Assembly (NCBI GenBank): GCA_050955045.1
Contig: JBPBQV010000004.1
Span: forward strand, 13,496 to 77,495
Direction: 5' to 3'
From: Janthinobacterium lividum
GTDB lineage: Bacteria > Bacteroidota > Bacteroidia > Sphingobacteriales > Sphingobacteriaceae
Length of the DNA: 64,000 bases
Below, piece after piece: positions 1 through 64,000 of this stretch. The translations under genes were made by a program, and so were the position numbers. The number at the start of each line of letters is the position of its first letter. Within the stretch, counting starts at the first letter, position 1. Below the pieces are notes generated by a model, which saw nothing but the letters and a program-made list of their open reading frames with translations, was not told where the DNA came from and searched no databases.

Positions 1-802
1 AAGGATCAATTTTTAAAATCTGCTGTTTGATTAAAGGAATTTCCAATCGCGTGGCAACTGTAAAAACTATATCCCGCGGATCATTAATCTGGCCATCTTT
101 TCCATAACCACTTTTACCCTGATAAATGGTTACGCCACGACCCAAATTTTCGGTAATCATCATGCGTATCGTTTCGCTTTTGGTTGATATAACTGTAATG
201 CCCGTATATTGCTCAATTCCGTTCAATATAAAATCAATCATTTTAGAAGCGGCCAGATAAGTAAGAATAGAATACAAAGCAGATTCGATCCCCAGAAAAA
301 ATGCTGCTGCCGAGAAAATCACAACGTTTAAGATCAATATTACATCGCTTACTTTAAACAACTGCATTTTTTTGCTCACTAATAAAGCTGCAATTTCGGT
401 TCCGTCCAGCACTGCACCTCCGCGAATTGCTAAGCCTATTCCTACACCAATAAATAAGCCGCCGAATACGGCTGTTAACAGTTTATCAGGCGTAATATCC
501 GGAAAATGAATAAAAGCCAGGCAAAGCGCTAATCCGGCAATAGCTAAAGCACTTTTTATAGCAAATACGTTACCCAGCTTACTATAACCTAATATCAGGA
601 ATGGAATGTTGATTACAAAAATCAGGATAGAGATGGGAATACTTGTTACATCTGCTATCAGCATAGATATTCCGGTAACGCCACCGTCAATAAAACGGCT
701 CGACAGTAAAAATCCTTTCAAACCTACGCTGGCTGATAATATGCCCAACATTATCAATACCGCATCTGCTAAAGTGCTTTTCAGGGTAATTTTTGCTTCC
801 AT
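1..802 (-). CDS. YitT-family membrane protein (DUF2179-type), partial; the 3' end lies beyond the window start
   Basis: Manual reverse-strand translation from the ATG at 800-802: MEAKITLKSTLADAVLIMLGILSASVGLKGFLLSSRFIDGGVTGISMLIADV...GRGVTIYQGKSGYGKDG. It has the multi-TM N-terminal part and the C-terminal DUF2179-like segment. It is absent from the ORF track because no stop codon falls inside the window. Confidence 0.75.
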   Translation of the reverse strand, partial: MEAKITLKSTLADAVLIMLGILSASVGLKGFLLSSRFIDGGVTGISMLIADVTSIPISILIFVINIPFLILGYSKLGNVFAIKSALAIAGLALCLAFIHFPDITPDKLLTAVFGGLFIGVGIGLAIRGGAVLDGTEIAALLVSKKMQLFKVSDVILILNVVIFSAAAFFLGIESALYSILTYLAASKMIDFILNGIEQYTGITVISTKSETIRMMITENLGRGVTIYQGKSGYGKDGQINDPRDIVFTVATRLEIPLIKQQILKIDP

Positions 803-992
803 ATCCAAATATAGTTTATCCGGCTATAGGTTAGTGGTTTTATTACGCTGTAACTTCAATAACTTGGATTGCGTTAAATTAACCGGAATAATAAATCCAT
901 TAACTATTTAGATTGATTTTTTTCGTTTCAAGCTTTTTCAACTTTATAAATTAAGCTTAATTATTCTAAATTGCTTCACTAAATTTTATGAA

Positions 993-1406
993 ATGATTAA
1001 GCCAAAAAGTATTGTTTTTACCTTGTTGATTACGGCCATTGCTGCAATGGGCGCAACAGTGAATATGCAGGAAATAATTCTGCCGAAGCGTAATTTAAAA
1101 GTGTTACCAAAAAATATCAGCAAGGATGATTTAAATAAAGTGATGGACGAATGGAAAGTAGCTTTAGGTGTAAAATGTAATTTTTGCCATGCCGCAACAG
1201 CAGATAATCCGCGAAAAATGGATTGGGCAAGTGATGCCAAACCCGAAAAAGAAATGGCGCGCCAGATGTACACGATGAATGCCAAAATCAACAAAAAGTA
1301 TTTTCATACTAAAAAAGGTGCTGATGGCATGATGGCTATGCAGGCTGTAAACTGCAACACCTGCCATCATGGTGAGGCACATCCGGAAATAAAAGAAGGC
1401 AAATAA
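993..1406 (+). CDS. small secreted c-type cytochrome with two haem-binding sites
   Basis: N-terminal signal/TM segment and two CxxCH motifs (CNFCH, CNTCH). It is followed by a hairpin terminator. Confidence 0.8.
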   Translation: MIKPKSIVFTLLITAIAAMGATVNMQEIILPKRNLKVLPKNISKDDLNKVMDEWKVALGVKCNFCHAATADNPRKMDWASDAKPEKEMARQMYTMNAKINKKYFHTKKGADGMMAMQAVNCNTCHHGEAHPEIKEGK

Positions 1407-1436
1407 AAATTTGATTTAAACTTTTACTGTATAAAA

Positions 1437-1473
1437 AACCCTCTGCTAATGATAGTTGAGGGTTTTGCTTTTG
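1437..1473. terminator. Rho-independent-type hairpin, probably once shared by the convergent cytochrome c / M23 peptidase pair
   Basis: Stem aaccctc (1437-1443) pairs with gagggtt (1458-1464). An A-run lies 5' and ttgcttttg lies 3'. Confidence 0.6.
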
Positions 1474-1491
1474 TAAGAAGATTTTTAAACC

Positions 1492-1570
1492 CGACTTCTT
1501 TACCCAGCCCGTTTCCTGCCATCTTCTACTAAATAAAAATTTTTTAAAACTAGCCAAAATCGACTGGTTT
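1492..1570 (-). pseudogene. decayed, displaced copy of the 3' end of the M23/SH3b peptidase gene (left direct repeat of the KAP islet)
   Basis: Hand alignment with 3173-3254 gives about 64 identities over about 82 columns. It translates as ...ASFKKFLFSRRWQETGWVKK, against ...AGFEGFYLVEDGKETGWVRK* in the intact gene. The stop codon is lost and a 1-nt deletion breaks the frame. Confidence 0.65.
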
Positions 1571-1625
1571 ACTAGCGTAATTTTATTAATGTTTTTTTAT
1601 AGCTACCTTTTGCTTTTAAACCGAT

Positions 1626-3155
1626 ATGACTAAAATTTTAAATAACAAAGAACTTGGCAACTATAAAGAAGAAGATCAATTCAATTTTATAGTCAAAGCT
1701 GATGCAATAAAATATTTTTTAGAGTTTAATACAGAATCTTTAGAAATCAATAAGATGTTGGTTTTATATGGAGATTGGGGAAGCGGTAAAACTTCTTTGA
1801 TGAAGCATATCGAAAAAGAAATTAATAAAAATATCTACAAAACAATTTTCTTTCATGCTTGGGAACATGAAAAAGACGAAAATCTGGCTTTGTCTTTATG
1901 TGATGCTTTGACTGATTGTGTGAAAGACAATACCTCTGAAATTGTAAAAGATTTTATGAAAGCTGCATTGTTAACTTTTAAAAGTTTTGCAAGTGGTATT
2001 ACTTTAAAATCTTCTGCTCTTTTATCAGGTCTTGGATTAGAATTTGAGTTTTCAGGTGAAAAATATATTGAAGCTATTGACAAAGCATTAGAAAGTAAAA
2101 CAGAGCCATCTTTCTTTATTAAAAATTCAAAATTTAAAGAAAAATTTAGAGCAGTAGAAGATTTAATTATAAAGGATTCTGGTGCTCAAAAAATATTAGT
2201 TTTTGTAGATGACTTGGATAGATGTGAACCAGAAAACGTACTAAATTTAATAACTGCTTTAAAGCTATTTTTTACTTATGGTGATAAAACAGTTTTCTTT
2301 AGCGGAATGGATAAAGAAGCTGTTACGAAAGCAGTAAAAACTAAATACAAGGATGTAGTAAAAGCAGAAGAATACTTGGAAAAGGTTTTTGATATTGCCT
2401 TTAACATGCCCAAAACCTTTATTCTAACTAAAATGCTAGAACCACATTTCGACGGAAGTTTTATATCTATTGATAGAAATGTTTTTAAAAATACAGATAT
2501 AATCGAGGATTTATTGCAGACTATTGGATTTACAAATCCTCGCCACATAAAGAAAGTCTTAAGTAAATATGAAATTTTAAAATCATTTAAAGTTCTTCAA
2601 AGTGTACCAAATGATTTCAAAAAAATAATTCCCAACATTCTTGATCTTGATAAGTCAGGAAATATATTTGAAACAATTTATTGTTTATTCTTTATCATTT
2701 TGTATGAGTTCTATCTAAATGAATTTAAAGAAATTGAAGATTATGATGAAAAAATGTCAAGATATATTGAACCAGCGTTAAACTTTTTAAAAGAGACAAA
2801 AGAGGACTACAAATATTCTACTACCATATTATTTATTGATGATCAATACAAAATTGAAGATGTTAAAATTAAATCTATTAAAGAAATATTTACTAAAGTT
2901 AAAAATGAGTCTAATGGTATTAGTAAATTAACTTTCACAAGTTTTTTATTAATATTTGCTCATATGCATCCAAAGTTTTTAGAAGTAGGTTATGGAGTAA
3001 ATGATTCATCGTTTCTAAATTCATTTAATGATAATAATATTCTTAGCTTATTTTGCAAATTTCTTATTAAATATGAAAAGGATATTATGAATCCTGTTAA
3101 TCAAACGGATTATATTTTATGGAACCTTTTTTCGATGGTTAAATATCTGCTTTAA
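1626..3155 (+). CDS. KAP-family P-loop NTPase
   Basis: Walker A LYGDWGSGKTSL, Walker B ILVFVDDLDRCEPENV, and the family-typical TNPRHIKKVLSKYE segment. The DNA is very AT-rich relative to its flanks. Confidence 0.8.
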   Translation: MTKILNNKELGNYKEEDQFNFIVKADAIKYFLEFNTESLEINKMLVLYGDWGSGKTSLMKHIEKEINKNIYKTIFFHAWEHEKDENLALSLCDALTDCVKDNTSEIVKDFMKAALLTFKSFASGITLKSSALLSGLGLEFEFSGEKYIEAIDKALESKTEPSFFIKNSKFKEKFRAVEDLIIKDSGAQKILVFVDDLDRCEPENVLNLITALKLFFTYGDKTVFFSGMDKEAVTKAVKTKYKDVVKAEEYLEKVFDIAFNMPKTFILTKMLEPHFDGSFISIDRNVFKNTDIIEDLLQTIGFTNPRHIKKVLSKYEILKSFKVLQSVPNDFKKIIPNILDLDKSGNIFETIYCLFFIILYEFYLNEFKEIEDYDEKMSRYIEPALNFLKETKEDYKYSTTILFIDDQYKIEDVKIKSIKEIFTKVKNESNGISKLTFTSFLLIFAHMHPKFLEVGYGVNDSSFLNSFNDNNILSLFCKFLIKYEKDIMNPVNQTDYILWNLFSMVKYLL

Positions 3156-3172
3156 TGAATCTTTCTCCTACC

Positions 3173-4492
3173 CTACTTCCTCACCCAACCTGTTTCCTTG
3201 CCATCTTCCACCAAATAAAAACCTTCAAAACCAGCCAATATGTTTACTGGTTTTCCTGCTGTTAAAATCAGCTTTTTAGGTGATAAAGTATCCGGTTGAT
3301 TATACAAAGCTTGTGCTGTTTTTAAGGTATATTTTCTTAATGGCGCACTAACGGCATCAACCGCTTTACTGCTTAAATAACCAGCCTGCCCGTTGGGTAG
3401 CGTTACTTTATAATAATTTCCGGCGGCCGCATCTACATGCAAAGCTGTTCCTTCGGGTAATGCTTCTTTTACCAATGATTTTTCAGTAGGCGAATTGTAT
3501 AATTTGCTGCGGTTATCCGTTCGTACAGTTGCATTCAGGTTCTTTAAAGATGCGGTAATCGGTTCAGGCTTTTTAGTAATTGGCGCAACAAACGTAAGCG
3601 GATTTACTGCGCCGCCATTGGTATAAATACCAAAATGCAAATGTGAAGGCGTAGTGCGCGCATTGCCGGTATTACCAACCAAACCAACTGTATCGCCAAT
3701 CATTACATGCTGACCGTTGTGCACCAACTGCGAATCCAAGTGTGCATAATACAACGTATAATCGGCATCATCCGGACGCAGAAAAACTACTTTTCCGCCT
3801 AACTTATTTTCGCTTGGCTGCACTGTTCCGTTTGCACCAGCCAAAGCTGGTGTTCCTTTTTTGGCGAAAATATCTATGCCTTCGTGTTTACGAATTCCAG
3901 CATCACGATCTACACCATATAAACTGCCAATGTTTGGATTGCCGGATTCTGCCACCGGAAAAGATAATGACGGTCCGGATTGTATCGTTAACGTATATTC
4001 ACCGCTGCGCAATAATTCTGGTTGTAAACGAAGCAAATAAGTTCCGGCCTGTTTTACTTCAACAATTAAAAGTTTTCCGGTGGTATCCGCGGAAGCCAGT
4101 ACGCGGTTTAAATTGCTTTGCTGCCAAACATCCATAAAAACATTGAAATTTTGTGTGGGATTTTTGCTGAGGCTGATGTATAGCTTCTCGCCTCTTTTAC
4201 CTTCAAACTGGAAGGTTGCAGCTTGAATCAGCTCCGCAGCAAAAAAACCGGTTTCTTTATATGGAGTGCTGATTTTTAAAGCTTTACTCAAACTTTGATC
4301 AGCCGTTTGCAGCCACTCGCTGCCCATGGCGGTTTGCTGCAAACCAGCAGTTTTTAAACGTGTTCCATAAGTTTCGTGCGGAGACATTTTTTTGAACAAT
4401 CCGGCCGGGCCAATGCTGTTACACGAAAAAATTACCGATAAAAGAAGCATCGCCAGAAAGCTTCGTGTTTTATATTGAAAAAAAAAGTTCAT
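3173..4492 (-). CDS. M23-family metallopeptidase with C-terminal SH3b-like repeats
   Basis: HEGIDIF...YAHLD...GNTGNARTTPSHLHFGIY motifs, an N-terminal signal peptide, and two SH3b-like C-terminal segments. Confidence 0.85.
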   Translation of the reverse strand: MNFFFQYKTRSFLAMLLLSVIFSCNSIGPAGLFKKMSPHETYGTRLKTAGLQQTAMGSEWLQTADQSLSKALKISTPYKETGFFAAELIQAATFQFEGKRGEKLYISLSKNPTQNFNVFMDVWQQSNLNRVLASADTTGKLLIVEVKQAGTYLLRLQPELLRSGEYTLTIQSGPSLSFPVAESGNPNIGSLYGVDRDAGIRKHEGIDIFAKKGTPALAGANGTVQPSENKLGGKVVFLRPDDADYTLYYAHLDSQLVHNGQHVMIGDTVGLVGNTGNARTTPSHLHFGIYTNGGAVNPLTFVAPITKKPEPITASLKNLNATVRTDNRSKLYNSPTEKSLVKEALPEGTALHVDAAAGNYYKVTLPNGQAGYLSSKAVDAVSAPLRKYTLKTAQALYNQPDTLSPKKLILTAGKPVNILAGFEGFYLVEDGKETGWVRK

Positions 4493-4560
4493 AGTTAAAG
4501 TTTACTGTAGATTTTAACCTTTTTAAGCAGATGAATGTTTGTTTTCAAAGTCGCCGTGTT

Positions 4561-4588
4561 GTCATTTCGAACGAAGAGAGAAATCTTT
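4561..4588. repeat. solo half-copy of the GTCATTTCGA...GAGAAATCT palindromic element family
   Basis: gtcatttcgaacgaagagagaaatcttt matches the left arms at 11011 and 19371. No partner arm was found nearby. Confidence 0.45.
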
Positions 4589-4741
4589 ATCAAACCCTAT
4601 CAAATATTATTTAACATGCAGCAATAAGTTGGATAAAGTTTTGGTAGCAGTCAATCAAGCGTTGACTGCCAGGTTTTGATCTCTGAAAACTATCAGCGCG
4701 TAACTCACAGAGACAATATCACATCAATAAAACTGGAGGTT

Positions 4742-5851
4742 TTAATTATTACCAGTTCCTTGTTTGGCAAGCGTTGTACTTCGTTTATTGCTTAAATATT
4801 TCCTCACGGGAATATCGTAAAGTATCATTACCAAGTAAGCTGCCCCAACCAACAGGATCAGCCCGGCAATGATGATGAAAGCCAGTTGCATTGTCTCCGG
4901 CTTATGGCTGATGTAATAGTTACCAAACATCCATAGTACGGCATAATGCGTCATGTACAATGGATAAGAGATTTTTCCAGAGAATATGCAAACCTTTTTT
5001 AAGCCAGGTGCTAACGTAGCTCCTGCACCTAAAGCGACCAGCAAGGGGAAATAAAACAGTACGATGAAAGGTTCGGATAACCAGTTCCATTTTGAGGATG
5101 GCATAACGAAGGCTAAAAACAATAATATAGCTATACCAATAAATCCCAGCTTGTTTTTAATAATCCAGTTGGAACGGTAGATGAGCAATCCTGCTAAAAA
5201 AGAATACGATATCCGAACGCTCCCGTCCCAAAAAGTTGGGCCGCTCCATCCACCTAATAAATTGCCGGAACGGTAACCTACAAAGCTAATAGCCAATGCC
5301 GAGATTAGTATTAACAGCAACAAGTAGCCACGCCGGGTTCGATAAAGCACCAATGCGTAAACAATATTGGCAACATATTCCCAAAACAACGACCATGCCG
5401 GTGCATTGAAACTGAACAGGTTAAAACCACGGTCGGCTATTACAGGCAATGGAATTAGCAGTATCGAACAAAAAAATGTCAGAATGATTTTACCGGTGCT
5501 GTATAATTCGGGATGACCGCCAAATGGGTCGAACAAAAATGCCAGCAGACCTAATACCGATCCTGCCACAACCAGCGGGTGCAGGCGGATGATCCTTGCT
5601 TTAAAAAACTCCAAAATGCTCATTTTTGCTATACGATCGTCATAAGCATATCCAATCACAAATCCCGAAAGGCAGAAGAAAAAATCGACAGCTAAAAAAC
5701 CGTGTCCGATAAAGTTTTTGCTGGGATCATAAACCCATTCCATAAAATGAAACGTTACAACGGCCAGGGCGGCAATACCCCTTAACCCATCTAAAATTTC
5801 AAAATGCTGTTTTGTTTGCAGCGTTGATAGGGCGATATCGTTCTTGTCCAT
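4742..5851 (-). CDS. acyltransferase family 3 (OafA-like) membrane protein
   Basis: ILDGLRGIAALAVVTFHF N-terminal signature and about 10 predicted TM segments. Confidence 0.8.
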   Translation of the reverse strand: MDKNDIALSTLQTKQHFEILDGLRGIAALAVVTFHFMEWVYDPSKNFIGHGFLAVDFFFCLSGFVIGYAYDDRIAKMSILEFFKARIIRLHPLVVAGSVLGLLAFLFDPFGGHPELYSTGKIILTFFCSILLIPLPVIADRGFNLFSFNAPAWSLFWEYVANIVYALVLYRTRRGYLLLLILISALAISFVGYRSGNLLGGWSGPTFWDGSVRISYSFLAGLLIYRSNWIIKNKLGFIGIAILLFLAFVMPSSKWNWLSEPFIVLFYFPLLVALGAGATLAPGLKKVCIFSGKISYPLYMTHYAVLWMFGNYYISHKPETMQLAFIIIAGLILLVGAAYLVMILYDIPVRKYLSNKRSTTLAKQGTGNN

Positions 5852-6092
5852 TTGGTAAATAAACAGTATTAGCCAATCATAATTAAATATGAGCTTGTCG
5901 AAATAAGTTTAATTTACTTTTTCAATCTGATATTTTAGCATTAAAAGAACGCAATAGCACACAATCCCAAAAAACACTGATAAAAGAAGCATTTTCATCA
6001 GTAAAAATTACACATTGTAATATTCTCTTCACGAAATAAAAATCTTAACCTAAAATTTCTATATTTAAACTCACCGTTAGCTTCAATACGAT

Positions 6093-7727
6093 TTGAAAAG
6101 AAGAGATTTTATTTACCTCAGCAGTTTAAGCCTTGGTGCTGCTGCCTTGCCTAATGTTCCGGCGTTCGGAAAATCTGTTCCCTTAGATGCTGAATATACC
6201 ACAGTTGATGCAGCCATCAAAAAAAAGCTGGCTGATGTAGCTTTAAATGCAGCGCGTTCCAAAGGTGCAACTTATACCGATGTGCGAATTGGTCGCTACC
6301 TCAACCAATCTATTATTACCCGCGAAAACAGAGTGCAGAATATTGCCAATACCGAATCGTACGGAATGGGCATTCGGGTAATTGCAAACGGTTGTTGGGG
6401 TTTTGCTGCAACAGACAAATTGGATAACGACAGCATTGCCAAAACTACAGCACTGGCCGTTGCTATCGCGAAAGAAAACTCCAGATTACTTACGGAACCG
6501 GTGCAACTGGCACCGCAAAAAGGTTATGGAGAAGTGAGCTGGAAAACGCCCATCGAAAAAAATGCTTTTGAAGTGCCCATCAAAGAAAAGGCTGATTTGC
6601 TTCTTTCTGTAAATGCCGCCGCTTTAAAAGCGGGTGCGAGTTTTATCAACAATTCTTTGTTTTTGGTGAATGAGCAGAAATATTTTGCTTCTACAGATGG
6701 TTCTTACATCGATCAGGATATTCATCGTATATGGCCAACTTTTACGGCAACTAAAATTGATGCGAAGTCAGGCAAATTTCAAACCCGGAATTCATTAAGC
6801 GCGCCGATGGGAATGGGTTACGAATATCTGATTCCGAAGGAAGAAGAAAAAATACACGGTGTAATTACGTTATATAAAAAACGGTACGATATGCTGGAAG
6901 ATGCGCAATCAGCCGTAAGAAATCTGGATGAAAAGCTGCTGGCAAAATCCATAGAACCCGGAAAATATGACATAGTTTTAGATCCAACCAACCTTTTCCT
7001 AACTATTCACGAATCTGTGGGTCATCCAACCGAGTTGGATCGTGTTTTAGGTTACGAAGCTAATTTTGCCGGAACAAGTTTTCTGACTTTGGATAAATGG
7101 GAATCTAAAAACTTCAATTTCGGCAGTCCGCAGGTAAATATTGTTGCTGATAAGCTGCAGTCAGGCTCTTTAGGCGCGATGGGATATGATGATGAAGGCG
7201 TAAAAACCAAACAATGGAATTTGATTGATAAAGGCATCTTAGTAAATTATCAAACCATCCGCGATCAGGCACATATTCTGGGCTTGAAAGAATCTCAAGG
7301 TTGTTGTTATGCTGATAGTTGGGACAGCGTGCAGTTTCAGCGTATGCCAAATGTTTCGCTTCAACCAGGAAAATCTCCGTTAAAACCTGCGGATATGATT
7401 AAAGATATTAAAAAAGGCTTGTATATGTTTGGCCGAAATTCTTATTCTATTGATCAGCAACGGTTTAACTTCCAGTTTAGCAGTCAGCTTTGTTACGAAA
7501 TTAAAGATGGCAAAATAACTGGTTTGGTTAACGATGCCGCTTATCAATCCAACACCCGCGAATTTTGGAATTCGTGCGTACAGGTTTGCGACCAGCAAGA
7601 TTACCGTTTTGGAGGCACGTTTAGCGATGGAAAAGGGCAGCCCAGCCAAAGCAGTGCTGTTTCGCATGGTTGCGCTACCACCCGGTTTAATGGTGTAAGT
7701 GTGATTAATACAGCAAGGAAAATATAA
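6093..7727 (+). CDS. TldD/PmbA-family metallopeptidase, TldD-like, Tat signal peptide, TTG start
   Basis: MKRRDFIYLSSLSLGAAALP twin-arginine leader, HESVGHPTELDR metal-binding motif, TTG at 6093. Confidence 0.8.
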   Translation: MKRRDFIYLSSLSLGAAALPNVPAFGKSVPLDAEYTTVDAAIKKKLADVALNAARSKGATYTDVRIGRYLNQSIITRENRVQNIANTESYGMGIRVIANGCWGFAATDKLDNDSIAKTTALAVAIAKENSRLLTEPVQLAPQKGYGEVSWKTPIEKNAFEVPIKEKADLLLSVNAAALKAGASFINNSLFLVNEQKYFASTDGSYIDQDIHRIWPTFTATKIDAKSGKFQTRNSLSAPMGMGYEYLIPKEEEKIHGVITLYKKRYDMLEDAQSAVRNLDEKLLAKSIEPGKYDIVLDPTNLFLTIHESVGHPTELDRVLGYEANFAGTSFLTLDKWESKNFNFGSPQVNIVADKLQSGSLGAMGYDDEGVKTKQWNLIDKGILVNYQTIRDQAHILGLKESQGCCYADSWDSVQFQRMPNVSLQPGKSPLKPADMIKDIKKGLYMFGRNSYSIDQQRFNFQFSSQLCYEIKDGKITGLVNDAAYQSNTREFWNSCVQVCDQQDYRFGGTFSDGKGQPSQSSAVSHGCATTRFNGVSVINTARKI

Positions 7728-7826
7728 GTAGAATTTAGAGGATTTAAGAATAAGGCGAAATGCTTCTTTTATCAACATAAAATCATCCAACTAACAGAAC
7801 AATCATTCATTCTAAAAACCACTATT

Positions 7827-9464
7827 TTGAAAAGAAGAGATTTTGTTTACCTCGCAGGCATGGGCTTTGGTGCTTCCATGCTGTCCAATCTTCCGGCAAT
7901 AGGCAAACCCGTTCCGCTGGATGCGCCGTCAAATTCGGTTGATGTGGCCGCCAAAAAGAAAATGGCTGATATTGCTCTTAACGCAGCCCGTTCTGCTGGC
8001 GCAACTTATACCGATGTTCGGTTGGGCCGCGCGTTAAACCAGTTTGTGGTTACCCGCGAAGACAAGGTGCAGAATATCGTTAACACCGAATCATACGGAA
8101 TGGGTATCCGTGTAATTGCAAACGGCAGCTGGGGATTTGCGGCAACCGATAAACTGGATAACGATAGCATTGCACAAACTGCAAAACTGGCTACTGCTAT
8201 TGCCAAAGAGAATTCCAGATTGCTAACCGAACCTGTACAATTAGCACCACAAAAAGGTTATGGCGAAGTGAGCTGGAAAACGCCCATCGAGAAAAATGCT
8301 TTCGAAATCCCGATCAAAGAGAAAGTTGATTTGCTGCTTGCCGTAAACGCTGCTGCCATGAAAAGTGGTGCCAGCTTTGTGGATTCGCAGTTGTTTCTGG
8401 TAGATGAGCAGAAATACTTTGCTTCTACGGATGGTTCTTACATCGATCAGGATATCCATCGCATCTGGCCAACGTTTACGGTAACTAAAATCGACCCAAA
8501 ATCCGGAAAATTTGAAACCCGGAATTCGCTTGGCGCACCAATGGGAATGGGTTATGAATATTTAATGCCGAGAGAATCCGCTAAAATAAAAGGCGGCCCA
8601 ACTGTACTTTACAAAGAGCGGTACGATATGTTGGAAGATGCACGATTAGCAACGGCACAGGCGGAAGAAAAATTAAAGGCAAAATCTGTAGAAGGCGGAA
8701 AATATGATCTGGTGCTTGATCCGACTAATCTGTATTTAACCATTCACGAATCTTCCGGTCACCCTTCCGAACTGGATCGCGTGCTTGGTTACGAAGCCAA
8801 CTTCGCCGGAACAAGCTTTTTAACGCTGGATAAATGGAAATCTAAAAAATTCAATTACGGTAGCAAACTGGTTAATATCGTTGCAGATAAACTTCAGCCA
8901 GGTTCTTTGGGTCATGTTGGTTACGATGATGAAGGCGTAGCAACCAAAAAATGGGATGTGATTAAAGATGGCGTTTTGGTGAATTACCAATGCACGCGCG
9001 ATCAGGCACATATTTTGGGTTTAAACGAATCGCAGGGTTGTTGTTACTCGGATAGTTGGAGCAACGTGCAGTTTCAACGGATGCCCAATATTTCGCTGGA
9101 ACCCGGAAAAACACCACTTAGTGTTGCCGACCTGATTAAAAATGTAGAAAAAGGAATTTATATTATTGGCGATGGCTCCTACTCTATCGATCAGCAACGG
9201 TACAATTTCCAGTTTAGCGGACAGCTTTTTTACGAAATTAAAAACGGCAAAATTGCAGGTATGCTCAAAGATGTGGCTTATCAATCCAACACACAAGAAT
9301 TCTGGAACTCCTGTTCTGCGATTTGTGATGAACGTGATTATCGTTTAGGCGGAACTTTTTTTGACGGAAAAGGCCAGCCAACCCAAATCAGTTCTGTTTC
9401 GCACGGCGCGGCAACCACGCGTTTTAATGGTGTGAATGTGTTGAATACGGCGCGAAAAATATAA
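7827..9464 (+). CDS. TldD/PmbA-family metallopeptidase, TldD-like tandem paralogue, Tat signal peptide, TTG start
   Basis: MKRRDFVYLAGMGFGASML leader and HESSGHPSELDR motif. It shows high identity to 6093-7727 along its whole length. Confidence 0.8.
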   Translation: MKRRDFVYLAGMGFGASMLSNLPAIGKPVPLDAPSNSVDVAAKKKMADIALNAARSAGATYTDVRLGRALNQFVVTREDKVQNIVNTESYGMGIRVIANGSWGFAATDKLDNDSIAQTAKLATAIAKENSRLLTEPVQLAPQKGYGEVSWKTPIEKNAFEIPIKEKVDLLLAVNAAAMKSGASFVDSQLFLVDEQKYFASTDGSYIDQDIHRIWPTFTVTKIDPKSGKFETRNSLGAPMGMGYEYLMPRESAKIKGGPTVLYKERYDMLEDARLATAQAEEKLKAKSVEGGKYDLVLDPTNLYLTIHESSGHPSELDRVLGYEANFAGTSFLTLDKWKSKKFNYGSKLVNIVADKLQPGSLGHVGYDDEGVATKKWDVIKDGVLVNYQCTRDQAHILGLNESQGCCYSDSWSNVQFQRMPNISLEPGKTPLSVADLIKNVEKGIYIIGDGSYSIDQQRYNFQFSGQLFYEIKNGKIAGMLKDVAYQSNTQEFWNSCSAICDERDYRLGGTFFDGKGQPTQISSVSHGAATTRFNGVNVLNTARKI

Positions 9465-9478
9465 TCAGAATTCGATCA

Positions 9479-9633
9479 GAATTTAGAGAATTTAAGAATA
9501 AGGCAGAATGCTTCTTTTATCAGCCTAAAAACTTAAGCTGTTATTTTTCTTCTGATTTTAGATCGATACAAACACCTATTTTTATTGAATAAAAGAAGCA
9601 TCTTGTTAATTCTCAAATCTCCTAAATTCTGAT
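9479..9633. repeat. element of about 155 nt with imperfect terminal inverted repeats of about 45 nt (MITE-like or long stem-loop)
   Basis: The left arm gaatttagagaatttaagaataaggcagaatgcttcttttatca (9479-9522) is the imperfect reverse complement of 9589-9633. A solo left arm is also present at 7731-7774. Confidence 0.45.
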
Positions 9634-9664
9634 TAAATCAGTGTAATTAATAATTTAAAAAGAA

Positions 9665-10999
9665 ATGCCAATTTTAAATAAAGAACAAGCCCAGGCTTTG
9701 TTAAAAAAAGTGCTCAGCTATTCTAAAGCTGATGAATGTGAAGTAAATTTAAGCGGCTCTGATGGCGGAAACATCCGTTATGCACGCAGTGCGGTTTCTA
9801 CCAGCGGCGGCATCAGTCAAACCAGTTTGGTGGTTTCATCCGCTTTTGGGAAAAAGCTGGGCACTGCAACCATCAACGAATTTGACGATGCTTCGTTGCA
9901 AAAAGTAGTGCAAAGAGCAGAAGAGCTGGCGCAACTGGCACCAGAAAACCCAGAGTTTATGTCTTTTTTAGGGCCTCAAAATTATCCGGAATCTAAAACT
10001 TTTATTCAATCTACGGCTAATATCAACCCAAAACAACGCGCTGATGCGGTGGCAGAAAGCTTGCAGATTGCAAAAAACGGCAATTTAACTGCTGCCGGTT
10101 TTTATGATAATACAGCTGGTTTTTCGGCAATGATGAACTCGAAAGGTTTATTTGCTTATCGCACGGCTACCAACGTTAACTTTAATGTAACGGTAAGAAC
10201 GCCAGACGGAAAAGGTTCCGGTTATGCTTCTAAAGGTTATAATGATGTTACCAAACTGGATGTTGCGACGGCTACTAAAATTGCAGCACAAAAAGCAGCC
10301 GGATCTGCAGCTGCAAAAGCTATCGAACCAGGAAAATATACGGTAATATTAGAACCATCCGCAGCAATTGTTCTCCTCGAAAACCTATTTTTTAATTTTG
10401 ATGCACGTTCTGCGGATGAAGGAAGAAGTTTTATGAGCCTGCCAGGTGGAAAAACAAAACTCGGACAAAAAATGGTTGATGAACGGGTAACTTTTTATTC
10501 TGATCCGCAAAATGTGGATTTGCCAACCAGCACCTGGAGCAGCGACGGTAGGCCGCAAGAAAAAGTTGCCTGGATAGATAAAGGCGTAGTTAAAAACCTG
10601 TATTATTCGCGTTACTGGGCGCAAAAAAAAGGTTTAAAAGCAGTACCGCAACCAAATGGTGTGATTATGGAAGGCGGAACGGCATCGTTGCAAGATTTGA
10701 TTAAAAGTACCGAAAAAGGAATTTTAGTAACACGACTTTGGTACATCCGTTCTGTTGATCCGCAAACTTTATTGCTAACCGGTTTAACCCGCGACGGTAC
10801 TTTTTATATTGAAAACGGACAAATTAAATTCCCGATAAAAAACTTTCGCTTTAATGAAAGTCCAGTTATTATGCTGAATAACCTGGAAACGTTAGGCAAA
10901 CCGGAACGAACCGTGAGCGGAGAATCCGGAATGCACGCCATGATTCCGCCGATGAAGATTCGTGATTTTACATTTTCTTCATTGTCGGATGCTGTGTAA
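9665..10999 (+). CDS. TldD/PmbA-family protein, PmbA(TldE)-like, no signal peptide
   Basis: Typical length and family-wide similarity (EPGKYTVILEP, LWYIR, TRDGTF). There is no N-terminal hydrophobic or RR leader. Confidence 0.75.
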   Translation: MPILNKEQAQALLKKVLSYSKADECEVNLSGSDGGNIRYARSAVSTSGGISQTSLVVSSAFGKKLGTATINEFDDASLQKVVQRAEELAQLAPENPEFMSFLGPQNYPESKTFIQSTANINPKQRADAVAESLQIAKNGNLTAAGFYDNTAGFSAMMNSKGLFAYRTATNVNFNVTVRTPDGKGSGYASKGYNDVTKLDVATATKIAAQKAAGSAAAKAIEPGKYTVILEPSAAIVLLENLFFNFDARSADEGRSFMSLPGGKTKLGQKMVDERVTFYSDPQNVDLPTSTWSSDGRPQEKVAWIDKGVVKNLYYSRYWAQKKGLKAVPQPNGVIMEGGTASLQDLIKSTEKGILVTRLWYIRSVDPQTLLLTGLTRDGTFYIENGQIKFPIKNFRFNESPVIMLNNLETLGKPERTVSGESGMHAMIPPMKIRDFTFSSLSDAV

Positions 11000-11010
11000 T
11001 TAACTTTTTT

Positions 11011-11096
11011 GTCATTTCGACCAACGGGAGAAACCTTCATCAAAGCAGTATAATTGTATTATTTGAGGAAGATTTCTCCCTTCGGATTGAAATGAC
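11011..11096. repeat. palindromic intergenic element (GTCATTTCGA...GAGAAA / TTTCTC...TGAAATGAC arms)
   Basis: Arms 11011-11038 and 11068-11096 are near-perfect reverse complements. The element lies between the convergent PmbA-like and MFS genes. Confidence 0.6.
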
Positions 11097-11106
11097 AATT
11101 GGGCAA

Positions 11107-12276
11107 TCAAACATTATTTCTCAAAGCAATCAAACCCAAAATCGGCCCGAAAGCCAGCACCGGAAAAACGTAAATTGGATCATATTTCAGCAGCAAACTA
11201 CTGGTTAACTGGATACTGATTATGGTGATGGAAAAGCCGATACAATTCACAATAGTTAGCGCGCTGCCTTTCAGTTCCGGCGGTGCGTGCAAAGCCGTCA
11301 GGGTTGAAAACTGAGGCGAATCAGCCGACACATTCATGTTCCAACAAAAAAGTACCGATAAAAACAGTATCGGCCCAAATTGAAAAAAAAACGGCGAACA
11401 TAAACAACACAAACCAGACAACAGCAACGCACCAAAAGCAACTTTTTTGCTGCCGATTTGCTGCGAAATGTAGCCGCCCAAAATGCACGATAAGCAGCCG
11501 GAAGCAATAATCAGGAAGGAAAACAAAGGTACATTCAGGTTATAACTTGGATGCAAGCGAAGATAAGTTTGCAAGATGAAAGGCAGAAACGCCCAAAGTG
11601 TATAAACTTCCCACATGTGGCCAAAGTAGCCGAAAGCAACAGACCGGAAATCCTTCTTTTTGAAAACACTAAATATTCCTTTAAAATGAACTTTTGCGTT
11701 GATTTTGCGAAACGGTCCATCGGGCACAAAAAGCAGCACCAAAAATCCGCCGGTTAAAGCACAAACAGACGTAATGGTTAACAAGGATTTCCAGGGCAAT
11801 ATCGCACCAAAAGTTTTTAATAAATGTGGAAATGCGGTTCCTAACACAAGTGCGCCAACCAGAAATCCTAATGCTTTTCCTAATCCGTTTTCAAAATAAT
11901 CTGCTGCGATTTTCATCCCGACAGGATAAATTCCGGCCAGAAAAAAACCTGTAAAAAAGCGCAGTAAAAGAAGCATCTGCAAATCTGGATGACCGAAAGT
12001 AATGCTGAAATTGAAGGTGGCCGCAAGCAAAGCATTGATGAGAAATACTTTGGATGGCGAAAAACGATCTGTGATGGAAAAGATAGCAAAAAGCAAGGTT
12101 CCGGCAATAAAACCCAATTGCACAGATGAAGTTAAAAAACCAAGTGCGGAAGCCGGAATATTTAATTCCCGAACCAAATCAGGCATCACGGCGTTGGCTG
12201 CAAACCACAACGACGTGCAGGCAAACTGCGAAAAAACGATCAGCGGCAGAATGAATTTTAGCTTTTGGTTGAACAT
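11107..12276 (-). CDS. MFS transporter
   Basis: About 12 hydrophobic segments in 389 aa, with the typical MFS loop pattern. Confidence 0.7.
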   Translation of the reverse strand: MFNQKLKFILPLIVFSQFACTSLWFAANAVMPDLVRELNIPASALGFLTSSVQLGFIAGTLLFAIFSITDRFSPSKVFLINALLAATFNFSITFGHPDLQMLLLLRFFTGFFLAGIYPVGMKIAADYFENGLGKALGFLVGALVLGTAFPHLLKTFGAILPWKSLLTITSVCALTGGFLVLLFVPDGPFRKINAKVHFKGIFSVFKKKDFRSVAFGYFGHMWEVYTLWAFLPFILQTYLRLHPSYNLNVPLFSFLIIASGCLSCILGGYISQQIGSKKVAFGALLLSGLCCLCSPFFFQFGPILFLSVLFCWNMNVSADSPQFSTLTALHAPPELKGSALTIVNCIGFSITIISIQLTSSLLLKYDPIYVFPVLAFGPILGLIALRNNV

Positions 12277-12304
12277 TGCCGTAAAACTAATCTTTTACAC
12301 TTTG

Positions 12305-12334
12305 ATACTGTTTTTATCGGCATAAAAACAGTAT
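12305..12334. repeat. REP-like hairpin, arms ATACTGTTTTTAT / ATAAAAACAGTAT, possible terminator
   Basis: Perfect 13-nt arms with a 4-nt loop (cggc). It lies downstream of the stop of the 12408-13376 minus-strand gene. Confidence 0.5.
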
Positions 12335-12407
12335 GTAGTAAACAAAAACCCTTTGCCTATTATTTAGTAAGCAAAGGGTTTTGAGGTGATTAATATCAAT
12401 TTTTTCT

Positions 12408-13376
12408 TTAGTATCGTTTCACACTAAAATCAGAAATGCCGCCTTTTAAACTCAGGTAGATTTTTTTGGGTGCAGCAGCAAAACCGGGCGTTTCGTATTG
12501 GTTGTTGCCTTTAGATTCAAAACCATCAAAATTTTTGGAAGACAAACCAGTTTTACTTTCGATATGACAAGCTGCGCCGGTTGGTACGCTGATGTTAACT
12601 TCGGAAACGCCGGTAGAAATCGCAACCGTTGTGTTGTTTACGGTAGGCTGACCAAGCTTAAAATCCATCGAAGCAGCGCCGCCTTTTACATGCAAATTCC
12701 TGATTTTAAACTTCGTTAAATCCAAATCCAATTTGCTTGCTCCTGCTGTAATATCAATATTCCACTCCGGATTTGGATTGAGTTTTATCGTTGCCACACT
12801 TCCTTTATCACTATCCCAGTTAAAAGAGTTTCTGGAATTGTGCATCGTAAAATTAATTGCTTTTCCGGAGTCTGTTGCTGAAGTGTTGAATAGAAACCTG
12901 CCCGATAATTCATGTGTAGCAGCACTAAATAATTCGGCTGTTGTATCTTGCAAAGTGTAAGTAGCACCTCCGCCACGAAGGTTTAGGGAAGCTACTTTTA
13001 CCTCAGGCGTATAAGGTTCTTTGTACGTGCTGCTTCCTTCTAACTTAACTACGTCTCTGCTATCATCATCGTCGTTGTTATCATCAAAAAAAGTATTATT
13101 GTTAAAATTGTGGCCAAAAAAACGGTTTTCTGTTGGTAAAGTACCACGATAAATAACCAAGCCAAACAGTATGGCAAAAACCAGTACTTTAATTGCCGTG
13201 GCCGTGTTAGAGCTTTGGTGCGAGAAAACCAGATTTACGCCCCAGAAAATGAGAAATAAAGGCCAAAGGCTGATTAAATTTTGCCAGTGAAAATTGATTA
13301 CCTGAAAATTATCCAGTAAAAACAGTATGCCAATGCCCAGCAAAAACAAACCGGTAAATAATCTGTCGCGTTTCAT
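12408..13376 (-). CDS. LiaF-like / DUF2154-type cell-envelope stress protein (N-terminal TM segments plus C-terminal beta-rich domain)
   Basis: N-terminal TM helices, a poly-Asp linker and a repetitive beta-strand C-terminus. It lies directly downstream of a PspC-domain gene. Confidence 0.55.
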   Translation of the reverse strand: MKRDRLFTGLFLLGIGILFLLDNFQVINFHWQNLISLWPLFLIFWGVNLVFSHQSSNTATAIKVLVFAILFGLVIYRGTLPTENRFFGHNFNNNTFFDDNNDDDDSRDVVKLEGSSTYKEPYTPEVKVASLNLRGGGATYTLQDTTAELFSAATHELSGRFLFNTSATDSGKAINFTMHNSRNSFNWDSDKGSVATIKLNPNPEWNIDITAGASKLDLDLTKFKIRNLHVKGGAASMDFKLGQPTVNNTTVAISTGVSEVNISVPTGAACHIESKTGLSSKNFDGFESKGNNQYETPGFAAAPKKIYLSLKGGISDFSVKRY

Positions 13377-13379
13377 AAT

Positions 13380-13907
13380 TCAAATATCTTTAGGTTCGTT
13401 TGGGTTGATGCCAGACCAGTCTTCTTTTGGGTCTGTAATTTTGGGTTCTGCGGTTTTTGTTCGGGATTTAAAAATCAATCCTAAACCAATTACCACTAAA
13501 ATTACCGGCCAAAACTGCTCGAAATTAAACCAGTACGGAATAAAATCGAACTGATCCAGCAGAAAAATTACACCCAGCACAATCAGCACCAATCCGCCAA
13601 TTTGGGCTACATCTTTGTTATTATTAACCCTGAATTTTGTATTAAAAGTATCGGCATCAAAACCTTGAAACGGCCGATTGCCATCCTTTACAGTATAATC
13701 CACCGTCGGATCGTTTAAAACACCATTTCTTCTCGGCATTACAATCCATAAAACAATGTAAGCCAGCGTTCCGCCGCCATGATAAATCAGCGTTAGCACA
13801 AAAAGTAAGCGCACAATAGTTACATCAACGCTAAAATAATCAGATAAACCAGCGCATACACCGGCTATCACTTTTCGGTTTTCATCCCGATACAATTTCT
13901 TTTCCAT
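13380..13907 (-). CDS. PspC-domain membrane protein
   Basis: KLYRDENRKVIAGVCAGLSDYFSVDVTIVRLLFVL is the canonical PspC domain. Confidence 0.8.
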   Translation of the reverse strand: MEKKLYRDENRKVIAGVCAGLSDYFSVDVTIVRLLFVLTLIYHGGGTLAYIVLWIVMPRRNGVLNDPTVDYTVKDGNRPFQGFDADTFNTKFRVNNNKDVAQIGGLVLIVLGVIFLLDQFDFIPYWFNFEQFWPVILVVIGLGLIFKSRTKTAEPKITDPKEDWSGINPNEPKDI

Positions 13908-13930
13908 AGCTTCTTTTATGATCTAAATTT

Positions 13931-14635
13931 TCAAATTTCTCCTGTTGCGGTTTGGATAATCAGCTCATCAACATTAGCACCTGCGCTCATTTTTAAACAA
14001 TTGATTACGGCAGCAGCTACATCGTCCGGCAGTACAAATTTTTCTGGCGGAACCGTCGTTCCGGCCCAAGAATTTGTGAGCGTTGATCCGGGCAAAATAG
14101 CAGTTACTTTTACCTGATAAGCTTTCATTTCTTCCCGCATTGTATGATTAAGACCAAGCTGCGCAAACTTTGTTACAGAATAACTTCCCGCATTTACAAC
14201 AACTTTTTTTGATGCTACCGAACAAATATTAAAAATATGGCCAGCGCGTGCAGCCATTAGTTTTTTACCAAAATAACGATACAAATGGTAAGCAGACATC
14301 AGGTTTAAATCCAGCTGTTTTTGCAGGGCATTTTCTTCTTCGTCCAAAATACTTCCGGGCAAAAACATACCGGTGTTGTTTACAATAATCTCTATTGATT
14401 TCAATTCCTGCTCGGCTTCGGCCGCAAAAGCGAGCACATCAGCTTGCAAACTACAATCAGCTACACGGGTAAAAACTTTTATATTTGGGTTGATGTGCAG
14501 CAATGCTTCTTTTACCTGCAATAAATCTTCTTCATTTCTGGAACAAATAGCCAGGTTGATACTTTGTTTAGCCAGTGCTTTGGCAATTGCCAAACCAATT
14601 CCTTTAGTGGTTCCTGTAATCAGTGCGTTTTGCAT
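13931..14635 (-). CDS. SDR-family oxidoreductase
   Basis: TGTTKGIGLAIA cofactor motif and YSVTK catalytic motif. Confidence 0.85.
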   Translation of the reverse strand: MQNALITGTTKGIGLAIAKALAKQSINLAICSRNEEDLLQVKEALLHINPNIKVFTRVADCSLQADVLAFAAEAEQELKSIEIIVNNTGMFLPGSILDEEENALQKQLDLNLMSAYHLYRYFGKKLMAARAGHIFNICSVASKKVVVNAGSYSVTKFAQLGLNHTMREEMKAYQVKVTAILPGSTLTNSWAGTTVPPEKFVLPDDVAAAVINCLKMSAGANVDELIIQTATGEI

Positions 14636-14705
14636 GGATAAAATTAGCTTAAAAACAGCATCGGCACTTAAATTGAAAAAATGTATTTTTAGAAAATTTT
14701 AAAGA

Positions 14706-15440
14706 ATGATATTTTACCACTTAGGCCGTTATATTTTATTGCTGAAAGCAAGCTTTAAAAAGCCGGAAAATTTTAAGGTTTACTGGAGTGAAATTATGCG
14801 AGAAATGGTTTCTATTGGCATTGGCTCGCTGGGCATTGTTTGTATTATTTCCGTATTTATTGGCGCCGTTTCTACCGTTCAAACTGCTTTTCAGTTAGTT
14901 AGCAATTTAATTCCGCGTTCTATTATCGGCGGTATCACACGGGATTCTGCTATTTTAGAATTTAGTCCAACGATAACTTCTTTAGTTCTGGCTGGCCGTG
15001 TAGGTTCCAGCATCGCTTCGCAAATTGGAACGATGCGCGTAACCGAACAAATTGATGCGCTGGAAATTATGGGCGTAAATGCGCCGGGATATTTAATTTT
15101 GCCAAAAATAATTGGCGGCATTACCATGTTCCCGTTGCTAATTATCCTTTCAGTTTGCCTGTCGTTATTGGGCGGTTATATTGCCGGTTCTGCTTCCGGA
15201 GCGGTTTCGGCTAACGATTTTGTTGTTGGCTTGACAACAGATTTCAATCCGCTTTTTGCACGTATTGCCCTAATCAAAGCTTTGGTTTTTGCTTTTATCA
15301 TTACCAGCGTTTCTGCTTATCAGGGTTATTACACAGCCGGCGGCGCACTAGAAGTTGGACAAGCAAGTACGCAAGGTGTGGTAATGAGCTGTATCATTAT
15401 TTTATGTTCTGATTATATGATAGCCCAGTTGATGTTATGA
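14706..15440 (+). CDS. MlaE-family ABC transporter permease
   Basis: Typical length and TM pattern, with the EQIDALEIMG signature. It overlaps the downstream ATPase gene by 4 nt. Confidence 0.8.
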   Translation: MIFYHLGRYILLLKASFKKPENFKVYWSEIMREMVSIGIGSLGIVCIISVFIGAVSTVQTAFQLVSNLIPRSIIGGITRDSAILEFSPTITSLVLAGRVGSSIASQIGTMRVTEQIDALEIMGVNAPGYLILPKIIGGITMFPLLIILSVCLSLLGGYIAGSASGAVSANDFVVGLTTDFNPLFARIALIKALVFAFIITSVSAYQGYYTAGGALEVGQASTQGVVMSCIIILCSDYMIAQLML

Positions 15441-16189
15441 TTGAGATTAAAGATATTAATAAAACTTTTGGCGATAAACACGTATTGAAAGGGATTTCCG
15501 CAGTCTTTAAACAAGGAATATCGAATTTGATTATCGGTGGTTCCGGTTCCGGAAAAACTACTTTGTTAAAATGTATTGTAGGCTTGCACGAACCAGAAAA
15601 AGGAAATGTTTTCTATAGTAATGAGGATTTTACTAGCATGGATTTTGAACAGCGTATCCCAATCCGTAAAGAAATTGGCATGTTATTCCAAAACTCGGCT
15701 TTGTTTGATTCGATGACTGTGGAAGAAAATATCATCTTTCCACTAAATCTTTTTACTGAGATGTCGAAATCAGAAAAATTAGACCGTGCTAATTACTGTC
15801 TGGAAAAAGTTAACCTGAAAAATACCAACAAACTTTTCCCTTCAGAACTTTCCGGTGGGATGAAAAAGCGTGTTGGTATTGCACGCGCCATCACCATGCA
15901 GCCCAAATATTTGTTTTGTGATGAGCCAAACTCTGGCCTCGACCCAAAAACCTCTATCGTTATTGACGAATTAATTAAAGATATCACCGAAGAAAATAAC
16001 ATTACAACTGTTGTAGTTACGCATGATATGAACTCGGTAATGGGTATTGGCGATAACATTTTGTTTCTGCACGAAGGCCAAAAATGGTGGCAAGGCTCCA
16101 ACAAAGAAATTGCCCATACGGATAACGCAGAACTGAACAGCTTTGTGTTTGCCAGCAAGTTTATGGAAGCAGCAAAAGATAAATTATAG
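15437..16189 (+). CDS. ABC transporter ATP-binding protein (MlaF-like)
   Basis: Walker A GGSGSGKTT, signature LSGGMKKR, Walker B LFCDEP. Confidence 0.85.
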   Translation: MIEIKDINKTFGDKHVLKGISAVFKQGISNLIIGGSGSGKTTLLKCIVGLHEPEKGNVFYSNEDFTSMDFEQRIPIRKEIGMLFQNSALFDSMTVEENIIFPLNLFTEMSKSEKLDRANYCLEKVNLKNTNKLFPSELSGGMKKRVGIARAITMQPKYLFCDEPNSGLDPKTSIVIDELIKDITEENNITTVVVTHDMNSVMGIGDNILFLHEGQKWWQGSNKEIAHTDNAELNSFVFASKFMEAAKDKL

Positions 16190-16200
16190 TAATAAGAGAT

Positions 16201-17181
16201 ATGAATATAGCCTTTACTATAGCTACAGCAAATTATTTAGCCGAAGCAAAAACTGTTGGTGATTCTTATTTATTACATAATCCAAATGATACATTTATTA
16301 TTTATTTATTTGATAAAATAAATAATCGTTTTAGTACAGATTACTTTGATCCAATTAAAATTGTTGAAATAGATGTTAATCTCATTCAAGATTTTGAGAC
16401 AAGGGCTGCTAACTATAATATATTTGAATTAACAACGTCTATAAGGCCTTTTGTTGCATTACAAGTATTAGATAATTGTAGTAACATAAGTAAATTTTTT
16501 TATTTGGATTGTGACATCAAAGTATATAATTCGTTTAGTATTGCTGATGATTTACTTAATGAATATGATATATTGATAAGCCCTCATTTTATTTCTCCTA
16601 TTCCTGCAGATGGTTATCTTCTGGACGAAAAGTCTTTTTTTAATAGCGGTTTTTTTAACTCTGGTTTTTTTGCATTTAATAGAAGTCCTGAAGCTATTGC
16701 ATTTTTAGAATGGTGGAATGAAAAATTAAAGACTCAGTGTATAATTGATTTTTGTCAGGGTTTGTTTGCAGATCAAATTTGGTTAAATCTGGTTCCTCAT
16801 TATTTTAAAAAAGTAAAAATAATTAAAGATCTTGGCTATAATGTAGCATATTGGAATTTACATGAAAGATTTTTAACAAATCAAAACAATGAATACTGGA
16901 TTAATGAAAAGTTTCCACTTGTCTTTTTTCATTATAGTGGGTTTAATGTAAATGAAATACAAGTATTATCTAAATTTCAGAATAGATATACATTTGAAAA
17001 TAAAAGTGAAGTTTTGCCATTCTTTACAGATTATAGCAAATCTGTATTAGCTAATAACCATCAAAAATTTTCATTTCTAGAATGTTTTTACCTAAATAAA
17101 ACAAAAATTGAAGTACCACCAGTTAGATTATCTTTTATGACAAGATTAAAGTCTAAAGTCAAAAGCCATTTTTGTATTTAA
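16201..17181 (+). CDS. putative glycosyltransferase (nucleotide-diphospho-sugar transferase fold, DxD)
   Basis: IAFTIATANYL N-terminus, an LDCD (DxD-like) motif and a YWNLHERF segment. The DNA is conspicuously AT-rich. Confidence 0.45.
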   Translation: MNIAFTIATANYLAEAKTVGDSYLLHNPNDTFIIYLFDKINNRFSTDYFDPIKIVEIDVNLIQDFETRAANYNIFELTTSIRPFVALQVLDNCSNISKFFYLDCDIKVYNSFSIADDLLNEYDILISPHFISPIPADGYLLDEKSFFNSGFFNSGFFAFNRSPEAIAFLEWWNEKLKTQCIIDFCQGLFADQIWLNLVPHYFKKVKIIKDLGYNVAYWNLHERFLTNQNNEYWINEKFPLVFFHYSGFNVNEIQVLSKFQNRYTFENKSEVLPFFTDYSKSVLANNHQKFSFLECFYLNKTKIEVPPVRLSFMTRLKSKVKSHFCI

Positions 17182-17199
17182 TCATAAGTAATTATAAAT

Positions 17200-18081
17200 A
17201 TGATTCAACTTCTTGCACCGCAATTTTGGAAAGATTATGAGCTAATTGATTGTGGTGATTTTGAAAAACTGGAACGCTTTGGAAACCTAATTCTGATCAG
17301 GCCTGAACCACAGGCTGTTTGGAGCAAAGCTTTACCAGAAAATGAGTGGCAAAAACAGCATCATATCCGTTTTAAGGGCCGTTCGGCCACTTCTGGCGAA
17401 TGGCTGAAAAAGAATCCGGCTACGCCAGACCGCTGGCATATTGAATACAAAAATCCAGAAGTAGTTATTAAATTACGCTTGGGTTTAACATCTTTCAAAC
17501 ATCTTGGTGTTTTCCCGGAGCAAGCCGTAAACTGGGATTATATTTCTTCCAGCATCAAAAAAATCAAAAATCCTCAGCCTAAATTTTTAAATCTTTTTGC
17601 TTATACCGGCGCGGCTTCGTTGGTGGCCAGAGCGGCCGGTGCAGAAGTTACGCATGTAGATTCTATTAAACAAGTGGTTACCTGGGCAAATGAAAACCAG
17701 CAATTATCTGCTTTGGATAATATTCGCTGGGTGGTGGAAGATGCGTTAAAATTTGTAAAAAGAGAGCTTAAAAGAAGTAACACCTACAACGGAATTATTT
17801 TGGATCCGCCAGCTTTTGGCCACGGCCCGAATGGCGAAAAATGGAAACTGGAAGATAATATTCTGGAAATGATGCAGGACGTTGTGCAATTGCTGGACCC
17901 GCAGGAGCACTTTTTAATTCTGAATACTTACTCGCTTGGATTCTCTTCTGTAATTGTAGAAAACCTGATTTTGGGTGCTTATCCAAAAGCAAAAAATCTT
18001 GAAACCGGCGAACTGTTTTTGCAGGCCACTGCCGGAAGCAAACTGCCGCTGGGCGTTTTTGGAAAGTTTAACAATCTATAA
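17200..18081 (+). CDS. class I SAM-dependent methyltransferase (RlmI/RlmK-like)
   Basis: LFAYTGAASL (motif I) and ILDPPAFG (motif IV). Confidence 0.75.
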   Translation: MIQLLAPQFWKDYELIDCGDFEKLERFGNLILIRPEPQAVWSKALPENEWQKQHHIRFKGRSATSGEWLKKNPATPDRWHIEYKNPEVVIKLRLGLTSFKHLGVFPEQAVNWDYISSSIKKIKNPQPKFLNLFAYTGAASLVARAAGAEVTHVDSIKQVVTWANENQQLSALDNIRWVVEDALKFVKRELKRSNTYNGIILDPPAFGHGPNGEKWKLEDNILEMMQDVVQLLDPQEHFLILNTYSLGFSSVIVENLILGAYPKAKNLETGELFLQATAGSKLPLGVFGKFNNL

Positions 18082-18253
18082 TTCAGCTTAAGTACATAAA
18101 CAAACAGCTTATATAAAAAGCCGTTATGTTTGCCCCAATATGATGCAAGATCATGAAACTGACTTGTTAAAAAATACGTAAGAGTATAAAATTTTAACAG
18201 GCTGTTAATAATTGATCTCTGAAATTTAAGTAGCTACTAACTAAATAAAACTG

Positions 18254-19294
18254 ATGAACATTAAACCTTTACTTTTAACCATTACGCTTGCTGCAACTTC
18301 ATTTACTTTGCTTACCAACTGCAGCGAAAGCAGTAAAGCGGGGAAAGTTACTTCTGGCACAACAGCTGAAAAAGCAAAAGATACAACTGTTGCAAAAAAT
18401 ACGCTGCAACCTGTAAACCCTACAGAATACGATTCGCTGATGAAAAAAATGGCCAACGGCGATACAACCGGAAAATGGCCTGTTGCCAAAACGCCCTATC
18501 CGCTTGCCGGCGCAATTTTTCCATATAAACGAATTGTCGCTTTTTATGGCAACCTTTATTCTAAAAAAATGGGAATTTTGGGTGAATTACCGCCAAAAGA
18601 AATGTTAAAAAAACTGGATGGTGAAGTAAAACAATGGGAGAAAGCTGATCCTTCCACGCCTGTTATTCCGGCTTTGCACTACATTGCCATAGTTGCGCAG
18701 GGCGATGGCGGAAAAGACGGAAAGTTTCGTTACCGAATGCCTTTTAAACAAATTGATTCTGTGTTAACCATGGCCAAAACACGTAATGCTTTGGTTTTTA
18801 TTGATGTACAGGTTGCGCTAAGTACCATTCAAACAGAATTGCCTTTGTTCGAGAAATACCTGAAAATGCCAAATGTTCATTTTGCAATGGATCCGGAATT
18901 CTCAATGAAAACCGGTGCAAAACCAGGTAGTAAAATTGGGACTTATGATGCTGATGATGTTAACTTTACAAGTAATTATTTGGCAAAACTGGTTAAAGAA
19001 AATAACTTGCCGCCAAAAATTTTGATCCTGCATCGTTTTACTAAAAAAATGGTGACTAATTATCAAAACATTAAACTACATCCGGAAGTACAGTTTGTAA
19101 TGGATATGGACGGCTGGGGCGAACCGGAATTGAAAAGAGGTACTTATCGCTACCATATTTATGCAGAACCTGTACAGTTTACCGGTTTTAAATTGTTCTA
19201 TAAAAACGATATTAAAAAAGCACCAAACCATATGATGACACCATCAGAAGTGCTTGCTTTAAAACCTAAACCGATTTATATTCAGTATCAATAA
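18254..19294 (+). CDS. hypothetical lipoprotein
   Basis: Lipobox LLTNC after the signal peptide. I recognised no family. Confidence 0.5.
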   Translation: MNIKPLLLTITLAATSFTLLTNCSESSKAGKVTSGTTAEKAKDTTVAKNTLQPVNPTEYDSLMKKMANGDTTGKWPVAKTPYPLAGAIFPYKRIVAFYGNLYSKKMGILGELPPKEMLKKLDGEVKQWEKADPSTPVIPALHYIAIVAQGDGGKDGKFRYRMPFKQIDSVLTMAKTRNALVFIDVQVALSTIQTELPLFEKYLKMPNVHFAMDPEFSMKTGAKPGSKIGTYDADDVNFTSNYLAKLVKENNLPPKILILHRFTKKMVTNYQNIKLHPEVQFVMDMDGWGEPELKRGTYRYHIYAEPVQFTGFKLFYKNDIKKAPNHMMTPSEVLALKPKPIYIQYQ

Positions 19295-19320
19295 AAGCTC
19301 ACTAAATTTTAGGTTATAAA

Positions 19321-19356
19321 AGAAGCATCTGTGTAAAAACAGGTGCTTCTTTTTTG
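19321..19356 (+). terminator. Rho-independent-type terminator whose 5' arm is a copy of the AAAGAAGCAT motif
   Basis: agaagcatctg (19321-19331) pairs with caggtgcttct (19340-19350) with one mismatch, followed by tttttg. Confidence 0.7.
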
Positions 19357-19370
19357 TTTTAAGCACACTA

Positions 19371-19450
19371 TCATTTTGAACGTAGAGAGAAATCTTCTCT
19401 AAATAATGATTAAACTGTTATAATGAAAATTTCTCTACTGTTCAAAATGA
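19371..19450. repeat. palindromic intergenic element of the same family as 11011-11096
   Basis: Arms tcattttgaacgtagagagaaatcttc (19371-19397) and gaaaatttctctactgttcaaaatga (19425-19450). Confidence 0.6.
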
Positions 19451-19593
19451 CAAAAATCAAATTCCATACTTCTTTTACTAACCAAATTTCCTCAAACTTA
19501 ACTTAATCAACTTTCAGCTTTTTTAATAGCTTTGAAATCTTTAAAAACAGCAATCCTAATTACTGTTTTTATGGCATAAAAATCTTGATCTAA

Positions 19594-20979
19594 ATGCTGA
19601 CTGTAGAAAAAATCGGGGGCACTTCCATGACGGCCCTGCACGATGTGCTCAAAAATATCATCTTGTTTAACCGTACCGGCGATGAATTGTATAACCGCAT
19701 TTTTGTGGTTTCTGCCTTTTCAGGCGTTACCAATTTGTTGCTGGAAAATAAGAAAACCGGCGCACCGGGTGTATATCATTTAATTGCCAATTATCAGGAT
19801 TTTCATTTGGCTTTGGATGAGCTGATTGTTAAGTTACAGGCCATCAACAAAAATTATGTTGAACTTGGCCTTGATCTAAAAACTGCTGATCAATTTATCG
19901 AAAAACGGGTTCGTGATGCACAAAGTTACCTCGAAAACCTAGTCAATATCTTGTCTTCTGGCTATGTTAGTCAGGAAGGAATATTGCAGGCTGCACGCGA
20001 AATTCTGGCTTCTATTGGCGAAACGCATTCGGCTTTTAATTTTACCAATATCCTTCAAAACAACAATATTAACGCTACCTGTATTGATTTGAGTGGCTTT
20101 GATGATCCGCGTTCTTACACGATAGATCAGCGGATAAAAGAAGCATTTAAGGCTATTGATCTTACCAAAACTATCTGTATAGCAACTGGTTACACCAAAG
20201 GAACGGAAGGAATTATGCGCGAATTTGACCGCGGTTACTCCGAAGTTACGTTTAGTAAAATTGCCGTTGCTGTAAAGCCGCAGGAAGCAATTATCCACAA
20301 AGAATATCATTTATGCACGGCCGACCCAATGCTGGTTGGTGTTGACAATTGTAAGCCCATTGGTTTTACCAATTATGATGTAGCCGACCAATTAGCAGAT
20401 GTTGGCATGGAAGCTATCCATCCTAAAGCTTCTAAACCATTAGAAATAAATGGTATTAACCTGCGCATTAAAAACACTTTTGAACCGGAACATCCCGGAA
20501 CATTAATCACCCAAAGTTATGTTTCCGAAGAAAAAAGGGTTGAAGTAATTACCGGTACAGAAAAAGTGCTGATTATTGATATTTACGATCCGCTGATGGT
20601 TGGTAACGTTGGTTCAGATTTACAAATTATGCAGGTATTTTTTAACCATAGCGTAAGTTACAGCTTTAAGGCAACCAGCGCAAACAGTATTTCGGTGGTA
20701 ATTTGGGAAAAGGATTTTAAGCAATCCCTTATTAATGAACTGGAAGAAAAGTTTGAGAAAATTACGGTAGAAAAAGCCGCCATGGTTTGTATTATTGGTT
20801 CTAATATCGATCAGCCTGGATTGCTGGCCCGTTCTGCTGCCGGGTTAGCCAACGAAAATATCAATATTAAAAGCTGCGGATTTTCGCTGCGGAAAGTAAA
20901 TATCCAATTTTTAATTGCCCGCGAAGATTTTGGTAAAGCCATTATCGCTTTAAATAAGGCCATGTTTATTGTGGCATAA
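19594..20979 (+). CDS. aspartate kinase
   Basis: VEKIGGTSM N-terminal kinase motif and a C-terminal ACT-like region. Confidence 0.85.
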   Translation: MLTVEKIGGTSMTALHDVLKNIILFNRTGDELYNRIFVVSAFSGVTNLLLENKKTGAPGVYHLIANYQDFHLALDELIVKLQAINKNYVELGLDLKTADQFIEKRVRDAQSYLENLVNILSSGYVSQEGILQAAREILASIGETHSAFNFTNILQNNNINATCIDLSGFDDPRSYTIDQRIKEAFKAIDLTKTICIATGYTKGTEGIMREFDRGYSEVTFSKIAVAVKPQEAIIHKEYHLCTADPMLVGVDNCKPIGFTNYDVADQLADVGMEAIHPKASKPLEINGINLRIKNTFEPEHPGTLITQSYVSEEKRVEVITGTEKVLIIDIYDPLMVGNVGSDLQIMQVFFNHSVSYSFKATSANSISVVIWEKDFKQSLINELEEKFEKITVEKAAMVCIIGSNIDQPGLLARSAAGLANENINIKSCGFSLRKVNIQFLIAREDFGKAIIALNKAMFIVA

Positions 20980-20996
20980 AAGAAGCATTGAAGAAA

Positions 20997-21024
20997 GTCC
21001 GGCTTATTTTATTAACAGCCGGAC
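20997..21024. terminator. bidirectional hairpin between the convergent aspartate kinase and parC genes
   Basis: gtccggct (20997-21004) pairs with agccggac (21017-21024). The flanks are A/T-rich. Confidence 0.6.
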
Positions 21025-21032
21025 CTTTTAAT

Positions 21033-23717
21033 TTAAAACAAAGGCAATTGCCCTTTATCCTTCAAATCCAAATCATCCGGATTGGTAATTTCTAACGCTA
21101 TTTTCTTGATAGGTTTTGCTTCTTTCTGTAACAATTCTTTTTCTGCTTCCTCCTCTTTGTGTTCTTCGGAAATAATTTCTTTTAACGAAGTTTCTGCAAC
21201 CGGATCCGGCACATCTTCCTCATCATCATGTTCGGCAATTAGTTCAACAGTTTTGATTTCATGTTGAGAAAGTCGGTTTCCCTGCGCTTTAATGCCTTTT
21301 ACATCAATTAAATCGGCTAGATTCAACTCCGTAGTTTCCGGCAAATGGTTTTTTCCTTTGGATAATTCTACTTTAATTACCGGTTGAGAAGCACCAGAAA
21401 TCAGGATCATTTTAGAACCACTTTCTTCGCTTATCAAACTAATGGGTTTATCTAAAGCCAAACTTTCGAACGTAAAACGCTTTACAAAATAGTTTTTCAG
21501 TTTGCCTTCGTAATGCACAACTGTATAAACCTGATCCGGATTAAACTTTTCAATCAGAACCATTTTATCTTCAAAATGATTGGTCAAATCGAAACTGGTG
21601 ATTTCGCAAATACCGTTGCTTAGCACTTTCAAAATTTTATCTTCTCCGTCAAATTCTCCCAGAAAAGTTCCGCGGCTATCCACATTTAAACGTTTCAAAA
21701 CCTCATCGTACCAAATTTTCCTTCCGGATAATGTAGAAATTCCTTTTGTTTTTAAAGTGATTTTTTTAACCGGATATTTAGTAACCACATTGCCTTGCGA
21801 ACTGCGGCCCTTGATAGCAACTTCTGCAAAGTCCAAATCGAAAGCCAGCTTCTTTAATTTAGTATGCGGCTTCAGCTGCACGTTTACCACTTCTGCTTCA
21901 CCATTTGGATTATGGGTGAAGTAAAGTGTTTTGGTGCCTTTTGTACCTTTGGTCATGTCGTATTCTTTGTCGCGCGTAATACCTTGCACAAAAAAACGCT
22001 TGATAAAAGCAGTACCCGTTTCACCGTCTTTATAGATATAATTGTAAACCGTGCGTTCATCATTCTTTTTGAAGATGGCTGCGTGCATGATGTCTTTTCC
22101 TACAAAAACTTTTTCCTGCACTTTGGTTACTAGAAATTTACCATCTTCCCGGAAAACGATAATCTCATCTAAATCAGAGCAATCGCCCACAAATTCGTCT
22201 TTTTTCAAAGCCGTTCCCACAAAACCATCAATACGATTGATGTAGATTTTAACATTTGCCAGCGCAACCTGCGCGGCTTCTACCCGATCAAAAACGCGCA
22301 GTTCGGTTTTACGTTCGCGGCCTTTTCCAAACTTTTCTTTTAGTTTGATAAACCAATCGATCGCATATTCCGTCAACTGTTTCAGGTGTTTGTTTACTTC
22401 CTTGATCTCATTTTCCAACGATTTCATCTGCTCATCCGCCTTCTTTACATCAAAGCGCGTGATGCTGCTCATTGGTTTATCAATCAGCTTTTTAAAATCT
22501 TCCGCCAAAATCGACCGATAAAATTGTGGTATAAACGGAGCAAAAAGTTTATTTAATACTTTTACCACGGCTTCAAAGTTTCCGGAGGTTTCATAATCCG
22601 GATTTTTGTACATACCATTTTGAATGAAAATCTTCAGCAATGAACTAAAAAATATTTTTTCTTTCAGTTCTGCCAGTCTGATTTCCAATTCCTGCTTTAA
22701 TAATTCCCTGGTAAAAACAGTACTCTCCGTCAGGATATCATTCACACTCATAAAGTGCGGCTTGTTCTCCTTTATGATACAGGTATTTGGAGAGATGGAA
22801 ACCTCACAATCCGTAAAAGCGTACAGCGCGTCAATCGTAACGTCAGGCGAAATTCCGGGTGCGAGATGAATGATGATTTCTACATCTTTAGCCGTATTAT
22901 CTTCAATTTTTTTGATACGAATTTTGCCTTTATCATTGGCCGCAATCACGCTATCTATCAAACTTCCGGTTGTGGTAGAAAACGGAACTTCTGTAATGGC
23001 AAGCGTTTTTTTATCGCGTTCTTCTATTTTGGCACGGATACGAATTTTTCCGCCGCGCTGGCCTTCATTATAAGCTGAACAATCTGCCAGTCCGCCCGTT
23101 GGAAAATCTGGCAGTAAATCCGGACGGTTGCCTTTTAATATTGCTATCGAAGCATCAATCAGTTCGATAAAATTGTGTGGCATTACTTTGGTAGCCAAAC
23201 CAACCGCAATTCCTTCTGCGCCTTGCGCCAGTAACAACGGGAATTTTACCGGAAGCGTTACCGGCTCTTTGTTTCGGCCATCGTAACTGGATTGCCATTC
23301 CGTTGTATCAGGATTGAAAACAACATCCAACGCAAATTTGGATAAACGCGCTTCAATATAACGAGGCGCGGCAGCAGAATCGCCGGTAACCGGATCGCCC
23401 CAGTTTCCCTGACATTCAATCAGCAAGTTTTTCTGGCCGATTTGCACCATTGCATCACCAATAGAAGCATCTCCATGCGGATGGTATTTCATGGTGTTAC
23501 CAATCACGTTGGCAGCTTTGTTAAAACGGCCGTCGTCCATTTCTTTTAAGGAATGCAGAATACGGCGTTGCACAGGTTTTAATCCGTCGTGAATATGTGG
23601 TACGGCCCGATCCAGAATTACATAAGAGGCGTAATCCAGAAACCAGTTTTCATACAATCCTGATAAGGAAGTTATATTGGAGAGTTGTTCGTTTTGCTGA
23701 CTTAAATCGTCATTCAT
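21033..23717 (-). CDS. parC: type IIA topoisomerase subunit A, topoisomerase IV ParC-like
   Basis: DGLKPVQRRILH, the AAPRYIEARL active-site Tyr region and a charged C-terminal tail. It is paired with a ParE-like gene 3.7 kb away. Confidence 0.8.
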   Translation of the reverse strand: MNDDLSQQNEQLSNITSLSGLYENWFLDYASYVILDRAVPHIHDGLKPVQRRILHSLKEMDDGRFNKAANVIGNTMKYHPHGDASIGDAMVQIGQKNLLIECQGNWGDPVTGDSAAAPRYIEARLSKFALDVVFNPDTTEWQSSYDGRNKEPVTLPVKFPLLLAQGAEGIAVGLATKVMPHNFIELIDASIAILKGNRPDLLPDFPTGGLADCSAYNEGQRGGKIRIRAKIEERDKKTLAITEVPFSTTTGSLIDSVIAANDKGKIRIKKIEDNTAKDVEIIIHLAPGISPDVTIDALYAFTDCEVSISPNTCIIKENKPHFMSVNDILTESTVFTRELLKQELEIRLAELKEKIFFSSLLKIFIQNGMYKNPDYETSGNFEAVVKVLNKLFAPFIPQFYRSILAEDFKKLIDKPMSSITRFDVKKADEQMKSLENEIKEVNKHLKQLTEYAIDWFIKLKEKFGKGRERKTELRVFDRVEAAQVALANVKIYINRIDGFVGTALKKDEFVGDCSDLDEIIVFREDGKFLVTKVQEKVFVGKDIMHAAIFKKNDERTVYNYIYKDGETGTAFIKRFFVQGITRDKEYDMTKGTKGTKTLYFTHNPNGEAEVVNVQLKPHTKLKKLAFDLDFAEVAIKGRSSQGNVVTKYPVKKITLKTKGISTLSGRKIWYDEVLKRLNVDSRGTFLGEFDGEDKILKVLSNGICEITSFDLTNHFEDKMVLIEKFNPDQVYTVVHYEGKLKNYFVKRFTFESLALDKPISLISEESGSKMILISGASQPVIKVELSKGKNHLPETTELNLADLIDVKGIKAQGNRLSQHEIKTVELIAEHDDEEDVPDPVAETSLKEIISEEHKEEEAEKELLQKEAKPIKKIALEITNPDDLDLKDKGQLPLF

Positions 23718-24023
23718 TCAGTAATAGCTATAGGATACAAATATAAGATATAGTAATAAATTTAGCTTGATGCTACAGCATAAAATGCTATTAAAATTAG
23801 ATTTTACCCAGCTAAAAACAGCATCATGATTTAATGAAAATTAAATTCAATCTTTTTGTAACTAAATACAAGTTTGCAACATCTATAGATCAACATTACA
23901 ACAAAAACATAAAATTAAAACAAGCTAAAAACTTCAAAAAAAATTTACAATTTTCTGTAACGAATCAATACTTGGTAACGTCTATATATCAAAACAACCA
24001 CAAAAACTTAAATTCAACATATT

Positions 24024-24452
24024 ATGAAAACTTTAAAAACTATCTTCATCGCATTACTGGTTACTTTAACTTTTACTGCTGCAAAAGCCGATCGCCCAAA
24101 CATCAAAGAAAGGTTAACTTTGCGTTATGCAATTACAACTTATGTAAATGCTTTTACACATGGAAAAGTTGGAAGTCTGGCAGAAATCATTGATGACAGT
24201 GCTAAATTCTCTCACAATCGTGGAGAAAAAATTATCAGCTTCAGCAAAAATCAAATTTTGGAAAATCTTAACAGTCAGACAAATACAGAGCAAAATTGCA
24301 CAACTATAACTAAAATTGTAGAAAACAATTCAAACTTGGTTGTATATAAAGTACAAATGAAATATCAGAACTTTTCCCGTATCAATTATGTAACCATGAC
24401 AGATACCGGCAATGGCTGGAAAATTACTAATGTTTCAAGTGTGTTCAGTTAA
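24024..24452 (+). CDS. small secreted protein, possibly NTF2-like fold
   Basis: Signal peptide, about 120-aa mature domain, C-terminal GNGWKITNVS. The family call is weak. Confidence 0.4.
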   Translation: MKTLKTIFIALLVTLTFTAAKADRPNIKERLTLRYAITTYVNAFTHGKVGSLAEIIDDSAKFSHNRGEKIISFSKNQILENLNSQTNTEQNCTTITKIVENNSNLVVYKVQMKYQNFSRINYVTMTDTGNGWKITNVSSVFS

Positions 24453-24467
24453 AACAGATTTAACCTG

Positions 24468-24511
24468 ATAAAAGAAGCAATCCAAGTTTAAACTTGGATT
24501 GCTTCTTTTAT
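24468..24511. terminator. perfect 44-nt palindrome built from two inverted copies of the ATAAAAGAAGCA motif; bidirectional terminator candidate
   Basis: ataaaagaagcaatccaagttt / aaacttggattgcttcttttat, lying between convergent genes. Confidence 0.7.
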
Positions 24512-24560
24512 TTTATAATTTACGATTAATATTAATTCATATAAAAACTAATTTACAAGT

Positions 24561-25886
24561 TTAGATTTCCAGCACAACAACTGGATCAGGATCTTCTGAC
24601 GTTGGTTGCATAACCGGAACAATCCAGTTTTTATCTTTCAACACTACTTTTAATGGTTGTTTGCTTTTAAGCAGGTAAGCCTTTTTTATTTGCTTAAATG
24701 GAGTATTTTCCAATACAATATGATCACCAACAGGACTTAAAGGATGCACATAAACTTTATTGGAATTTTGCGTTAAACAACCCCATTTTTGCGGACGAAT
24801 ATAACTTGCTTTTGTGTTGTAAATACTTTCACCATAAACCTTTAGCCAGTTGCCCATCCAACTAATTCTGTCTTTAAATTCCGGCTGAATTTCACCATTT
24901 GGCATTGGGCCGATGTTTAACAGCAAATTACCACCGTTTCCTGCGGATCTTGCCAGCAGATTTACGATTTGAGCTGGTGTTTTGTAGGTTGTATCGGTTA
25001 AATTAAAACCCCAGCTATTGTTAATGGTGGCACAAGTTTCCAATGGTAGCTTGGATATTTGCTGAAAACTCAATCCGTTTGTATTCTCTCCCGGCAAATC
25101 CTGCTCAAACATCTGGAAATCTTCTCCGGGCAAAGGTGTCATGTGATGATTATTCCCTACCAAACATTGCGGTTGCAGCTTATGGATAAGATCGTACAGT
25201 TCTCGTGTATGCCAATCGGCACGAGTTTCACTTTTACGATCCTTACTTTCACCCTCCATCTGATCCCAGTATCCGTCAAACCAAATTCCGCCGATTTCGC
25301 CGTAATTAGTCAGCAATTCGGTCAACTGGTTTTTCATGAATTGAATGTATTCGTTCCAATCGCCATGTTTTGTTCGGCCTGTTCCTTTCCCAGTGCGGCC
25401 CGTCCAGTATTGATAATCATCGCGCCGCCAATCCAGCAGTGAATAGTACAGAACAAGCTTAATACCTTGCTTGTGGCATTCATCTGCCATTTGCCGCACA
25501 ATATCCTTTTTATAAGGCGATTGCATGATATTAAAATCAGAATACTTGGTATCAAACATGCTAAAACCATCGTGGTGGCGCGTAATTAGCGTAATGTATT
25601 TCATGCCACCGTTTTTGGCCATTCCAACCCATTGCGCGGCGTTGAAATCAATCGGATTAAAGAATTTTTCTAATCGCGTATAATTTTTTACAGTGATGTT
25701 TCGGTCGTTCATCACCCATTCGCCACTTCCGGGAATGCTAAACGGACCCCAATGGATAAACAAGCCATATTTTTCGTTGGTGAATGCTTTTCTGGCAGCC
25801 AGATTTTGTGGTGTTGGATTGTAGTCTTGTGCTTGCAGTGAAACCGCCAAAAGCAACACCAATAGTGTGCTAAAATATTTTTTCAT
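24561..25886 (-). CDS. alpha-L-fucosidase (GH29)
   Basis: KYGLFIHWGPFSIPG and HHDGFSMFDT signatures, plus a signal peptide. Confidence 0.85.
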   Translation of the reverse strand: MKKYFSTLLVLLLAVSLQAQDYNPTPQNLAARKAFTNEKYGLFIHWGPFSIPGSGEWVMNDRNITVKNYTRLEKFFNPIDFNAAQWVGMAKNGGMKYITLITRHHDGFSMFDTKYSDFNIMQSPYKKDIVRQMADECHKQGIKLVLYYSLLDWRRDDYQYWTGRTGKGTGRTKHGDWNEYIQFMKNQLTELLTNYGEIGGIWFDGYWDQMEGESKDRKSETRADWHTRELYDLIHKLQPQCLVGNNHHMTPLPGEDFQMFEQDLPGENTNGLSFQQISKLPLETCATINNSWGFNLTDTTYKTPAQIVNLLARSAGNGGNLLLNIGPMPNGEIQPEFKDRISWMGNWLKVYGESIYNTKASYIRPQKWGCLTQNSNKVYVHPLSPVGDHIVLENTPFKQIKKAYLLKSKQPLKVVLKDKNWIVPVMQPTSEDPDPVVVLEI

Positions 25887-26112
25887 ATTGGTAATAAAGG
25901 TTTACCGAAAATACAATTATCGATGCTTCTTTTACAAGGTAAAAATTTGGTTAGGTTTATTTGATTGATAAAAGAAGTATGAATATCTTGGATTTACAAT
26001 CTTCAAATAAAAGGTCGGAATTGCAAATTCCGACCAGTATGTTATATCTGAACAATAAAAATAAAATTTGCAAGACGAATCTCTACACCTTTATACCATA
26101 TAAAAGCAACTC

Positions 26113-26451
26113 ATGACAGAAAACACAGATTGGAATCCACAGGAAATTAATCCAGCATTACTTAGGCTGATTTCATCAAAACTAAAAACAATGTCAATTG
26201 AATTGACAGACATCATAACAAACAGAGTATTAAAAGACAATTTCTTAGATCAACTAAGCTATGATTTTGCGGTTTGGTTTGAGTTTATTACAAATCGTGT
26301 AGAATGTGATCTTTTAGATGTAGAAGAATTTTTATACGAATTTAGCGATGTATTAAAAGTTGAAGAGAAAGAATATGCTACTAAGTATTTTAAAAACGAA
26401 ATTGAACAGCTTGTCAGAAAAAACGTTAAGCCACTGTTTTCAAATTTATAG
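26113..26451 (+). CDS. hypothetical small acidic protein
   Basis: 112-aa ORF in AT-rich DNA, with no recognisable motif. It is bracketed by two related hairpins. Confidence 0.4.
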   Translation: MTENTDWNPQEINPALLRLISSKLKTMSIELTDIITNRVLKDNFLDQLSYDFAVWFEFITNRVECDLLDVEEFLYEFSDVLKVEEKEYATKYFKNEIEQLVRKNVKPLFSNL

Positions 26452-26563
26452 TATTAAATTAAGTCAATACGTCAACTGGCAAGTATAGTCATTTAGATTA
26501 AAATTCAAAGTTGGGATGATTAGATTGCAAATTCCAACCAGAAAGAATTATACTAAACCAATA

Positions 26564-27307
26564 TTAGATATGTTCAGATGAATCATCAGGAGATATAAAT
26601 GTGCTAATCCCACGTACTGGCGGACAACAAACTTCTTTTTGTTTCCTAACTAATTCTATGTTTTTTTCAATCAAATTGAAAATTTCTTTAGCATCTTGCC
26701 ACAGATCGTTAATACACAATTTTTCTATCAGAAGCTTTTGGAATTTATCTTCTGTTTTGTAAGATTGAAAATACAACTTAGTAATATCAAAATCTTCTTT
26801 ATCTAAACTTGTTCTACTTCCAGAATGTGAGTATCCTCCTTTTCCAAATATTATCTCCCAACTTATATTTTGACTTACATAGTAAAGCTTTAAAAATGGA
26901 TCAACCTGACCAGCAAATACTTGAAGTCTTTCTTCAAAATGTTGAGATGTATTTCTTAAATCAGCTACAGCTTCTTGAAGTGGTGAATTAGGATTATAGT
27001 TAGAAGAATTCAGGATTTTTTGAGGATTTTTAACAAATCCAACTGATTGACCTAATGAAAGTTTAACTGATTTGACTAATCTTGCATAACATTCTATGTA
27101 CGATTCAATATATCCAAAACACTCTTTGTAAAGTTCAAAGCTTACACTTGGTATATCTACATTTATTTTTGTTGAGATTTCAACAATCTTAATATAGGCA
27201 GAATCTATTTTTTCAAGCAGTGAAATGCAGTATTCACAAGTAAGATTAAATAGATCTGAATCTTTAAATGGTAAATATATAAATGGTTTTCTTGAAAAAT
27301 TGAACAT
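26564..27307 (-). CDS. hypothetical protein with an R-x4-H (HEPN-like) motif
   Basis: 247-aa ORF. DLRNTSQHFEE (R118-H123, nt 26939-26956) follows an N-terminal part that looks helical. The DNA is AT-rich. The HEPN assignment rests on this motif alone. Confidence 0.5.
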   Translation of the reverse strand: MFNFSRKPFIYLPFKDSDLFNLTCEYCISLLEKIDSAYIKIVEISTKINVDIPSVSFELYKECFGYIESYIECYARLVKSVKLSLGQSVGFVKNPQKILNSSNYNPNSPLQEAVADLRNTSQHFEERLQVFAGQVDPFLKLYYVSQNISWEIIFGKGGYSHSGSRTSLDKEDFDITKLYFQSYKTEDKFQKLLIEKLCINDLWQDAKEIFNLIEKNIELVRKQKEVCCPPVRGISTFISPDDSSEHI

Positions 27308-27375
27308 ACTGAAATTGTATTAAGTTAAAGATTAACTACATAAATTATCTACAATCAATATAGATAAAAACAGCA

Positions 27376-29250
27376 TTAAACCACCACAGCCTCTTCTAAA
27401 ATATCAACCTCAATCCGTAAATTTTGGATAATATGCTGCTGCCGATCCGGTGTATTTTTTCCCATAAAATATTCTAACAGCGATTTGATATTGGCTTCTT
27501 TCAAAAAAACCGGATCCAGGCGAATATCTTTCCCGATAAACAAGCCAAATTCTTCCGGTGAAATCTCACCCAAACCTTTAAATCGGGTAATTTCCGGCTT
27601 GTTGCCCAGCTTGTTGATGGCACGCTGGCGTTCTTCATCGCTGTAACAATAAATCGTTTCTTTTTTATTACGCACTCGAAAAAGCGGTGTTTGCAGAATA
27701 GAAACATGGCCGGCTTTCACCAGATCAGGGAAAAACTGCAGAAAAAAGGTCATTAAAAGAAGTCTGATGTGCATTCCATCTACATCTGCGTCGGTTGCAA
27801 TTACAATGTTGTTATAGCGCAATCCATCTAAACCATCTTCAATATTTAAGGCGTGTTGCAGCAAATTGAATTCTTCATTTTCGTAAACTACCTTTTTGGT
27901 AAGGCCAAAGCAATTTAAAGGTTTTCCTTTTAAGCTAAAAACAGCCTGCGTTTGCACATCACGCGATTTGGTGATAGAACCACTTGCAGAATCTCCTTCC
28001 GTAATAAATAACGTTGTATCTTGTTTCCGCTCATGCGTATCTTCAAAATGCAATTTGCAATCGCGCAGTTTTTTATTGTGTAAAGAAGCTTTTTTGGCCC
28101 GTTCATTCGCCAGTTTTTTGATGCCGGCAATATCTTTTCGTTCGCGTTCTGATTGTAAAATGCGTTTCAGCAAACCATCGGCCGTAGCCGGATTTTTATG
28201 CAGATGATCGTCCAGCGCTTTCTTCACAAAATCATTGATGAAACCACGAACAGAAGGCCCGTCTTCCGCTACATTTTGCGAACCTAATTTGGTTTTGGTC
28301 TGCGATTCAAAAACGGGTTCCTGCACGCGGATAGAAACCGCCGCCACAATAGAAGCGCGCACATCCGCCGCGTCAAATTCTTTCTTGTAAAACTCACGAA
28401 TGGTTTTGACAACGGCTTCGCGGAAAGCAGCTTGATGTGTTCCGCCTTGTGTAGTATGCTGACCGTTGACGAAAGAATAATATTCTTCGCCGTATTGCTG
28501 GCCATGCGTCATCGCGATTTCAATATCGTCTCCTTTTAAATGGATGATCGGATAGCGCAAATTTTCGGTATCTGTATTTTTAACCAGCAAATCGTGCAAG
28601 CCTTTCTCAGAAAAGTATTTTTTTCCGTTGAAGTTGATCGTCAAACCTGCATTTAAAAAAACGTAATTCCAGATCATGTTTTCGGCAAATTCCGGGATAA
28701 AACGGTAATGCCTGAAAATGGTATCATCCGGAAAAAAGTTAATTGCCGTTCCGTTCCGTTGCGTGGTATCTTTTTCTTCTTCGCGAAGCAACTCGCCTTT
28801 ACTAAACTCGGCAATTTTGGTCTTTCCATCGCGGTAAGACTGAACAATAAAATTACCCGAAAGTGCATTTACAGCTTTCGTTCCAACACCATTTAAACCA
28901 ACGGATTTTTGAAAAGCTTTACTATCGTATTTACCGCCGGTATTGATCTTGGAAACGCAATCAATCACTTTCCCCAACGGAATTCCTCGACCATAATCGC
29001 GAACGGCTACTTTTTGATCGCTTAGATTAATGTCGATGGTGCGGCCTGCGCCCATCACAAACTCATCGATAGAGTTATCTACAATTTCTTTCAGCAATAC
29101 ATAAATGCCATCATCATAAGCAGAACCATCGCCCAATTTGCCGATGTACATGCCTGGCCGCAACCGGATGTGCTCCTTCCAATCCAGTGAACGGATGCTA
29201 TCTTCACTATAATTTATAGAATTGGGGACATTTGCGGTATTGATTGACAT
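27376..29250 (-). CDS. parE: type IIA topoisomerase subunit B, topoisomerase IV ParE-like
   Basis: GHKL ATPase motifs (VDNSIDE, GGKYD..GLNGVG) and Toprim motifs EGDSA and DADVDG. Confidence 0.85.
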
Positions 29251-29371
29251 TTTATTTTGCTACTAATTTTAGCACAAATTTATTAAAATATCAGCAATTT
29301 ACCTTATGCAAGCGTTTGGAATGTGGACGATTTAGGTAATTGTGGATAAATTTATGCCGATAAAAGAAGCA

Positions 29372-29986
29372 TCAGTTGAACCTGACTGAATAATAAGCTT
29401 TGTTTACTTTTTTATAAAAATCTGGTCCGTTTTCGTTACTTAAAAAAAGCATCTGCACATAACCTTGTCCGTTTTTTTGCAAACACACCAATAAACCATA
29501 TTGATAACGGTTGGTTTCCGGACGATCTTTTAAATTTAGCTGATAAGAAACTCCATTATCCGCACGGAAACTACTTAACGCGTCAGGTGGCAAAATTTTG
29601 TAAGTGTAATTATCTTTGTCCTTGCCCGCTAACCTTACTGCTGTGCTGGCGGCTGCCATTGTATAAAGTGAATCCGGATGTACGGTTAACCGCCTTATAT
29701 CATCTTCGGAAACTTTAATTTTAGCTTGCTCCTGCTGCGAACTTCTGGCCAAATACCAAACCTGGAAATTACCGTTTTGCAATTCCATGGCATAATCCAC
29801 CTGAATGTTTTCATAACGTAACGGTTTAATTTCTCGAAATTCTTTGGGCGAAAAAAACTGCACGCCAACCATAGATAAGGTTTGCTGAAAGGATTTAAGC
29901 TGCGAATAATTTTGAGGGATTTGTGCAAAACCAGTTGCGCAAATAATTAGTATCAATACAAATGATCGTAATATTTTAAACATCAA
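29372..29986 (-). CDS. hypothetical secreted protein
   Basis: Signal peptide. I recognised no family. Confidence 0.5.
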   Translation of the reverse strand: MMFKILRSFVLILIICATGFAQIPQNYSQLKSFQQTLSMVGVQFFSPKEFREIKPLRYENIQVDYAMELQNGNFQVWYLARSSQQEQAKIKVSEDDIRRLTVHPDSLYTMAAASTAVRLAGKDKDNYTYKILPPDALSSFRADNGVSYQLNLKDRPETNRYQYGLLVCLQKNGQGYVQMLFLSNENGPDFYKKVNKAYYSVRFN

Positions 29987-30080
29987 ATGATTATTAACTT
30001 CGATTAAAATTAATAAAAAGAAGTTAACTATTTAACATTTAACAAAAACATAATAGTGATGTAAACAAATAATTTTGCTT

Positions 30081-30110
30081 CAAAAGAAAAGCCGGAATTA
30101 TTTTCCGGCT
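30081..30110 (-). terminator. Rho-independent-type terminator downstream of kduI
   Basis: agccggaa (30090-30097) pairs with ttccggct (30103-30110). The minus-strand T-run is the complement of 30081-30090. Confidence 0.6.
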
Positions 30111-30138
30111 CTTTAAATTTTAGGTGATAAAAGAAGTA

Positions 30139-30969
30139 TTAGCGCAATTCGCTGATCGCAGCTGGGTCCATATCGCCGTAAACCAAATTTTCGCCGGCCA
30201 TTCCCCAAATAAAACCATAATTAGTAGTACCACAACCAGAGTGAATTGACCATGGCGGAGAAATTATAGCTTCATGGTTAGCAACCAAAAGATGGCGCGT
30301 TTCCTGCGGTTCGCCCATCAAATGAACTACGCGCTGCTCCTGTGGAACATCAAAATAAAAATAAGCTTCCATTCGGCGCGTATGCGTATGTGCTGGCATC
30401 GTATTCCAAACACTTCCAGTGCTTAAAATAGTTAACCCCATTACCAGCTGGCAACTTTTTAAGCCATCCAAATGAATGTATCGGTAAATTGTTCTTTCGT
30501 TTGCGGTTTCTACTGCGCCCATTGTTCCTGGCGAAGCTTCGTCTTTCGTCATTCTGGCTGATGGATAAGTGTGATGCGCCGGTGCAGAAAGCAGGTAAAA
30601 CACAGCAGGATTGGCCAGACTGTTACTTTTAAAAGTAACTTCTTTAGTGCCTTTTCCTAAGTAAACGCAAGTTAATTTTTCCAGATCGAAAGTTATGCCA
30701 TCTGCTTCAATTTGTCCGGCTCCGCCAACGTTGATAATACCGATTTCGCGTCTTTCCAGAAAATATTCGGCACGTAATTCCGGGTGATTTTCCAGTTTCA
30801 GCGGTTTGGTTACGGGTTTGGCTCCGCCGAGGATCATGCGGTCGTAGTGCGAGTAAACTAACTTTACTTCATCATCAACTAATATATTTTGTGCGAGAAA
30901 ATTAGCGCGCAATTCCTGCGTGTTCATTTCGCTAGTTTCTTTCGGACTATTTTGAAATCTTATTTCCAT
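30139..30969 (-). CDS. kduI: 5-dehydro-4-deoxy-D-glucuronate isomerase
   Basis: 276 aa with a cupin core containing HTHTRRMEAYFYF. It is adjacent to kduD. Confidence 0.85.
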   Translation of the reverse strand: MEIRFQNSPKETSEMNTQELRANFLAQNILVDDEVKLVYSHYDRMILGGAKPVTKPLKLENHPELRAEYFLERREIGIINVGGAGQIEADGITFDLEKLTCVYLGKGTKEVTFKSNSLANPAVFYLLSAPAHHTYPSARMTKDEASPGTMGAVETANERTIYRYIHLDGLKSCQLVMGLTILSTGSVWNTMPAHTHTRRMEAYFYFDVPQEQRVVHLMGEPQETRHLLVANHEAIISPPWSIHSGCGTTNYGFIWGMAGENLVYGDMDPAAISELR

Positions 30970-30996
30970 TTTGATACTTCTTTTATCGGTAAAAAA

Positions 30997-31788
30997 TCAG
31001 CGGCCCATCCAGCCACCGTCAACAGTTAAAATTGTTCCGTGTACATAATCCGCAGCAGCCGAAGCCAAAAATATAGCCGGACCTTTAAAATCTTCCGCTT
31101 CTCCCCAACGATTTGCCGGAATTCTTGATAAAATGGACGCACTTCTATCAGGATCATTACGCAACGCTTCCGTATTGTCCGTAGCAATATAACCTGGCGC
31201 AATGCCATTTACATTGATACCTTTTGAAGCCCATTCGTTAGATAAAGCTTTAATCAAACTGCCCAAAGCAGCTTTGCTTGCGGCATATCCGGGAACCGTA
31301 ATTCCGCCTTGAAAAGTAAGCAAAGAACAGGTAAAAATGATCTTACCAGAACCTTGTTCCAGCATTTTTTTTCCGACTTCCCGCGCTAAAATAAATGGTG
31401 CATCGAGGTTTACAGCCATTACTTTGTCCCACATTTCGTCCGGATGTTCGGCAGCGGGTTTACGCAAAATCATGCCGGCGTTGTTGATCAGGATATCAAT
31501 GCGAGGATTTTCAGCAAATAATTTTTCCAGAAATGCATATAATTTTGCACGATCAGAAAAATCAGCCTGATAAGCTTTAAATTTTCTGCCTAAAGCCGTA
31601 ATTTCTTGTTGTACAGCACTATCCTCCAGTTCTAAAGAAGCAGAAACACCAATTACATCTGCACCGGCTTCGGCCATTGCAACGGCCATGGCTTTGCCAA
31701 TTCCACGGTTGCAGCCGGTTGCCAGAACGGTTTTCCCAGACAAATCAAATAAGTTATCGTTCATTTTAGGTTTGTTAGACTGCGGCAA
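30997..31788 (-). CDS. kduD: 2-dehydro-3-deoxy-D-gluconate 5-dehydrogenase (SDR)
   Basis: SDR motifs NNAG and YAASK, and adjacency to kduI. The start could instead be the internal Met at 31764. Confidence 0.8.
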   Translation of the reverse strand: MPQSNKPKMNDNLFDLSGKTVLATGCNRGIGKAMAVAMAEAGADVIGVSASLELEDSAVQQEITALGRKFKAYQADFSDRAKLYAFLEKLFAENPRIDILINNAGMILRKPAAEHPDEMWDKVMAVNLDAPFILAREVGKKMLEQGSGKIIFTCSLLTFQGGITVPGYAASKAALGSLIKALSNEWASKGINVNGIAPGYIATDNTEALRNDPDRSASILSRIPANRWGEAEDFKGPAIFLASAAADYVHGTILTVDGGWMGR

Positions 31789-31799
31789 GGTAGAAATTC

Positions 31800-32819
31800 T
31801 TAATTAGATATTTCCACTTCCGGCCATCCTGAACTGTCCCAATTCAGTTTTTCTATCCGCAATTTAGGTTTTCCCTGGTCATTTGCATCATAACCATGAA
31901 AAACTAAGTAGTCAGTTTTTTGATCGGTAAAAACAGCATTGTGGCCAACGCCGTACCAGTTCTGATTGCCCTGCAAAACCATGGTTCCGCCACCTTTTGC
32001 CATAGAAATTCCGGTTTGATCCAAGTATGGACCCTGAACATTTTTTGACCGGCCAACAATCATTTTATAAGTACTTTTCAGGCCTTTACAGCAATAATCA
32101 ATTGATGCAAAAAGATAATAATAGTTATTTTTTTTAAAGATGAAAGCACCTTCAATCGCATTGCCGCCGGCATCAACGGGATTATTATCTATTGCCGGAA
32201 GATTAATTTTTGAATCTTTTTTCCGACTGGCGATGGTTGGTAGATTATCCAAACTTTCTGCAACAGTCAGTCGGTCTTTATTCAATTTTACTAGCTTCAA
32301 TCCATCCCAAAAAGAACCAAAAGCAAGATATGGAATGCTGTTTTTATCGGTAATTAAATTAGGATCAATGGCGTTCCAGTTTGTTTTACCCGGAATGGAT
32401 TGGATTACTTTTCCATGATCAACCCACAAATAATCAGGAGAATCTGCATGCAGCGTTTTGTTGGTAGCAACGCCGATGGCAGATGTGTTTTTGCCAAAAG
32501 CCGAAACCGAATAATACAGGTAATACAAACCGTTGTAATACGAAATATCCGGTGCCCAGATGTGGCCTTTAAATCCCGGAATTGCTTCAACTGCCCATTT
32601 TGGAGCTTCTGCAAAAACAGGTTTTTCGCGTTTCCAGTGTACCATATCTTTGGATGACCAGCTGGCAATCCCGTTTCCGGTACAAAAAATATAATACAAA
32701 CTATCTTGCTTGATTATGACCGGATCGTGAACAGAAATATTGGTTTGTAAATCCTGCGCTTTCAGGTTTTTATTGCCTAAAAACAGCATGATAATTACTA
32801 AAGATAATAGTCTGTTCAT
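31800..32819 (-). CDS. GH43 glycoside hydrolase, endo-1,5-alpha-L-arabinanase-like
   Basis: VHDPVIIKQDSLYYIF, IWAPDISYYNGLYYLYYS and EGAFIFKK motifs, plus a signal peptide. Confidence 0.8.
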   Translation of the reverse strand: MNRLLSLVIIMLFLGNKNLKAQDLQTNISVHDPVIIKQDSLYYIFCTGNGIASWSSKDMVHWKREKPVFAEAPKWAVEAIPGFKGHIWAPDISYYNGLYYLYYSVSAFGKNTSAIGVATNKTLHADSPDYLWVDHGKVIQSIPGKTNWNAIDPNLITDKNSIPYLAFGSFWDGLKLVKLNKDRLTVAESLDNLPTIASRKKDSKINLPAIDNNPVDAGGNAIEGAFIFKKNNYYYLFASIDYCCKGLKSTYKMIVGRSKNVQGPYLDQTGISMAKGGGTMVLQGNQNWYGVGHNAVFTDQKTDYLVFHGYDANDQGKPKLRIEKLNWDSSGWPEVEISN

Positions 32820-32826
32820 CGCTTAA

Positions 32827-33825
32827 TTATTTTACAGGTTTAACACCTTCACTCGTCATGATTACGCGTTTCATTGTTCCATCCGGATTGTAATATAAAT
32901 AATCAACACACACGGAACGATGGAAACCACCCGCATTTGCAGCCAGTGCACCATCGTGGTAAACAAAATATGATTTTCCTTTAAAATCAATTATGGCCTG
33001 ATGATTAGTGTTGGAATTTCCGGCCAACTCATTTAAAATACCTTTGTAAACCCAGGGTCCGTTAATGCTTTTACTCATCGCGTAAGCAATTTTCTCGGGG
33101 AAACCAGTTGCGTACGACAGATAATACCAACCGTTATGTTTGTTTATCCAAGGTGCTTCTGTAAATTCCGGTACATTAATGGTTTTGATCGGCCCGTCCA
33201 ATTCAGTCATGTTCTTTTTTAATTTGGCATAGTAACAAGCTGTATTTCCCCAGATTAAATAAGCCTGACCGTCATCATCAATGATAACGGTTGGATCAAT
33301 ATCATCCCAGGAAATTTTGGCTGCTTTTGTCATGTCGTTGGTAACCAATGCCGAGCCACGCGCATCTTTAAACGGTCCGGTTGGACTATCGGAAACGGCT
33401 ACACCAATTGATTTCCCAGGAATTGTGCCATGTTCAATTGCTACATACCAGTAAAATTTACCATCGTGCTCAATTACCTGTGAAGCCCAGGCATCATCTT
33501 TCGCCCATGAAAAAGCTTTTACATCTAAAGGAGAAGAATGCTCTGTCCAGTTTACCATATCCGCAGAAGAAAAACACAACCATTCGTGCATATGGTAACT
33601 GGCCACATTTGGCGGTGCAACATCATGGCCGGTGTACAAGTACACTTTATCTTTGTAAACCATAGCACCTGGATCAGCTGTAAATTTGTGTTTGATTATT
33701 GGGTTTCCGGTAGCATGAAAAGTGGTATCGGTATCTAAACGCTTAATTTTTGAAGTAGCTGCTTTTACGTTATAAAATGCTAGTATAGAAAAAATAAAAC
33801 TTACTATTTTTTGAGCTTTAAACAT
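32827..33825 (-). CDS. GH43 glycoside hydrolase (arabinofuranosidase/xylosidase-like)
   Basis: ADPGAMVYKDKVYLYTGHD, WASQVIEHDGKFYWY and TEAPWINKHNGWYYLSY motifs. Confidence 0.8.
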   Translation of the reverse strand: MFKAQKIVSFIFSILAFYNVKAATSKIKRLDTDTTFHATGNPIIKHKFTADPGAMVYKDKVYLYTGHDVAPPNVASYHMHEWLCFSSADMVNWTEHSSPLDVKAFSWAKDDAWASQVIEHDGKFYWYVAIEHGTIPGKSIGVAVSDSPTGPFKDARGSALVTNDMTKAAKISWDDIDPTVIIDDDGQAYLIWGNTACYYAKLKKNMTELDGPIKTINVPEFTEAPWINKHNGWYYLSYATGFPEKIAYAMSKSINGPWVYKGILNELAGNSNTNHQAIIDFKGKSYFVYHDGALAANAGGFHRSVCVDYLYYNPDGTMKRVIMTSEGVKPVK

Positions 33826-33847
33826 CCTTTGTATTTTAATGATAAAA

Positions 33848-33887
33848 GTTTGATACTATTTTTACATCAATAAAAACAGTATCAAAC
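33848..33887. repeat. REP-like hairpin, arms GTTTGATACTATTTTTA / TAAAAACAGTATCAAAC, possible terminator
   Basis: Near-perfect inverted repeat lying downstream of the stop of the DUF3823 gene. Confidence 0.5.
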
Positions 33888-33925
33888 TTTTTAAATGTAG
33901 TTCGATATTTCAAAAAGGCAATAAT

Positions 33926-34609
33926 TTACTTAAGTAGGATTTTTTGTGGTGCAGAGTAAGCCAGTTCGTTTACACCAACTGTTTTAACTCCTGCTCTAAC
34001 ATACACTGCATCAGCATTAGCCAAGGATGCAGGTATTGTAACTGTAGCGGTTACAGGTTGCCCTGGAGTAACAGTGGCTCCAGCAATGTTGGTAGTAGCG
34101 TCTGAATTATTTTGATCAAGCAATATGGTTCTAAATACATACAGCCTTACCTCCTCTAATTGGCTTGTAGCATTTGCTTTTTGCACCGTAATGGAGCTTG
34201 TTATGGTGGTTCCGCTTCTTTGATAAGTAGCATTACTTACAATGAAGTATGGATTAACAGGTACATCTACTACGGTATTGCCGCTTACATGTACATCAAT
34301 AGAATCTGTTTGATTCATCCATGGCCCACTTCCATTAAGCCGGGTTAGTTTATAATCGCCATCAAATAATAAAGCCGAGAAAGAACCATTTTGGTCAATA
34401 AATATTGGGATTGCAGTAAAAAAAGCATAACCATGTTGCCAAAGCTGCAATAGCGCAGTATTTGACCGAACGCCTACGGGTTGACCCTGATAAATTACCC
34501 GACCGGATAGTTTTGATTTTGGAGCTTCGTAATTATCTTTCTTACAACTGCTTATACCAGCTACAGAAAAAAGTACGAGTGATATATAAATATATGATTT
34601 CAATTTCAT
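33926..34609 (-). CDS. DUF3823-type PUL-associated lipoprotein
   Basis: Lipobox ISSC, then KKDNYEAPKSKLSGRVIYQG. It sits directly after SusD. Confidence 0.65.
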   Translation of the reverse strand: MKLKSYIYISLVLFSVAGISSCKKDNYEAPKSKLSGRVIYQGQPVGVRSNTALLQLWQHGYAFFTAIPIFIDQNGSFSALLFDGDYKLTRLNGSGPWMNQTDSIDVHVSGNTVVDVPVNPYFIVSNATYQRSGTTITSSITVQKANATSQLEEVRLYVFRTILLDQNNSDATTNIAGATVTPGQPVTATVTIPASLANADAVYVRAGVKTVGVNELAYSAPQKILLK

Positions 34610-34621
34610 TGGAGTTAAATT

Positions 34622-36532
34622 TTAGTTGAATGGATTTCGAACAATCTTTGGGTTATTATTAATAATTCCTTGATCGAAGCTGGAATAATAGTTAAACTGC
34701 TGGAAAAAACGTGGCGCTTTAAAACGTGGTGCTACCATTTTAATAAATACATATTTACCATCTCGAGCAGCATCTCCTGGGCGTACAATCCGATAAGGAT
34801 ACAGTGCGTAAACTACTGCATCAGGATTGCTTTGATTACCATTCCATACTTTATCAGCAATTCTCCAACGTTTTAAATCCCATAAACGGTGATCTTCAAA
34901 AGCAAATTCTGTTCTGAATTCTGCCCTAACCTTATCGCGTGTAAGTGTTGCTGCGGTATATAAATTTGCACCGGTAAAACCAGCTCGTGTACGAATAGCA
35001 TTTACATACGTTACTGCATCACCAGTTTGACCTAATTCAAAAGCAGCTTCGGCAGCATTTAAATACATTTCACTTAACCGGAACCAAATCCACCATACAT
35101 CACTTTGGATACCACGTGTACTGGTACCACCGCCATTGTCAATAAATTTTCTCAGATAAAATCCAGTGTTTGTAACCTCCGCAATGGAACGGTGAGGACC
35201 AGAAGCTGCAACTAATGTTTTACCATCTGTATAGTTTGTTGCCAAATCCGAACCTTCAGAAGTTTGATAAGTATTGGTAGCAGCATTCCAAACCATTACA
35301 CCAGCCTGCATAGTTACAGTAGCTCCTTTAAAAGGCGCACCAGGATAGATTATTGTTCCGTATAAACGGGCATCTTTATTAGCAAAAATGTCTGTTAAAT
35401 TAGTATAGTAAATATAGTCTCCGTTAGCAGCAGTTGTTTTTAATGCTCCATTAGAACCATCTAAATAATCATAACTTTCTACCAGATTTAACGAAGGTGT
35501 AACACTTGATGAGCCGAGGTTATCTTCGCGTAAACCACGGGCAATATTATCATAACTAAAATAATGTTTCTTAGCTTTTGCAGTTAAAAAATCTCTTACA
35601 AACATTACTTCCTTATTACCTGTTTTATTTCTGATGGCTTCGTAAAAGTTTTCGCCTAAATTTGGATTGCTATTATAAAGTGCATAAAAACCGCTGTTAA
35701 TAATAGTTTTTGAAGCATCCAATGCCTTTTGATAATACTCGTTAGCTCTGGATGCAGGTATTCCTACTTCACCACCCGTTGTTACAATTCCAGGTGTTAG
35801 CTGTGCATTATATTTAGCAATAGAAGCAGCATATAACATAGCACGACTTTTTAAAGCTAAACAGGTATATTTATTTGCTCTGGTTACATCTGCAAATTTA
35901 CTGGCATCGGTACTGTTGCCAATATCATTTTGTATAGCATCCATTTCACTTGCAATAAAATCATAAATTTCAGCTTCTTTAGCACGAGCTTGTTGTAACG
36001 GACTTGCATCACCGCTGAAATCATATAATAATTGTTTGGTAACCAAAGGCACTCCTCCTTCTCTTTTTACCATTTCAAAATATTGGTAAGCTCTGATGAA
36101 CCTGAATTCTGCTTTTAACTGTGTTCTTTGTGCTTCGTTAAGCGTGGCAGCACCATACTTATCTGTGTTTTCAATTGCCAGATTTAAATCTCGTATAAAA
36201 CCATAATCATATAAGAACCAGCTTCCACTGCCATAATTAATAATGTTATTTCGTGCTTCTAAATCGGTATTGGTTTGACCAGACCACATCGCATCATCAT
36301 AACTCGCCATATTTCTCCATTGCGAACCAGCTTGGTCTGTTAAACCCATATCGGTAGGCATACGGTTGTAGTAATTAGCTAACAGTCCTACAATTAACTT
36401 TTGATCTTTCCATAAATCTTCATCTGCTATAATAGTAACTGGCTCTTTATTTAAAAAATCTTTTTTACATGCTGTAGTTGCGCTTATTATTAATCCTATA
36501 CTTATAATAAAGCACTTTTGTATATTTTTCAT
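34622..36532 (-). CDS. SusD/RagB-family nutrient-binding outer-membrane lipoprotein
   Basis: Lipobox TTAC and typical TPR-like helical motifs (FIRAYQYFEMV, RLSEMYLNAAEA). It lies downstream of SusC. Confidence 0.9.
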   Translation of the reverse strand: MKNIQKCFIISIGLIISATTACKKDFLNKEPVTIIADEDLWKDQKLIVGLLANYYNRMPTDMGLTDQAGSQWRNMASYDDAMWSGQTNTDLEARNNIINYGSGSWFLYDYGFIRDLNLAIENTDKYGAATLNEAQRTQLKAEFRFIRAYQYFEMVKREGGVPLVTKQLLYDFSGDASPLQQARAKEAEIYDFIASEMDAIQNDIGNSTDASKFADVTRANKYTCLALKSRAMLYAASIAKYNAQLTPGIVTTGGEVGIPASRANEYYQKALDASKTIINSGFYALYNSNPNLGENFYEAIRNKTGNKEVMFVRDFLTAKAKKHYFSYDNIARGLREDNLGSSSVTPSLNLVESYDYLDGSNGALKTTAANGDYIYYTNLTDIFANKDARLYGTIIYPGAPFKGATVTMQAGVMVWNAATNTYQTSEGSDLATNYTDGKTLVAASGPHRSIAEVTNTGFYLRKFIDNGGGTSTRGIQSDVWWIWFRLSEMYLNAAEAAFELGQTGDAVTYVNAIRTRAGFTGANLYTAATLTRDKVRAEFRTEFAFEDHRLWDLKRWRIADKVWNGNQSNPDAVVYALYPYRIVRPGDAARDGKYVFIKMVAPRFKAPRFFQQFNYYSSFDQGIINNNPKIVRNPFN

Positions 36533-36545
36533 AAGTTGTTAACTG

Positions 36546-39500
36546 CTATAAGGTTAAGTTAAATCCAAGTGTATAGATCTTTTGCTGTGGATAAACCAAT
36601 CCATTTACAGATGAAATTTCCGGATCGATTTGATACTTGCTTACATTATCTAAAGAGAAAAGATTAGTACCATTTACATATACTCTTAAAGCATTAATAC
36701 CTATGCTTTTTATCAATTTGGTTGGGAAAGTATAACCTAATTCTAAGTTTTTGATCCTTAAATAGTGAACATTGGTTAACCAGAAATCATTGTGATCACT
36801 ACCACTTAGTGGGCTACGGAAGATAGACAATCCATTATTATCTTTTCTTAAAGCTGGATAAGTACCTGCTATCCACTCACTGTTAGGATCGTAAGGATCA
36901 GCACGATGCCAATGATCATCTAACATGTATGCTGGTGAGTTACCGTTGTTCTGAAATGGATATTTCAGCTCATAATCCCGAAAATAAGTTTGCATTCCGG
37001 CACCTACAAAATCAAATGCTAAGGAAAATCCTTTCCAGCTTACACGTCCGTTAATACCATAATTAAAGTATGGCAATGCACCTTCTGCATAACCAATTGG
37101 TTTCATATCAAGGCCATTTACAACACCATCACCATTCAAATCTTCATATATTAAATCGCCAGGTAATAATGTGCGATTACCTTGTCCATCAATATTTACC
37201 GGGTAATCATTAATTTGCTGTTGAGATGTAAAACGGCCAATAATATGATGCCCAAAATTTACGCCTGCCCAACGACCAGTTTGATCAAGCCTATATTGAT
37301 CATAAGAGTTACCAAAACGAGGTTTATAAACATAATTAGTTTTATTTCTTCCTAAGGTTGCATTACCACCGATAGAATAACTTACCTGACCAATTTTATT
37401 GCTGTAATTAATAAATCCATCCAAGCCTTGTGTTATATCTGAATTTAGATTTTCTAAAGGTAAACCATAGCCTACTTCATTTGGTAAAACTACATCATAT
37501 CGCGCTGCAGGAAAACCAGAACGCCTGCGTTGATACACATCAAACTGACCAGTAAAATGGGTGAATAATGTAAAGTCTATACCAACGTTTGCCATTGAGT
37601 TTCTTACCCAAGAGATGTTAGTAGTAGGTAAACCTCTTGGTTGTACCCCACTATAATAAGTACCATTTAAAACAGCACTACCAGCATTAACATTATATCC
37701 TCCTAAATAATCAAATGGACCAGGAGCGTAATAATTTCCAGTAATAACATCTTGTAAAGAAGTACCTGTTTGGCCGTAAGAAAGCCTTAGTTTTAAATCA
37801 TTAATACTATTTGATAAATGATTTTTCATGAACCCTTCTTCAGAAATGCGCCAACCGGCAGTAACGCCCGGAAAGAATCCGTAACGATGGCCAGGAGCGT
37901 ATAAGAAAGATCCATCATAACGTGCTACAGCTTCAATTAAATATTTTTTCTTATAATCATAATTAAATCTGCCTGCAATACCTTGAAAAGCTTCCTGATA
38001 GCGAGAATCGCCTAAATAATCTACATCAGAAAAAAACTGTGTTACAATAATATTATTAGGTGGCACAGAGTGCAATGCTTGATATTTATTATCACTTTCT
38101 CTACGCTCAAAAGCAACTACGCCTGATACAGAGTGATCACCAAATTGATGAGTATAATTTAATTGTAATTGAGAAAATTTAGAAACAATGTTTCTTTTAT
38201 GAGTTTCTCTCCAGGGATTTTGGTTACCATAGAGTGCTGCATTTGGGTCTAATGTTTTGCCATCTGATAAAGTTGGGCGGTTATCATAATTACCCGTTAG
38301 CACATTATATCTGTAGGCTGAATAAGTATATTCAAAACCTTCAAAATCTTCATTTAAAAAATCGTAGGAATATAAACCCTTAACAGATAATCCAAATTTA
38401 AAATCATATTGTGCGTTAAATTTAGCACTTGCAGCACGGGTAATATCATCAATATAGCCCGTTATATCATTTTTATAAGTAGCAGGATTAACGTTAACGT
38501 TGTGGGTTTGGTTAATATATAAAGGATTATTGTTAGCATAAGCCATTTCAGTAGGCCACATACTACCTATACTTAATAGTGGGTTAAAGTAATCATCCAA
38601 TCCTGGTACACCTACATTATGCCGATTTTCCTGACGTGCACTTATTTGAGCACCTACCGTAAAACCTTTGGAAATTGTACTACTGATATTAGACTGTATA
38701 TTCGTTCTGTTGAAGTTAAAATCTTTAACAATTGCATCTTGATTTATGTGCCCAACTGATAAATAATACTGAGAATTTTTTGAGCCTCCGGATACGTTGG
38801 CATTCAGATTATACTGAGGTACATTTGGGCGCAGAACAAAATCGTAATAGTTGTTACTTTGATGAGCTGCATCTGCCTGAGTTTCCCACTTTGATAACTC
38901 ATCACGCGAATAAAGTAATGCAGGGTTACGGCCTAAATTTTGTTCAGATTCCAGTAATCCACGTACATACTGGCCTGCATTAGCCGGGCGAGGATAACGG
39001 GTAAAATTTTGTAGCCCGTAATAACTGGAAATACCAATAGTAGGCACATCTGTTTTTTTACCACGTTTGGTTGTTACCAAAACCACACCATTACCAGCAG
39101 CCAAACCATAAATAGAAGCAGATGCATCCTTTAATACAGTAATACTTTCAATATCATCTAACCCTAACTGGTTAAAAGCATTTTGACCAGATATACCACT
39201 ATTATAACCAAAAGCATCCGAACCGTTAGATGTACTATAAGTTACACCATCAATTACATAAAGCGGATTACCGAGATTTCTGATTTGCAAGCTGGCACCG
39301 TTTCCGGGTCTTGCATCAGTTGTACGAGCAGTAATACCCGATACTTTACCAACTAATGCACTGGTTGCGGCAACAGCAGGCGTTCTAACAATATCTTCTG
39401 ATTTTATGGTACTAATTGCACCTGTTACAGTTGCTTTTCGCTGCGTACCGTAAGCTACAACTACTACTTCGTTTAAATCATTATTATTTGTGATCAACTG

Positions 39501-39854
39501 TACCGTAACATTGTCGCCGGGTTTTACATTTACTTCTTTTTGATTGTAACCAATGTAATTAACTACTAGCGTAGTTGCAGCATTAATGGTTAGAGTAAAT
39601 TTTCCGCTTCCGTCTGTACCGATTCCGGCACTACTGTTTTTATCCTTAACAGTTGCTCCTGCTAATGGCTCACCTCGTTGGTCAGTAACAATACCACTTA
39701 CCCGGTTCTGGGCAAAAGCTGATGAAATAGTGAAAACAAAAAAACAGAACATAGAAAAAGAAATTTTAACTTCTTTACCTCGAAACCATCTGCTTTTTAA
39801 ATGAAGCCAATAATAACATACACCATCTGATTTGTTACGTAAATTGTTTTTCAT
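36546..39854 (-). CDS. SusC/RagA-family TonB-dependent outer-membrane transporter
   Basis: Carboxypeptidase-regulatory-like N-terminus (VSGIVTDQRGEPLAGATV), a plug domain and the C-terminal YTLGFNLTL. The start may be an internal Met. Confidence 0.9.
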   Translation of the reverse strand: MKNNLRNKSDGVCYYWLHLKSRWFRGKEVKISFSMFCFFVFTISSAFAQNRVSGIVTDQRGEPLAGATVKDKNSSAGIGTDGSGKFTLTINAATTLVVNYIGYNQKEVNVKPGDNVTVQLITNNNDLNEVVVVAYGTQRKATVTGAISTIKSEDIVRTPAVAATSALVGKVSGITARTTDARPGNGASLQIRNLGNPLYVIDGVTYSTSNGSDAFGYNSGISGQNAFNQLGLDDIESITVLKDASASIYGLAAGNGVVLVTTKRGKKTDVPTIGISSYYGLQNFTRYPRPANAGQYVRGLLESEQNLGRNPALLYSRDELSKWETQADAAHQSNNYYDFVLRPNVPQYNLNANVSGGSKNSQYYLSVGHINQDAIVKDFNFNRTNIQSNISSTISKGFTVGAQISARQENRHNVGVPGLDDYFNPLLSIGSMWPTEMAYANNNPLYINQTHNVNVNPATYKNDITGYIDDITRAASAKFNAQYDFKFGLSVKGLYSYDFLNEDFEGFEYTYSAYRYNVLTGNYDNRPTLSDGKTLDPNAALYGNQNPWRETHKRNIVSKFSQLQLNYTHQFGDHSVSGVVAFERRESDNKYQALHSVPPNNIIVTQFFSDVDYLGDSRYQEAFQGIAGRFNYDYKKKYLIEAVARYDGSFLYAPGHRYGFFPGVTAGWRISEEGFMKNHLSNSINDLKLRLSYGQTGTSLQDVITGNYYAPGPFDYLGGYNVNAGSAVLNGTYYSGVQPRGLPTTNISWVRNSMANVGIDFTLFTHFTGQFDVYQRRRSGFPAARYDVVLPNEVGYGLPLENLNSDITQGLDGFINYSNKIGQVSYSIGGNATLGRNKTNYVYKPRFGNSYDQYRLDQTGRWAGVNFGHHIIGRFTSQQQINDYPVNIDGQGNRTLLPGDLIYEDLNGDGVVNGLDMKPIGYAEGALPYFNYGINGRVSWKGFSLAFDFVGAGMQTYFRDYELKYPFQNNGNSPAYMLDDHWHRADPYDPNSEWIAGTYPALRKDNNGLSIFRSPLSGSDHNDFWLTNVHYLRIKNLELGYTFPTKLIKSIGINALRVYVNGTNLFSLDNVSKYQIDPEISSVNGLVYPQQKIYTLGFNLTL

Positions 39855-40549
39855 ATTTTATAATAGATTAGTAATATAATTCAAAAAGAAATTTTGGTTG
39901 ACATGGTTATCGCTGCTGTTTTTATCGCTATAAAAGAAGCATCATCACAATCAAAATGTATAAAAACCACTTGCGCTTCGACATGTGATTTGTTATAATA
40001 AGATCTTCCGGACTTCTTATCTATATTATTATAGAATAGATTTCAGTAGATCTATTTTGGTAATACTTGAATACTTCTAATTATTGGTCTTTGAAAACAG
40101 GATAGCACATTTTAAAATGGCTATTAGTTTATAATTGTTAAAACTACAATTAAAATAAATTATTCAAAAAATATTTTTCTGAAAATATAATTTAATAAGA
40201 AAAAGCTAATTTATTGGACTTAAATATTTAATTAGTTAAATATTTAGAGTAATTATTAAATAAATTTATCTATTTATTAAATAATTTTTATGAATTTAAT
40301 AAATCTACAACTTCCAAGTAAGCACTTCTTGCACTTGATTTAGAATAAAATTTATTATTATTTTTGAAAACAAGTTATAAAATGTCATCAATACATTTAT
40401 TATAATGTCCAGATCTGATCTGTTTTGGCAATTAATATAATTTACATTAGATATATGCACAAAATCCAACAATAATTACATATCAATATTCTTCAAACAT
40501 TTAAAAATCAATCATTTAAAAAAAATCTTTATACTAAAAAAGTAACCTT
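39855..40549. promoter_or_regulatory. 695-bp extremely AT-rich divergent control region between susC and GH51
   Basis: No ORF. It is flanked by divergent PUL genes and contains one motif pair at 39913-39942. Confidence 0.4.
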
Positions 40550-42562
40550 ATGAAAAATTTTAGTGCTTTTTATTGTATCAAAAACAGTATTTGTAGTGTG
40601 ATAATTTTTGCGCTTTTAACAGCATCTGTGTTTGCTCAAAGTAGGGCTACAATTACGTTGCAATTAGATAAACCTGGCGTAAACGTAAGTCCAAAACTAT
40701 ATGGATTGATGACTGAGGAAATCAATTACTCTTATGATGGTGGTTTGTATGCCGAACTGATAAGAAACAGAATTTTTAAAGATAATTTTAGACAGCCAGA
40801 ACACTGGTCGCTGATACAAGAAGGAGAAGGAAAAGGCACCATAACTTTAGATCGGCAGCAACCTGTAAACAATGCGCTGAATGTTTCCCTCAAACTAAAT
40901 GTAGAAAACGTAGGAAAGCGTGTAGCAATTGCAAATGATGGTTTTTGGGGAATCCCAATCAAACCAGGCACAATTTATCGGGGTAGTTTTTATGCTAAAA
41001 CTTCTAACAATCAGGAAAACTCTTTAAGTATTGCGATAGAAAGTATTGATGGTAAAACAACTTATGCATTGGCACAAGTAAGTGGACTTAATAATCAATG
41101 GAAACGTTACACATTCACTTTAAATACCCGTAAAGATTTACAACCAACAGCAAATACACGCTTTGTAATCGGAACAAAAGACACAGGAAACTATTGGTTT
41201 AATCTGGTATCGCTCTTTCCGCCAACTTATAATAACAGACCCAATGGAAACCGTTCTGATATCATGCAATTATTAGGCGATATGAAGCCTGCTTTTTTGC
41301 GCTTGCCCGGAGGAAATTACTTGGAAGGACAAATGTTTTCTACCAGATTTGATTGGAAAAAAACGCTGGGTAACATAGACCAGCGCCCGGGCCACATGGG
41401 AACATGGAGTTACCGCTCATCTGATGGCATGGGTTTATTAGAATACTTAGAATGGTGCGAAGATTTGAAGATGGAACCCGTATTAGCCCTTTTTGCAGGT
41501 TATACTTTAAATAAAGATTACTTAGAAGCGGGCCCGCTTTTAAAACCTTTTGTGGATGATGCACTGGACGAAATTGAATATGTAACAGGCGATACAAACA
41601 CGAAATGGGGCGCAAAACGAGCACAGGATGGGCATCCGAAACCGTTTAAAATTACTTATGTAGAAATTGGTAATGAAGATGGATTTGATGTTTCCGGAAG
41701 TTACGAAGGCCGTTATAATCAGTTTTCTGATGCTATCAGAGCTAAATATCCGCAGCTTCAATTAATCTCAACGGTTGGCGGTAAAGATCCACTGGGCGGA
41801 AGGTTTAAAACGCCAGCCCGTACGCCGGAAGCTTTAGATGAACATTATTACCGTACCGCATCAGAAATGGAAGAAGATGCCAACCATTATGATAATTATG
41901 ATCGCAAAGGCCCTAAAATATTTGTGGGAGAATGGGCAACCCGGGAAGGCGACCCAACAACTAATATGAATGCAGCTTTGGGCGATGCCGCATGGATGAC
42001 AGGCATGGAACGAAATTCGGATTTAGTGGTAATGTCTTGTTATGCACCTCTTTTTGTAAACGTAAATCCGGGAGGGATGCAATGGAAATCTGATTTGATC
42101 GGATATAATTCGCTTACCAGCTATGGTTCTCCCTCCTATTATGTACAGAAAATATTCAACACGTATTTAGGTGATAAGGTAGTGCCTATATCAGCAGAAA
42201 ATATTCCAACACAACTTACCAAATTAACTAAAAGAGATTCTACAGGCGGTACAAAACAAAAAACAATACCGGCCATGTTTTATGTTGCTACTAGAAGTAG
42301 TAATGATGGCCGTGTTTACCTCAAAATAGTAAATGCAACCAGTCAGGCACAGCCAGTAAATATCAATTTAAAAGGTGTTGCAAAAGTTGCTTCGGCAGGT
42401 TCTAAAGTTGTGATTAAAGCAGACAAGCCTGAAGATACCAATACCATTACAGAACCCAAAAAGATTGTCCCAGTAATTTCTACTATTAAAGGATTAGGTA
42501 CTTCTTTTAACCAGACTTTTCCGGCTTATTCTATTACGGTTTTACAAATCGAAACAAAGTAA
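40550..42562 (+). CDS. alpha-L-arabinofuranosidase (GH51)
   Basis: LRLPGGNY, YVEIGNEDG (acid/base) and FVGEWA (nucleophile) motifs, plus a signal peptide. Confidence 0.85.
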   Translation: MKNFSAFYCIKNSICSVIIFALLTASVFAQSRATITLQLDKPGVNVSPKLYGLMTEEINYSYDGGLYAELIRNRIFKDNFRQPEHWSLIQEGEGKGTITLDRQQPVNNALNVSLKLNVENVGKRVAIANDGFWGIPIKPGTIYRGSFYAKTSNNQENSLSIAIESIDGKTTYALAQVSGLNNQWKRYTFTLNTRKDLQPTANTRFVIGTKDTGNYWFNLVSLFPPTYNNRPNGNRSDIMQLLGDMKPAFLRLPGGNYLEGQMFSTRFDWKKTLGNIDQRPGHMGTWSYRSSDGMGLLEYLEWCEDLKMEPVLALFAGYTLNKDYLEAGPLLKPFVDDALDEIEYVTGDTNTKWGAKRAQDGHPKPFKITYVEIGNEDGFDVSGSYEGRYNQFSDAIRAKYPQLQLISTVGGKDPLGGRFKTPARTPEALDEHYYRTASEMEEDANHYDNYDRKGPKIFVGEWATREGDPTTNMNAALGDAAWMTGMERNSDLVVMSCYAPLFVNVNPGGMQWKSDLIGYNSLTSYGSPSYYVQKIFNTYLGDKVVPISAENIPTQLTKLTKRDSTGGTKQKTIPAMFYVATRSSNDGRVYLKIVNATSQAQPVNINLKGVAKVASAGSKVVIKADKPEDTNTITEPKKIVPVISTIKGLGTSFNQTFPAYSITVLQIETK

Positions 42563-42596
42563 TCATCAATTAAATTTGAATTGATTTTTTTGGTTC

Positions 42597-42684
42597 ATAC
42601 TTCTTTTATCACCTTAATTTTATTGTTGAACAACAAAAAATTCAAGCAACCTGTTTACCATATTTTAGGTGATAAAAGAAGCAT
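42597..42684. repeat. inverted pair of the 17-nt motif ATACTTCTTTTATCACC / GGTGATAAAAGAAGCAT separated by 54 nt
   Basis: The arms at 42597-42613 and 42668-42684 have one mismatch. Confidence 0.55.
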
Positions 42685-42814
42685 CAACTTTAATAATCTG
42701 AACAACCTTAAGATAGATTAGACTGGAAGCATTTTAACCAGCAAAACTTCAAAACCAATTTAATTAAAACCCTAATTATAATTAGACCAAAAACCTCACC
42801 TTAATCATTATCAA

Positions 42815-45277
42815 ATGAGATATATTTCTAAAACCTTATTTTCTATTATACTGACTTTTGCAGGATTAACTACTAAAGCACAGATAGAAAGAGCACCTGC
42901 TTACCCGCTGATTACGCATAACGCGTATTTCAGTATTTGGTCAACTACAGATCAATTAAACGAATCTACTACTACACATTGGACAGGTAAAAACCAATCT
43001 TTAATAGGTATTATTAAGGTTGATCAAAACTTTTATCGCTTTATGGGAAAGGAACCGATAACATACAAAACTATTTTACCAGCTTCAGACGAGCAGCCTT
43101 ATAGCTTTAAATACACAGAAAGTGAGCCTGCAAAAGGTTGGGAAAATACTGACTTTAATGCGGATAGCTGGAAGACCGGAACTGCGCCTATCTCCGACCA
43201 GAAATCTCAATCAAAAACTTTGTGGCAAACTAAAGATATTTGGGTAAGAAGAGTTTTTAATTTAAAGGAAGTTAACATCAATAAGGTAATGTTGAAGTTA
43301 CACCATGATGATAACGTAGAAGTTTATCTCAATGGAAAAAACATTTACAACAAAACCGGTTGGAATAACGATTTCAGCATGAATGCCATTAAAAACGAAT
43401 TAATTAACGGTAAAAACGTACTCGCTATCCATTGCGCCAACACTGCTGGCGGTGCCTGGCTAGATTTTGGTTTGGCAGATGAACTTAAACCAGCCACAAT
43501 TGCAAGTATTAAAGAAGCAAACCAAACGCATGTACAAGTTAATGCCACACAAACCATTTATGATTTTACATGTGGCAACGCTAATTTAAAGGTTACTTTT
43601 ACTTCTCCGTTGTTGATGAATGATCTTAAATTGTTTTCACGGCCTGTGTCTTACGTCAGTTATCAGGTAAAATCCAATGATCAAAAAAACCATCAGGTAA
43701 GTATTTATTTTGGTGCTTCCACAGACATTGCCGTGACTACGCCAACGCAGGAAGTAATCGCGCAAAAATATGCTAATGCACAACTTAACATTTTAAAAGC
43801 CGGAACAACTGCGCAATCTATCTTACAGAAAAAAGGCGATGATATAAGGATTGATTGGGGATATATGTATGTAGCAGCGCCTAAATCTTCTCATATATCT
43901 CAGTATATCAGCAGTAACAATACAGGAATAAGTTCTTTTTTAGCTGGAAAGTTTACATCATCAGCTCAAAAGGGAAAAAGTTTAATGTTGAATAATGTAT
44001 TGTCGATGAGTTTGATTGGAAATACTCCAATTGAAAAAGTATTGATGATTGGTTATGATGATTTATATTCTGTTCAATACTTTAAACAAAACCTGAAACC
44101 TTACTGGAAACAGAATGGACAAACGATAGAAAATGAGCTAACGCAAGCAGCTTCTCAATATAAAATGGTGATTGATCAATGCCAGAATTTTGATCGTACC
44201 ATGTATAATAACGCCAAAAATGCTGGCGGAGAACGTTACGCTGATTTATGTGCTTTAGCTTATCGGCAAAGTATTGCGGCTCATCAGTTAGTAAAAAGCC
44301 CGCAAGGCGAAACACTGTTTTTATCTAAAGAAAACTTTAGTAATGGTTCTATCAATACAGTAGATGTTACTTATCCTTCCGCACCACTATTTCTTATTTA
44401 CAATCCGGAGTTATTAAAAGGCATGTTAAATGGTATATTTTATTACAGTGAAACCGGCAAATGGACCAAAAACTTTGCAGCGCATGATTTAGGAACTTAT
44501 CCGCTGGCAAATGGCCAAACTTACGGCGAGGATATGCCGGTAGAAGAATCTGGAAATATGATGATTTTAACCGCTGCAATTGTTAAAGCCGAAGGCAGTA
44601 CCAGCTATGCAAAAAAGCATTGGGCCACTTTAACTACTTGGGCAGATTATTTGCTTACCGCAGGTTTCGATCCGGAAAACCAGTTATGTACAGATGATTT
44701 TGCCGGTCATTTAGCACGTAATACCAATTTATCTATAAAAGCAATTGTTGCTATTGGTGCTTACGCTGAAATGGCTAAGCAATTAGGTTACACAGATGTA
44801 AGCATGAAATATCATTTTGCAGCACAGGAAATGGTAAAAAAATGGATGCAATTGGCAGATGCAGGCGATCATTATTCACTGGTGTTTGAGCGTAAAGATA
44901 CCTGGAGCCAAAAGTATAATCTGGTTTGGGACAAAGTTCTCAACCTAAATTTATTTCCAAAAGAAGTTTACAACCGGGAAATCAAATATTACTTAACCAA
45001 GCAAAACGAATTTGGCTTACCGCTTGACAGTCGAAAATCGTACACCAAATCTGACTGGATTACCTGGACAGCCACTTTGAGTGATAACCAGAAAGATTTT
45101 GAAACTTTGATTAATCCGGTTTATAAGTTTGCAGAAAAAACACCTTCTCGCGTACCCATAAGCGACTGGCACGAAACCACTGATGGCAAAATGGTTGGTT
45201 TCCAGGCGCGAAGCGTTGTTGGCGGTTACTTTATCAAAATGCTAAACGATAGGTGGAATAGCAAAAATGTTGAATAA
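42815..45277 (+). CDS. glutaminase-like DUF4964/DUF4965/DUF1793 family protein (uncharacterised putative glycoside hydrolase)
   Basis: The N-terminus APAYPLITHNAYFSIWS and the C-terminal six-hairpin-like region are typical of this family. It has a signal peptide. Confidence 0.65.
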   Translation: MRYISKTLFSIILTFAGLTTKAQIERAPAYPLITHNAYFSIWSTTDQLNESTTTHWTGKNQSLIGIIKVDQNFYRFMGKEPITYKTILPASDEQPYSFKYTESEPAKGWENTDFNADSWKTGTAPISDQKSQSKTLWQTKDIWVRRVFNLKEVNINKVMLKLHHDDNVEVYLNGKNIYNKTGWNNDFSMNAIKNELINGKNVLAIHCANTAGGAWLDFGLADELKPATIASIKEANQTHVQVNATQTIYDFTCGNANLKVTFTSPLLMNDLKLFSRPVSYVSYQVKSNDQKNHQVSIYFGASTDIAVTTPTQEVIAQKYANAQLNILKAGTTAQSILQKKGDDIRIDWGYMYVAAPKSSHISQYISSNNTGISSFLAGKFTSSAQKGKSLMLNNVLSMSLIGNTPIEKVLMIGYDDLYSVQYFKQNLKPYWKQNGQTIENELTQAASQYKMVIDQCQNFDRTMYNNAKNAGGERYADLCALAYRQSIAAHQLVKSPQGETLFLSKENFSNGSINTVDVTYPSAPLFLIYNPELLKGMLNGIFYYSETGKWTKNFAAHDLGTYPLANGQTYGEDMPVEESGNMMILTAAIVKAEGSTSYAKKHWATLTTWADYLLTAGFDPENQLCTDDFAGHLARNTNLSIKAIVAIGAYAEMAKQLGYTDVSMKYHFAAQEMVKKWMQLADAGDHYSLVFERKDTWSQKYNLVWDKVLNLNLFPKEVYNREIKYYLTKQNEFGLPLDSRKSYTKSDWITWTATLSDNQKDFETLINPVYKFAEKTPSRVPISDWHETTDGKMVGFQARSVVGGYFIKMLNDRWNSKNVE

Positions 45278-45282
45278 TGAAA

Positions 45283-45337
45283 ATGCTTCTTTTATCATAC
45301 ATTTTTGATCTTAGTTTTTGTATGATAAAAGAAGCAT
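45283..45337. repeat. hairpin with perfect 17-nt arms ATGCTTCTTTTATCATA / TATGATAAAAGAAGCAT; terminator candidate
   Basis: Perfect arms at 45283-45299 and 45321-45337 with a 21-nt loop. It begins 6 nt after the DUF4965 stop. Confidence 0.6.
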
Positions 45338-45370
45338 TTGAATGATTTAACTAATCAGGTATTTTAAGTT

Positions 45371-45402
45371 GATACTGTTTTTATGTCAATAAAAACAGTA
45401 TC
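45371..45402. repeat. hairpin with perfect 14-nt arms GATACTGTTTTTAT / ATAAAAACAGTATC; terminator candidate
   Basis: 4-nt loop (gtca). It ends 12 nt before the stop of the minus-strand GH51 gene. Confidence 0.6.
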
Positions 45403-45414
45403 ACCATGGTGCAA

Positions 45415-47400
45415 CTAAGCCTTTTTAATCCGTATCACATTTAACGAATAAGGTTTAAGTTGAAAAGTTAATTTCTTATTTTGAAGATTAACCAGTTGCA
45501 CTTTCGGACTAACTGCCGAAGGATTTTCAAAAGAATTTACCTGATCCAAGTTTTCGTTTGCTAAGACAGTAATATTTGCTTTCGATTGTAACTTTGCGCC
45601 ATCAATCATAAAATCTGCATTTTGAGCTTTTGCAGAAGTATTAACTACTTTCAAAATAATTTCATTCGTTGCTTTATCTAAAGCGGCACAGGCATAAAAC
45701 CCTTCTTTACCGGCAACAGCTTTATTATCCATTAAAATTGGCACTTCCTGAGTTCCTTTATTAACTGAAAACAGTTTTTGTACCTGGTAATCTGGTGTTC
45801 CGTAAGAACGCAAGTTATCAACCCAAATTAGATCCGGCGTCCATTGCCAGCCATCTGCATGGGCAAAAAGCGGCGCGTAAGATGCCATCGAAACTACATC
45901 TGCATTGCGTTCCAAACCTGTCATGAAAGCAGCTTCAGACATGGCCGTTTTCCAGTTATTTTTATTATTAACACTTACTGTTTTATCACTTTGTGCAGCA
46001 TATTCACCGGCAAAAATTTTAGAACCATTACGCGGATAATTATCATAACGACTCACGTTTTCCAGAAACCATTCCGGCTTTCTGTAATAATGCTCATCAA
46101 TTAAATCAGCATTCATTTTGCGTAAAGCTGTGTTTAAATAATCAAACCGTTCACCATTCGGGTCAGTCCCAGAACTATTCACAAGCTTTATCTCCGGATA
46201 TTTAGCTTTAATTGCTTTCGTAAAAATCTGTAATCGTTCCAAATATTGTGGTCCCCAGTTTTCATTTCCAACGCCCATCATTTTTAAATTAAATGGTTTT
46301 GGATGACCCATTTCTGCGCGTACTTTTCCCCAATGTGTGTTCACACTTCCATTTGCAAACTCAATCAAATCCAACGCATCTTGCACATAAGGATCCAATT
46401 CATCCAACGGAACAACTTCTGCTGTATTGAACTGGCAGGCCATGCCAGCGTTTAAAATTGGCAAAGGTTGTGCGCCAATATCTTCTGCCAGTTGGAAGTA
46501 CTCAAAAAAGCCAAGTCCGAAAGTTTGAAAATAATCTGGCGTTAAACGATGTGCAAATTCTGTATTCCAGCGGTTAACTATCAATTGTCTTTTCTCAATT
46601 GGACCAATGGTATTTTTCCATTGGTAACGTGTGGCTAAATCCCGACCTTCTACAATGCAACCTCCCGGAAAACGGATAAAACCGGGTTTCATATCTGCCA
46701 GCAACTGAATCATATCTGCGCGCATTCCACCCGGACGTTTTTTCCAGGTATCTTCTGGAAATAAGGAAATCATATCCAGATCAATTTTTCCATTTCCTTC
46801 AAACCAGATATTCAGTTTGGCTTTTTGTTCTGTTGCAGTTGCGTTAAAACTTACCGCTTGTTTATGCCACTCGTTGCCAGTTTCGGTCGGAGATAGCAAA
46901 CCTGTTCCAATAATTGCGCCTTTCGGATCGACTAGTTCCAGGTGCATTTTCACATTTGCTGCTTGCTGCCGGTACATTACAGAAAAATCATAACGCAAAC
47001 CTTTTTTGATGCCCATTCCGCGGAAACCTTCATTGGTAATACCTATGCTGCTTTTATCGGCATTATTTAAAGTTATCTGCATATAACGCGGATTGGCCGT
47101 GTTAACTTCCTTGCGGTTTAAAATCAAAACGTCGCCTTCTTTTACACTCTTTCCGTTAACTTTCCAGCCCATTAACGGCGAGTAAAACTCAAACGAACGA
47201 TTTTTAATTAACTCCGCATAAATTCCGCCATCCGCACCCATGTTGATATCTTCAAAAAAGATTCCCCACATGGTTGGCTGTATTTCGGCTTTAATTTCGC
47301 TTGCTTTTACCGTAAAAATTTTGGTTTGCGCCTTACTTATTTCTGAACTTAAAAAAGTGTGTATAAAAACAGCACTTGCAAAAAATAACTTCTTTTTCAT
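45415..47400 (-). CDS. alpha-L-arabinofuranosidase (GH51)
   Basis: IRFPGGC, MGVGNENWG and FAGEYAA motifs, plus a signal peptide. Confidence 0.85.
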   Translation of the reverse strand: MKKKLFFASAVFIHTFLSSEISKAQTKIFTVKASEIKAEIQPTMWGIFFEDINMGADGGIYAELIKNRSFEFYSPLMGWKVNGKSVKEGDVLILNRKEVNTANPRYMQITLNNADKSSIGITNEGFRGMGIKKGLRYDFSVMYRQQAANVKMHLELVDPKGAIIGTGLLSPTETGNEWHKQAVSFNATATEQKAKLNIWFEGNGKIDLDMISLFPEDTWKKRPGGMRADMIQLLADMKPGFIRFPGGCIVEGRDLATRYQWKNTIGPIEKRQLIVNRWNTEFAHRLTPDYFQTFGLGFFEYFQLAEDIGAQPLPILNAGMACQFNTAEVVPLDELDPYVQDALDLIEFANGSVNTHWGKVRAEMGHPKPFNLKMMGVGNENWGPQYLERLQIFTKAIKAKYPEIKLVNSSGTDPNGERFDYLNTALRKMNADLIDEHYYRKPEWFLENVSRYDNYPRNGSKIFAGEYAAQSDKTVSVNNKNNWKTAMSEAAFMTGLERNADVVSMASYAPLFAHADGWQWTPDLIWVDNLRSYGTPDYQVQKLFSVNKGTQEVPILMDNKAVAGKEGFYACAALDKATNEIILKVVNTSAKAQNADFMIDGAKLQSKANITVLANENLDQVNSFENPSAVSPKVQLVNLQNKKLTFQLKPYSLNVIRIKKA

Positions 47401-47529
47401 TAAATCTAAGTTATAACTTTTTTAACCGTCAGAAATACAATTAAAATATTTTTCTTTTTGACTTTAATTAATATTTCAATTATATTGTGGATTGAGTAGC
47501 TTTAAATTTTTAAACAAAATCATATTTAA

Positions 47530-48237
47530 ATGATCAGATATTCCGGACAAACCCGCGTCTTAGTTGCTGTTGATTGCGTAATATTTGGTTTTGATGGAAA
47601 TCATTTAAAAATCCTATTGATTCAACGAGGCTTTGAACCCGAAGCCAAAAAATGGAGTTTGATGGGCGGTTTTATTCAACCAGATGAAAATCTGGATCAA
47701 TCTGCAGATCGAATTCTGAATCAACTTACTGGTTTAAAAGGCGTTTATCTGGAACAATTGCGCTCATTCGGAGAACCAACGCGGGATCCGCTGGAAAGAA
47801 CTATTGGCATTGCCTATTTTTCTTTGGTTGATATTCATCAATATGAAACACAGCTTAATGATAAATATCATGCAGCTTGGTTTTTGCTGAATGAAGTGCC
47901 GAAATTGATTTTTGACCACGAAGTAATGGTGGAAGAAGCTAAAAAATATCTGCGTTATAAAGCGGCGTTGCACCCAATTTTATTCGAATTATTACCAGAA
48001 AAATTTACGATTCCCCAATTACAAAGCTTATACGAAGGTATTTATGGAGCAACTTTTGATAAACGAAATTTTAGCAGAAAACTACTTTCCACAGGCTTAT
48101 TAATTCGCCAACAGGAAAAGCATAAGGAAAACTCTAAAAAAGGCGCGTTTTATTATACTTTGAATAAAGATCAATATAAGCAAAAATTTCAGGCATTTTT
48201 AAATTTTATTCCAAATCCAGAAAATTTAATCTTCTAA
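47530..48237 (+). CDS. araR: Nudix-fold transcriptional regulator, AraR-like
   Basis: N-terminal Nudix-like domain (WSLMGGFIQPDENLDQSADR) and a C-terminal winged-helix-like part (FDKRNFSRKLL). It lies directly upstream of araB. Confidence 0.65.
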   Translation: MIRYSGQTRVLVAVDCVIFGFDGNHLKILLIQRGFEPEAKKWSLMGGFIQPDENLDQSADRILNQLTGLKGVYLEQLRSFGEPTRDPLERTIGIAYFSLVDIHQYETQLNDKYHAAWFLLNEVPKLIFDHEVMVEEAKKYLRYKAALHPILFELLPEKFTIPQLQSLYEGIYGATFDKRNFSRKLLSTGLLIRQQEKHKENSKKGAFYYTLNKDQYKQKFQAFLNFIPNPENLIF

Positions 48238-48315
48238 ATCTTAAACTTTATATCAAAGCTTCTAAACGTTTTAGATTACAAAAAAATAAGTGTTAATTAG
48301 ACACCAATTAAAATT

Positions 48316-50004
48316 ATGAAAAATAATCAATTTGTGATTGGTGTTGATTATGGCACCGATTCTGTTCGTTCTGTAATTGTTGATGCAGCAAACGGAGCAG
48401 AAATAGCAGCATCCGTTTACTTTTATCCGCGCTGGCAAAAGGCATTATATTGCGATGCCTCCTTAAACCAATTCAGGCAACATCCGCTGGATTACGTAGA
48501 AGGCTTGGAGTTTACCATAAAAGACTGCCTAAAAAAAGCTGGCGGACAAGTTACACTAGAATCTGTTAAAGCAATTTCCATCGACACAACCGGATCATCG
48601 CCAGTTGCCGTTGATGAAACAGGAACACCTTTGGCATTGCTACCGCAATTTGCTGAAAATCCTAACGCCATGTTTGTGCTCTGGAAAGATCATACTTCTT
48701 TAAAAGAAGCAGCAGAACTGAATGAACATGCACAAAAATCAGAACCAAATTACTTACAGTTTGTAGGAGGAATTTATTCATCTGAATGGTTTTGGGCTAA
48801 GCTTTTACACATTTTAAGGGGTGATGAAAAAGTACGTCAATCCTGTTATTCCTGGGTAGAACATTGCGATTGGATCCCATTTTTACTCTCCGGAGGAAAA
48901 CACCTAACTGATATGAAACGCAGCGTTTGCGCGGCCGGGCACAAAGCTTTATGGGCAGAAGAATATGGCGGTTTGCCGCCGGATGAGTTTTTCTCTTCTT
49001 GGGATCCGCTTTTAAAAGGATTTACTTCCCGTTTATTTAAAGAGACTTATACATCTGATCAGGCTGCAGGAAATTTAAGCACGGAATGGGCCGAAAAATT
49101 AGGTTTATCAACCGATGTTTTGATTGGCGTTGGTGCTTTTGATGCACACATGGGCGCAGTTGGCGGGCAGATTGAACCTTATTATTTAAGTAAAGTAATG
49201 GGAACTTCTACCTGCGATATGCTTGTTGCACCAACAGAAGAAGTGAACGGAACGCTGGTAAAAGGTATTTGCGGCCAAGTTCCTGGATCGATCATCCCGG
49301 GAATGATGGGTATGGAAGCCGGGCAATCGGCCTTTGGTGATTCGTACGCCTGGTTCCGCAACGTACTGGCTTGGCCTTTGAAAACGCTTCTTTTATCGAC
49401 TAAAATTGTGGATCAGGAAACTGCCGAAAATCTGATGCAGGAAATGATTGACAAAATAATTCCGGAACTAAGCAAAGAGGCAGCAAAAATCACTCTGGAA
49501 GAAAAAAGTGAACTAGCCTTGGATTGGCTGAATGGCCGCCGCACACCGGATGCTAACCAAGAACTAAAAGGTGTAATTGCCAATTTAGATTTGGGCAGTA
49601 ATGCGCCTTCTATTTTCCGCGCTGTAGCTGAAGCAACTTGTTTTGGTGCGAAAAGCATTGTTGATCGATTTAACCAGCAAGGCGTGCCGGTAAAAGGATT
49701 AATTGGGATGGGCGGCGTTGCTAAAAAATCGCCTTTTATTATGCAGATGATGGCTGATGTAATGAACATGCCAATCCGCATCCACAAATCAGAACAAACC
49801 TGCGCTATTGGAGCCGCGATGTTTGCCGCAACGGTTGCCGGCATTTATCCGAAAGTAGAAGATGCCATGGCTGCCATGGGACAAGGTTTTGATGCCGAAT
49901 ATCAGCCTAATCCTGAAAAAACTGAGCTTTATGCCAAACGCTATCAGCGATACATCAATCTTGGCAAAGTCACCGAAATACAAACCCTGGAAATTACCTC
50001 CTAA
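48316..50004 (+). CDS. araB: ribulokinase
   Basis: FVIGVDYGTDSVR N-terminus, FGGY kinase architecture, about 560 aa, ara operon context. Confidence 0.9.
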   Translation: MKNNQFVIGVDYGTDSVRSVIVDAANGAEIAASVYFYPRWQKALYCDASLNQFRQHPLDYVEGLEFTIKDCLKKAGGQVTLESVKAISIDTTGSSPVAVDETGTPLALLPQFAENPNAMFVLWKDHTSLKEAAELNEHAQKSEPNYLQFVGGIYSSEWFWAKLLHILRGDEKVRQSCYSWVEHCDWIPFLLSGGKHLTDMKRSVCAAGHKALWAEEYGGLPPDEFFSSWDPLLKGFTSRLFKETYTSDQAAGNLSTEWAEKLGLSTDVLIGVGAFDAHMGAVGGQIEPYYLSKVMGTSTCDMLVAPTEEVNGTLVKGICGQVPGSIIPGMMGMEAGQSAFGDSYAWFRNVLAWPLKTLLLSTKIVDQETAENLMQEMIDKIIPELSKEAAKITLEEKSELALDWLNGRRTPDANQELKGVIANLDLGSNAPSIFRAVAEATCFGAKSIVDRFNQQGVPVKGLIGMGGVAKKSPFIMQMMADVMNMPIRIHKSEQTCAIGAAMFAATVAGIYPKVEDAMAAMGQGFDAEYQPNPEKTELYAKRYQRYINLGKVTEIQTLEITS

Positions 50005-50016
50005 AAACAGTATCGA

Positions 50017-50715
50017 ATGAGTAATTATAATGCAATCCGCCAGAGTGCTTATGAAGCCAATATGCAGCTTCCAAAGCTTGGTTTGGTGCTTTTTACTTTT
50101 GGAAATGTGAGTGCAGTTGACCGCGAACAAAGCGTTTTCGCCATCAAACCAAGTGGTGTTCCCTATGAAGAACTTTCGCCGGAAAATATGGTGATTGTTG
50201 ATTTTGATGGCAACACCGTTGAAGGAAATTTCAGACCATCTTCTGATACAAAAACACACGCCGTTTTATATAAACACTGGTCAGAAATTGGCGGAATTGT
50301 GCATACGCATTCTACTTATGGCACGGCCTGGGCGCAATCGCAGCGTGATATTCCGATTTACGGAACCACACATGCTGATCATTGTACCGCAGATATTCCC
50401 TGCGCGGCGCCGATGGATGATTTAATGATTCAGGGAAATTATGAATACGAAACTGGTTTTCAAATTATGAATTGTTTGCAGGAAAAAGGTTTGACTTACC
50501 AGGAAATGGAAATGATTTTGGTAGGTAATCATGCTCCTTTTACCTGGGGAAAAACGGCGGCAAAAGCGGTTTATAATAGTGCGGTTTTGGAGGAAGTTGC
50601 CCGCATGGCGCAGCTAACTGAACAAATAAATCCGCAGGTTGCACGGCTAAAACCTGCCTTAATTCAGAAACATTACGAACGGAAGCATGGGAAAGATGCT
50701 TATTACGGTCAGTAA
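50017..50715 (+). CDS. araD: L-ribulose-5-phosphate 4-epimerase
   Basis: Class II aldolase fold motifs (FGNVSAVDR, IVHTHSTYGTAWAQ), 232 aa. Confidence 0.9.
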   Translation: MSNYNAIRQSAYEANMQLPKLGLVLFTFGNVSAVDREQSVFAIKPSGVPYEELSPENMVIVDFDGNTVEGNFRPSSDTKTHAVLYKHWSEIGGIVHTHSTYGTAWAQSQRDIPIYGTTHADHCTADIPCAAPMDDLMIQGNYEYETGFQIMNCLQEKGLTYQEMEMILVGNHAPFTWGKTAAKAVYNSAVLEEVARMAQLTEQINPQVARLKPALIQKHYERKHGKDAYYGQ

Positions 50716-50734
50716 TTTAATGCTTCTTTTACCG

Positions 50735-52084
50735 ATGAAAAAACTTCATTTCATATTCCTGCTCGCTTCGTTTTTGCTGGTTGAAAATACCTTTTGTCAA
50801 CAAAAAGATTTCCATAACTGGGCAGCTACGCCGCCGATAGGCTGGAACAGTTGGGATTGCTACGGACCAACTGTTGTTGAAAGTGAAGTAAAAGCCAATG
50901 CTGATTACATGGCTAAAAACCTGAAAAAAGCAGGGTGGGAATATATTGTGGTGGATATCCGCTGGTATGTGGGAAATGATAAAGCGCATGGTTATAATCA
51001 AATCGATCCGGATTATGTGCTGGATAAATACGGTCGTTTTCAACCTGCGGTAAACCGTTTTCCTTCGGCTGCTGGTGGAAAAGGCTTTAAACCGCTGGCA
51101 GATTATATCCACAGTAAAGGCTTAAAATTTGGTATTCATATTATGCGCGGCATTCCGGTGGAAGCCGTGAAACGCAATACGCCGATTTTGGGAAGCACCG
51201 CAACGGCCAACCAGATTTACACCACAGAATTGCAATGTAAATGGTTGAAAGATATGTACGGCGTAGTTGCAGGCAAACCGGGCGCACAGGAATACTACAA
51301 CTCACTTTTTAAACTGTACGCCTCCTGGGGTTTGGATTTTGTGAAGGTTGATGATCTTTCTCGGCCGTATCATACCGAGGAAGTAGAAATGATCCGTAAA
51401 GCGATTGATCTATCCGGAAGAAAAATATTACTGAGCACTTCGCCGGGAGAAACGCCTTTGGCCGATGCCGAACATGTGGCTGAAAATGCCAATATGTGGC
51501 GCACCGTTGATGATTTTTGGGATAACTGGAAAATGCTGAAAGATCATTTTGATGTTTTTGAACGCTGGAACGCTTACCGAAAACCGGGTGCCTGGCCGGA
51601 CGGCGATATGTTGCCTTTGGGCAGAATTGGTATCCGTGCAGAAAGAGGCGATAATCGTATGTCGGCTTTTACAAAAGATGAGCAATATACGCTGATAACG
51701 TTGTGGACGATCTTCCGTTCGCCGCTGATGTTTGGCGGAGATTTACCTTCCAATGATGCTTTTACGCTTTCGCTGCTTAATAATGCAGACGTAATTTATG
51801 TGCTTAAAAACAGCATCAACAATAAACAATTATTTAAAACAGAACAAGCTGTTGCCTGGATTGCAGATGATCCGAAAACAGGTGATAAGTTTCTGGCTGT
51901 TTTTAATCCGACAGATCAAACTGAAGCAAAAAAAATCAACATTAATTTGAGTGAATTGGGTTTCAAATCAAAAGTTCAAATTAAAAACCTTTGGAACCAC
52001 CAGAATTTAGGAAGTTTTTCCGATGAGTTTTCGCCGCAAATTAATCCTCATGGCGCAGGTTTATACCGGATTTCTTCCAAATAA
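50735..52084 (+). CDS. GH27 glycoside hydrolase (alpha-galactosidase / beta-L-arabinopyranosidase family)
   Basis: PPIGWNSWDCYG and DFVKVDD motifs. I chose the ATG at 50735 (MKKLHFIFLLASF signal peptide) rather than the track start at 50687, which overlaps araD. Confidence 0.75.
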   Translation: MKKLHFIFLLASFLLVENTFCQQKDFHNWAATPPIGWNSWDCYGPTVVESEVKANADYMAKNLKKAGWEYIVVDIRWYVGNDKAHGYNQIDPDYVLDKYGRFQPAVNRFPSAAGGKGFKPLADYIHSKGLKFGIHIMRGIPVEAVKRNTPILGSTATANQIYTTELQCKWLKDMYGVVAGKPGAQEYYNSLFKLYASWGLDFVKVDDLSRPYHTEEVEMIRKAIDLSGRKILLSTSPGETPLADAEHVAENANMWRTVDDFWDNWKMLKDHFDVFERWNAYRKPGAWPDGDMLPLGRIGIRAERGDNRMSAFTKDEQYTLITLWTIFRSPLMFGGDLPSNDAFTLSLLNNADVIYVLKNSINNKQLFKTEQAVAWIADDPKTGDKFLAVFNPTDQTEAKKININLSELGFKSKVQIKNLWNHQNLGSFSDEFSPQINPHGAGLYRISSK

Positions 52085-52114
52085 AAATCAACAATTAACC
52101 TAAAAAAACTAAAT

Positions 52115-53605
52115 ATGATCAATTTAAAAGAACTGGAAGTTTGGTTTATTACCGGAAGCCAGAATTTATATGGTGAAGAAACTTTAAACCAGGTAGCGCA
52201 ACATTCTACGCAAATTGCGGCTGCGCTGGATGCTTCGGCACAAATTCCGGTGCGTGTGGTGTTTAAACCAACTGTAAAATCAACAGAAGAAATTTACCGG
52301 ATTTGCCAGGAAGCAAATACGGCCAAAAACTGTATCGGTATCATCACCTGGATGCATACATTTTCGCCGGCCAAAATGTGGATCAACGGCTTGAAAGTGC
52401 TGCAAAAACCAATGCTGCATTTGCACACGCAATTTAACAGCGATATTCCCTGGGCGACGATGGACATGGATTTTATGAACCTGAACCAAAGTGCACACGG
52501 CGACCGCGAATTTGGGTTTATCGTTTCCAGGATGCGCGTCAACCGGAAAGTGGTAGTTGGCCACTTTGAAGATGAAGAAGCGCAGAAAGAAATTGGTGCA
52601 TGGACACGTGTTGCCGCCGGCTGGTACGATTGGCAAGGTGGTAAATTTGCCCGTTTTGGTGATAATATGCGCTTTGTAGCCGTAACCGAAGGTGATAAAG
52701 TGGAAGCTGAATTAAAATTTGGCTATTCAGTAAATACTTATGGAATCGGTGATCTGGTGGAAGTGATTAATGCAACTTCCAATGCTGCAATTGATCAGCT
52801 AATTGAAGAATATAACGACAGCTACACGATGGCCGAAAGCTTGCTGAAAGGCGGCGCACAATTTTCATCGTTAAAAGAAGCAGCTAAAATTGAAATCGGC
52901 TTGCGTACATTTTTGCAGCAAGGCGGCTTCAAAGGTTTCAGCGATACATTTGAAGATTTGCACGGCATGGCGCAATTACCGGGCATCGCCGTGCAGCGTT
53001 TAATGGCCGAAGGTTACGGTTTTGCCGGAGAAGGCGACTGGAAAACGGCGGCTTTGGTACGCGCCATGAAAGTGATGGGTAGCGGTTTGCCGGGCGGAAA
53101 TGCTTTTATGGAAGATTATACTTACCATTTCAACCCGTCTAATCCAATAGTTTTAGGTTCGCACATGCTGGAGGTTGACCCGGTTTTGGCTAAGGGAAAA
53201 CCTTCCTGCGAAATACATCCTTTAGGCATTGGCGGCAAAGCTGATCCGGTTCGTTTGGTATTTAACGCTGGCGGCGGACCAGCTTTAAATGCTTCCATTA
53301 TCGATATGGGCAACCGTTTCCGTTTATTGGTTAACACGGTAGAAGCTGTAGAAATAGAACATGATTTACCAAAATTACCAGTTGCGCGCGTATTGTGGAA
53401 ACCACTGCCAGATATGAAAACCGGTTGCGCAGCTTGGATTTATGCTGGTGGCGCACACCATACCTGTTTCAGTCAGAATTTAACCTCTGAACATATGCAG
53501 GATTTTGCAGCTATTGCTGGTATTGAATGTGTAATGATTGATAAAGATACTAGACTGAACCAATTGCGTAACGAATTGCTTTGGAGCGAGGTTGCTTATA
53601 AGTAA
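52115..53605 (+). CDS. araA: L-arabinose isomerase
   Basis: [18 protein letters not shown]-terminus, 496 aa, ara operon context. Confidence 0.95.
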
Positions 53606-53646
53606 GATTTTTAGGCGGTAAAAGAAGCATTAGATTTCCTAAACAC

Positions 53647-53684
53647 AAAGCCTCAGCAGACTATCTTTGCTGAGGCTTTTAAAT
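53647..53684. terminator. strong hairpin terminator after araA
   Basis: aaagcctcagca (53647-53658) pairs perfectly with tgctgaggcttt (53669-53680), followed by a T/A run. Confidence 0.75.
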
Positions 53685-53700
53685 AAAATACTTATTTCTA

Positions 53701-54315
53701 TTACTTCAACCTTTTATATATTGCATCATAAAACAAGCTTGCGCTGGCACTTTCCCTTTTGAAACGTTGCAAATAATTGCAGTTAATTAAAGCTTTAAAA
53801 CCGACATTTTCCATAGAAAAAATATAAACCTCTTCAGGAACTTTAGGTATTCCGCCAACTCCTAATACAATAAATACGGGTATATCTTTTTGATTACTAT
53901 AATTCTCATAATTGTTGATTTGCGAATTTTTTGCCCAAGTAATTGTACCATCCTGATTCCAGTTACTTCTATACTTACATTCTACAGCGAAAACTTTAAA
54001 ACCATTTCGAGTATTTAGCTGAATTTCAAAATCAGGATAATGATTAGACTTAGGATAAATCCCATCAAAAAATTTATCGCTTCGCCATTCTTTCAATACA
54101 AATCTTTCGCTTTCAAAATCAAATAATTTTAGAACAAACTTTTCAAAATCGTCACCTTTTTCTTTAGAAGAATTTCTTTCATATGGAGAACTTTCTTCTC
54201 TATTATAAAACTGTTTATCGAATGGACGAAACTGATTTGCACGATTTGGAAAGAAGTATTTATAGCTAAAAAACAATAAAGCGATGGACAATATCAGTAA
54301 AACAATTGTTGTCAT
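53701..54315 (-). CDS. membrane-anchored PD-(D/E)xK (Mrr/NERD-like) nuclease-fold protein, putative
   Basis: N-terminal TM helix, then GDDFEKFVLKLF, then YPDFEI ... FAVECKYR (D95, E112, K114). The DNA is AT-rich. Confidence 0.5.
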   Translation of the reverse strand: MTTIVLLILSIALLFFSYKYFFPNRANQFRPFDKQFYNREESSPYERNSSKEKGDDFEKFVLKLFDFESERFVLKEWRSDKFFDGIYPKSNHYPDFEIQLNTRNGFKVFAVECKYRSNWNQDGTITWAKNSQINNYENYSNQKDIPVFIVLGVGGIPKVPEEVYIFSMENVGFKALINCNYLQRFKRESASASLFYDAIYKRLK

Positions 54316-54361
54316 TTACACACAAATCCTCATTTTTTTACTATATTTTAAATAGTTACAG

Positions 54362-55036
54362 TTATTTTAATAACTCCAACACTTTCGGATCAGTATAATC
54401 CTTCACAAAAAACAACACATTATCATACTCCGTAAAATCCTCAGCTTCATGTGCAGTAGTTAATACAACACATTTCATTCCGGCATTTTTGGCTGCTTCT
54501 ACGCCTTTTGGGGCATCTTCAAAAACAATACAATCTGCTGGTTCTGCACCTAATGCTTCGGCGGCTTTTAAAAAAGTTTCCGGGTGAGGTTTGCTGATTT
54601 CTACATCATCAGCACTGATAATAGCTTTTAAATACCGGCGCAAATCCAAATTATCAACCACAAAATCAATATTAAATGGAATGGCGGCCGAAGCAATTGC
54701 CATTTTAATCTGCTGCGCCTCAGCTTTTTTCAGAAAATCATCTAAACCAGGCAGTAACCTTAAATGCGGTTTGTATTTTGCCTGATAATCAAGCTCTTTG
54801 CGCATCGAATAAATTTCGATCTCTTTTGCAGAAAACTTATTTTTCCCGAAAACCCGTTCCAACAATTCAGGGTTTTTGCCATACATTTCTTTTTTAACCT
54901 GCTCCCAACTTAAACCGGCATTCAGATCATTGTTTAAAATATCAAACCAAGCTTTACCGTGGTATTCCATATCATCAACCATGGTTCCGTTTAAGTCAAA
55001 GAGAAATGCTTTTTTTGCCTGCTGCTTATTTTCCAT
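54362..55036 (-). CDS. HAD-family hydrolase (beta-phosphoglucomutase-like)
   Basis: FLFDLNGTM (motif I) and FEDAPKGVEAAKNAGM (motifs III/IV). I preferred the ATG at 55034-55036. The track ORF extends to a TTG at 55063. Confidence 0.75.
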   Translation of the reverse strand: MENKQQAKKAFLFDLNGTMVDDMEYHGKAWFDILNNDLNAGLSWEQVKKEMYGKNPELLERVFGKNKFSAKEIEIYSMRKELDYQAKYKPHLRLLPGLDDFLKKAEAQQIKMAIASAAIPFNIDFVVDNLDLRRYLKAIISADDVEISKPHPETFLKAAEALGAEPADCIVFEDAPKGVEAAKNAGMKCVVLTTAHEAEDFTEYDNVLFFVKDYTDPKVLELLK

Positions 55037-55105
55037 TCGGCAATGATAAACTTTTAGCCACAATTTGCATCAACACAAATTTTTACCTGCTAAAAGAAGC
55101 ATTGG

Positions 55106-55570
55106 TTATTTTTTGGCGAGTGCTTGCTCTGCAAAACGCATTAAATCATCAGCTTTCATGAAACCCATTGTGCCGAGAACCGGTTTAGCGTTTTCATCAA
55201 AAATAATTAAGGTTGGATAAGCCTGAATTTTCCAAAGTTCGGCAAGTTTCGGTCCTTGTCCTTTTTCCATATCAATGGAAACATTGATAAATTTATTATT
55301 AAAAAAATCTGCTACTTTTTTATTGCTGAAAGTTTGCAGTTTCAGCATTTTGCACGGGCCGCACCAGGTGGCGTAGCAATCCACAAAAATATACTTTTTT
55401 TGTGCCGATGCTTTTTTTACAGCGGCATTCCAATCATTCTCCACAAAAACAATTTTATCCGCAGCAATTAACCTTGTGGAAACTGTTTTTTTAACCGGAG
55501 CAATGGGTTTAAAAGAAGAAACCGAAAAAAACAGTGGTAAAAGAAGTATCAAACTATATTTCCTGATCAT
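55106..55570 (-). CDS. thioredoxin-family protein, secreted
   Basis: WCGPC active site and a signal peptide. Confidence 0.85.
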   Translation of the reverse strand: MIRKYSLILLLPLFFSVSSFKPIAPVKKTVSTRLIAADKIVFVENDWNAAVKKASAQKKYIFVDCYATWCGPCKMLKLQTFSNKKVADFFNNKFINVSIDMEKGQGPKLAELWKIQAYPTLIIFDENAKPVLGTMGFMKADDLMRFAEQALAKK

Positions 55571-55630
55571 GATTTTTTTAATTTTTATGTTAAATAATAT
55601 ACGTTAAGCCGCAGTTTCGGTTTGGTTAAT

Positions 55631-56779
55631 TTACTGTTTAGGCGGAGTTACAACGTTTAAAAAGCGTTCTACTGTATAAGTTGCCAATTGTCCGCTTGGG
55701 CCGTTTAAAGTATAATCGCAACCATGCGTTGCCCAGGGTAAACTTAAAAAGTAATGTTTTATTTTAAGCTGATTCAGTTTTGAGTTGAGGTGAACGCTAT
55801 GCTGATAAGAAACCAAAACATCATTTTTTCCATGAATGAGCAAAGTTGGAACTGATTCTTTATGAACATATAAAACAGGCGAACTAGCTGCATATTTTGC
55901 CGGAACCTGGTTGTAAGTTCCGCCCAGGTAAGCCTCCATTACTTTATGCGAATTTAAAACCAATGGATTAGACGGAACAAAATAACCGAATATCATATCT
56001 GCCGGCCCGTAAAAATCGATTACTCCTTTTATGCCTTCATTTTTTAAAGTGTAAGCCGCTAGCAAAGCAATTTGTGCACCGGCCGATCTTCCTAATAAAA
56101 CGAAGTTATTAGTATCAATTTGTAGTTTTTCTGCGTGATCTTTTAAATAGTGAATAGCGCTTTTAACATCTTCTACCGGTAACGGATTTTGATATTCAGG
56201 AGCCAGCCGGTAATCAATAGAAGCTACCTGATAACCTCTCTTCGCCAGATAACTGTTCAGTTCGGGCAATTGCTTGGCATCTCCCCCACTCCAGGAACCA
56301 CCGTGAATAACAATTACGCAAGGTTTTTTAGATGCTGTTTTTATCGAATAAAAATCTAACTGTAAACTAATTTCAGGATAAGATTTATATGTGAAAGTTT
56401 GAGGCTGAATTGCTTTGTCATCAATTCCGTAAAACATAGAAAAGAAAGAAAAAGGCTGATTAAGATGATTGATTTTTAAGTCGGAAGCCTGATTTCCTAA
56501 AGCTGTTTTTATTTCATCCGAAAGTTTTGATGCAATTGCATAAACTCTAAAAACAGGTGATAAAAACAGTATTAAAGTAACGGTTGCCAACGCATTTCCT
56601 ACTTTTTTATACCCGCTTGATTTGCTTTTAATTAAAAACAGGATGAGCAGAATACCAATAAAAATGTATGGAAATTCGGTTATAAGAATAGCTAAAAGCC
56701 AGAGATGATAAGTAGGAGCAGGAAAAACAGTTAATAAAGAAATTAGGAATAAAAGAAAGATCAGAATAAAACGAACCAT
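55631..56779 (-). CDS. alpha/beta hydrolase (esterase/lipase, HGG type) with N-terminal membrane segments
   Basis: HGGSW oxyanion motif and GRSAG nucleophile elbow. Confidence 0.8.
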   Translation of the reverse strand: MVRFILIFLLFLISLLTVFPAPTYHLWLLAILITEFPYIFIGILLILFLIKSKSSGYKKVGNALATVTLILFLSPVFRVYAIASKLSDEIKTALGNQASDLKINHLNQPFSFFSMFYGIDDKAIQPQTFTYKSYPEISLQLDFYSIKTASKKPCVIVIHGGSWSGGDAKQLPELNSYLAKRGYQVASIDYRLAPEYQNPLPVEDVKSAIHYLKDHAEKLQIDTNNFVLLGRSAGAQIALLAAYTLKNEGIKGVIDFYGPADMIFGYFVPSNPLVLNSHKVMEAYLGGTYNQVPAKYAASSPVLYVHKESVPTLLIHGKNDVLVSYQHSVHLNSKLNQLKIKHYFLSLPWATHGCDYTLNGPSGQLATYTVERFLNVVTPPKQ

Positions 56780-56827
56780 CGTTTAAAAGTAGAAGATAAA
56801 TGCCAATGGTTCGTTTTATTTTGCAGA

Positions 56828-57556
56828 TTATATTTTTCGAAGTCGAATGATGTGTAAATAGTGCATCAGTTTCATGATTGGATAAGTTGGATCCAATTCG
56901 AACCATTTTTTAGCAAAATTGGCATCGTTTGGTTTTTTATGATGATTATTCTGGAAAAGCTCGCCCATCATTAAAAAATCTAAAGGCAACATATTCTTAC
57001 TATGATCATGGTTATCAAAGTTGGAGTAACCGTATTTATGTCCGCACCAGTTTACAATGGCACCGTGCAATGGTCCCATTAAAAAATGAATCGGCAGCAA
57101 TAAAAACATCCACCATTGTGTTGCAAAAACAACATAAAATGCAATATAAAATAAGCCAAACGTAATACGACTGATCCAATGATCACCAATCCGGTCAACA
57201 AAATTCCAGGTTGGATAACGATCACAAAAAGCAGGTTCGGGTTCAATTTTGTGCTTTTGATAATCCATGTAAATATTTTTCGTTTTAATCATCATGCCCC
57301 AAACGTCTTTTGCAAAATGTGGAGAATGCGGATCCTTCTCTGTATCGCTATATGTATGATGCATCCGGTGCAATATGGCATAAGCGCGAGGATTTAAAAA
57401 GGAAGAACCTTGAAAAACATACGTCATTAAGTAAAATGTTTTTTCCCAAAACGGAGTTAGTTTAAACATTTTATGGGAAGCATAACGATGCAAAAAGAAG
57501 GTTTGAAAAAAGAGAGAAAGAAACCAATGGCAAAGGAAAAAAACGAGAATAATCAT
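56828..57556 (-). CDS. acyl-CoA/acyl-lipid fatty acid desaturase
   Basis: Three histidine boxes: HRYASH, HRMHH and NNHH. Confidence 0.85.
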   Translation of the reverse strand: MIILVFFLCHWFLSLFFQTFFLHRYASHKMFKLTPFWEKTFYLMTYVFQGSSFLNPRAYAILHRMHHTYSDTEKDPHSPHFAKDVWGMMIKTKNIYMDYQKHKIEPEPAFCDRYPTWNFVDRIGDHWISRITFGLFYIAFYVVFATQWWMFLLLPIHFLMGPLHGAIVNWCGHKYGYSNFDNHDHSKNMLPLDFLMMGELFQNNHHKKPNDANFAKKWFELDPTYPIMKLMHYLHIIRLRKI

Positions 57557-58090
57557 TCGGTAATTGTTGTTTGAGTTATCTTGTACGACAACGCAGATAA
57601 TTTAATTTGAAATATAACTCGAATTTAAGTTTAATAATATGCACGCCGCAAAAAAGAGTAATCGAAGAATTTAATTCATAAACAGTGATTTAAACCTCAA
57701 TTTAATTTTTATGTCAAAAGTTTATTCAATAGGTAGTATTTTTTAATCTATAACATTAAAAAAACGATAAAAATCAAGATACAGCTATTCAAAATGCTCT
57801 TAATTTAGAAATAAAAGTAGTTCTACCATTAAAATCCTAATTGAGTTAGACTAGTTTAATACTTAAATAGTTAAAATACCCTGATATAAAATATACTTTT
57901 AAAAAAACTTACTAGAAAAATGTATATTTTATTATTAACCAAGCAAACTTTTTTATTAACTAATAAAAAAATGAAAAAATAATTTGCATTTTTAAAACTT
58001 AGTGTTAAATTTACACTATCAAGAAAAAAAAATATTTCTGTTTTTTAAAAAAGTCTTCTCATAATTTAGGTTTATAATTGGTTAAGTAAA

Positions 58091-58120
58091 AGCTCCTGCC
58101 CATCAGGAGCTTTGCTTTTT
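58091..58120. terminator. hairpin terminator in the AT-rich spacer
   Basis: agctcctg (58091-58098) pairs with caggagct (58104-58111), followed by ttgctttttt. Confidence 0.6.
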
Positions 58121-58132
58121 TAATAAAAATTC

Positions 58133-58167
58133 AAAAAAAATCCCAAATAAGTTTTACTTATTTGGGA
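58133..58167 (-). terminator. Rho-independent-type terminator of the small lipoprotein gene pair
   Basis: tcccaaataag (58141-58151) pairs perfectly with cttatttggga (58157-58167). An A8 run at 58133-58140 gives a T8 run on the minus strand. Confidence 0.7.
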
Positions 58168-58190
58168 GACAAGTTACTATATGGTTACAG

Positions 58191-58367
58191 TTATAATTTA
58201 TTTCCTCGACCTCTAAACATAGAAATTACCCAAATAATTACTGCAATTACTACTACTACAGCTATAATACCAATTGCGGCTCCAGCTTTAAAAACTCCGC
58301 CAACAACAGAGCAACTGTTTAACACCATCAGTGTTACAACAAGCATAGAAAGGTTTAATTTTTTCAT
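58191..58367 (-). CDS. small lipoprotein with C-terminal TM helix (58 aa), paralogue 1; not in the ORF track
   Basis: Manual translation: MKKLNLSMLVVTLMVLNSCSVVGGVFKAGAAIGIIAVVVVIAVIIWVISMFRGRGNKL*. It has a lipobox (LNSC) and a terminator immediately downstream. Confidence 0.6.
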   Translation of the reverse strand: MKKLNLSMLVVTLMVLNSCSVVGGVFKAGAAIGIIAVVVVIAVIIWVISMFRGRGNKL

Positions 58368-58442
58368 TTTAATTATTATTTTAATTGTGAGCGTAACAGA
58401 GATCAGTAATTTATTGTTTTGAACCAGGATTAATTAAAGCTT

Positions 58443-58610
58443 TTATTTACGTTTAGACCTTTTAGAAATGATCCAAATCAGTAAACCTAAAATTATAAAA
58501 ACAGAGTAAATTCCCATCTTAAAACCGGCTCTAAAAATGCCGCCAACAGCCATACAGCTTTGTAGAGTAGTAGTCAAAACAAGTAAGCCAAATAAAAACT
58601 GTTTTTTCAT
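58443..58610 (-). CDS. small lipoprotein with C-terminal TM helix (55 aa), paralogue 2; not in the ORF track
   Basis: Manual translation: MKKQFLFGLLVLTTTLQSCMAVGGIFRAGFKMGIYSVFIILGLLIWIISKRSKRK*. It has a lipobox (LQSC) and shares the VGGxFxAG and IWxIS motifs with paralogue 1. Confidence 0.6.
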   Translation of the reverse strand: MKKQFLFGLLVLTTTLQSCMAVGGIFRAGFKMGIYSVFIILGLLIWIISKRSKRK

Positions 58611-58753
58611 GCTGTAATATTATAAAATAAGACTGATTTGAAAAGATGTATTTTCATTAGTTATTTAAGCAGGGTTTTTGCGGATGATCTTCGATTTAAA
58701 ACAATCAATCTTCCTGGTTTTTTGTTCTTTCCAACAATTAATATTTTATCAGT

Positions 58754-59290
58754 ATGAAAAATAAATCAGGACTATTTTTAAATGAATTAGGTACAGCAAT
58801 TGGCATTGGCTTAATGGCTGGAATTGTTGGAACGGCTGCTATCACCATTTCGCAAATGGTTGAAATGAACATTGATGGTCGTGAACCAAGTTCTGCACCT
58901 GCAGATGCCGCTTCTAAAATATTAGATATACAGCCAACAAGCGAAGAACAAAAGGCAAAAGTTTCACAGCAAATACACTGGGCGTATGGTACTTCCTGGG
59001 GAATTGCCCGCGGACTAATTTCGTTAACGGGTTTAAAAGGATGGAAAGCTACTTTAGTACATTTTGCTGCCATTTGGGGAACAGCAAATGTAATGCTGCC
59101 AGCATTAGATGTTGCGCCGCCAGCAACAGAAGAAGATGCCAAAACTATTTCGATTGATGGCCTGCACCACTCAGTTTACGCTGTGGTAGCGGGTTTGGCT
59201 TTTGATGCTATTGCGAAAAAAACAACCGCAACAGCATTAGATAAAGAATTAACATCTGCTAAAAAGTTTTTTAAGAATAAATTGGCCTAA
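58754..59290 (+). CDS. hypothetical membrane protein
   Basis: Several hydrophobic segments, followed by a strong terminator. I preferred it over the antisense ORF at 58738-59142. Confidence 0.5.
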   Translation: MKNKSGLFLNELGTAIGIGLMAGIVGTAAITISQMVEMNIDGREPSSAPADAASKILDIQPTSEEQKAKVSQQIHWAYGTSWGIARGLISLTGLKGWKATLVHFAAIWGTANVMLPALDVAPPATEEDAKTISIDGLHHSVYAVVAGLAFDAIAKKTTATALDKELTSAKKFFKNKLA

Positions 59291-59306
59291 GTAGATTTTG
59301 TTTAAT

Positions 59307-59345
59307 AAAAAGAGCTTCAGGAAGATATTTCCTGAAGCTCTTTTT
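59307..59345. terminator. bidirectional hairpin terminator
   Basis: agagcttcagg (59311-59321) pairs perfectly with cctgaagctct (59331-59341), flanked by an A-run and a T-run. Confidence 0.75.
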
Positions 59346-59367
59346 ATAAGTTAGTTTTTATGAATTT

Positions 59368-59607
59368 TTAGTTCGCGTGTTCCGAAATTTGTTTTCCTAG
59401 AGCCTGTATTTCTTCTGCATTCAAAATCAACGCTTCGTGCGCATGTGGCTCGTAAATCCAGATGTTATTTTCATTGCAAACCAGGCAACCAAAAAGCTGA
59501 TCCTCGTAAAAAAGATTGTAAGCAGTAAGCTTAGCTTTGTTGGCATCTTCAACACGAACTGTCATGTTGTGATCTTTTCGGGGAATATCTATATTAAATG
59601 TGCTCAT
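59368..59607 (-). CDS. hypothetical small protein (79 aa)
   Basis: ORF only. I recognised no motif. Confidence 0.4.
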   Translation of the reverse strand: MSTFNIDIPRKDHNMTVRVEDANKAKLTAYNLFYEDQLFGCLVCNENNIWIYEPHAHEALILNAEEIQALGKQISEHAN

Positions 59608-59680
59608 TTTTAATTGTTTAAATTTTTAATATACTGATTTTTTGCTGATAAAAACAGTATGCGATTAACTGATACTTCTT

Positions 59681-60865
59681 TTACGGCAATTTTATTTTAT
59701 AGATAGCATAAGGCGTTGTACGTTTGTTGATGCCTGCATTATGCTCTGGTGTTTTCTGGATTTGAGAGCAGCTTACATATAAATATCCGTCTTTAGAAAC
59801 CGAATAACTATCCGGCCAGATTAAGCGCGCATCTTTAACTAAAGTAGTCATTTTTAAATCCGGACTGATTTTTACGATCGATGAATTTTGCGGATCACCT
59901 AAATACAAGTTTCCTTTTTTGTCAAATTCCATTCCGTCGGTAACAATGTATTTCCCTAAATCTTCTACATAACCTTTCAGTTTTTGTCCGCTTAAAGTAT
60001 CGTTACGTAAATATTCTGTTTTAATGCGATACAATTTGGTATCTGTTAAAGGTTTGTAATACAACAAATCGCCATCCGGAGATAAAGCAATTCCGTCCGA
60101 ATCAAATTTAACTGGCTGTCCGTCTTGCTGCAATTCTTTTCCATCAATCAAAAATTTAAAATCTTTATCTGTATGAACAGAATAATGGTTTTGCAGTAAT
60201 TGACGTGCTTTTCCGGATTTTAAATCAACTACCACAATTCCGCCAGTTCCGGAATTGGTGATATAAGCAAACTGTCTTTTGGTATCTACACGAACATCGT
60301 TTAAATAACTGTGCTCATCGGCAACACCTTCAAAAGTATAAGTACGTTCTACTTTGTTTGTGCCGAGGTTAATTTTAACCAATTTGTGACTCTGCTGATA
60401 AACTTTATCCAACTTTGGTGCAGCGGGATCAATCACCCACATTACATCCTGATCATCAATATAAGGAGCCTGCACGCAAACCCATTTATTTTTGCCGCTT
60501 TCGCCTGGTTTCCAACTATTCATAGCTGCATCAGGATAAGGCTGAGTTTTATTTCCGAGCAAAACCTCTACCAAAGCATATTTATAAATAGAAGGTGTCC
60601 ACAGTGGATAATTGGTAAATAAACGATTTTTGGCAGAAATAGCTACGCCGGTTATCTGATAGATTGAATCAGCAAAAACCTGCTCCAGTTTTACAGAAGT
60701 ATTTCCATTAGGATTATCTTCCGGTTTGTGTTCGGTATTATTGCTGGTTGCAGCAGCAGGATTTTTGTTGGCATCACTTGCAGCTGATTGATCGCCAAGT
60801 TTATTGTTGTTACAGGAAGCAAAACCTGCCGCCAGCACAACCATATAGGTTAATATTTTTTTCAT
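59681..60865 (-). CDS. major royal jelly / yellow-family (MRJP) beta-propeller lipoprotein
   Basis: Lipobox FASC, and NDVRVD...AYITNSGTGGIVVVDLKSGKARQLL, which is typical of bacterial MRJP-family proteins. Confidence 0.65.
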   Translation of the reverse strand: MKKILTYMVVLAAGFASCNNNKLGDQSAASDANKNPAAATSNNTEHKPEDNPNGNTSVKLEQVFADSIYQITGVAISAKNRLFTNYPLWTPSIYKYALVEVLLGNKTQPYPDAAMNSWKPGESGKNKWVCVQAPYIDDQDVMWVIDPAAPKLDKVYQQSHKLVKINLGTNKVERTYTFEGVADEHSYLNDVRVDTKRQFAYITNSGTGGIVVVDLKSGKARQLLQNHYSVHTDKDFKFLIDGKELQQDGQPVKFDSDGIALSPDGDLLYYKPLTDTKLYRIKTEYLRNDTLSGQKLKGYVEDLGKYIVTDGMEFDKKGNLYLGDPQNSSIVKISPDLKMTTLVKDARLIWPDSYSVSKDGYLYVSCSQIQKTPEHNAGINKRTTPYAIYKIKLP

Positions 60866-61014
60866 GCTGAGTAAACCTACTTAATCTATAAAAAGTTTAA
60901 AATTTATTCGGCTTCTATGGAACTGTAACTTTTTTAACGATAAAATTTATTTGGGTAAGTTAATTGTACTTTGGATGACAGCATGTTTAAAGTAGTTTAT
61001 TTCTGAATTTATTT

Positions 61015-62190
61015 ATGTCAAAAACTATTAAGTTTATTACCAGTAATATCTTCACTACTGTTATTTGGTTTGCTTTAAGCTTTTTTGCTGTTATCAATCA
61101 GGCTTTCCGGCCTTCCAGCAATAATTATCAGGTTTATAAATATGCGTTCATCAACCTGATTCATCAAGCTAATTTATATACACCACAGCCAGAACACTTT
61201 TTAGATCTTAACCATTATGGGCCATTGTTTGCCTTACTGATAGCGCCTTTTACCTTTTTTCCGGATGGTTTAGGCAGTATCATCTGGACAATGACTAACG
61301 CTTTTGTACTCTACAAAGCCATACACATGCTTCCTTTAACTTTAAATCAGCGTTGTGCAGTTGTGTTAATTTGCGCTCATGAATGTATGACTTCTTCTTT
61401 CGGCACACAAATTAACCCAATGGTTGCAGCAGGTATCATTTTTAGTTTTGTTTTGATTAAAAACAAGCAGGATTTCTGGGCAGCGTTAGCAATTGTGGCT
61501 GGAATTTACATCAAAATATATGGTATTGTTGGACTTGCTTTTTTCTTTTTTTCTCAAAACAAGTTTAATCTGATAAAAGGCTTGGTATTTTGGGGCTTAC
61601 TATTATTTATACTGCCGATGCCTTTCTCCTCACCAGGATTTGTGATGCAGAGTTATCATGATTGGTATATAAGTTTATCAGAAAAAAATGCCAGTAATGC
61701 CTTTACAATTATGCAGGATACCAGTGTAATGGGGATGATTCGCAAAATATTTCAATATCCGCAATTACCAAATTTACTTGTTCTCATTCCGGCTATAGTG
61801 ATTTTTGCTACTTCTTATTTAAATATAAAAAGCTTCAACAAAACGACTTATCAGTTACTGGTACTTTCATCAACACTTATTTTTACTGTTATATTTAGTA
61901 CCAGTTCAGAATCGCCAACTTATATTATTGCTTTTGTTGGAGTAGGCATTTGGTTTATAAATTTGGACAGACCTGTTACCCGATTAGAAGTTGCTTTGCT
62001 TGTATTTGCACTAATAATCACCAGTTTTTCACCTTCTGATTTGTTTCCAAAATACATCAACAAAACCTATATTAAACCTTACGCCTTAAAAGCACTGCCT
62101 TGTTTTTTAATATGGCTAAAAATTGTTTACGAAACGGTGAGCCGAAATTTTTTAGCTACACCATCAGCAACAAAGCTTAATGATGTTTAA
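61015..62190 (+). CDS. polytopic membrane protein, DUF2029 / GT87-like glycosyltransferase
   Basis: About 10 TM segments with a GT-C-like layout. The family call is tentative. Confidence 0.5.
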   Translation: MSKTIKFITSNIFTTVIWFALSFFAVINQAFRPSSNNYQVYKYAFINLIHQANLYTPQPEHFLDLNHYGPLFALLIAPFTFFPDGLGSIIWTMTNAFVLYKAIHMLPLTLNQRCAVVLICAHECMTSSFGTQINPMVAAGIIFSFVLIKNKQDFWAALAIVAGIYIKIYGIVGLAFFFFSQNKFNLIKGLVFWGLLLFILPMPFSSPGFVMQSYHDWYISLSEKNASNAFTIMQDTSVMGMIRKIFQYPQLPNLLVLIPAIVIFATSYLNIKSFNKTTYQLLVLSSTLIFTVIFSTSSESPTYIIAFVGVGIWFINLDRPVTRLEVALLVFALIITSFSPSDLFPKYINKTYIKPYALKALPCFLIWLKIVYETVSRNFLATPSATKLNDV

Positions 62191-62803
62191 AAAACACAAG
62201 ATAGATTTGTTTGATAATATGATAAGCGGCAAAACTCCAGAACAAAATAGCAATACTTTTATTGATAATTTTACTGCTTAAAGCAAATTTACTTTTGATA
62301 TAATTGGCTGATTTGGCGTAAATATATAAACACAAAAACGCACCAAGCGCAGATCCAATACTAAAAATAATTAGTTCAAAACCAGAAGCTTCGATCCACT
62401 CATGTGTAATTAAATAGGTGCCGGTAATCAGCCAGAACGGAATTTGCATCGGGTTTAAAAAACCCAGAATAATGCCATATTTAATGCTGTCTTTATCAGA
62501 GTAATTTTTGCTTGGTTCTTCATTCCGATTACGCCAGGTTACAAAACCGAGTACGCTAAACAACACAACCATTACCCAATCAATAATGGTAGATAAATTC
62601 ATTTGTTGTGATAGCCAATTGGCCCCGTGCATAACCAACAACGTAAAAAAGAACTCTATAACCGAAAATGACGAAATAAAATAAACGGCTTGTCTTAAAC
62701 CACGATTGATGGTAATTTGTACCAGCGTTAAATTGATATTTCCGGGAGGAACATAACCAATAAAATTACAAACAACACCCAGAAAAAATGTCAGAAAAAT
62801 CAT
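62177..62803 (-). CDS. LysE-family translocator
   Basis: 208 aa, 6 TM segments, N-terminal GYVPPGNINL segment. Confidence 0.75.
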   Translation of the reverse strand: MIFLTFFLGVVCNFIGYVPPGNINLTLVQITINRGLRQAVYFISSFSVIEFFFTLLVMHGANWLSQQMNLSTIIDWVMVVLFSVLGFVTWRNRNEEPSKNYSDKDSIKYGIILGFLNPMQIPFWLITGTYLITHEWIEASGFELIIFSIGSALGAFLCLYIYAKSANYIKSKFALSSKIINKSIAILFWSFAAYHIIKQIYLVFFKHH

Positions 62804-62911
62804 GCAGCAAAAGTAATCAGGTTTTTTTAAACAGAAAGTTTACCAGAGTTTGGTTTTTACAAACATTTTGCAACTTTTAGTGCATAAAAGAAGCATGTTG
62901 CTAAAAAAAGA

Positions 62912-62938
62912 AAAACCGCTCTGTTATAGCGGTTTTTC
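62912..62938 (-). terminator. Rho-independent-type terminator downstream of yceI-like gene
   Basis: accgct (62916-62921) pairs with agcggt (62929-62934), flanked by A5 and T5 runs. Confidence 0.65.
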
Positions 62939-62961
62939 TTTTTTATAAGCTTGAAAAACAG

Positions 62962-63498
62962 TTAAGATTGTTTAGAAAACTGTGCGTTGATACTTAATTT
63001 AACTTCATCGCCTAATATTACATTGCCAGCTTCTGTAACACCATCGTAAACCAAACCGAATTCTTTACGGCTGATTTTACCTGTTACTTCAAATCCGGAT
63101 TTTAAATTACCCCAAGCGTCATTAGCCGTTCCTCCCAGTTCAACTCTTAAAGTTACTGGTTTGGTTATGCCTTTAATAGTTAAATTTCCATCCAGATTGA
63201 ATTCTTCTCCATCTACTTTGGTAAAAGAAGTTGATTTAAAAGTGATTTTCGGATAAGTTGCTGCATCAAAAAAATCAGCAGATTTTAAATGCACGTCGCG
63301 TTGTTCCTGGTTAGTGTCGATGCTATCTATATCCAATGAAAAATCAATTTCTGCATTTTCGAAACTGTCAGTCGGAGCTTCAAAAGTTCCTTCAAATTTT
63401 TTGAAAAAACCAGTTACAGTAGAAATCACCAAGTGCTTGATTTTAAAAGTAACTTCGGAGTGCATCGGATCTAAAACCCATTTTGTTGCTGTTGCCAT
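62962..63498 (-). CDS. YceI-family polyisoprenoid-binding protein
   Basis: WVLDPMHSEVTFKIKHLVISTVTGFFKKFEG is the canonical YceI N-terminus. Confidence 0.9.
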   Translation of the reverse strand: MATATKWVLDPMHSEVTFKIKHLVISTVTGFFKKFEGTFEAPTDSFENAEIDFSLDIDSIDTNQEQRDVHLKSADFFDAATYPKITFKSTSFTKVDGEEFNLDGNLTIKGITKPVTLRVELGGTANDAWGNLKSGFEVTGKISRKEFGLVYDGVTEAGNVILGDEVKLSINAQFSKQS

Positions 63499-63597
63499 AA
63501 TTGCTGTTTTTAAGGGATTAATGTTTGTATAACAAAGAAAATAAAAATTGTTGTTTAAACATCTTATTTTATGTTAAGAAATTAAAAAGATTAAAAA

Positions 63598-64000
63598 TCA
63601 ATGCACTACCTGCTTCAAACGGTCTTTTAAAAATTTTGCCGTGTACGATTTTTTCTCTTTCACCAGCTTTTCGGGCACACCTTCAAAAACCAGTTCTCCA
63701 CCTCTGTCGCCGCCTTCCAAACCAATATCAATCACCCAATCAGCACATTTAATCACGTCCATATTATGTTCAATTACTACAATCGTGTTGCCTTGATCCA
63801 GCAACGCATTAAAAGATTTTAACAGCTTTTTGATATCGTGGAAATGCAGTCCGGTTGTAGGTTCATCAAAAACAAACATCGTTTTGCTGGCGTTATTACC
63901 TTTAATCAGGAACGAAGCCAGCTTGATCCGTTGCGCTTCTCCGCCAGAAAGCGTATTGGATGATTGCCCTAATTGCACATATCCCAAACCAACTTCTACC
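63598..64000 (-). CDS. uvrA: excinuclease ABC subunit A, C-terminal part (partial; the 5' end lies beyond the window)
   Basis: [12 protein letters not shown] signature, Walker [12 protein letters not shown] and [19 protein letters not shown] motif. Confidence 0.9.

Follow-up and report, generated by a model that had tools for sequence, protein, structure and literature searches.

At the att sites of integrative elements, a gene's 3' end is typically found in duplicate, as imperfect repeats of 50–100 nt. One-sided recombination, too, can displace a 3' end and leave it as a scar: this is described for T6SS effector-immunity arrays and for the C-terminal displacement of Rhs proteins, and is attributed there to homology-facilitated illegitimate recombination (PMC5361080). 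In the cDHS of Pseudomonas aeruginosa, defence and accessory genes change beside a conserved gene with no integrase (PMC10250203), and stand-alone, single-gene KAP NTPases block phage in a Walker-B-dependent manner (PMC12632615, PMC13552941). Here we describe a locus that touches on all of these: in a 64-kb stretch of Sphingobacteriaceae DNA (hereafter the window), a KAP-family gene lies between the working 3' end of an M23 peptidase gene and a second, decaying copy of that end. The decaying copy is most likely a recombination scar and not the sign of a new mobile element.

Local alignment of positions 1400–1650 with 3150–3300 recovers imperfect direct repeats at 1489–1571 and 3170–3254, with 64 identities over about 83 columns (77%), four small gaps and a score of 76. 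Scores from 500 mononucleotide shuffles averaged 17.4 and peaked at 30, while those from 928 other 251-nt stretches of the same sequence, taken from both strands, averaged 18.4 with a maximum of 32; the repeats reported in the original prediction are therefore real. In the right repeat (3170–3254, minus strand) the M23 gene has its working 3' end, the in-frame terminus of the minus-strand ORF 3173–4492, reading ...AGFEGFYLVEDGKETGWVRK up to the stop codon. The left repeat (1489–1571, minus strand) reads ...ASFKKFLFSRRWQETGWVKK; it duplicates the final ~80 nt of the gene but is displaced and decaying. As the original prediction had it, the stop has been lost by a change of cta to cga, and a 1-nt gap breaks the frame.

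The left copy is homologous not just to its partner in the window but also to the M23 3' ends of relatives, with homology ending 3–6 nt beyond the stop codon. It is 70–77% identical to every orthologous M23 3' end, the right copy included. The right copy is 80–91% identical to orthologous M23 3' ends (91% over the 56 nt visible in L083), with L007 lower at 72%. The longest run identical between the two repeats is 9 nt and a recognisable identical core is absent, although an old core may since have decayed.

Between the repeats, the KAP gene (1626–3155, plus strand) is the sole ORF, with 54 nt upstream and 14 nt downstream, which agrees with the predicted arrangement of one gene and no recombinase. 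The 54-nt AT-rich leader (1572–1625, plus strand) presumably acts as its promoter and has no homology to the region upstream of the KAP gene in L083. The 14 nt that separate the KAP stop from the right repeat (3156–3169) form no structure (0 kcal/mol) and hold no terminator between the convergent genes. Terminal inverted repeats and subterminal hairpins were not found around the KAP gene, and an Rfam search for RNA elements gave no match.

The left neighbour is a small c-type cytochrome gene (993–1406, plus strand; 137 aa; Pfam CytoC_RC, E = 2e-9). It is followed by a stable hairpin with A-run and U-run flanks (1435–1466; RNA fold -16.8 kcal/mol, z = -4.4, none of 200 shuffles as stable), which lies about 25 nt from the left repeat. 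This hairpin, real as originally claimed, looks like a bidirectional intrinsic terminator, its predicted role. The fragment TTTTGCTTTTGTAAGAAGATTTTT (1463–1486) is similar to part of a REP-like palindromic element of these genomes, namely its loop and right arm, and also to the spacers downstream of M23 in L002, L010 and L083 (p about 0.001). We considered this fragment as proof that the left copy keeps its native flank and dropped the idea, since the element is dispersed: it recurs within the window and also follows the cytochrome c gene in L089 and L090. Because it occurs behind M23 in relatives and behind cytochrome c in these two, 1463–1486 does not show which gene it first followed.

The original prediction further held that the ancestral junction of cytochrome c and M23 could still be read, a claim that comparison did not support. 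A cytochrome c/M23 junction lacking the KAP gene was not found among 80 M23 loci from GTDB species genomes, in exact-protein look-ups for M23, KAP and cytochrome c, in a metagenome scan with cytochrome c or among closer M23 homologues. Moreover, cytochrome c does not adjoin M23 in any relative whose M23 is 79–89% identical, and the nearest cytochrome c homologues (80% identical; L089 and L090) have proB on one side and an EamA transporter gene on the other. The exact KAP or M23 protein occurs on three contigs, all of which share the filled arrangement of the window; the exact-protein look-up with cytochrome c gave no match, although the gene is called in L081.

The M23 gene (3173–4492, minus strand) encodes a 439-aa peptidase with C-terminal SH3b domains (Pfam Peptidase_M23 1.6e-23, SH3_3 1.4e-9), and its orthologues in relatives are 79–89% identical, L096 being the closest at 89%. 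What lies behind it is far less constant. All 11 close relatives with readable flanks have other content downstream of M23. At least six arrangements occur at this position across relatives, among them ndk (L001, L003, L004, L007 and L097–L104), sugar-metabolism (GH1/GMC) genes (L002 and L010), an HTH gene with DnaJ (L005), a beta-propeller protein (L006) and, in L008, a restriction-modification and GmrSD/HEPN island with an MjaI-type REase (REase_II, 1e-88), a HEPN protein, a GmrSD_N/NsnA-like protein and an MTase (MTase_II, 1e-181); in L096 the REase is truncated. In one species whose members share an identical M23 protein, the entire M23–ndk spacer is exchanged (74 versus 204 nt) from the stop codon onward. 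Lineages likewise diverge from one another at the M23 stop codon, where the homology of the repeat also ends.

Variation extends to the other side of the gene, where an acyltransferase-3 gene (4742–5851, minus strand; Pfam PF01757) stands between M23 and TldD. It is missing at this position in relatives, in which M23 is directly next to TldD or a small DMT_6 gene, and it is a second variable gene beside M23. Recombinase genes were found neither between the repeats, nor in the ~4 kb to the left (read from L081 and L105), nor among the neighbouring right-hand genes; the neighbours on both sides are of housekeeping type. Changing content that includes known defence genes thus sits beside a conserved M23 gene without mobility genes, and the region just behind the M23 stop is best read as a variable, partly defence-gene hotspot in this Sphingobacteriaceae lineage.

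The gene at this spot in the window encodes a KAP-family P-loop NTPase of 509 aa. Its match to Pfam PF07693 (E = 3.7e-27, 95.8 bits with a curated gathering cutoff of 20) places residues 44–318 on profile positions 22–289 of 293, and all three motifs by which the family had originally been recognised are present: Walker A GDWGSGKTS, Walker B VFVDDLDRCEP and TNPRHIKK. Profile and Walker motifs together put the protein in the family, and G49, G52, G54, K55, D195, D196, D198, R199 and C200 are invariant across 45 homologues. The NTPase domain (about residues 1–320) is followed by a variable, all-helical C-terminal domain (about 330–509), conservation being lowest at residues 350–500. The AlphaFold model has a pLDDT of 83.5, and an insert at residues 123–158 is predicted to be disordered (pLDDT below 50) and is non-hydrophobic. 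Transmembrane helices inserted in the NTPase domain are common, not universal, among prokaryotic KAP members. In the window protein we found none, whether N-terminal or inserted; the highest 19-residue Kyte-Doolittle mean, 1.47, falls on residues 346–365 in the C-terminal domain. The protein lacks a recognisable effector domain, a point against the defence reading, and a search by sequence for a solved structure returned none.

The base composition of the gene is as skewed as the original prediction had noted, with a G+C content of 0.260 against 0.423 for M23 and 0.394 for cytochrome c. As a sign of foreign origin, however, this does not hold. KAP homologues have 0.30–0.31 G+C between flanks of 0.40–0.45, even as syntenic residents across three Mucilaginibacter genomes, so low G+C does not mark the window gene as foreign and, judged by these sequences, would be a trait of the gene family and not the mark of recent arrival.

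Nor do repeats accompany the homologues. Related KAP genes adjoin M23 in two genomes, and in L083 one that is 72% identical and interrupted by one IS occupies the same M23 locus; there the junctions differ, an additional ORF of 91 aa is present and flanking repeats are missing. L002 represents the empty site for this insertion, its REP-bearing spacer of about 200 nt corresponding to about 3 kb in L083. Flanking repeats were also absent from the KAP homologues at two other loci, DUF2807 and dnaK/rplQ; none was found in L083, L085 or L086.

A role in defence, as originally proposed, is plausible. The best PADLOC model is PDC-S20, which has no curated cutoff (E = 1.6e-24, residues 43–396 on positions 41–382 of 464), and the PADLOC PifA profile matches at E = 5.2e-20, covering only residues 46–313 on positions 44–311 of 720. 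The PADLOC QatA profile also matches the NTPase domain; the NCBIfam QatA model gives 73.9 bits against a cutoff of 600 and the neighbours are cytochrome c and M23, so the locus is not a QatABCD system. By structure, the best PDB match of the KAP model is RdrA of RADAR (E = 1.6e-6, a modest TM of 0.41, about 12% identity). This is a fold resemblance only and a second gene such as RdrB is lacking, so RADAR does not apply either. Among 2.9 million viral contigs, a search for phage carriage gave one weak match (38% identity). Identity at the syntenic DUF2807 locus is 95% in the flanks and just 70% in the KAP gene, which we count toward a defence role. With stand-alone KAP NTPases acting against phage elsewhere, the window protein is most likely a stand-alone anti-phage NTPase, in which the Walker A/B switch domain is conserved and the fast-evolving helical C-terminal domain would be sensor or effector. 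This defence class is already known, and the window gene joins it.

A second duplicated M23 end shows which component of the locus the duplication follows. In Mucilaginibacter phyllosphaerae (L014), the M23 3' end is duplicated at 7174–7308 and 7528–7657 (score 170), the distal copy being frameshifted, and the copies enclose just 219 nt of non-coding, palindrome-rich DNA with no cargo gene. That DNA is itself foreign to relatives, so L014 is also an insertion. The L014 duplication is independent of that in the window, and since it lacks a cargo, duplication is tied to the M23 anchor and not to KAP. Among the scannable M23 loci (75 of the 80 fetched), L014 alone has a second M23 end, and that one is without a gene. 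Across the 51 ORFs of the window, only M23 has a downstream copy of its own 3' end, tandem TldD paralogues aside. A search for more cassettes flanked by duplicated 3' ends found none of the same kind in the 64-kb window, either among gapless repeat families or in a gapped scan of every ORF's 3' end. A seeming duplication of the M23 5' region at 11.0–11.4 kb (repeat families D9 and D12) came down to a REP-like element together with a chance resemblance inside a gene for a membrane protein.

Combining these observations, we propose, with a probability of about one half, that the left repeat is the displaced native M23 3' end, a scar of one-sided, M23-anchored recombination at a variable spot, by either a homology-facilitated illegitimate or a Campbell-type event. 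The same-orientation copy of the M23 end (1489–1571), lying beyond the cargo from the working copy (3170–3254), is what such an event would leave. For the route, we infer the following. Genes, several of them for defence and none bringing mobility genes with it, would come and go behind M23, and recombination would find its homology anchor in this conserved gene. Incoming DNA with the KAP gene directly behind an M23 3' end would recombine with the resident M23. In homology-facilitated illegitimate recombination, the illegitimate joint of the far end would lie about 80 nt before the resident stop; in a Campbell-type event, a single crossover would integrate a circular fragment whose M23 homology spans about 80 nt. 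Either way, the resident 3' end would be pushed outward while the incoming one was kept in service. The copy pushed out would be the left repeat, which would have lost its stop codon and frame because it was no longer under selection.

Several points speak against this origin. Within the window's own species, neither a donor nor an empty-site genome turned up, so the junctions cannot be assigned to donor and recipient, nor can microhomology at an illegitimate joint be checked. A breakpoint inside M23 was sought by sliding-window identity to 11 relatives and rejected, as the profile shows mosaicism with no clean switch. Homology-facilitated illegitimate recombination usually deletes recipient DNA instead of duplicating it, which we count against the proposed origin. 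We also count against it that two independent duplications of one gene end could signal a site-specific process. Nor is natural competence known to have been documented among these bacteria.

A site-specific process is what the original prediction had envisaged: a cassette that integrates while supplying a replacement 3' end. The anatomy of that proposal stands, with a displaced end, one cargo and a working end; its self-contained mobility is not supported, given the repeat-free KAP copies in L083 and at the DUF2807 and dnaK/rplQ loci. In its full form, a single-gene cassette with an attP-like mimic of the M23 3' end would have integrated through a recombinase acting in trans and restored the gene. 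Repeats that enclose exactly one gene with margins of 54 and 14 nt suit this, and so does a repeat that ends at the stop codon, as a mimic selected to restore the protein would. The independent duplication of the same gene end in L014 and the related KAP genes beside M23 in two genomes point the same way. We nonetheless consider such a cassette unlikely: the longest identical run in the repeats is 9 nt and no core is recognisable, L083 has its KAP gene at the same locus with other junctions, an extra ORF and no repeat, homologues at other loci are repeat-free, and the L014 duplication holds no gene. Neither a recombinase, within ~4 kb to the left (L081 and L105) or among the right neighbours, nor a similar cassette in the 64-kb window came to light. 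Taking the window (with KAP as cargo) and M. phyllosphaerae (with cargo empty or decayed) as two instances of one phenomenon, the M23 3' end might be a recurrent attB-like landing pad in Sphingobacteriaceae for integrase-free mini-cassettes that bear a portable 3'-end homology arm, entry by single crossover restoring the gene and excision proceeding via the repeats. Homology would then guide the movement of single defence genes; this we regard as a long shot.

Age and debris bear on a different possibility, that deletion has left only the KAP gene of a larger, integrase-bearing element, for which the M23 3' end had been the attB site. Divergence of the repeats to 77% implies an old event, and their position and length fit the att-site pattern of 50–100 nt at a gene's 3' end. 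Yet one intact ORF takes up the segment that they bound, leaving 54 and 14 nt at its sides and no visible pseudogene debris, and none of the ~100 M23 loci examined has an M23-end repeat pair around a larger island, which makes a remnant very unlikely. It is just as improbable that the M23 3' end was first duplicated locally, by replication slippage or template switching, and that the KAP gene was inserted between the copies later. L014, in which just 219 nt of non-coding DNA rich in palindromes separates the two M23 ends, offers a precedent for the first step, but its intervening DNA is foreign to relatives and hence also an insertion. In the window, this order of events would require two independent events within the same few hundred bases, and the left copy matches some orthologues, L008 and L083 among them, no less closely than it matches the right copy (77%), which does not favour duplication inside the genome.

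If one-sided recombination at M23 is indeed the origin, single defence genes would enter chromosomes without mobile-element machinery, using a housekeeping gene as the recombination anchor, and a displaced gene end would be a datable scar that can be searched for systematically. In Bacteroidota, whose defence hotspots have received little study, such scars could serve to map gene flux driven by recombination. The KAP gene would add a soluble, transmembrane-free Sphingobacteriaceae clade to a recently validated class of stand-alone KAP NTPases, with the hypervariable C-terminal domain as a candidate sensor. The locus is of value as an example; it calls for no new principle, and current views stand.

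Compared with known systems, the protein is nearest to EF_KAP, whose defence depends on Walker B, and its metagenomic relatives (PMC12632615, PMC13552941), with which it shares a single-gene organisation, a Walker A/B NTPase domain and a C-terminal region of about 180–320 aa without a known domain. Unlike the stand-alone class and PifA, it has no transmembrane helices and no linked serine recombinase, and its alignment to PifA, the T7 exclusion protein of the F plasmid, is limited to the NTPase domain. RdrA is larger (~800–850 aa) and acts with the deaminase RdrB, whereas the window protein has 509 aa and no partner gene. As in 3'-end-targeting integrative elements, imperfect direct repeats of a gene 3' end flank foreign, AT-rich DNA; unlike them, the window has no integrase, no identical core, one cargo gene and repeats that do not recur around related cargo.

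The M23 spot as a whole resembles the cDHS (PMC10250203) in its integrase-free turnover of defence and accessory genes, and its divergence begins right at the end of the conserved gene, as in other hotspots flanked by core genes. It differs in having one conserved flank, M23, while the far flank varies (ndk, GH1/GMC, cytochrome c), in its many non-defence occupants and in its very small islets of one to four genes. In Rhs and T6SS arrays (PMC5361080), as in the window, anchored incoming DNA brings a new 3' end and the old end persists downstream as a same-orientation orphan. There, the new end encodes a different toxin domain and the swap is the point; in the window, the encoded C-terminus stays the same after replacement, and the cargo brought in is an unrelated gene of convergent orientation.

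Direct repeats flank the gene of the KAP-family P-loop NTPase (window 1626-3155, plus strand, 509 aa), and they are real. When window 1400-1650 is aligned locally with 3150-3300, 1489-1571 pairs with 3170-3254 at a score of 76 (64 identities over ~83 columns); 500 shuffles gave a mean of 17.4 and a maximum of 30, and 928 further windows taken from both strands of this sequence scored at most 32. On the right, the repeat forms the in-frame 3' end of M23 (ORF 3173-4492, minus strand), which encodes a peptidase with SH3b domains (Pfam Peptidase_M23, 1.6e-23; SH3_3, 1.4e-9). The left copy, which translates as ...ASFKKFLFSRRWQETGWVKK, carries cga in place of the stop codon (cta) and a 1-nt gap that shifts the frame, in keeping with the original description of a displaced M23 end and a working replacement. 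By sequence, this left copy is genuinely derived from M23: nine orthologous M23 genes align with it at their 3' ends, and the match stops 3-6 nt past the stop codon. Its identity to the orthologous ends is 70-77% throughout, whereas the right copy reaches 80-91% with most of them (91% with L083, 72% with L007, both loci in related genomes), so either the event is old or the two copies come from different lineages. Apart from the tandem TldD paralogues, no other gene within the window has a second copy of its own 3' end.

KAP is the sole gene between the repeats, with no other coding sequence there, and its family assignment stands (PF07693, 95.8 bits against a cutoff of 20). As predicted, it is far more AT-rich than its flanks, at 26.0% G+C versus 42.3% for M23 and 39.4% for the cytochrome c gene on the left (993..1406, plus strand). 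A stable hairpin lies at 1435-1466 (-16.8 kcal/mol, z = -4.4). KAP and M23 are convergent, their stop codons 17 nt apart (3156-3172) with no hairpin between, and presumably each transcript reads antisense into the opposite gene.

The comparisons did not bear out the idea that an ancestral cytochrome c/M23 junction is still readable here. Neither cytochrome c nor a repeat lies downstream of M23 in any relative whose M23 is 79-89% identical, the three contigs on which the exact KAP or M23 protein occurs are all filled in the same way, and the nearest cytochrome c homologues (80%) have proB and an EamA transporter gene as neighbours on either side. The adjacency is therefore private to the window lineage. 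A match of 1463-1486 to spacers downstream of M23 decides nothing, because it belongs to a dispersed REP-like palindromic element (TGTCATTTCGACCnAnGGGAGAAATC...; a spurious ORF in it reads HFDRREKS) found at many intergenic junctions: window 4559-4594, 11009-11044 and 19371-19394, the L002, L010 and L083 spacers, and also downstream of cytochrome c in L089 and L090. The window sequence is identical to GCA_050921655.1 contig JBPBPF010000041.1. Its label, "MAG: Janthinobacterium lividum", looks wrong, every homologue and syntenic relative being Sphingobacteriaceae or Mucilaginibacter.

The position directly downstream of M23 is hypervariable. Related genomes carry there a convergent ndk (L001/3/4/7, L097-104), GH1 and GMC-oxidoreductase genes (L002, L010), an HTH protein with a DnaJ-domain protein (L005), a beta-propeller protein (L006), or a four-gene defence islet of MjaI-type restriction endonuclease, RiboL-PSP HEPN protein, GmrSD_N/NsnA-like protein and type II methyltransferase (L008 7353-11051). 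The closest M23 relative (L096, 89%) has a truncated MjaI endonuclease gene in the same place (2317-2709). Within one species, two genomes with identical M23 proteins differ across the entire M23-ndk spacer (74 vs 204 nt; L097 6318-6390 vs L098 6318-6520), the difference beginning at the M23 stop codon and ending at that of ndk. In Mucilaginibacter genomes farther removed from the window, the gene after M23 is pyrG, with spacers of ~160 nt to 3.7 kb. The upstream side varies too, since an Acyl_transf_3 gene (window 4742-5851) separates M23 from TldD, while in relatives TldD or a small DMT_6 gene adjoins M23. Tandem TldD paralogues follow (6093-7727 and 7827-9464, 75-82% nucleotide identity in long blocks), then PmbA (9665-10999), a TldD-TldD-PmbA block absent beside M23 in L002, L007 and L008. 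Elsewhere in the window, two other low-G+C stretches (~0.29-0.30; 16201-17181 and 26564-27307) coincide with ORFs of 326 and 247 aa with no Pfam match.

A KAP gene also occurs at this locus in another genome. At L083, the homologue P0003 is 72% identical to KAP over its full length (71% in the best local alignment), in the order GMC, GH1, KAP, 91-aa ORF, ~80 nt spacer and M23 3' end at the contig edge; a DDE_Tnp_1 insertion sequence (7444-8355) interrupts the gene. L002 has the same flanks as L083 and no KAP, and is therefore an empty site for the L083 insertion: ~200 nt of its spacer, one arm of the REP-like hairpin included, give way to ~3 kb in L083. The L083 junctions are unlike those of the window, with the spacer kept, an extra ORF and unrelated upstream sequence, and no flanking repeat is found (score 20, same as shuffles). 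Further homologues stand alone elsewhere, at dnaK/KAP/rplQ (L086) and PepM1-PepM1-DUF2807-KAP (L085, L093, L095; conserved across three Mucilaginibacter genomes), with no repeats around them at either. Because KAP at the DUF2807 locus is also low in G+C (0.31 vs 0.41-0.42 in its flanks), low G+C is a trait of the family and uninformative on time of arrival. Between L093 and L095 (5001-6518) the flanking proteins are 95% identical and KAP only 70%, with differences concentrated in residues 350-500 of the C-terminal domain. This suggests diversifying selection or allele exchange, both frequent in defence genes.

An M23 end has also been duplicated where KAP is absent. In Mucilaginibacter phyllosphaerae PP-F2FG21 (L014, NZ_SNQG01000006.1) the working end (7174-7308) is directly repeated at 7528-7657 (score 170, ~135 nt), with a frameshift in the distal copy. 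The copies lie just 219 nt apart, separated by non-coding sequence rich in palindromes; beyond the distal one come 390 nt found in no relative examined, then the conserved pyrG leader. No second copy occurs at the other M23 loci with a scannable gene end (75 of 80 fetched). The L014 duplication is independent of the window's, and since it lacks KAP and no other window gene shows such a copy, end duplication is tied to the M23 end rather than to KAP.

These observations are consistent with a hotspot at which recombination drives turnover and the conserved M23 gene provides the homology anchor. A clean double crossover would leave no trace, as in the L097/L098 spacer swap. A one-sided event would leave one, whether by homology-facilitated illegitimate recombination of linear DNA or by one Campbell-type crossover with a circular fragment that bears ~80 nt of M23 homology. 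By either route the incoming M23 end would enter service and the resident end be displaced to the far side of the cargo, which matches the layout of the window; the outer repeat limit would fall at the stop codon because donor and recipient likeness ends there. Against this one-sided reading, no donor or recipient genome turned up among the relatives, deletion is a more usual outcome of homology-facilitated illegitimate recombination than duplication, and the fact that one gene end was hit twice, in the window and L014, leaves some room for a site-specific process. Mini-cassettes guided by homology arms to the M23 end seem improbable. Of the original interpretation, the displacement and replacement of the 3' end are borne out, and defence is a plausible role. 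A dedicated, trans-mobilised cassette is less well supported than a recombination scar at a variable hotspot.

In the two closest KAP homologues (72-73%; L083 6001-8858, L091 128-1951) a conserved ORF of 87-91 aa lies directly downstream; its two versions are 75% identical and have no Pfam, PADLOC or PHROG match. It is a candidate partner gene, and it is missing from the window, whose KAP may therefore lack a partner. The subfamily's sole match among 2.9 million viral contigs is L106 (IMGVR_UViG_2822923858_000002; 5001-6056, 38% identity over residues 1-362).

The AlphaFold model of KAP (pLDDT 83.5) comprises a P-loop domain (residues ~1-320) and an all-helical C-terminal domain. Where classical KAP proteins have transmembrane helices, it has a disordered, non-hydrophobic insert (123-158). 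No solved structure is related by sequence search; compared by fold with the PDB, the model comes nearest to RdrA, RADAR's ring-forming ATPase (E = 1.6e-6, TM 0.41). KAP may be an NTP-driven switch, with a variable C-terminal domain that would either detect some phage component or supply the effector activity. PADLOC profiles PDC-S20, PifA and QatA match the NTPase domain. A PifA orthologue is ruled out, as only 268 of 720 profile positions align, as is a Qat system member, at 73.9 bits versus 600 and without partner genes. Single-gene KAP NTPases with uncharacterised C-terminal regions do protect against phage, in a Walker-B-dependent manner (PMC12632615, PMC13552941). The window KAP is an additional member of this known kind, and the displaced end of its M23 neighbour resembles those of Rhs C-terminal displacement and T6SS effector-immunity arrays (PMC5361080).

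Follow-up and report, generated by a model that had tools for sequence, protein, structure and literature searches.

Why one short DNA word should recur about once per kilobase, within genes as well as between them, is the question raised by the 64,000-nucleotide stretch analysed here (the window), which comes from an uncultured soil/freshwater-type Sphingobacteriaceae lineage. The initial annotation had described the word as highly over-represented, and our counts bear this out: with up to two mismatches allowed, GATAAAAGAAGCAT has 38 matches in the window, whereas 100 dinucleotide-preserving shuffles averaged 1.18 and never exceeded 4. The commonest 12-mers of the window are TAAAAGAAGYAT and TAAAAACAGYAT (46 exact copies); counted by form, TAAAAGAAGCAT (n = 21) and the sister word TAAAAACAGTAT/CAT (n = 10 and 8) are the most frequent of all. 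Written as TAAAA(GAAG|ACAG)YAT, this 12-14 bp word has 46 exact copies in the 64 kb and 818 in a 1.03-Mb pool. Nearly all positions given earlier held, although the copy placed at 62884-62897 lies at 62883-62896 and exact copies at 4437-4450 and 20133-20146 had been missed.

The complete unit reads AWTTTW-N4-GA-TAAAAGAAGCAT. A core, ATGCTTC (ATRCTGT in the sister form), is followed by the A/T tracts TTTTA and TAAAA, one helical turn apart, which make up a mini-dyad, TTTTA-N6-TAAAA, whose 6-bp spacer is free and hypervariable. The site is thereby dyad-symmetric, with tails on one or both sides. The GAAG and ACAG sister words both occur in each genome as discrete forms with few intermediates. 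Strand use is even (728 plus, 697 minus), there is no polarity within contigs (chi2 of 55.5 on 65 degrees of freedom), and orientation is indifferent to the dominant gene strand (231 vs 225).

Copies are concentrated between genes. Although the window is 88% coding, 31 of its 46 exact copies are intergenic, and overall 74% of word copies fall in the 18% of sequence that is intergenic. The word is commonest in convergent spacers and near stop codons; the proximity to stops noted previously holds statistically, 187 copies in the 1.03-Mb pool lying within 40 nt of the stop side of a gene as against 66 within 40 nt of the start side, and many pool copies overlap the stop codon itself. In the window, the TAA of the word serves as the stop codon of aspartokinase (20975-20988, plus strand), ahead of a separate terminator hairpin, and of ribulokinase (FGGY; 50002-50013, plus), where an ACAG-type copy, identical in the relative L082 (87% protein identity), lies 3 nt before the next ATG. 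An ACAG-type copy abuts a stop codon of the other strand (27363-27376, plus), full units abut stop codons at 29347-29372 and 30114-30139 (both plus), and another lies 3 nt from one (55077-55102, plus). Full units also follow the stop of the first TldD/PmbA paralogue by 32 nt (TTTTA-N4-GATAAAAGAAGCAT; 7760-7782, minus) and that of AraA by 13 nt, before an unrelated terminator hairpin (53609-53630, plus), and one adjoins, yet stays outside, a canonical terminator hairpin (62872-62896, plus). Within operons, a degenerate unit (aaatttagatcaTAAAAGAAGCT; 13908-13930, minus) exactly fills a 23-nt spacer, and a full unit (30970-30996, minus) fills a 27-nt spacer and ends 4 nt before the next ATG. A GAAG-type copy identical in L082 (50720-50731, minus) occupies the 19-nt spacer between an aldolase stop and a melibiase start. 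Other single copies are of GAAG type at 5979-5992 (plus, divergent intergenic region) and 19466-19477 (minus), and of ACAG type at 14650-14661 (plus, divergent intergenic region), 23813-23824 (plus) and, with one mismatch and 2 nt upstream of a start codon, 63501-63512 (minus).

Paired copies are predominantly oriented tails-out (ATGCTTCTTTTA...TAAAAGAAGCAT), and in this orientation only the gaps fall into sharp classes of 6, 20, 32-35 and 63-72 nt. Tails-out doublets in the window measure 94 nt with a gap of 70 (9508-9601), the commonest size class in the pool; 88 nt (42597-42684), with both 12-mers kept in L082 and L085 and a diverged interior; 58 nt with a gap of 34, in a divergent intergenic region (25923-25980); and 55 nt, between convergent genes and kept in L082 (45283-45337). 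The perfect arms of this last doublet, previously given as 17 nt at 45283/45321, start at 45283/45319 and extend over 19 nt. Perfect ACAG-type 12-N6-12 palindromes lie at 12305-12334, 28 nt upstream of an MFS gene start, and at 45372-45401, the latter retained in both L082 and L085 (in L085 as ATGCTG..CAGCAT); a third, with one mismatch, lies 27 nt upstream of a GH43 gene start (33853-33882). A hybrid at 39913-39942 has an ACAG-type left arm and a GAAG-type right arm and is not expected to pair fully, and at 59631-59683 an imperfect ACAG-type palindrome stands with a GAAG-type copy that supplies a stop codon with its TAA. Tails-in pairs are found at 19542-19571 (ACAG-type copies, one mismatch each) and at 24467-24512 (GCAA variant). 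The latter contains the 44-nt palindrome reported earlier at 24468-24511, which is indeed perfect, and with its A and T runs is predicted to form a bidirectional terminator-like hairpin between convergent genes. In the unit at 19304-19353 (plus), the 12-mer supplies the 5' arm of another terminator-like hairpin, one of three in the window.

About a quarter of the copies lie inside genes (213 of 818, or ~26%, in the 1.03-Mb pool), where they use every stop-free frame and mostly sit more than 40 aa from the N-terminus. The signal-peptide copies reading I/M-L-L/F-L that had been singled out are real, and represent just one among several in-gene frames. The ORFs of the window carry 15 copies, compared with 0.67 after synonymous shuffling. 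Peptides of the form [VIL]KE[AV]x number 64 vs 9.4 expected, and for 50 of them the coding sequence is exactly the word, where codon usage predicts 2.4; [MI]LLL is spelled by the word 25 times, where 0.14 would be predicted. Copies within genes thus reshape both codons and peptides. Window examples encode MLLL in a lipoprotein signal peptide (4439-4450), ILFL and MLLL in an MFS transporter (11359-11370 and 11965-11976), part of the N-terminal hydrophobic segment of a LiaF-like gene (13317-13328), MLFL in a GH43 signal peptide (32778-32789), ILLL in the signal peptide of a thioredoxin-like gene (55538-55549) and ILFL in an esterase gene (56561-56572), all on the plus strand. Further copies lie in genes for an M23 peptidase (3460-3471, minus), a short-chain dehydrogenase (14503-14514, minus), aspartokinase (20135-20146, plus), melibiase (51805-51816, plus; identical in L082) and an esterase (56332-56343, minus; IKTAS). 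Two copies in a GH43 arabinanase, encoding NAVFT (31928-31939, plus) and DKNSI (32335-32346, minus), align with HNSAYT/HSSAYQ and DEKGR/DDHGQ of solved arabinanases in ungapped conserved blocks, which indicates that they arose by substitution and not by insertion. Chi and the FtsK KOPS are likewise short, over-represented words that also occur in genes and arise by substitution; they are strand-polarised relative to replication, unlike the present word, which lacks polarity within contigs and is strongly intergenic.

The word occurs at ~1 per kb in 120 metagenome contigs and is restricted to one lineage: neither the word nor a comparable saturating one was present at 80 loci from other genera of Bacteroidota, Pedobacter and Mucilaginibacter among them. 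Among viral contigs, one in 2.9 million carried the 19-base pattern, in a single copy. Conservation of the motif against its flanks, a check proposed earlier, was borne out in L082, where an unbiased comparison found all nine of nine intergenic copies kept, and identity is 96.2% at motif positions vs 62.2% in the rest of the intergenic DNA. In the phylogenetic footprint the 12-mer and the AT tract are conserved and the spacer is hypervariable. For 5 of 162 copies, presence differs between relatives because of an indel.

We tentatively favour, with somewhat less than even confidence, a reading that the initial annotation had offered among two, namely that the motif is a DUS- or USS-like signal kept by biased DNA transfer and recombination. 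The word would then act as a double-stranded DNA signal and not as an RNA element, and a sequence-biased process on the word itself would hold it at ~1 copy per kb across the chromosome of one Sphingobacteriaceae lineage. That process would most likely be preferential uptake, or other horizontal transfer, of word-bearing fragments by a machinery that reads the word, followed by homologous recombination: a molecular drive, as for Neisseria DUS and Pasteurellaceae USS. Copies would build up where they are tolerated (just after stops, in operon spacers, between convergent genes), and in-gene copies would arise by point substitution in frames encoding acceptable peptides. Substantial new support for such a signal comes from the copy numbers in window and pool, the even strand use without polarity, the preference for convergent spacers and stops, the in-gene copies with their substitutional origin and their effect on peptides, the conservation against diverged flanks, the viral count and the restriction to one lineage.

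Comparison with known uptake signals is consistent with this reading in several respects. The Neisseriaceae DUS (10-12 nt, read by the minor pilin ComP) is also a short exact word at ~1 per kb on both strands, conserved across related species of one clade; its spacing of ~1.1-1.5 kb is comparable to that of our word, and it is 'majority intergenic', often 'just after the stop codon' and in inverted pairs, and also found in genes (PMC2397512). Our word differs from the DUS in its unrelated sequence, in phylum, in its bipartite build with AT tracts and dyad symmetry, in having two sister words per genome, in pairs that are mostly tails-out and not terminators, and in being embedded also in dispersed 94/170-nt units; no ComP-like receptor is known for it. 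The Pasteurellaceae USS, which spans up to 32 nt, places two AT-rich tracts, helically phased and less conserved, after a specific 9-nt core (PMC12616744), an architecture that the word matches. In-gene copies of the USS likewise shape peptides, and it too comes in two types, distinguished by neighbouring positions of the core; these occur in different species, whereas both types of the word share one genome, and the AT tracts of the word are a mirror pair (TTTTA/TAAAA). The literature searched yielded no report of a DNA-uptake-type signal for this phylum; a preference for own DNA in uptake competition, in Riemerella columbina of the same phylum (PMC7965970), counts in favour. So does the contrast with a separate REP-like hairpin family in the same genomes, which is strictly intergenic (0 of 21 copies in ORFs vs 26% for the word). 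Counting against an uptake signal, the 1.03-Mb sample showed no signature of a type IV pilin or a PilB-type ATPase, which is weak evidence because the sample is roughly 0.2 genome equivalents, assuming ~5 Mb genomes. Two coexisting sister words are unlike the usual single dominant DUS dialect per genome, the dyad symmetry points to a protein that binds as a dimer more than to a pilin-type receptor, and the intergenic bias is far stronger than that of the USS. The sharp size classes of the tails-out doublets also count against it, as do the dispersed 94-nt unit, ~170-nt palindrome and 54-nt arrays.

That the copies are terminators, or mRNA-stabilising or RNA-processing hairpins sharing sequence by chance, is extremely improbable. 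Paired forms do fold strongly, copies are concentrated near stop codons and three window loci score as terminator-like (19318-19353, 24467-24512 and 33846-33889); yet these are the only three, most copies are single units that fold no better than shuffled sequence, and the prevailing tails-out pairs lack a following T-run. The earlier description of the copies as often paired into terminator-like hairpins was too strong and mostly wrong, whereas its key point, that the sequence itself and not the pairing is conserved, stands. The word is absent from the strong terminators of the window, and at 53619 and 20977 it adjoins a separate terminator; the terminator sequence differs in L082, where the word (as in the unit at 53609-53630) is kept. 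The word shows no preferred orientation with respect to transcription, its arms do not covary, numerous copies lie within genes and no Rfam family matched the motif; an RNA hairpin or terminator family was rejected. Uncovarying arms fit recognition of double-stranded DNA, as would be expected of binding sites for an abundant dimeric protein (nucleoid-associated, a global regulator or insulator, or recombinase-like), an explanation that we hold to be rather improbable. Each monomer would read TAAAA-(GAAG|ACAG)-YAT, leaving the 6-bp spacer uncontacted, under purifying selection for a chromosomal function. The dyad of a strong and a weak half-site or of two full ones, the hypervariable spacer between conserved halves in the footprint, the conserved orthologous positions and the orientation independence all agree with it, and the 12-6-12 layout resembles tyrosine recombinase core sites and the half-site spacing of CRP/FNR-type operators. 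However, ~1 site per kb with ~100-fold enrichment in coding sequence, at the cost of codon and amino-acid choice, is unlike familiar regulators or nucleoid proteins, distance to promoters or start codons is not fixed, most copies have only one full half-site, and the duplicated 94/170-nt units would be left unexplained.

Those units speak for a further alternative, which we consider unlikely though far from negligible: a REPIN/MITE-like non-autonomous mobile family in which the 12-mer and AT tract (together ~25-27 bp) would serve as terminal inverted repeat or transposase binding site. The transposase could be RAYT-like and single-copy, or DDE, with doublets as the replicative unit and single units as decayed halves. 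The 94-nt unit has a conserved, asymmetric interior and is dispersed over many non-orthologous loci; a ~170-nt nested palindrome with outer inverted repeat AGAGCCTGTTTAAA, dispersed in some relatives, is sharply defined in length, with 36 copies of 140-190 nt (36 per Mb); and relatives carry 54-nt tandem arrays. These, the spacing classes confined to tails-out doublets and the 5 of 162 indel differences favour a mobile family, as do features shared with published REPINs: high copy number, lineage restriction, vertical conservation at orthologous sites, inverted doublets with discrete spacers and location at gene 3' ends. Bacteroidetes RAYTs (subclass 2.6) moreover go with atypical, weaker structures without GTAG, although the listed subclass 2.6 REPs have GC-containing 8-10 bp stems, unlike the word. 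Against it, single units lack a stable hairpin, a GTAG-type foot and arm covariation, and 26% of copies lie in genes, by substitution in ungapped conserved blocks, where the true REP-like family has none; a classical REP was rejected on the in-gene share. The protein-bound, REP-like reading of the initial annotation is only partly supported: the discrete doublets and dispersed units speak for it, and fold, covariation and location speak against it. Neither a RAYT nor an HUH/Y1 signature was found in the 1.03 Mb scanned. Old copies at 96% identity beside flanks at 62% are unlike decaying transposon copies. The 159-nt unit had no match in plasmid or phage records. The 94-nt and ~170-nt units resemble MITEs (for example the Correia element of Neisseria) in their inverted repeats, which are terminal or nested, their conserved interiors and their dispersal between genes. 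Unlike MITEs, doublets show no evident target-site duplications, no autonomous parent was found, the outer repeat is missing from the window genome, in which the word is present, and single words and in-gene copies vastly outnumber composite units. The 94-nt and ~170-nt units and the 54-nt arrays show duplicative spread, which drive alone does not explain; under the uptake-signal reading, they and the inverted doublets would be local duplications or small elements carrying the word along.

An unbiased k-mer count placed the word at the top of all 12-mers in the window, with TAAAAGAAGCAT present 21 times and the sister forms TAAAAACAGTAT and its CAT-ending variant present 10 and 8 times, respectively. 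Allowing up to 2 mismatches, GATAAAAGAAGCAT matched at 38 positions, compared to a mean of 1.18 (maximum 4) in dinucleotide-preserving shuffles, which bears out the over-representation described in the initial annotation; the motif coordinates given there were also essentially correct. Exact copies of TAAAA(GAAG/ACAG)YAT number 46 in the 64-kb window, 31 of which fall in the 12% that is non-coding, and 818 in a 1.03-Mb pool of DNA from the same lineage. The density in both samples is roughly one word per kb, as it is for the DNA uptake sequence (DUS) of Neisseria and the uptake signal sequence (USS) of the Pasteurellaceae. Only two words are found in quantity, the GAAG and ACAG types being dominant and the intermediates AAAG and GCAG rare. 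Alignment of 40 copies revealed that the conserved unit exceeds the 14-mer and consists of A-W-T-T-T-W, four variable bases, G-A and then TAAAAGAAGCAT. Its layout is that of a small dyad, TTTTA-N6-TAAAA, flanked on one or both sides by a specific tail, either GAAGCAT or ACAGYAT. Some operon spacers are taken up entirely by the unit (as at 13908-13930, 30970-30996 and 50716-50734), and at 20977, 50002 and 59683 the TAA of the word doubles as a stop codon. The 44-nt palindrome reported at 24468-24511 is indeed perfect, as are the inverted arms reported near 45283, although the latter, at 45283/45319, span 19 nt rather than the length first assigned to them.

With regard to orientation, the word has no replication-strand polarity (chi2 55.5 on 65 df across contigs), a property shared with DUS and USS that rules out a polar word of the Chi or KOPS kind. 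Neither orientation prevails with respect to transcription (231 versus 225 relative to the gene strand) or inside contigs. Convergent spacers contain 5.3 copies per kb, co-directional spacers 4.1 and divergent spacers 3.0, and stops lie much nearer to word copies than starts do. The word is restricted to one clade. At the 80 AraA loci listed from other genera, including Pedobacter, Mucilaginibacter and Chitinophagaceae, we found 0-1 copies per 21 kb, compared to 17 in the same AraA stretch of the window, and none of these 80 loci had a comparable saturating word, or dialect, of its own. Within the clade, as with DUS and USS, whose dialects follow phylogeny, the word is kept: it occurs in the related loci L082, L084 and L085 and in at least 120 metagenome contig stretches (946 kb) that match the 19-base unit, nearly all of them with about one copy per kb and some 81-83% identical to segments of the window. 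Among 2.9 million viral contigs in IMG/VR a single contig matched, with a single copy. Positions 1-3300 of the window form a low-GC stretch (0.34) with a KAP-family P-loop NTPase gene (1626-3155) and no motif copies; recent acquisition of this short stretch is possible and would be in keeping with a signal that marks a genome's own DNA.

A substantial number of copies lie within genes. In the pool, 213 of the 818 exact copies are in ORFs, where they use every reading frame free of an in-frame TAA and are mostly far from the N-terminus. Peptides compatible with the word are enriched and are coded almost solely by it. Peptides of the form [VIL]KE[AV]x occur 64 times (9.4 expected), and word-coded instances of them 50 times (2.4 expected from codon usage); the corresponding word-coded counts are 25 for [MI]LLL (0.14 expected), 29 for NASF-type peptides (1.0 expected) and 23 for VKTA-type peptides (0.3 expected). 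In the window, which served as an unselected sample for this comparison, ORFs contain 15 copies as against 0.67 in synonymous-codon shuffles (maximum 5 in 500). The GH43 arabinanase carries two copies, one encoding DKNSI, which aligns to DEKGR/DDHGQ of solved structures, and the other encoding HNAVFT, which aligns to HSSAYQ/HNSAYT. Since both alignment blocks are ungapped and conserved, these two copies were made by point changes and not by insertion. Substitution into genes that biases codons and peptides is likewise characteristic of DUS and USS.

The word itself is maintained between relatives. The initial annotation had proposed comparing conservation of the motif with that of its surroundings in related genomes, and such a comparison was possible with L082, a syntenic metagenome contig that was found via protein homology and not via the motif, and whose 820-aa protein is 87% identical to its counterpart in the window. 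All nine intergenic word copies of the shared 13 kb are kept in L082, and identity is 96.2% (101/105) at motif positions compared to 62.2% in other intergenic sequence and 84% in coding sequence. Of 162 copies in 13 orthologous locus pairs, 129 are retained, 28 have been changed by substitution and 5 fall in gaps. The phylogenetic footprint has an identity of about 0.93 in the 12-mer, about 0.86 in the AT tract, 0.55-0.65 in the spacer and about 0.76 in the flanks.

The copies had initially been described as often paired in terminator-like hairpins, a description that does not hold in general. Intrinsic terminators have a G+C-containing hairpin with a T-run behind it, downstream of genes. The folding energy of single units, -0.7 to -2.8 kcal/mol, is no better than that of shuffled sequence, and a terminator-like score was obtained at 3 motif loci only; the word is missing from the window's strong terminators. 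A separate terminator adjoins the word at 53619 and 20977, and in L082 the adjoining terminator sequence has changed whereas the word has not. Among 82 short dyads, many have one arm of each type, and the R/Y positions of the arms combine freely (G-C 24, A-C 21, A-T 20 and G-T 13), which indicates that pairing is not the conserved property and rules out an RNA or single-stranded DNA hairpin under selection for pairing. An ACAG-type palindrome at 3330-3360 of L085 differs from that at 45372-45401 of the window by a symmetric double change (ATGCTG...CAGCAT versus ATACTG...CAGTAT), which alone looks compensatory, but across the 82 dyads the two positions vary independently. Rfam 15 gave no matches in the window at gathering thresholds and no relevant match at E<=1 for five motif-rich loci, and a tRNA search of the window was empty. 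Ordinary terminators and RNA hairpins are thus essentially excluded. Promoters of the Bacteroidetes type have the form -33 TTG / -7 TAnnTTTG; the flanks of the word lack a consistent match in either orientation and its distance to starts is variable, which excludes this candidate, and a sigma-70 scan remained at shuffle level. A literature search with the literal sequence yielded nothing but primers and E. coli SOS-box constructs, in which ATACTGT is a chance resemblance; the LexA site is CTGT-N8-ACAG, whereas the palindrome here is CTGT-N18-ACAG.

Word-bearing units have also spread by duplication. Sharp spacing classes, with gaps of 6, 20, 32-35 and 63-72 nt, exist only for doublets in the tails-out orientation (ATGCTTCTTTTA ... 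TAAAAGAAGCAT), and inverted doublets of defined spacing are typical of REPINs. At many unrelated loci the interior of the 94-nt class is conserved and asymmetric; this class, in metagenome contigs with the name prefix JAABU, is enclosed in a nested palindrome of about 170 nt with the outer repeat AGAGCCTGTTTAAA, of which the pool contains 36 copies of 140-190 nt (L097, L172, L181, L154, L150 and other loci; for example L172 6960-7160); some copies carry an optional insert of about 18 nt, CCTGAGCATATCGAAGGA. With terminal inverted repeats, a conserved interior and a dispersed location, the 94-nt and ~170-nt units of these contigs resemble MITEs. The genome of the window has as MITE-type units only diverged doublets of 55-94 nt (9508-9601, 25923-25980, 42597-42684 and 45283-45337), and the outer repeat AGAGCCTGTTTAAA is absent. 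Tandem arrays of a 54-nt unit exist as well, as at L151 1400-1545, where three copies with one full motif unit each, cacccaaaaaataggtgaTAAAAGAAGCATctgtaactt..., are followed by an inverted copy. The window doublets show no clear target-site duplication, and the terminal bases of the ~170-nt unit, which are TTAA-like, could belong to the repeat itself. A search for an autonomous element between outer repeats turned up a few pairs 0.4-4 kb apart and no candidate parent. A 159-nt composite unit had no match in plasmid or phage records.

A REPIN- or MITE-like element, as the initial annotation had suggested in part, would account for these doublets and dispersed units. We consider it unlikely, as it leaves unexplained the substitutions within genes and the upkeep of old copies. 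REPs are strictly extragenic and form a stable imperfect palindrome with a conserved 5' foot (GTAG or similar), whereas about a quarter of the copies here are in ORFs, single units do not fold stably, the conserved tail is 7 nt, GTAG is absent and the arms do not covary. A search of the 1.03-Mb pool with HUH...Y patterns found no RAYT/IS200 signature, a weak negative given that the pool amounts by rough estimate to ~0.2 genome equivalents and the search was by regular expression; the patterns were taken from PMC6006769, whose REP table for Bacteroidetes RAYTs contains no sequence similar to the word. The same DNA provides a control in a separate hairpin family, GTCATTTCGA-N-GAGAAATC, unrelated to the word, with 21 copies in the pool and none of the 21 in ORFs. 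These hairpins usually occur in inverted pairs 60-180 nt apart (in the window at 4559-4594, 11009-11100, an inverted pair, and 19368-19430), and this family looks like a conventional REP/REPIN type. Slightly less likely would be arrayed binding sites of a dimeric protein, which would explain the dyad and the free spacer while leaving the density and the cost within genes unaccounted for.

We tentatively rank first the reading that the word is a DNA uptake or transfer signal of the DUS/USS kind, because of the combination of an exact short word at about one copy per kb, lack of polarity, a mostly intergenic location just after stops, substitution into genes, constancy amid decaying flanks and restriction to one clade. 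Word-bearing fragments would be preferentially taken up or transferred and then incorporated by homologous recombination; to our knowledge, such biased uptake with homologous recombination is the sole established mechanism that gives this combined pattern. The DUS-like reading in the initial annotation agrees with the density, nonpolarity, in-gene substitution and clade restriction observed, the uptake role itself being putative. The same combination is described for the neisserial DUS, a short exact word present about once per kb, mostly intergenic and just after stops (PMC2397512), and the USS layout of a core with two phased AT tracts matches the unit here (PMC12616744). Dyad symmetry, two coexisting words and proliferating units of 94 and 170 nt are, however, atypical of DUS and USS. 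The literature searched contained no report of an uptake signal in Bacteroidota, and in competition for uptake one species of Flavobacteriaceae does favour its own DNA (PMC7965970). DUS and USS raise uptake or transformation in naturally competent hosts that encode the machinery and a sequence-specific receptor; prepilin and PilB-type motifs were absent from the pool, with the same weak weight as for the RAYT search. We regard the finding as genuine and unusual, and the word as behaving like an uptake sequence whose membership in that class is putative.

It is possible, if rather doubtful, that this would be the first uptake or transfer signal outside the Proteobacteria: a bipartite dyad word that favours conspecific DNA in uncultured Sphingobacteriaceae, with a receptor unrelated to ComP-type pilins and possibly a dimer, recent enough that sister genera lack it, and with small palindromic elements hitch-hiking on the same bias. 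We know of firmly established sequence-specific uptake signals in two proteobacterial families only; the origin of such signals, and whether selection or mere drive maintains them, have long been debated. If the word is such a signal, an independent third case from a different phylum, with two sister words, a dyad layout and an age young enough that neighbouring genera lack the word, would make the question of origin testable through comparison, would indicate a new kind of receptor and would mean that homologous exchange is frequent in an environmental lineage of Bacteroidota. Should it instead be a mobile or protein-binding element, it would still be unusual: the word rewrites codons and peptides in housekeeping genes, which would call for a new explanation.

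The window sequence matches contig JBPBPF010000041.1 of NCBI assembly GCA_050921655.1, in which the protein records carry the label 'MAG: ... [Janthinobacterium lividum]'. The gene content of the contig is that of Bacteroidota (SusC/SusD, GH43/GH51, araBAD and a NUDIX-type AraR) and its nearest named relatives are Sphingobacteriaceae, so the record appears to be mis-binned or mislabelled. In an AraA-based scan of species-representative genomes the best match among those listed was 78% identical, and the source species was not among them. For assigning contigs of this lineage to bins, the word is a sharp marker. Positions 31800-53605 form a complete locus for arabinan/arabinose utilisation, which is syntenic in L082 and encodes GH43 and GH51 enzymes, a SusC/SusD pair, a DUF4964/GtaA-like hydrolase, the NUDIX-type AraR regulator, ribulokinase, an aldolase-class epimerase, a melibiase and AraA. 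At 57557-58753 there is a gene-poor, AT-rich stretch of 1.2 kb that lacks the motif and contains two strong terminator-like hairpins and two small paralogous hydrophobic ORFs of 51 and 55 aa (NCBI calls; about 58191-58346 and 58443-58610). Finally, three paralogues of the TldD/PmbA family lie in tandem at 6093-10999. DNA identity between the first and the second is 75-82%, and the two have in common a duplicated 3' flank, agaatttagagRatttaagaataaggcRgaATGCTTCTTTTAtc, in which the motif is contained and which recurs, inverted, at 9588-9640.
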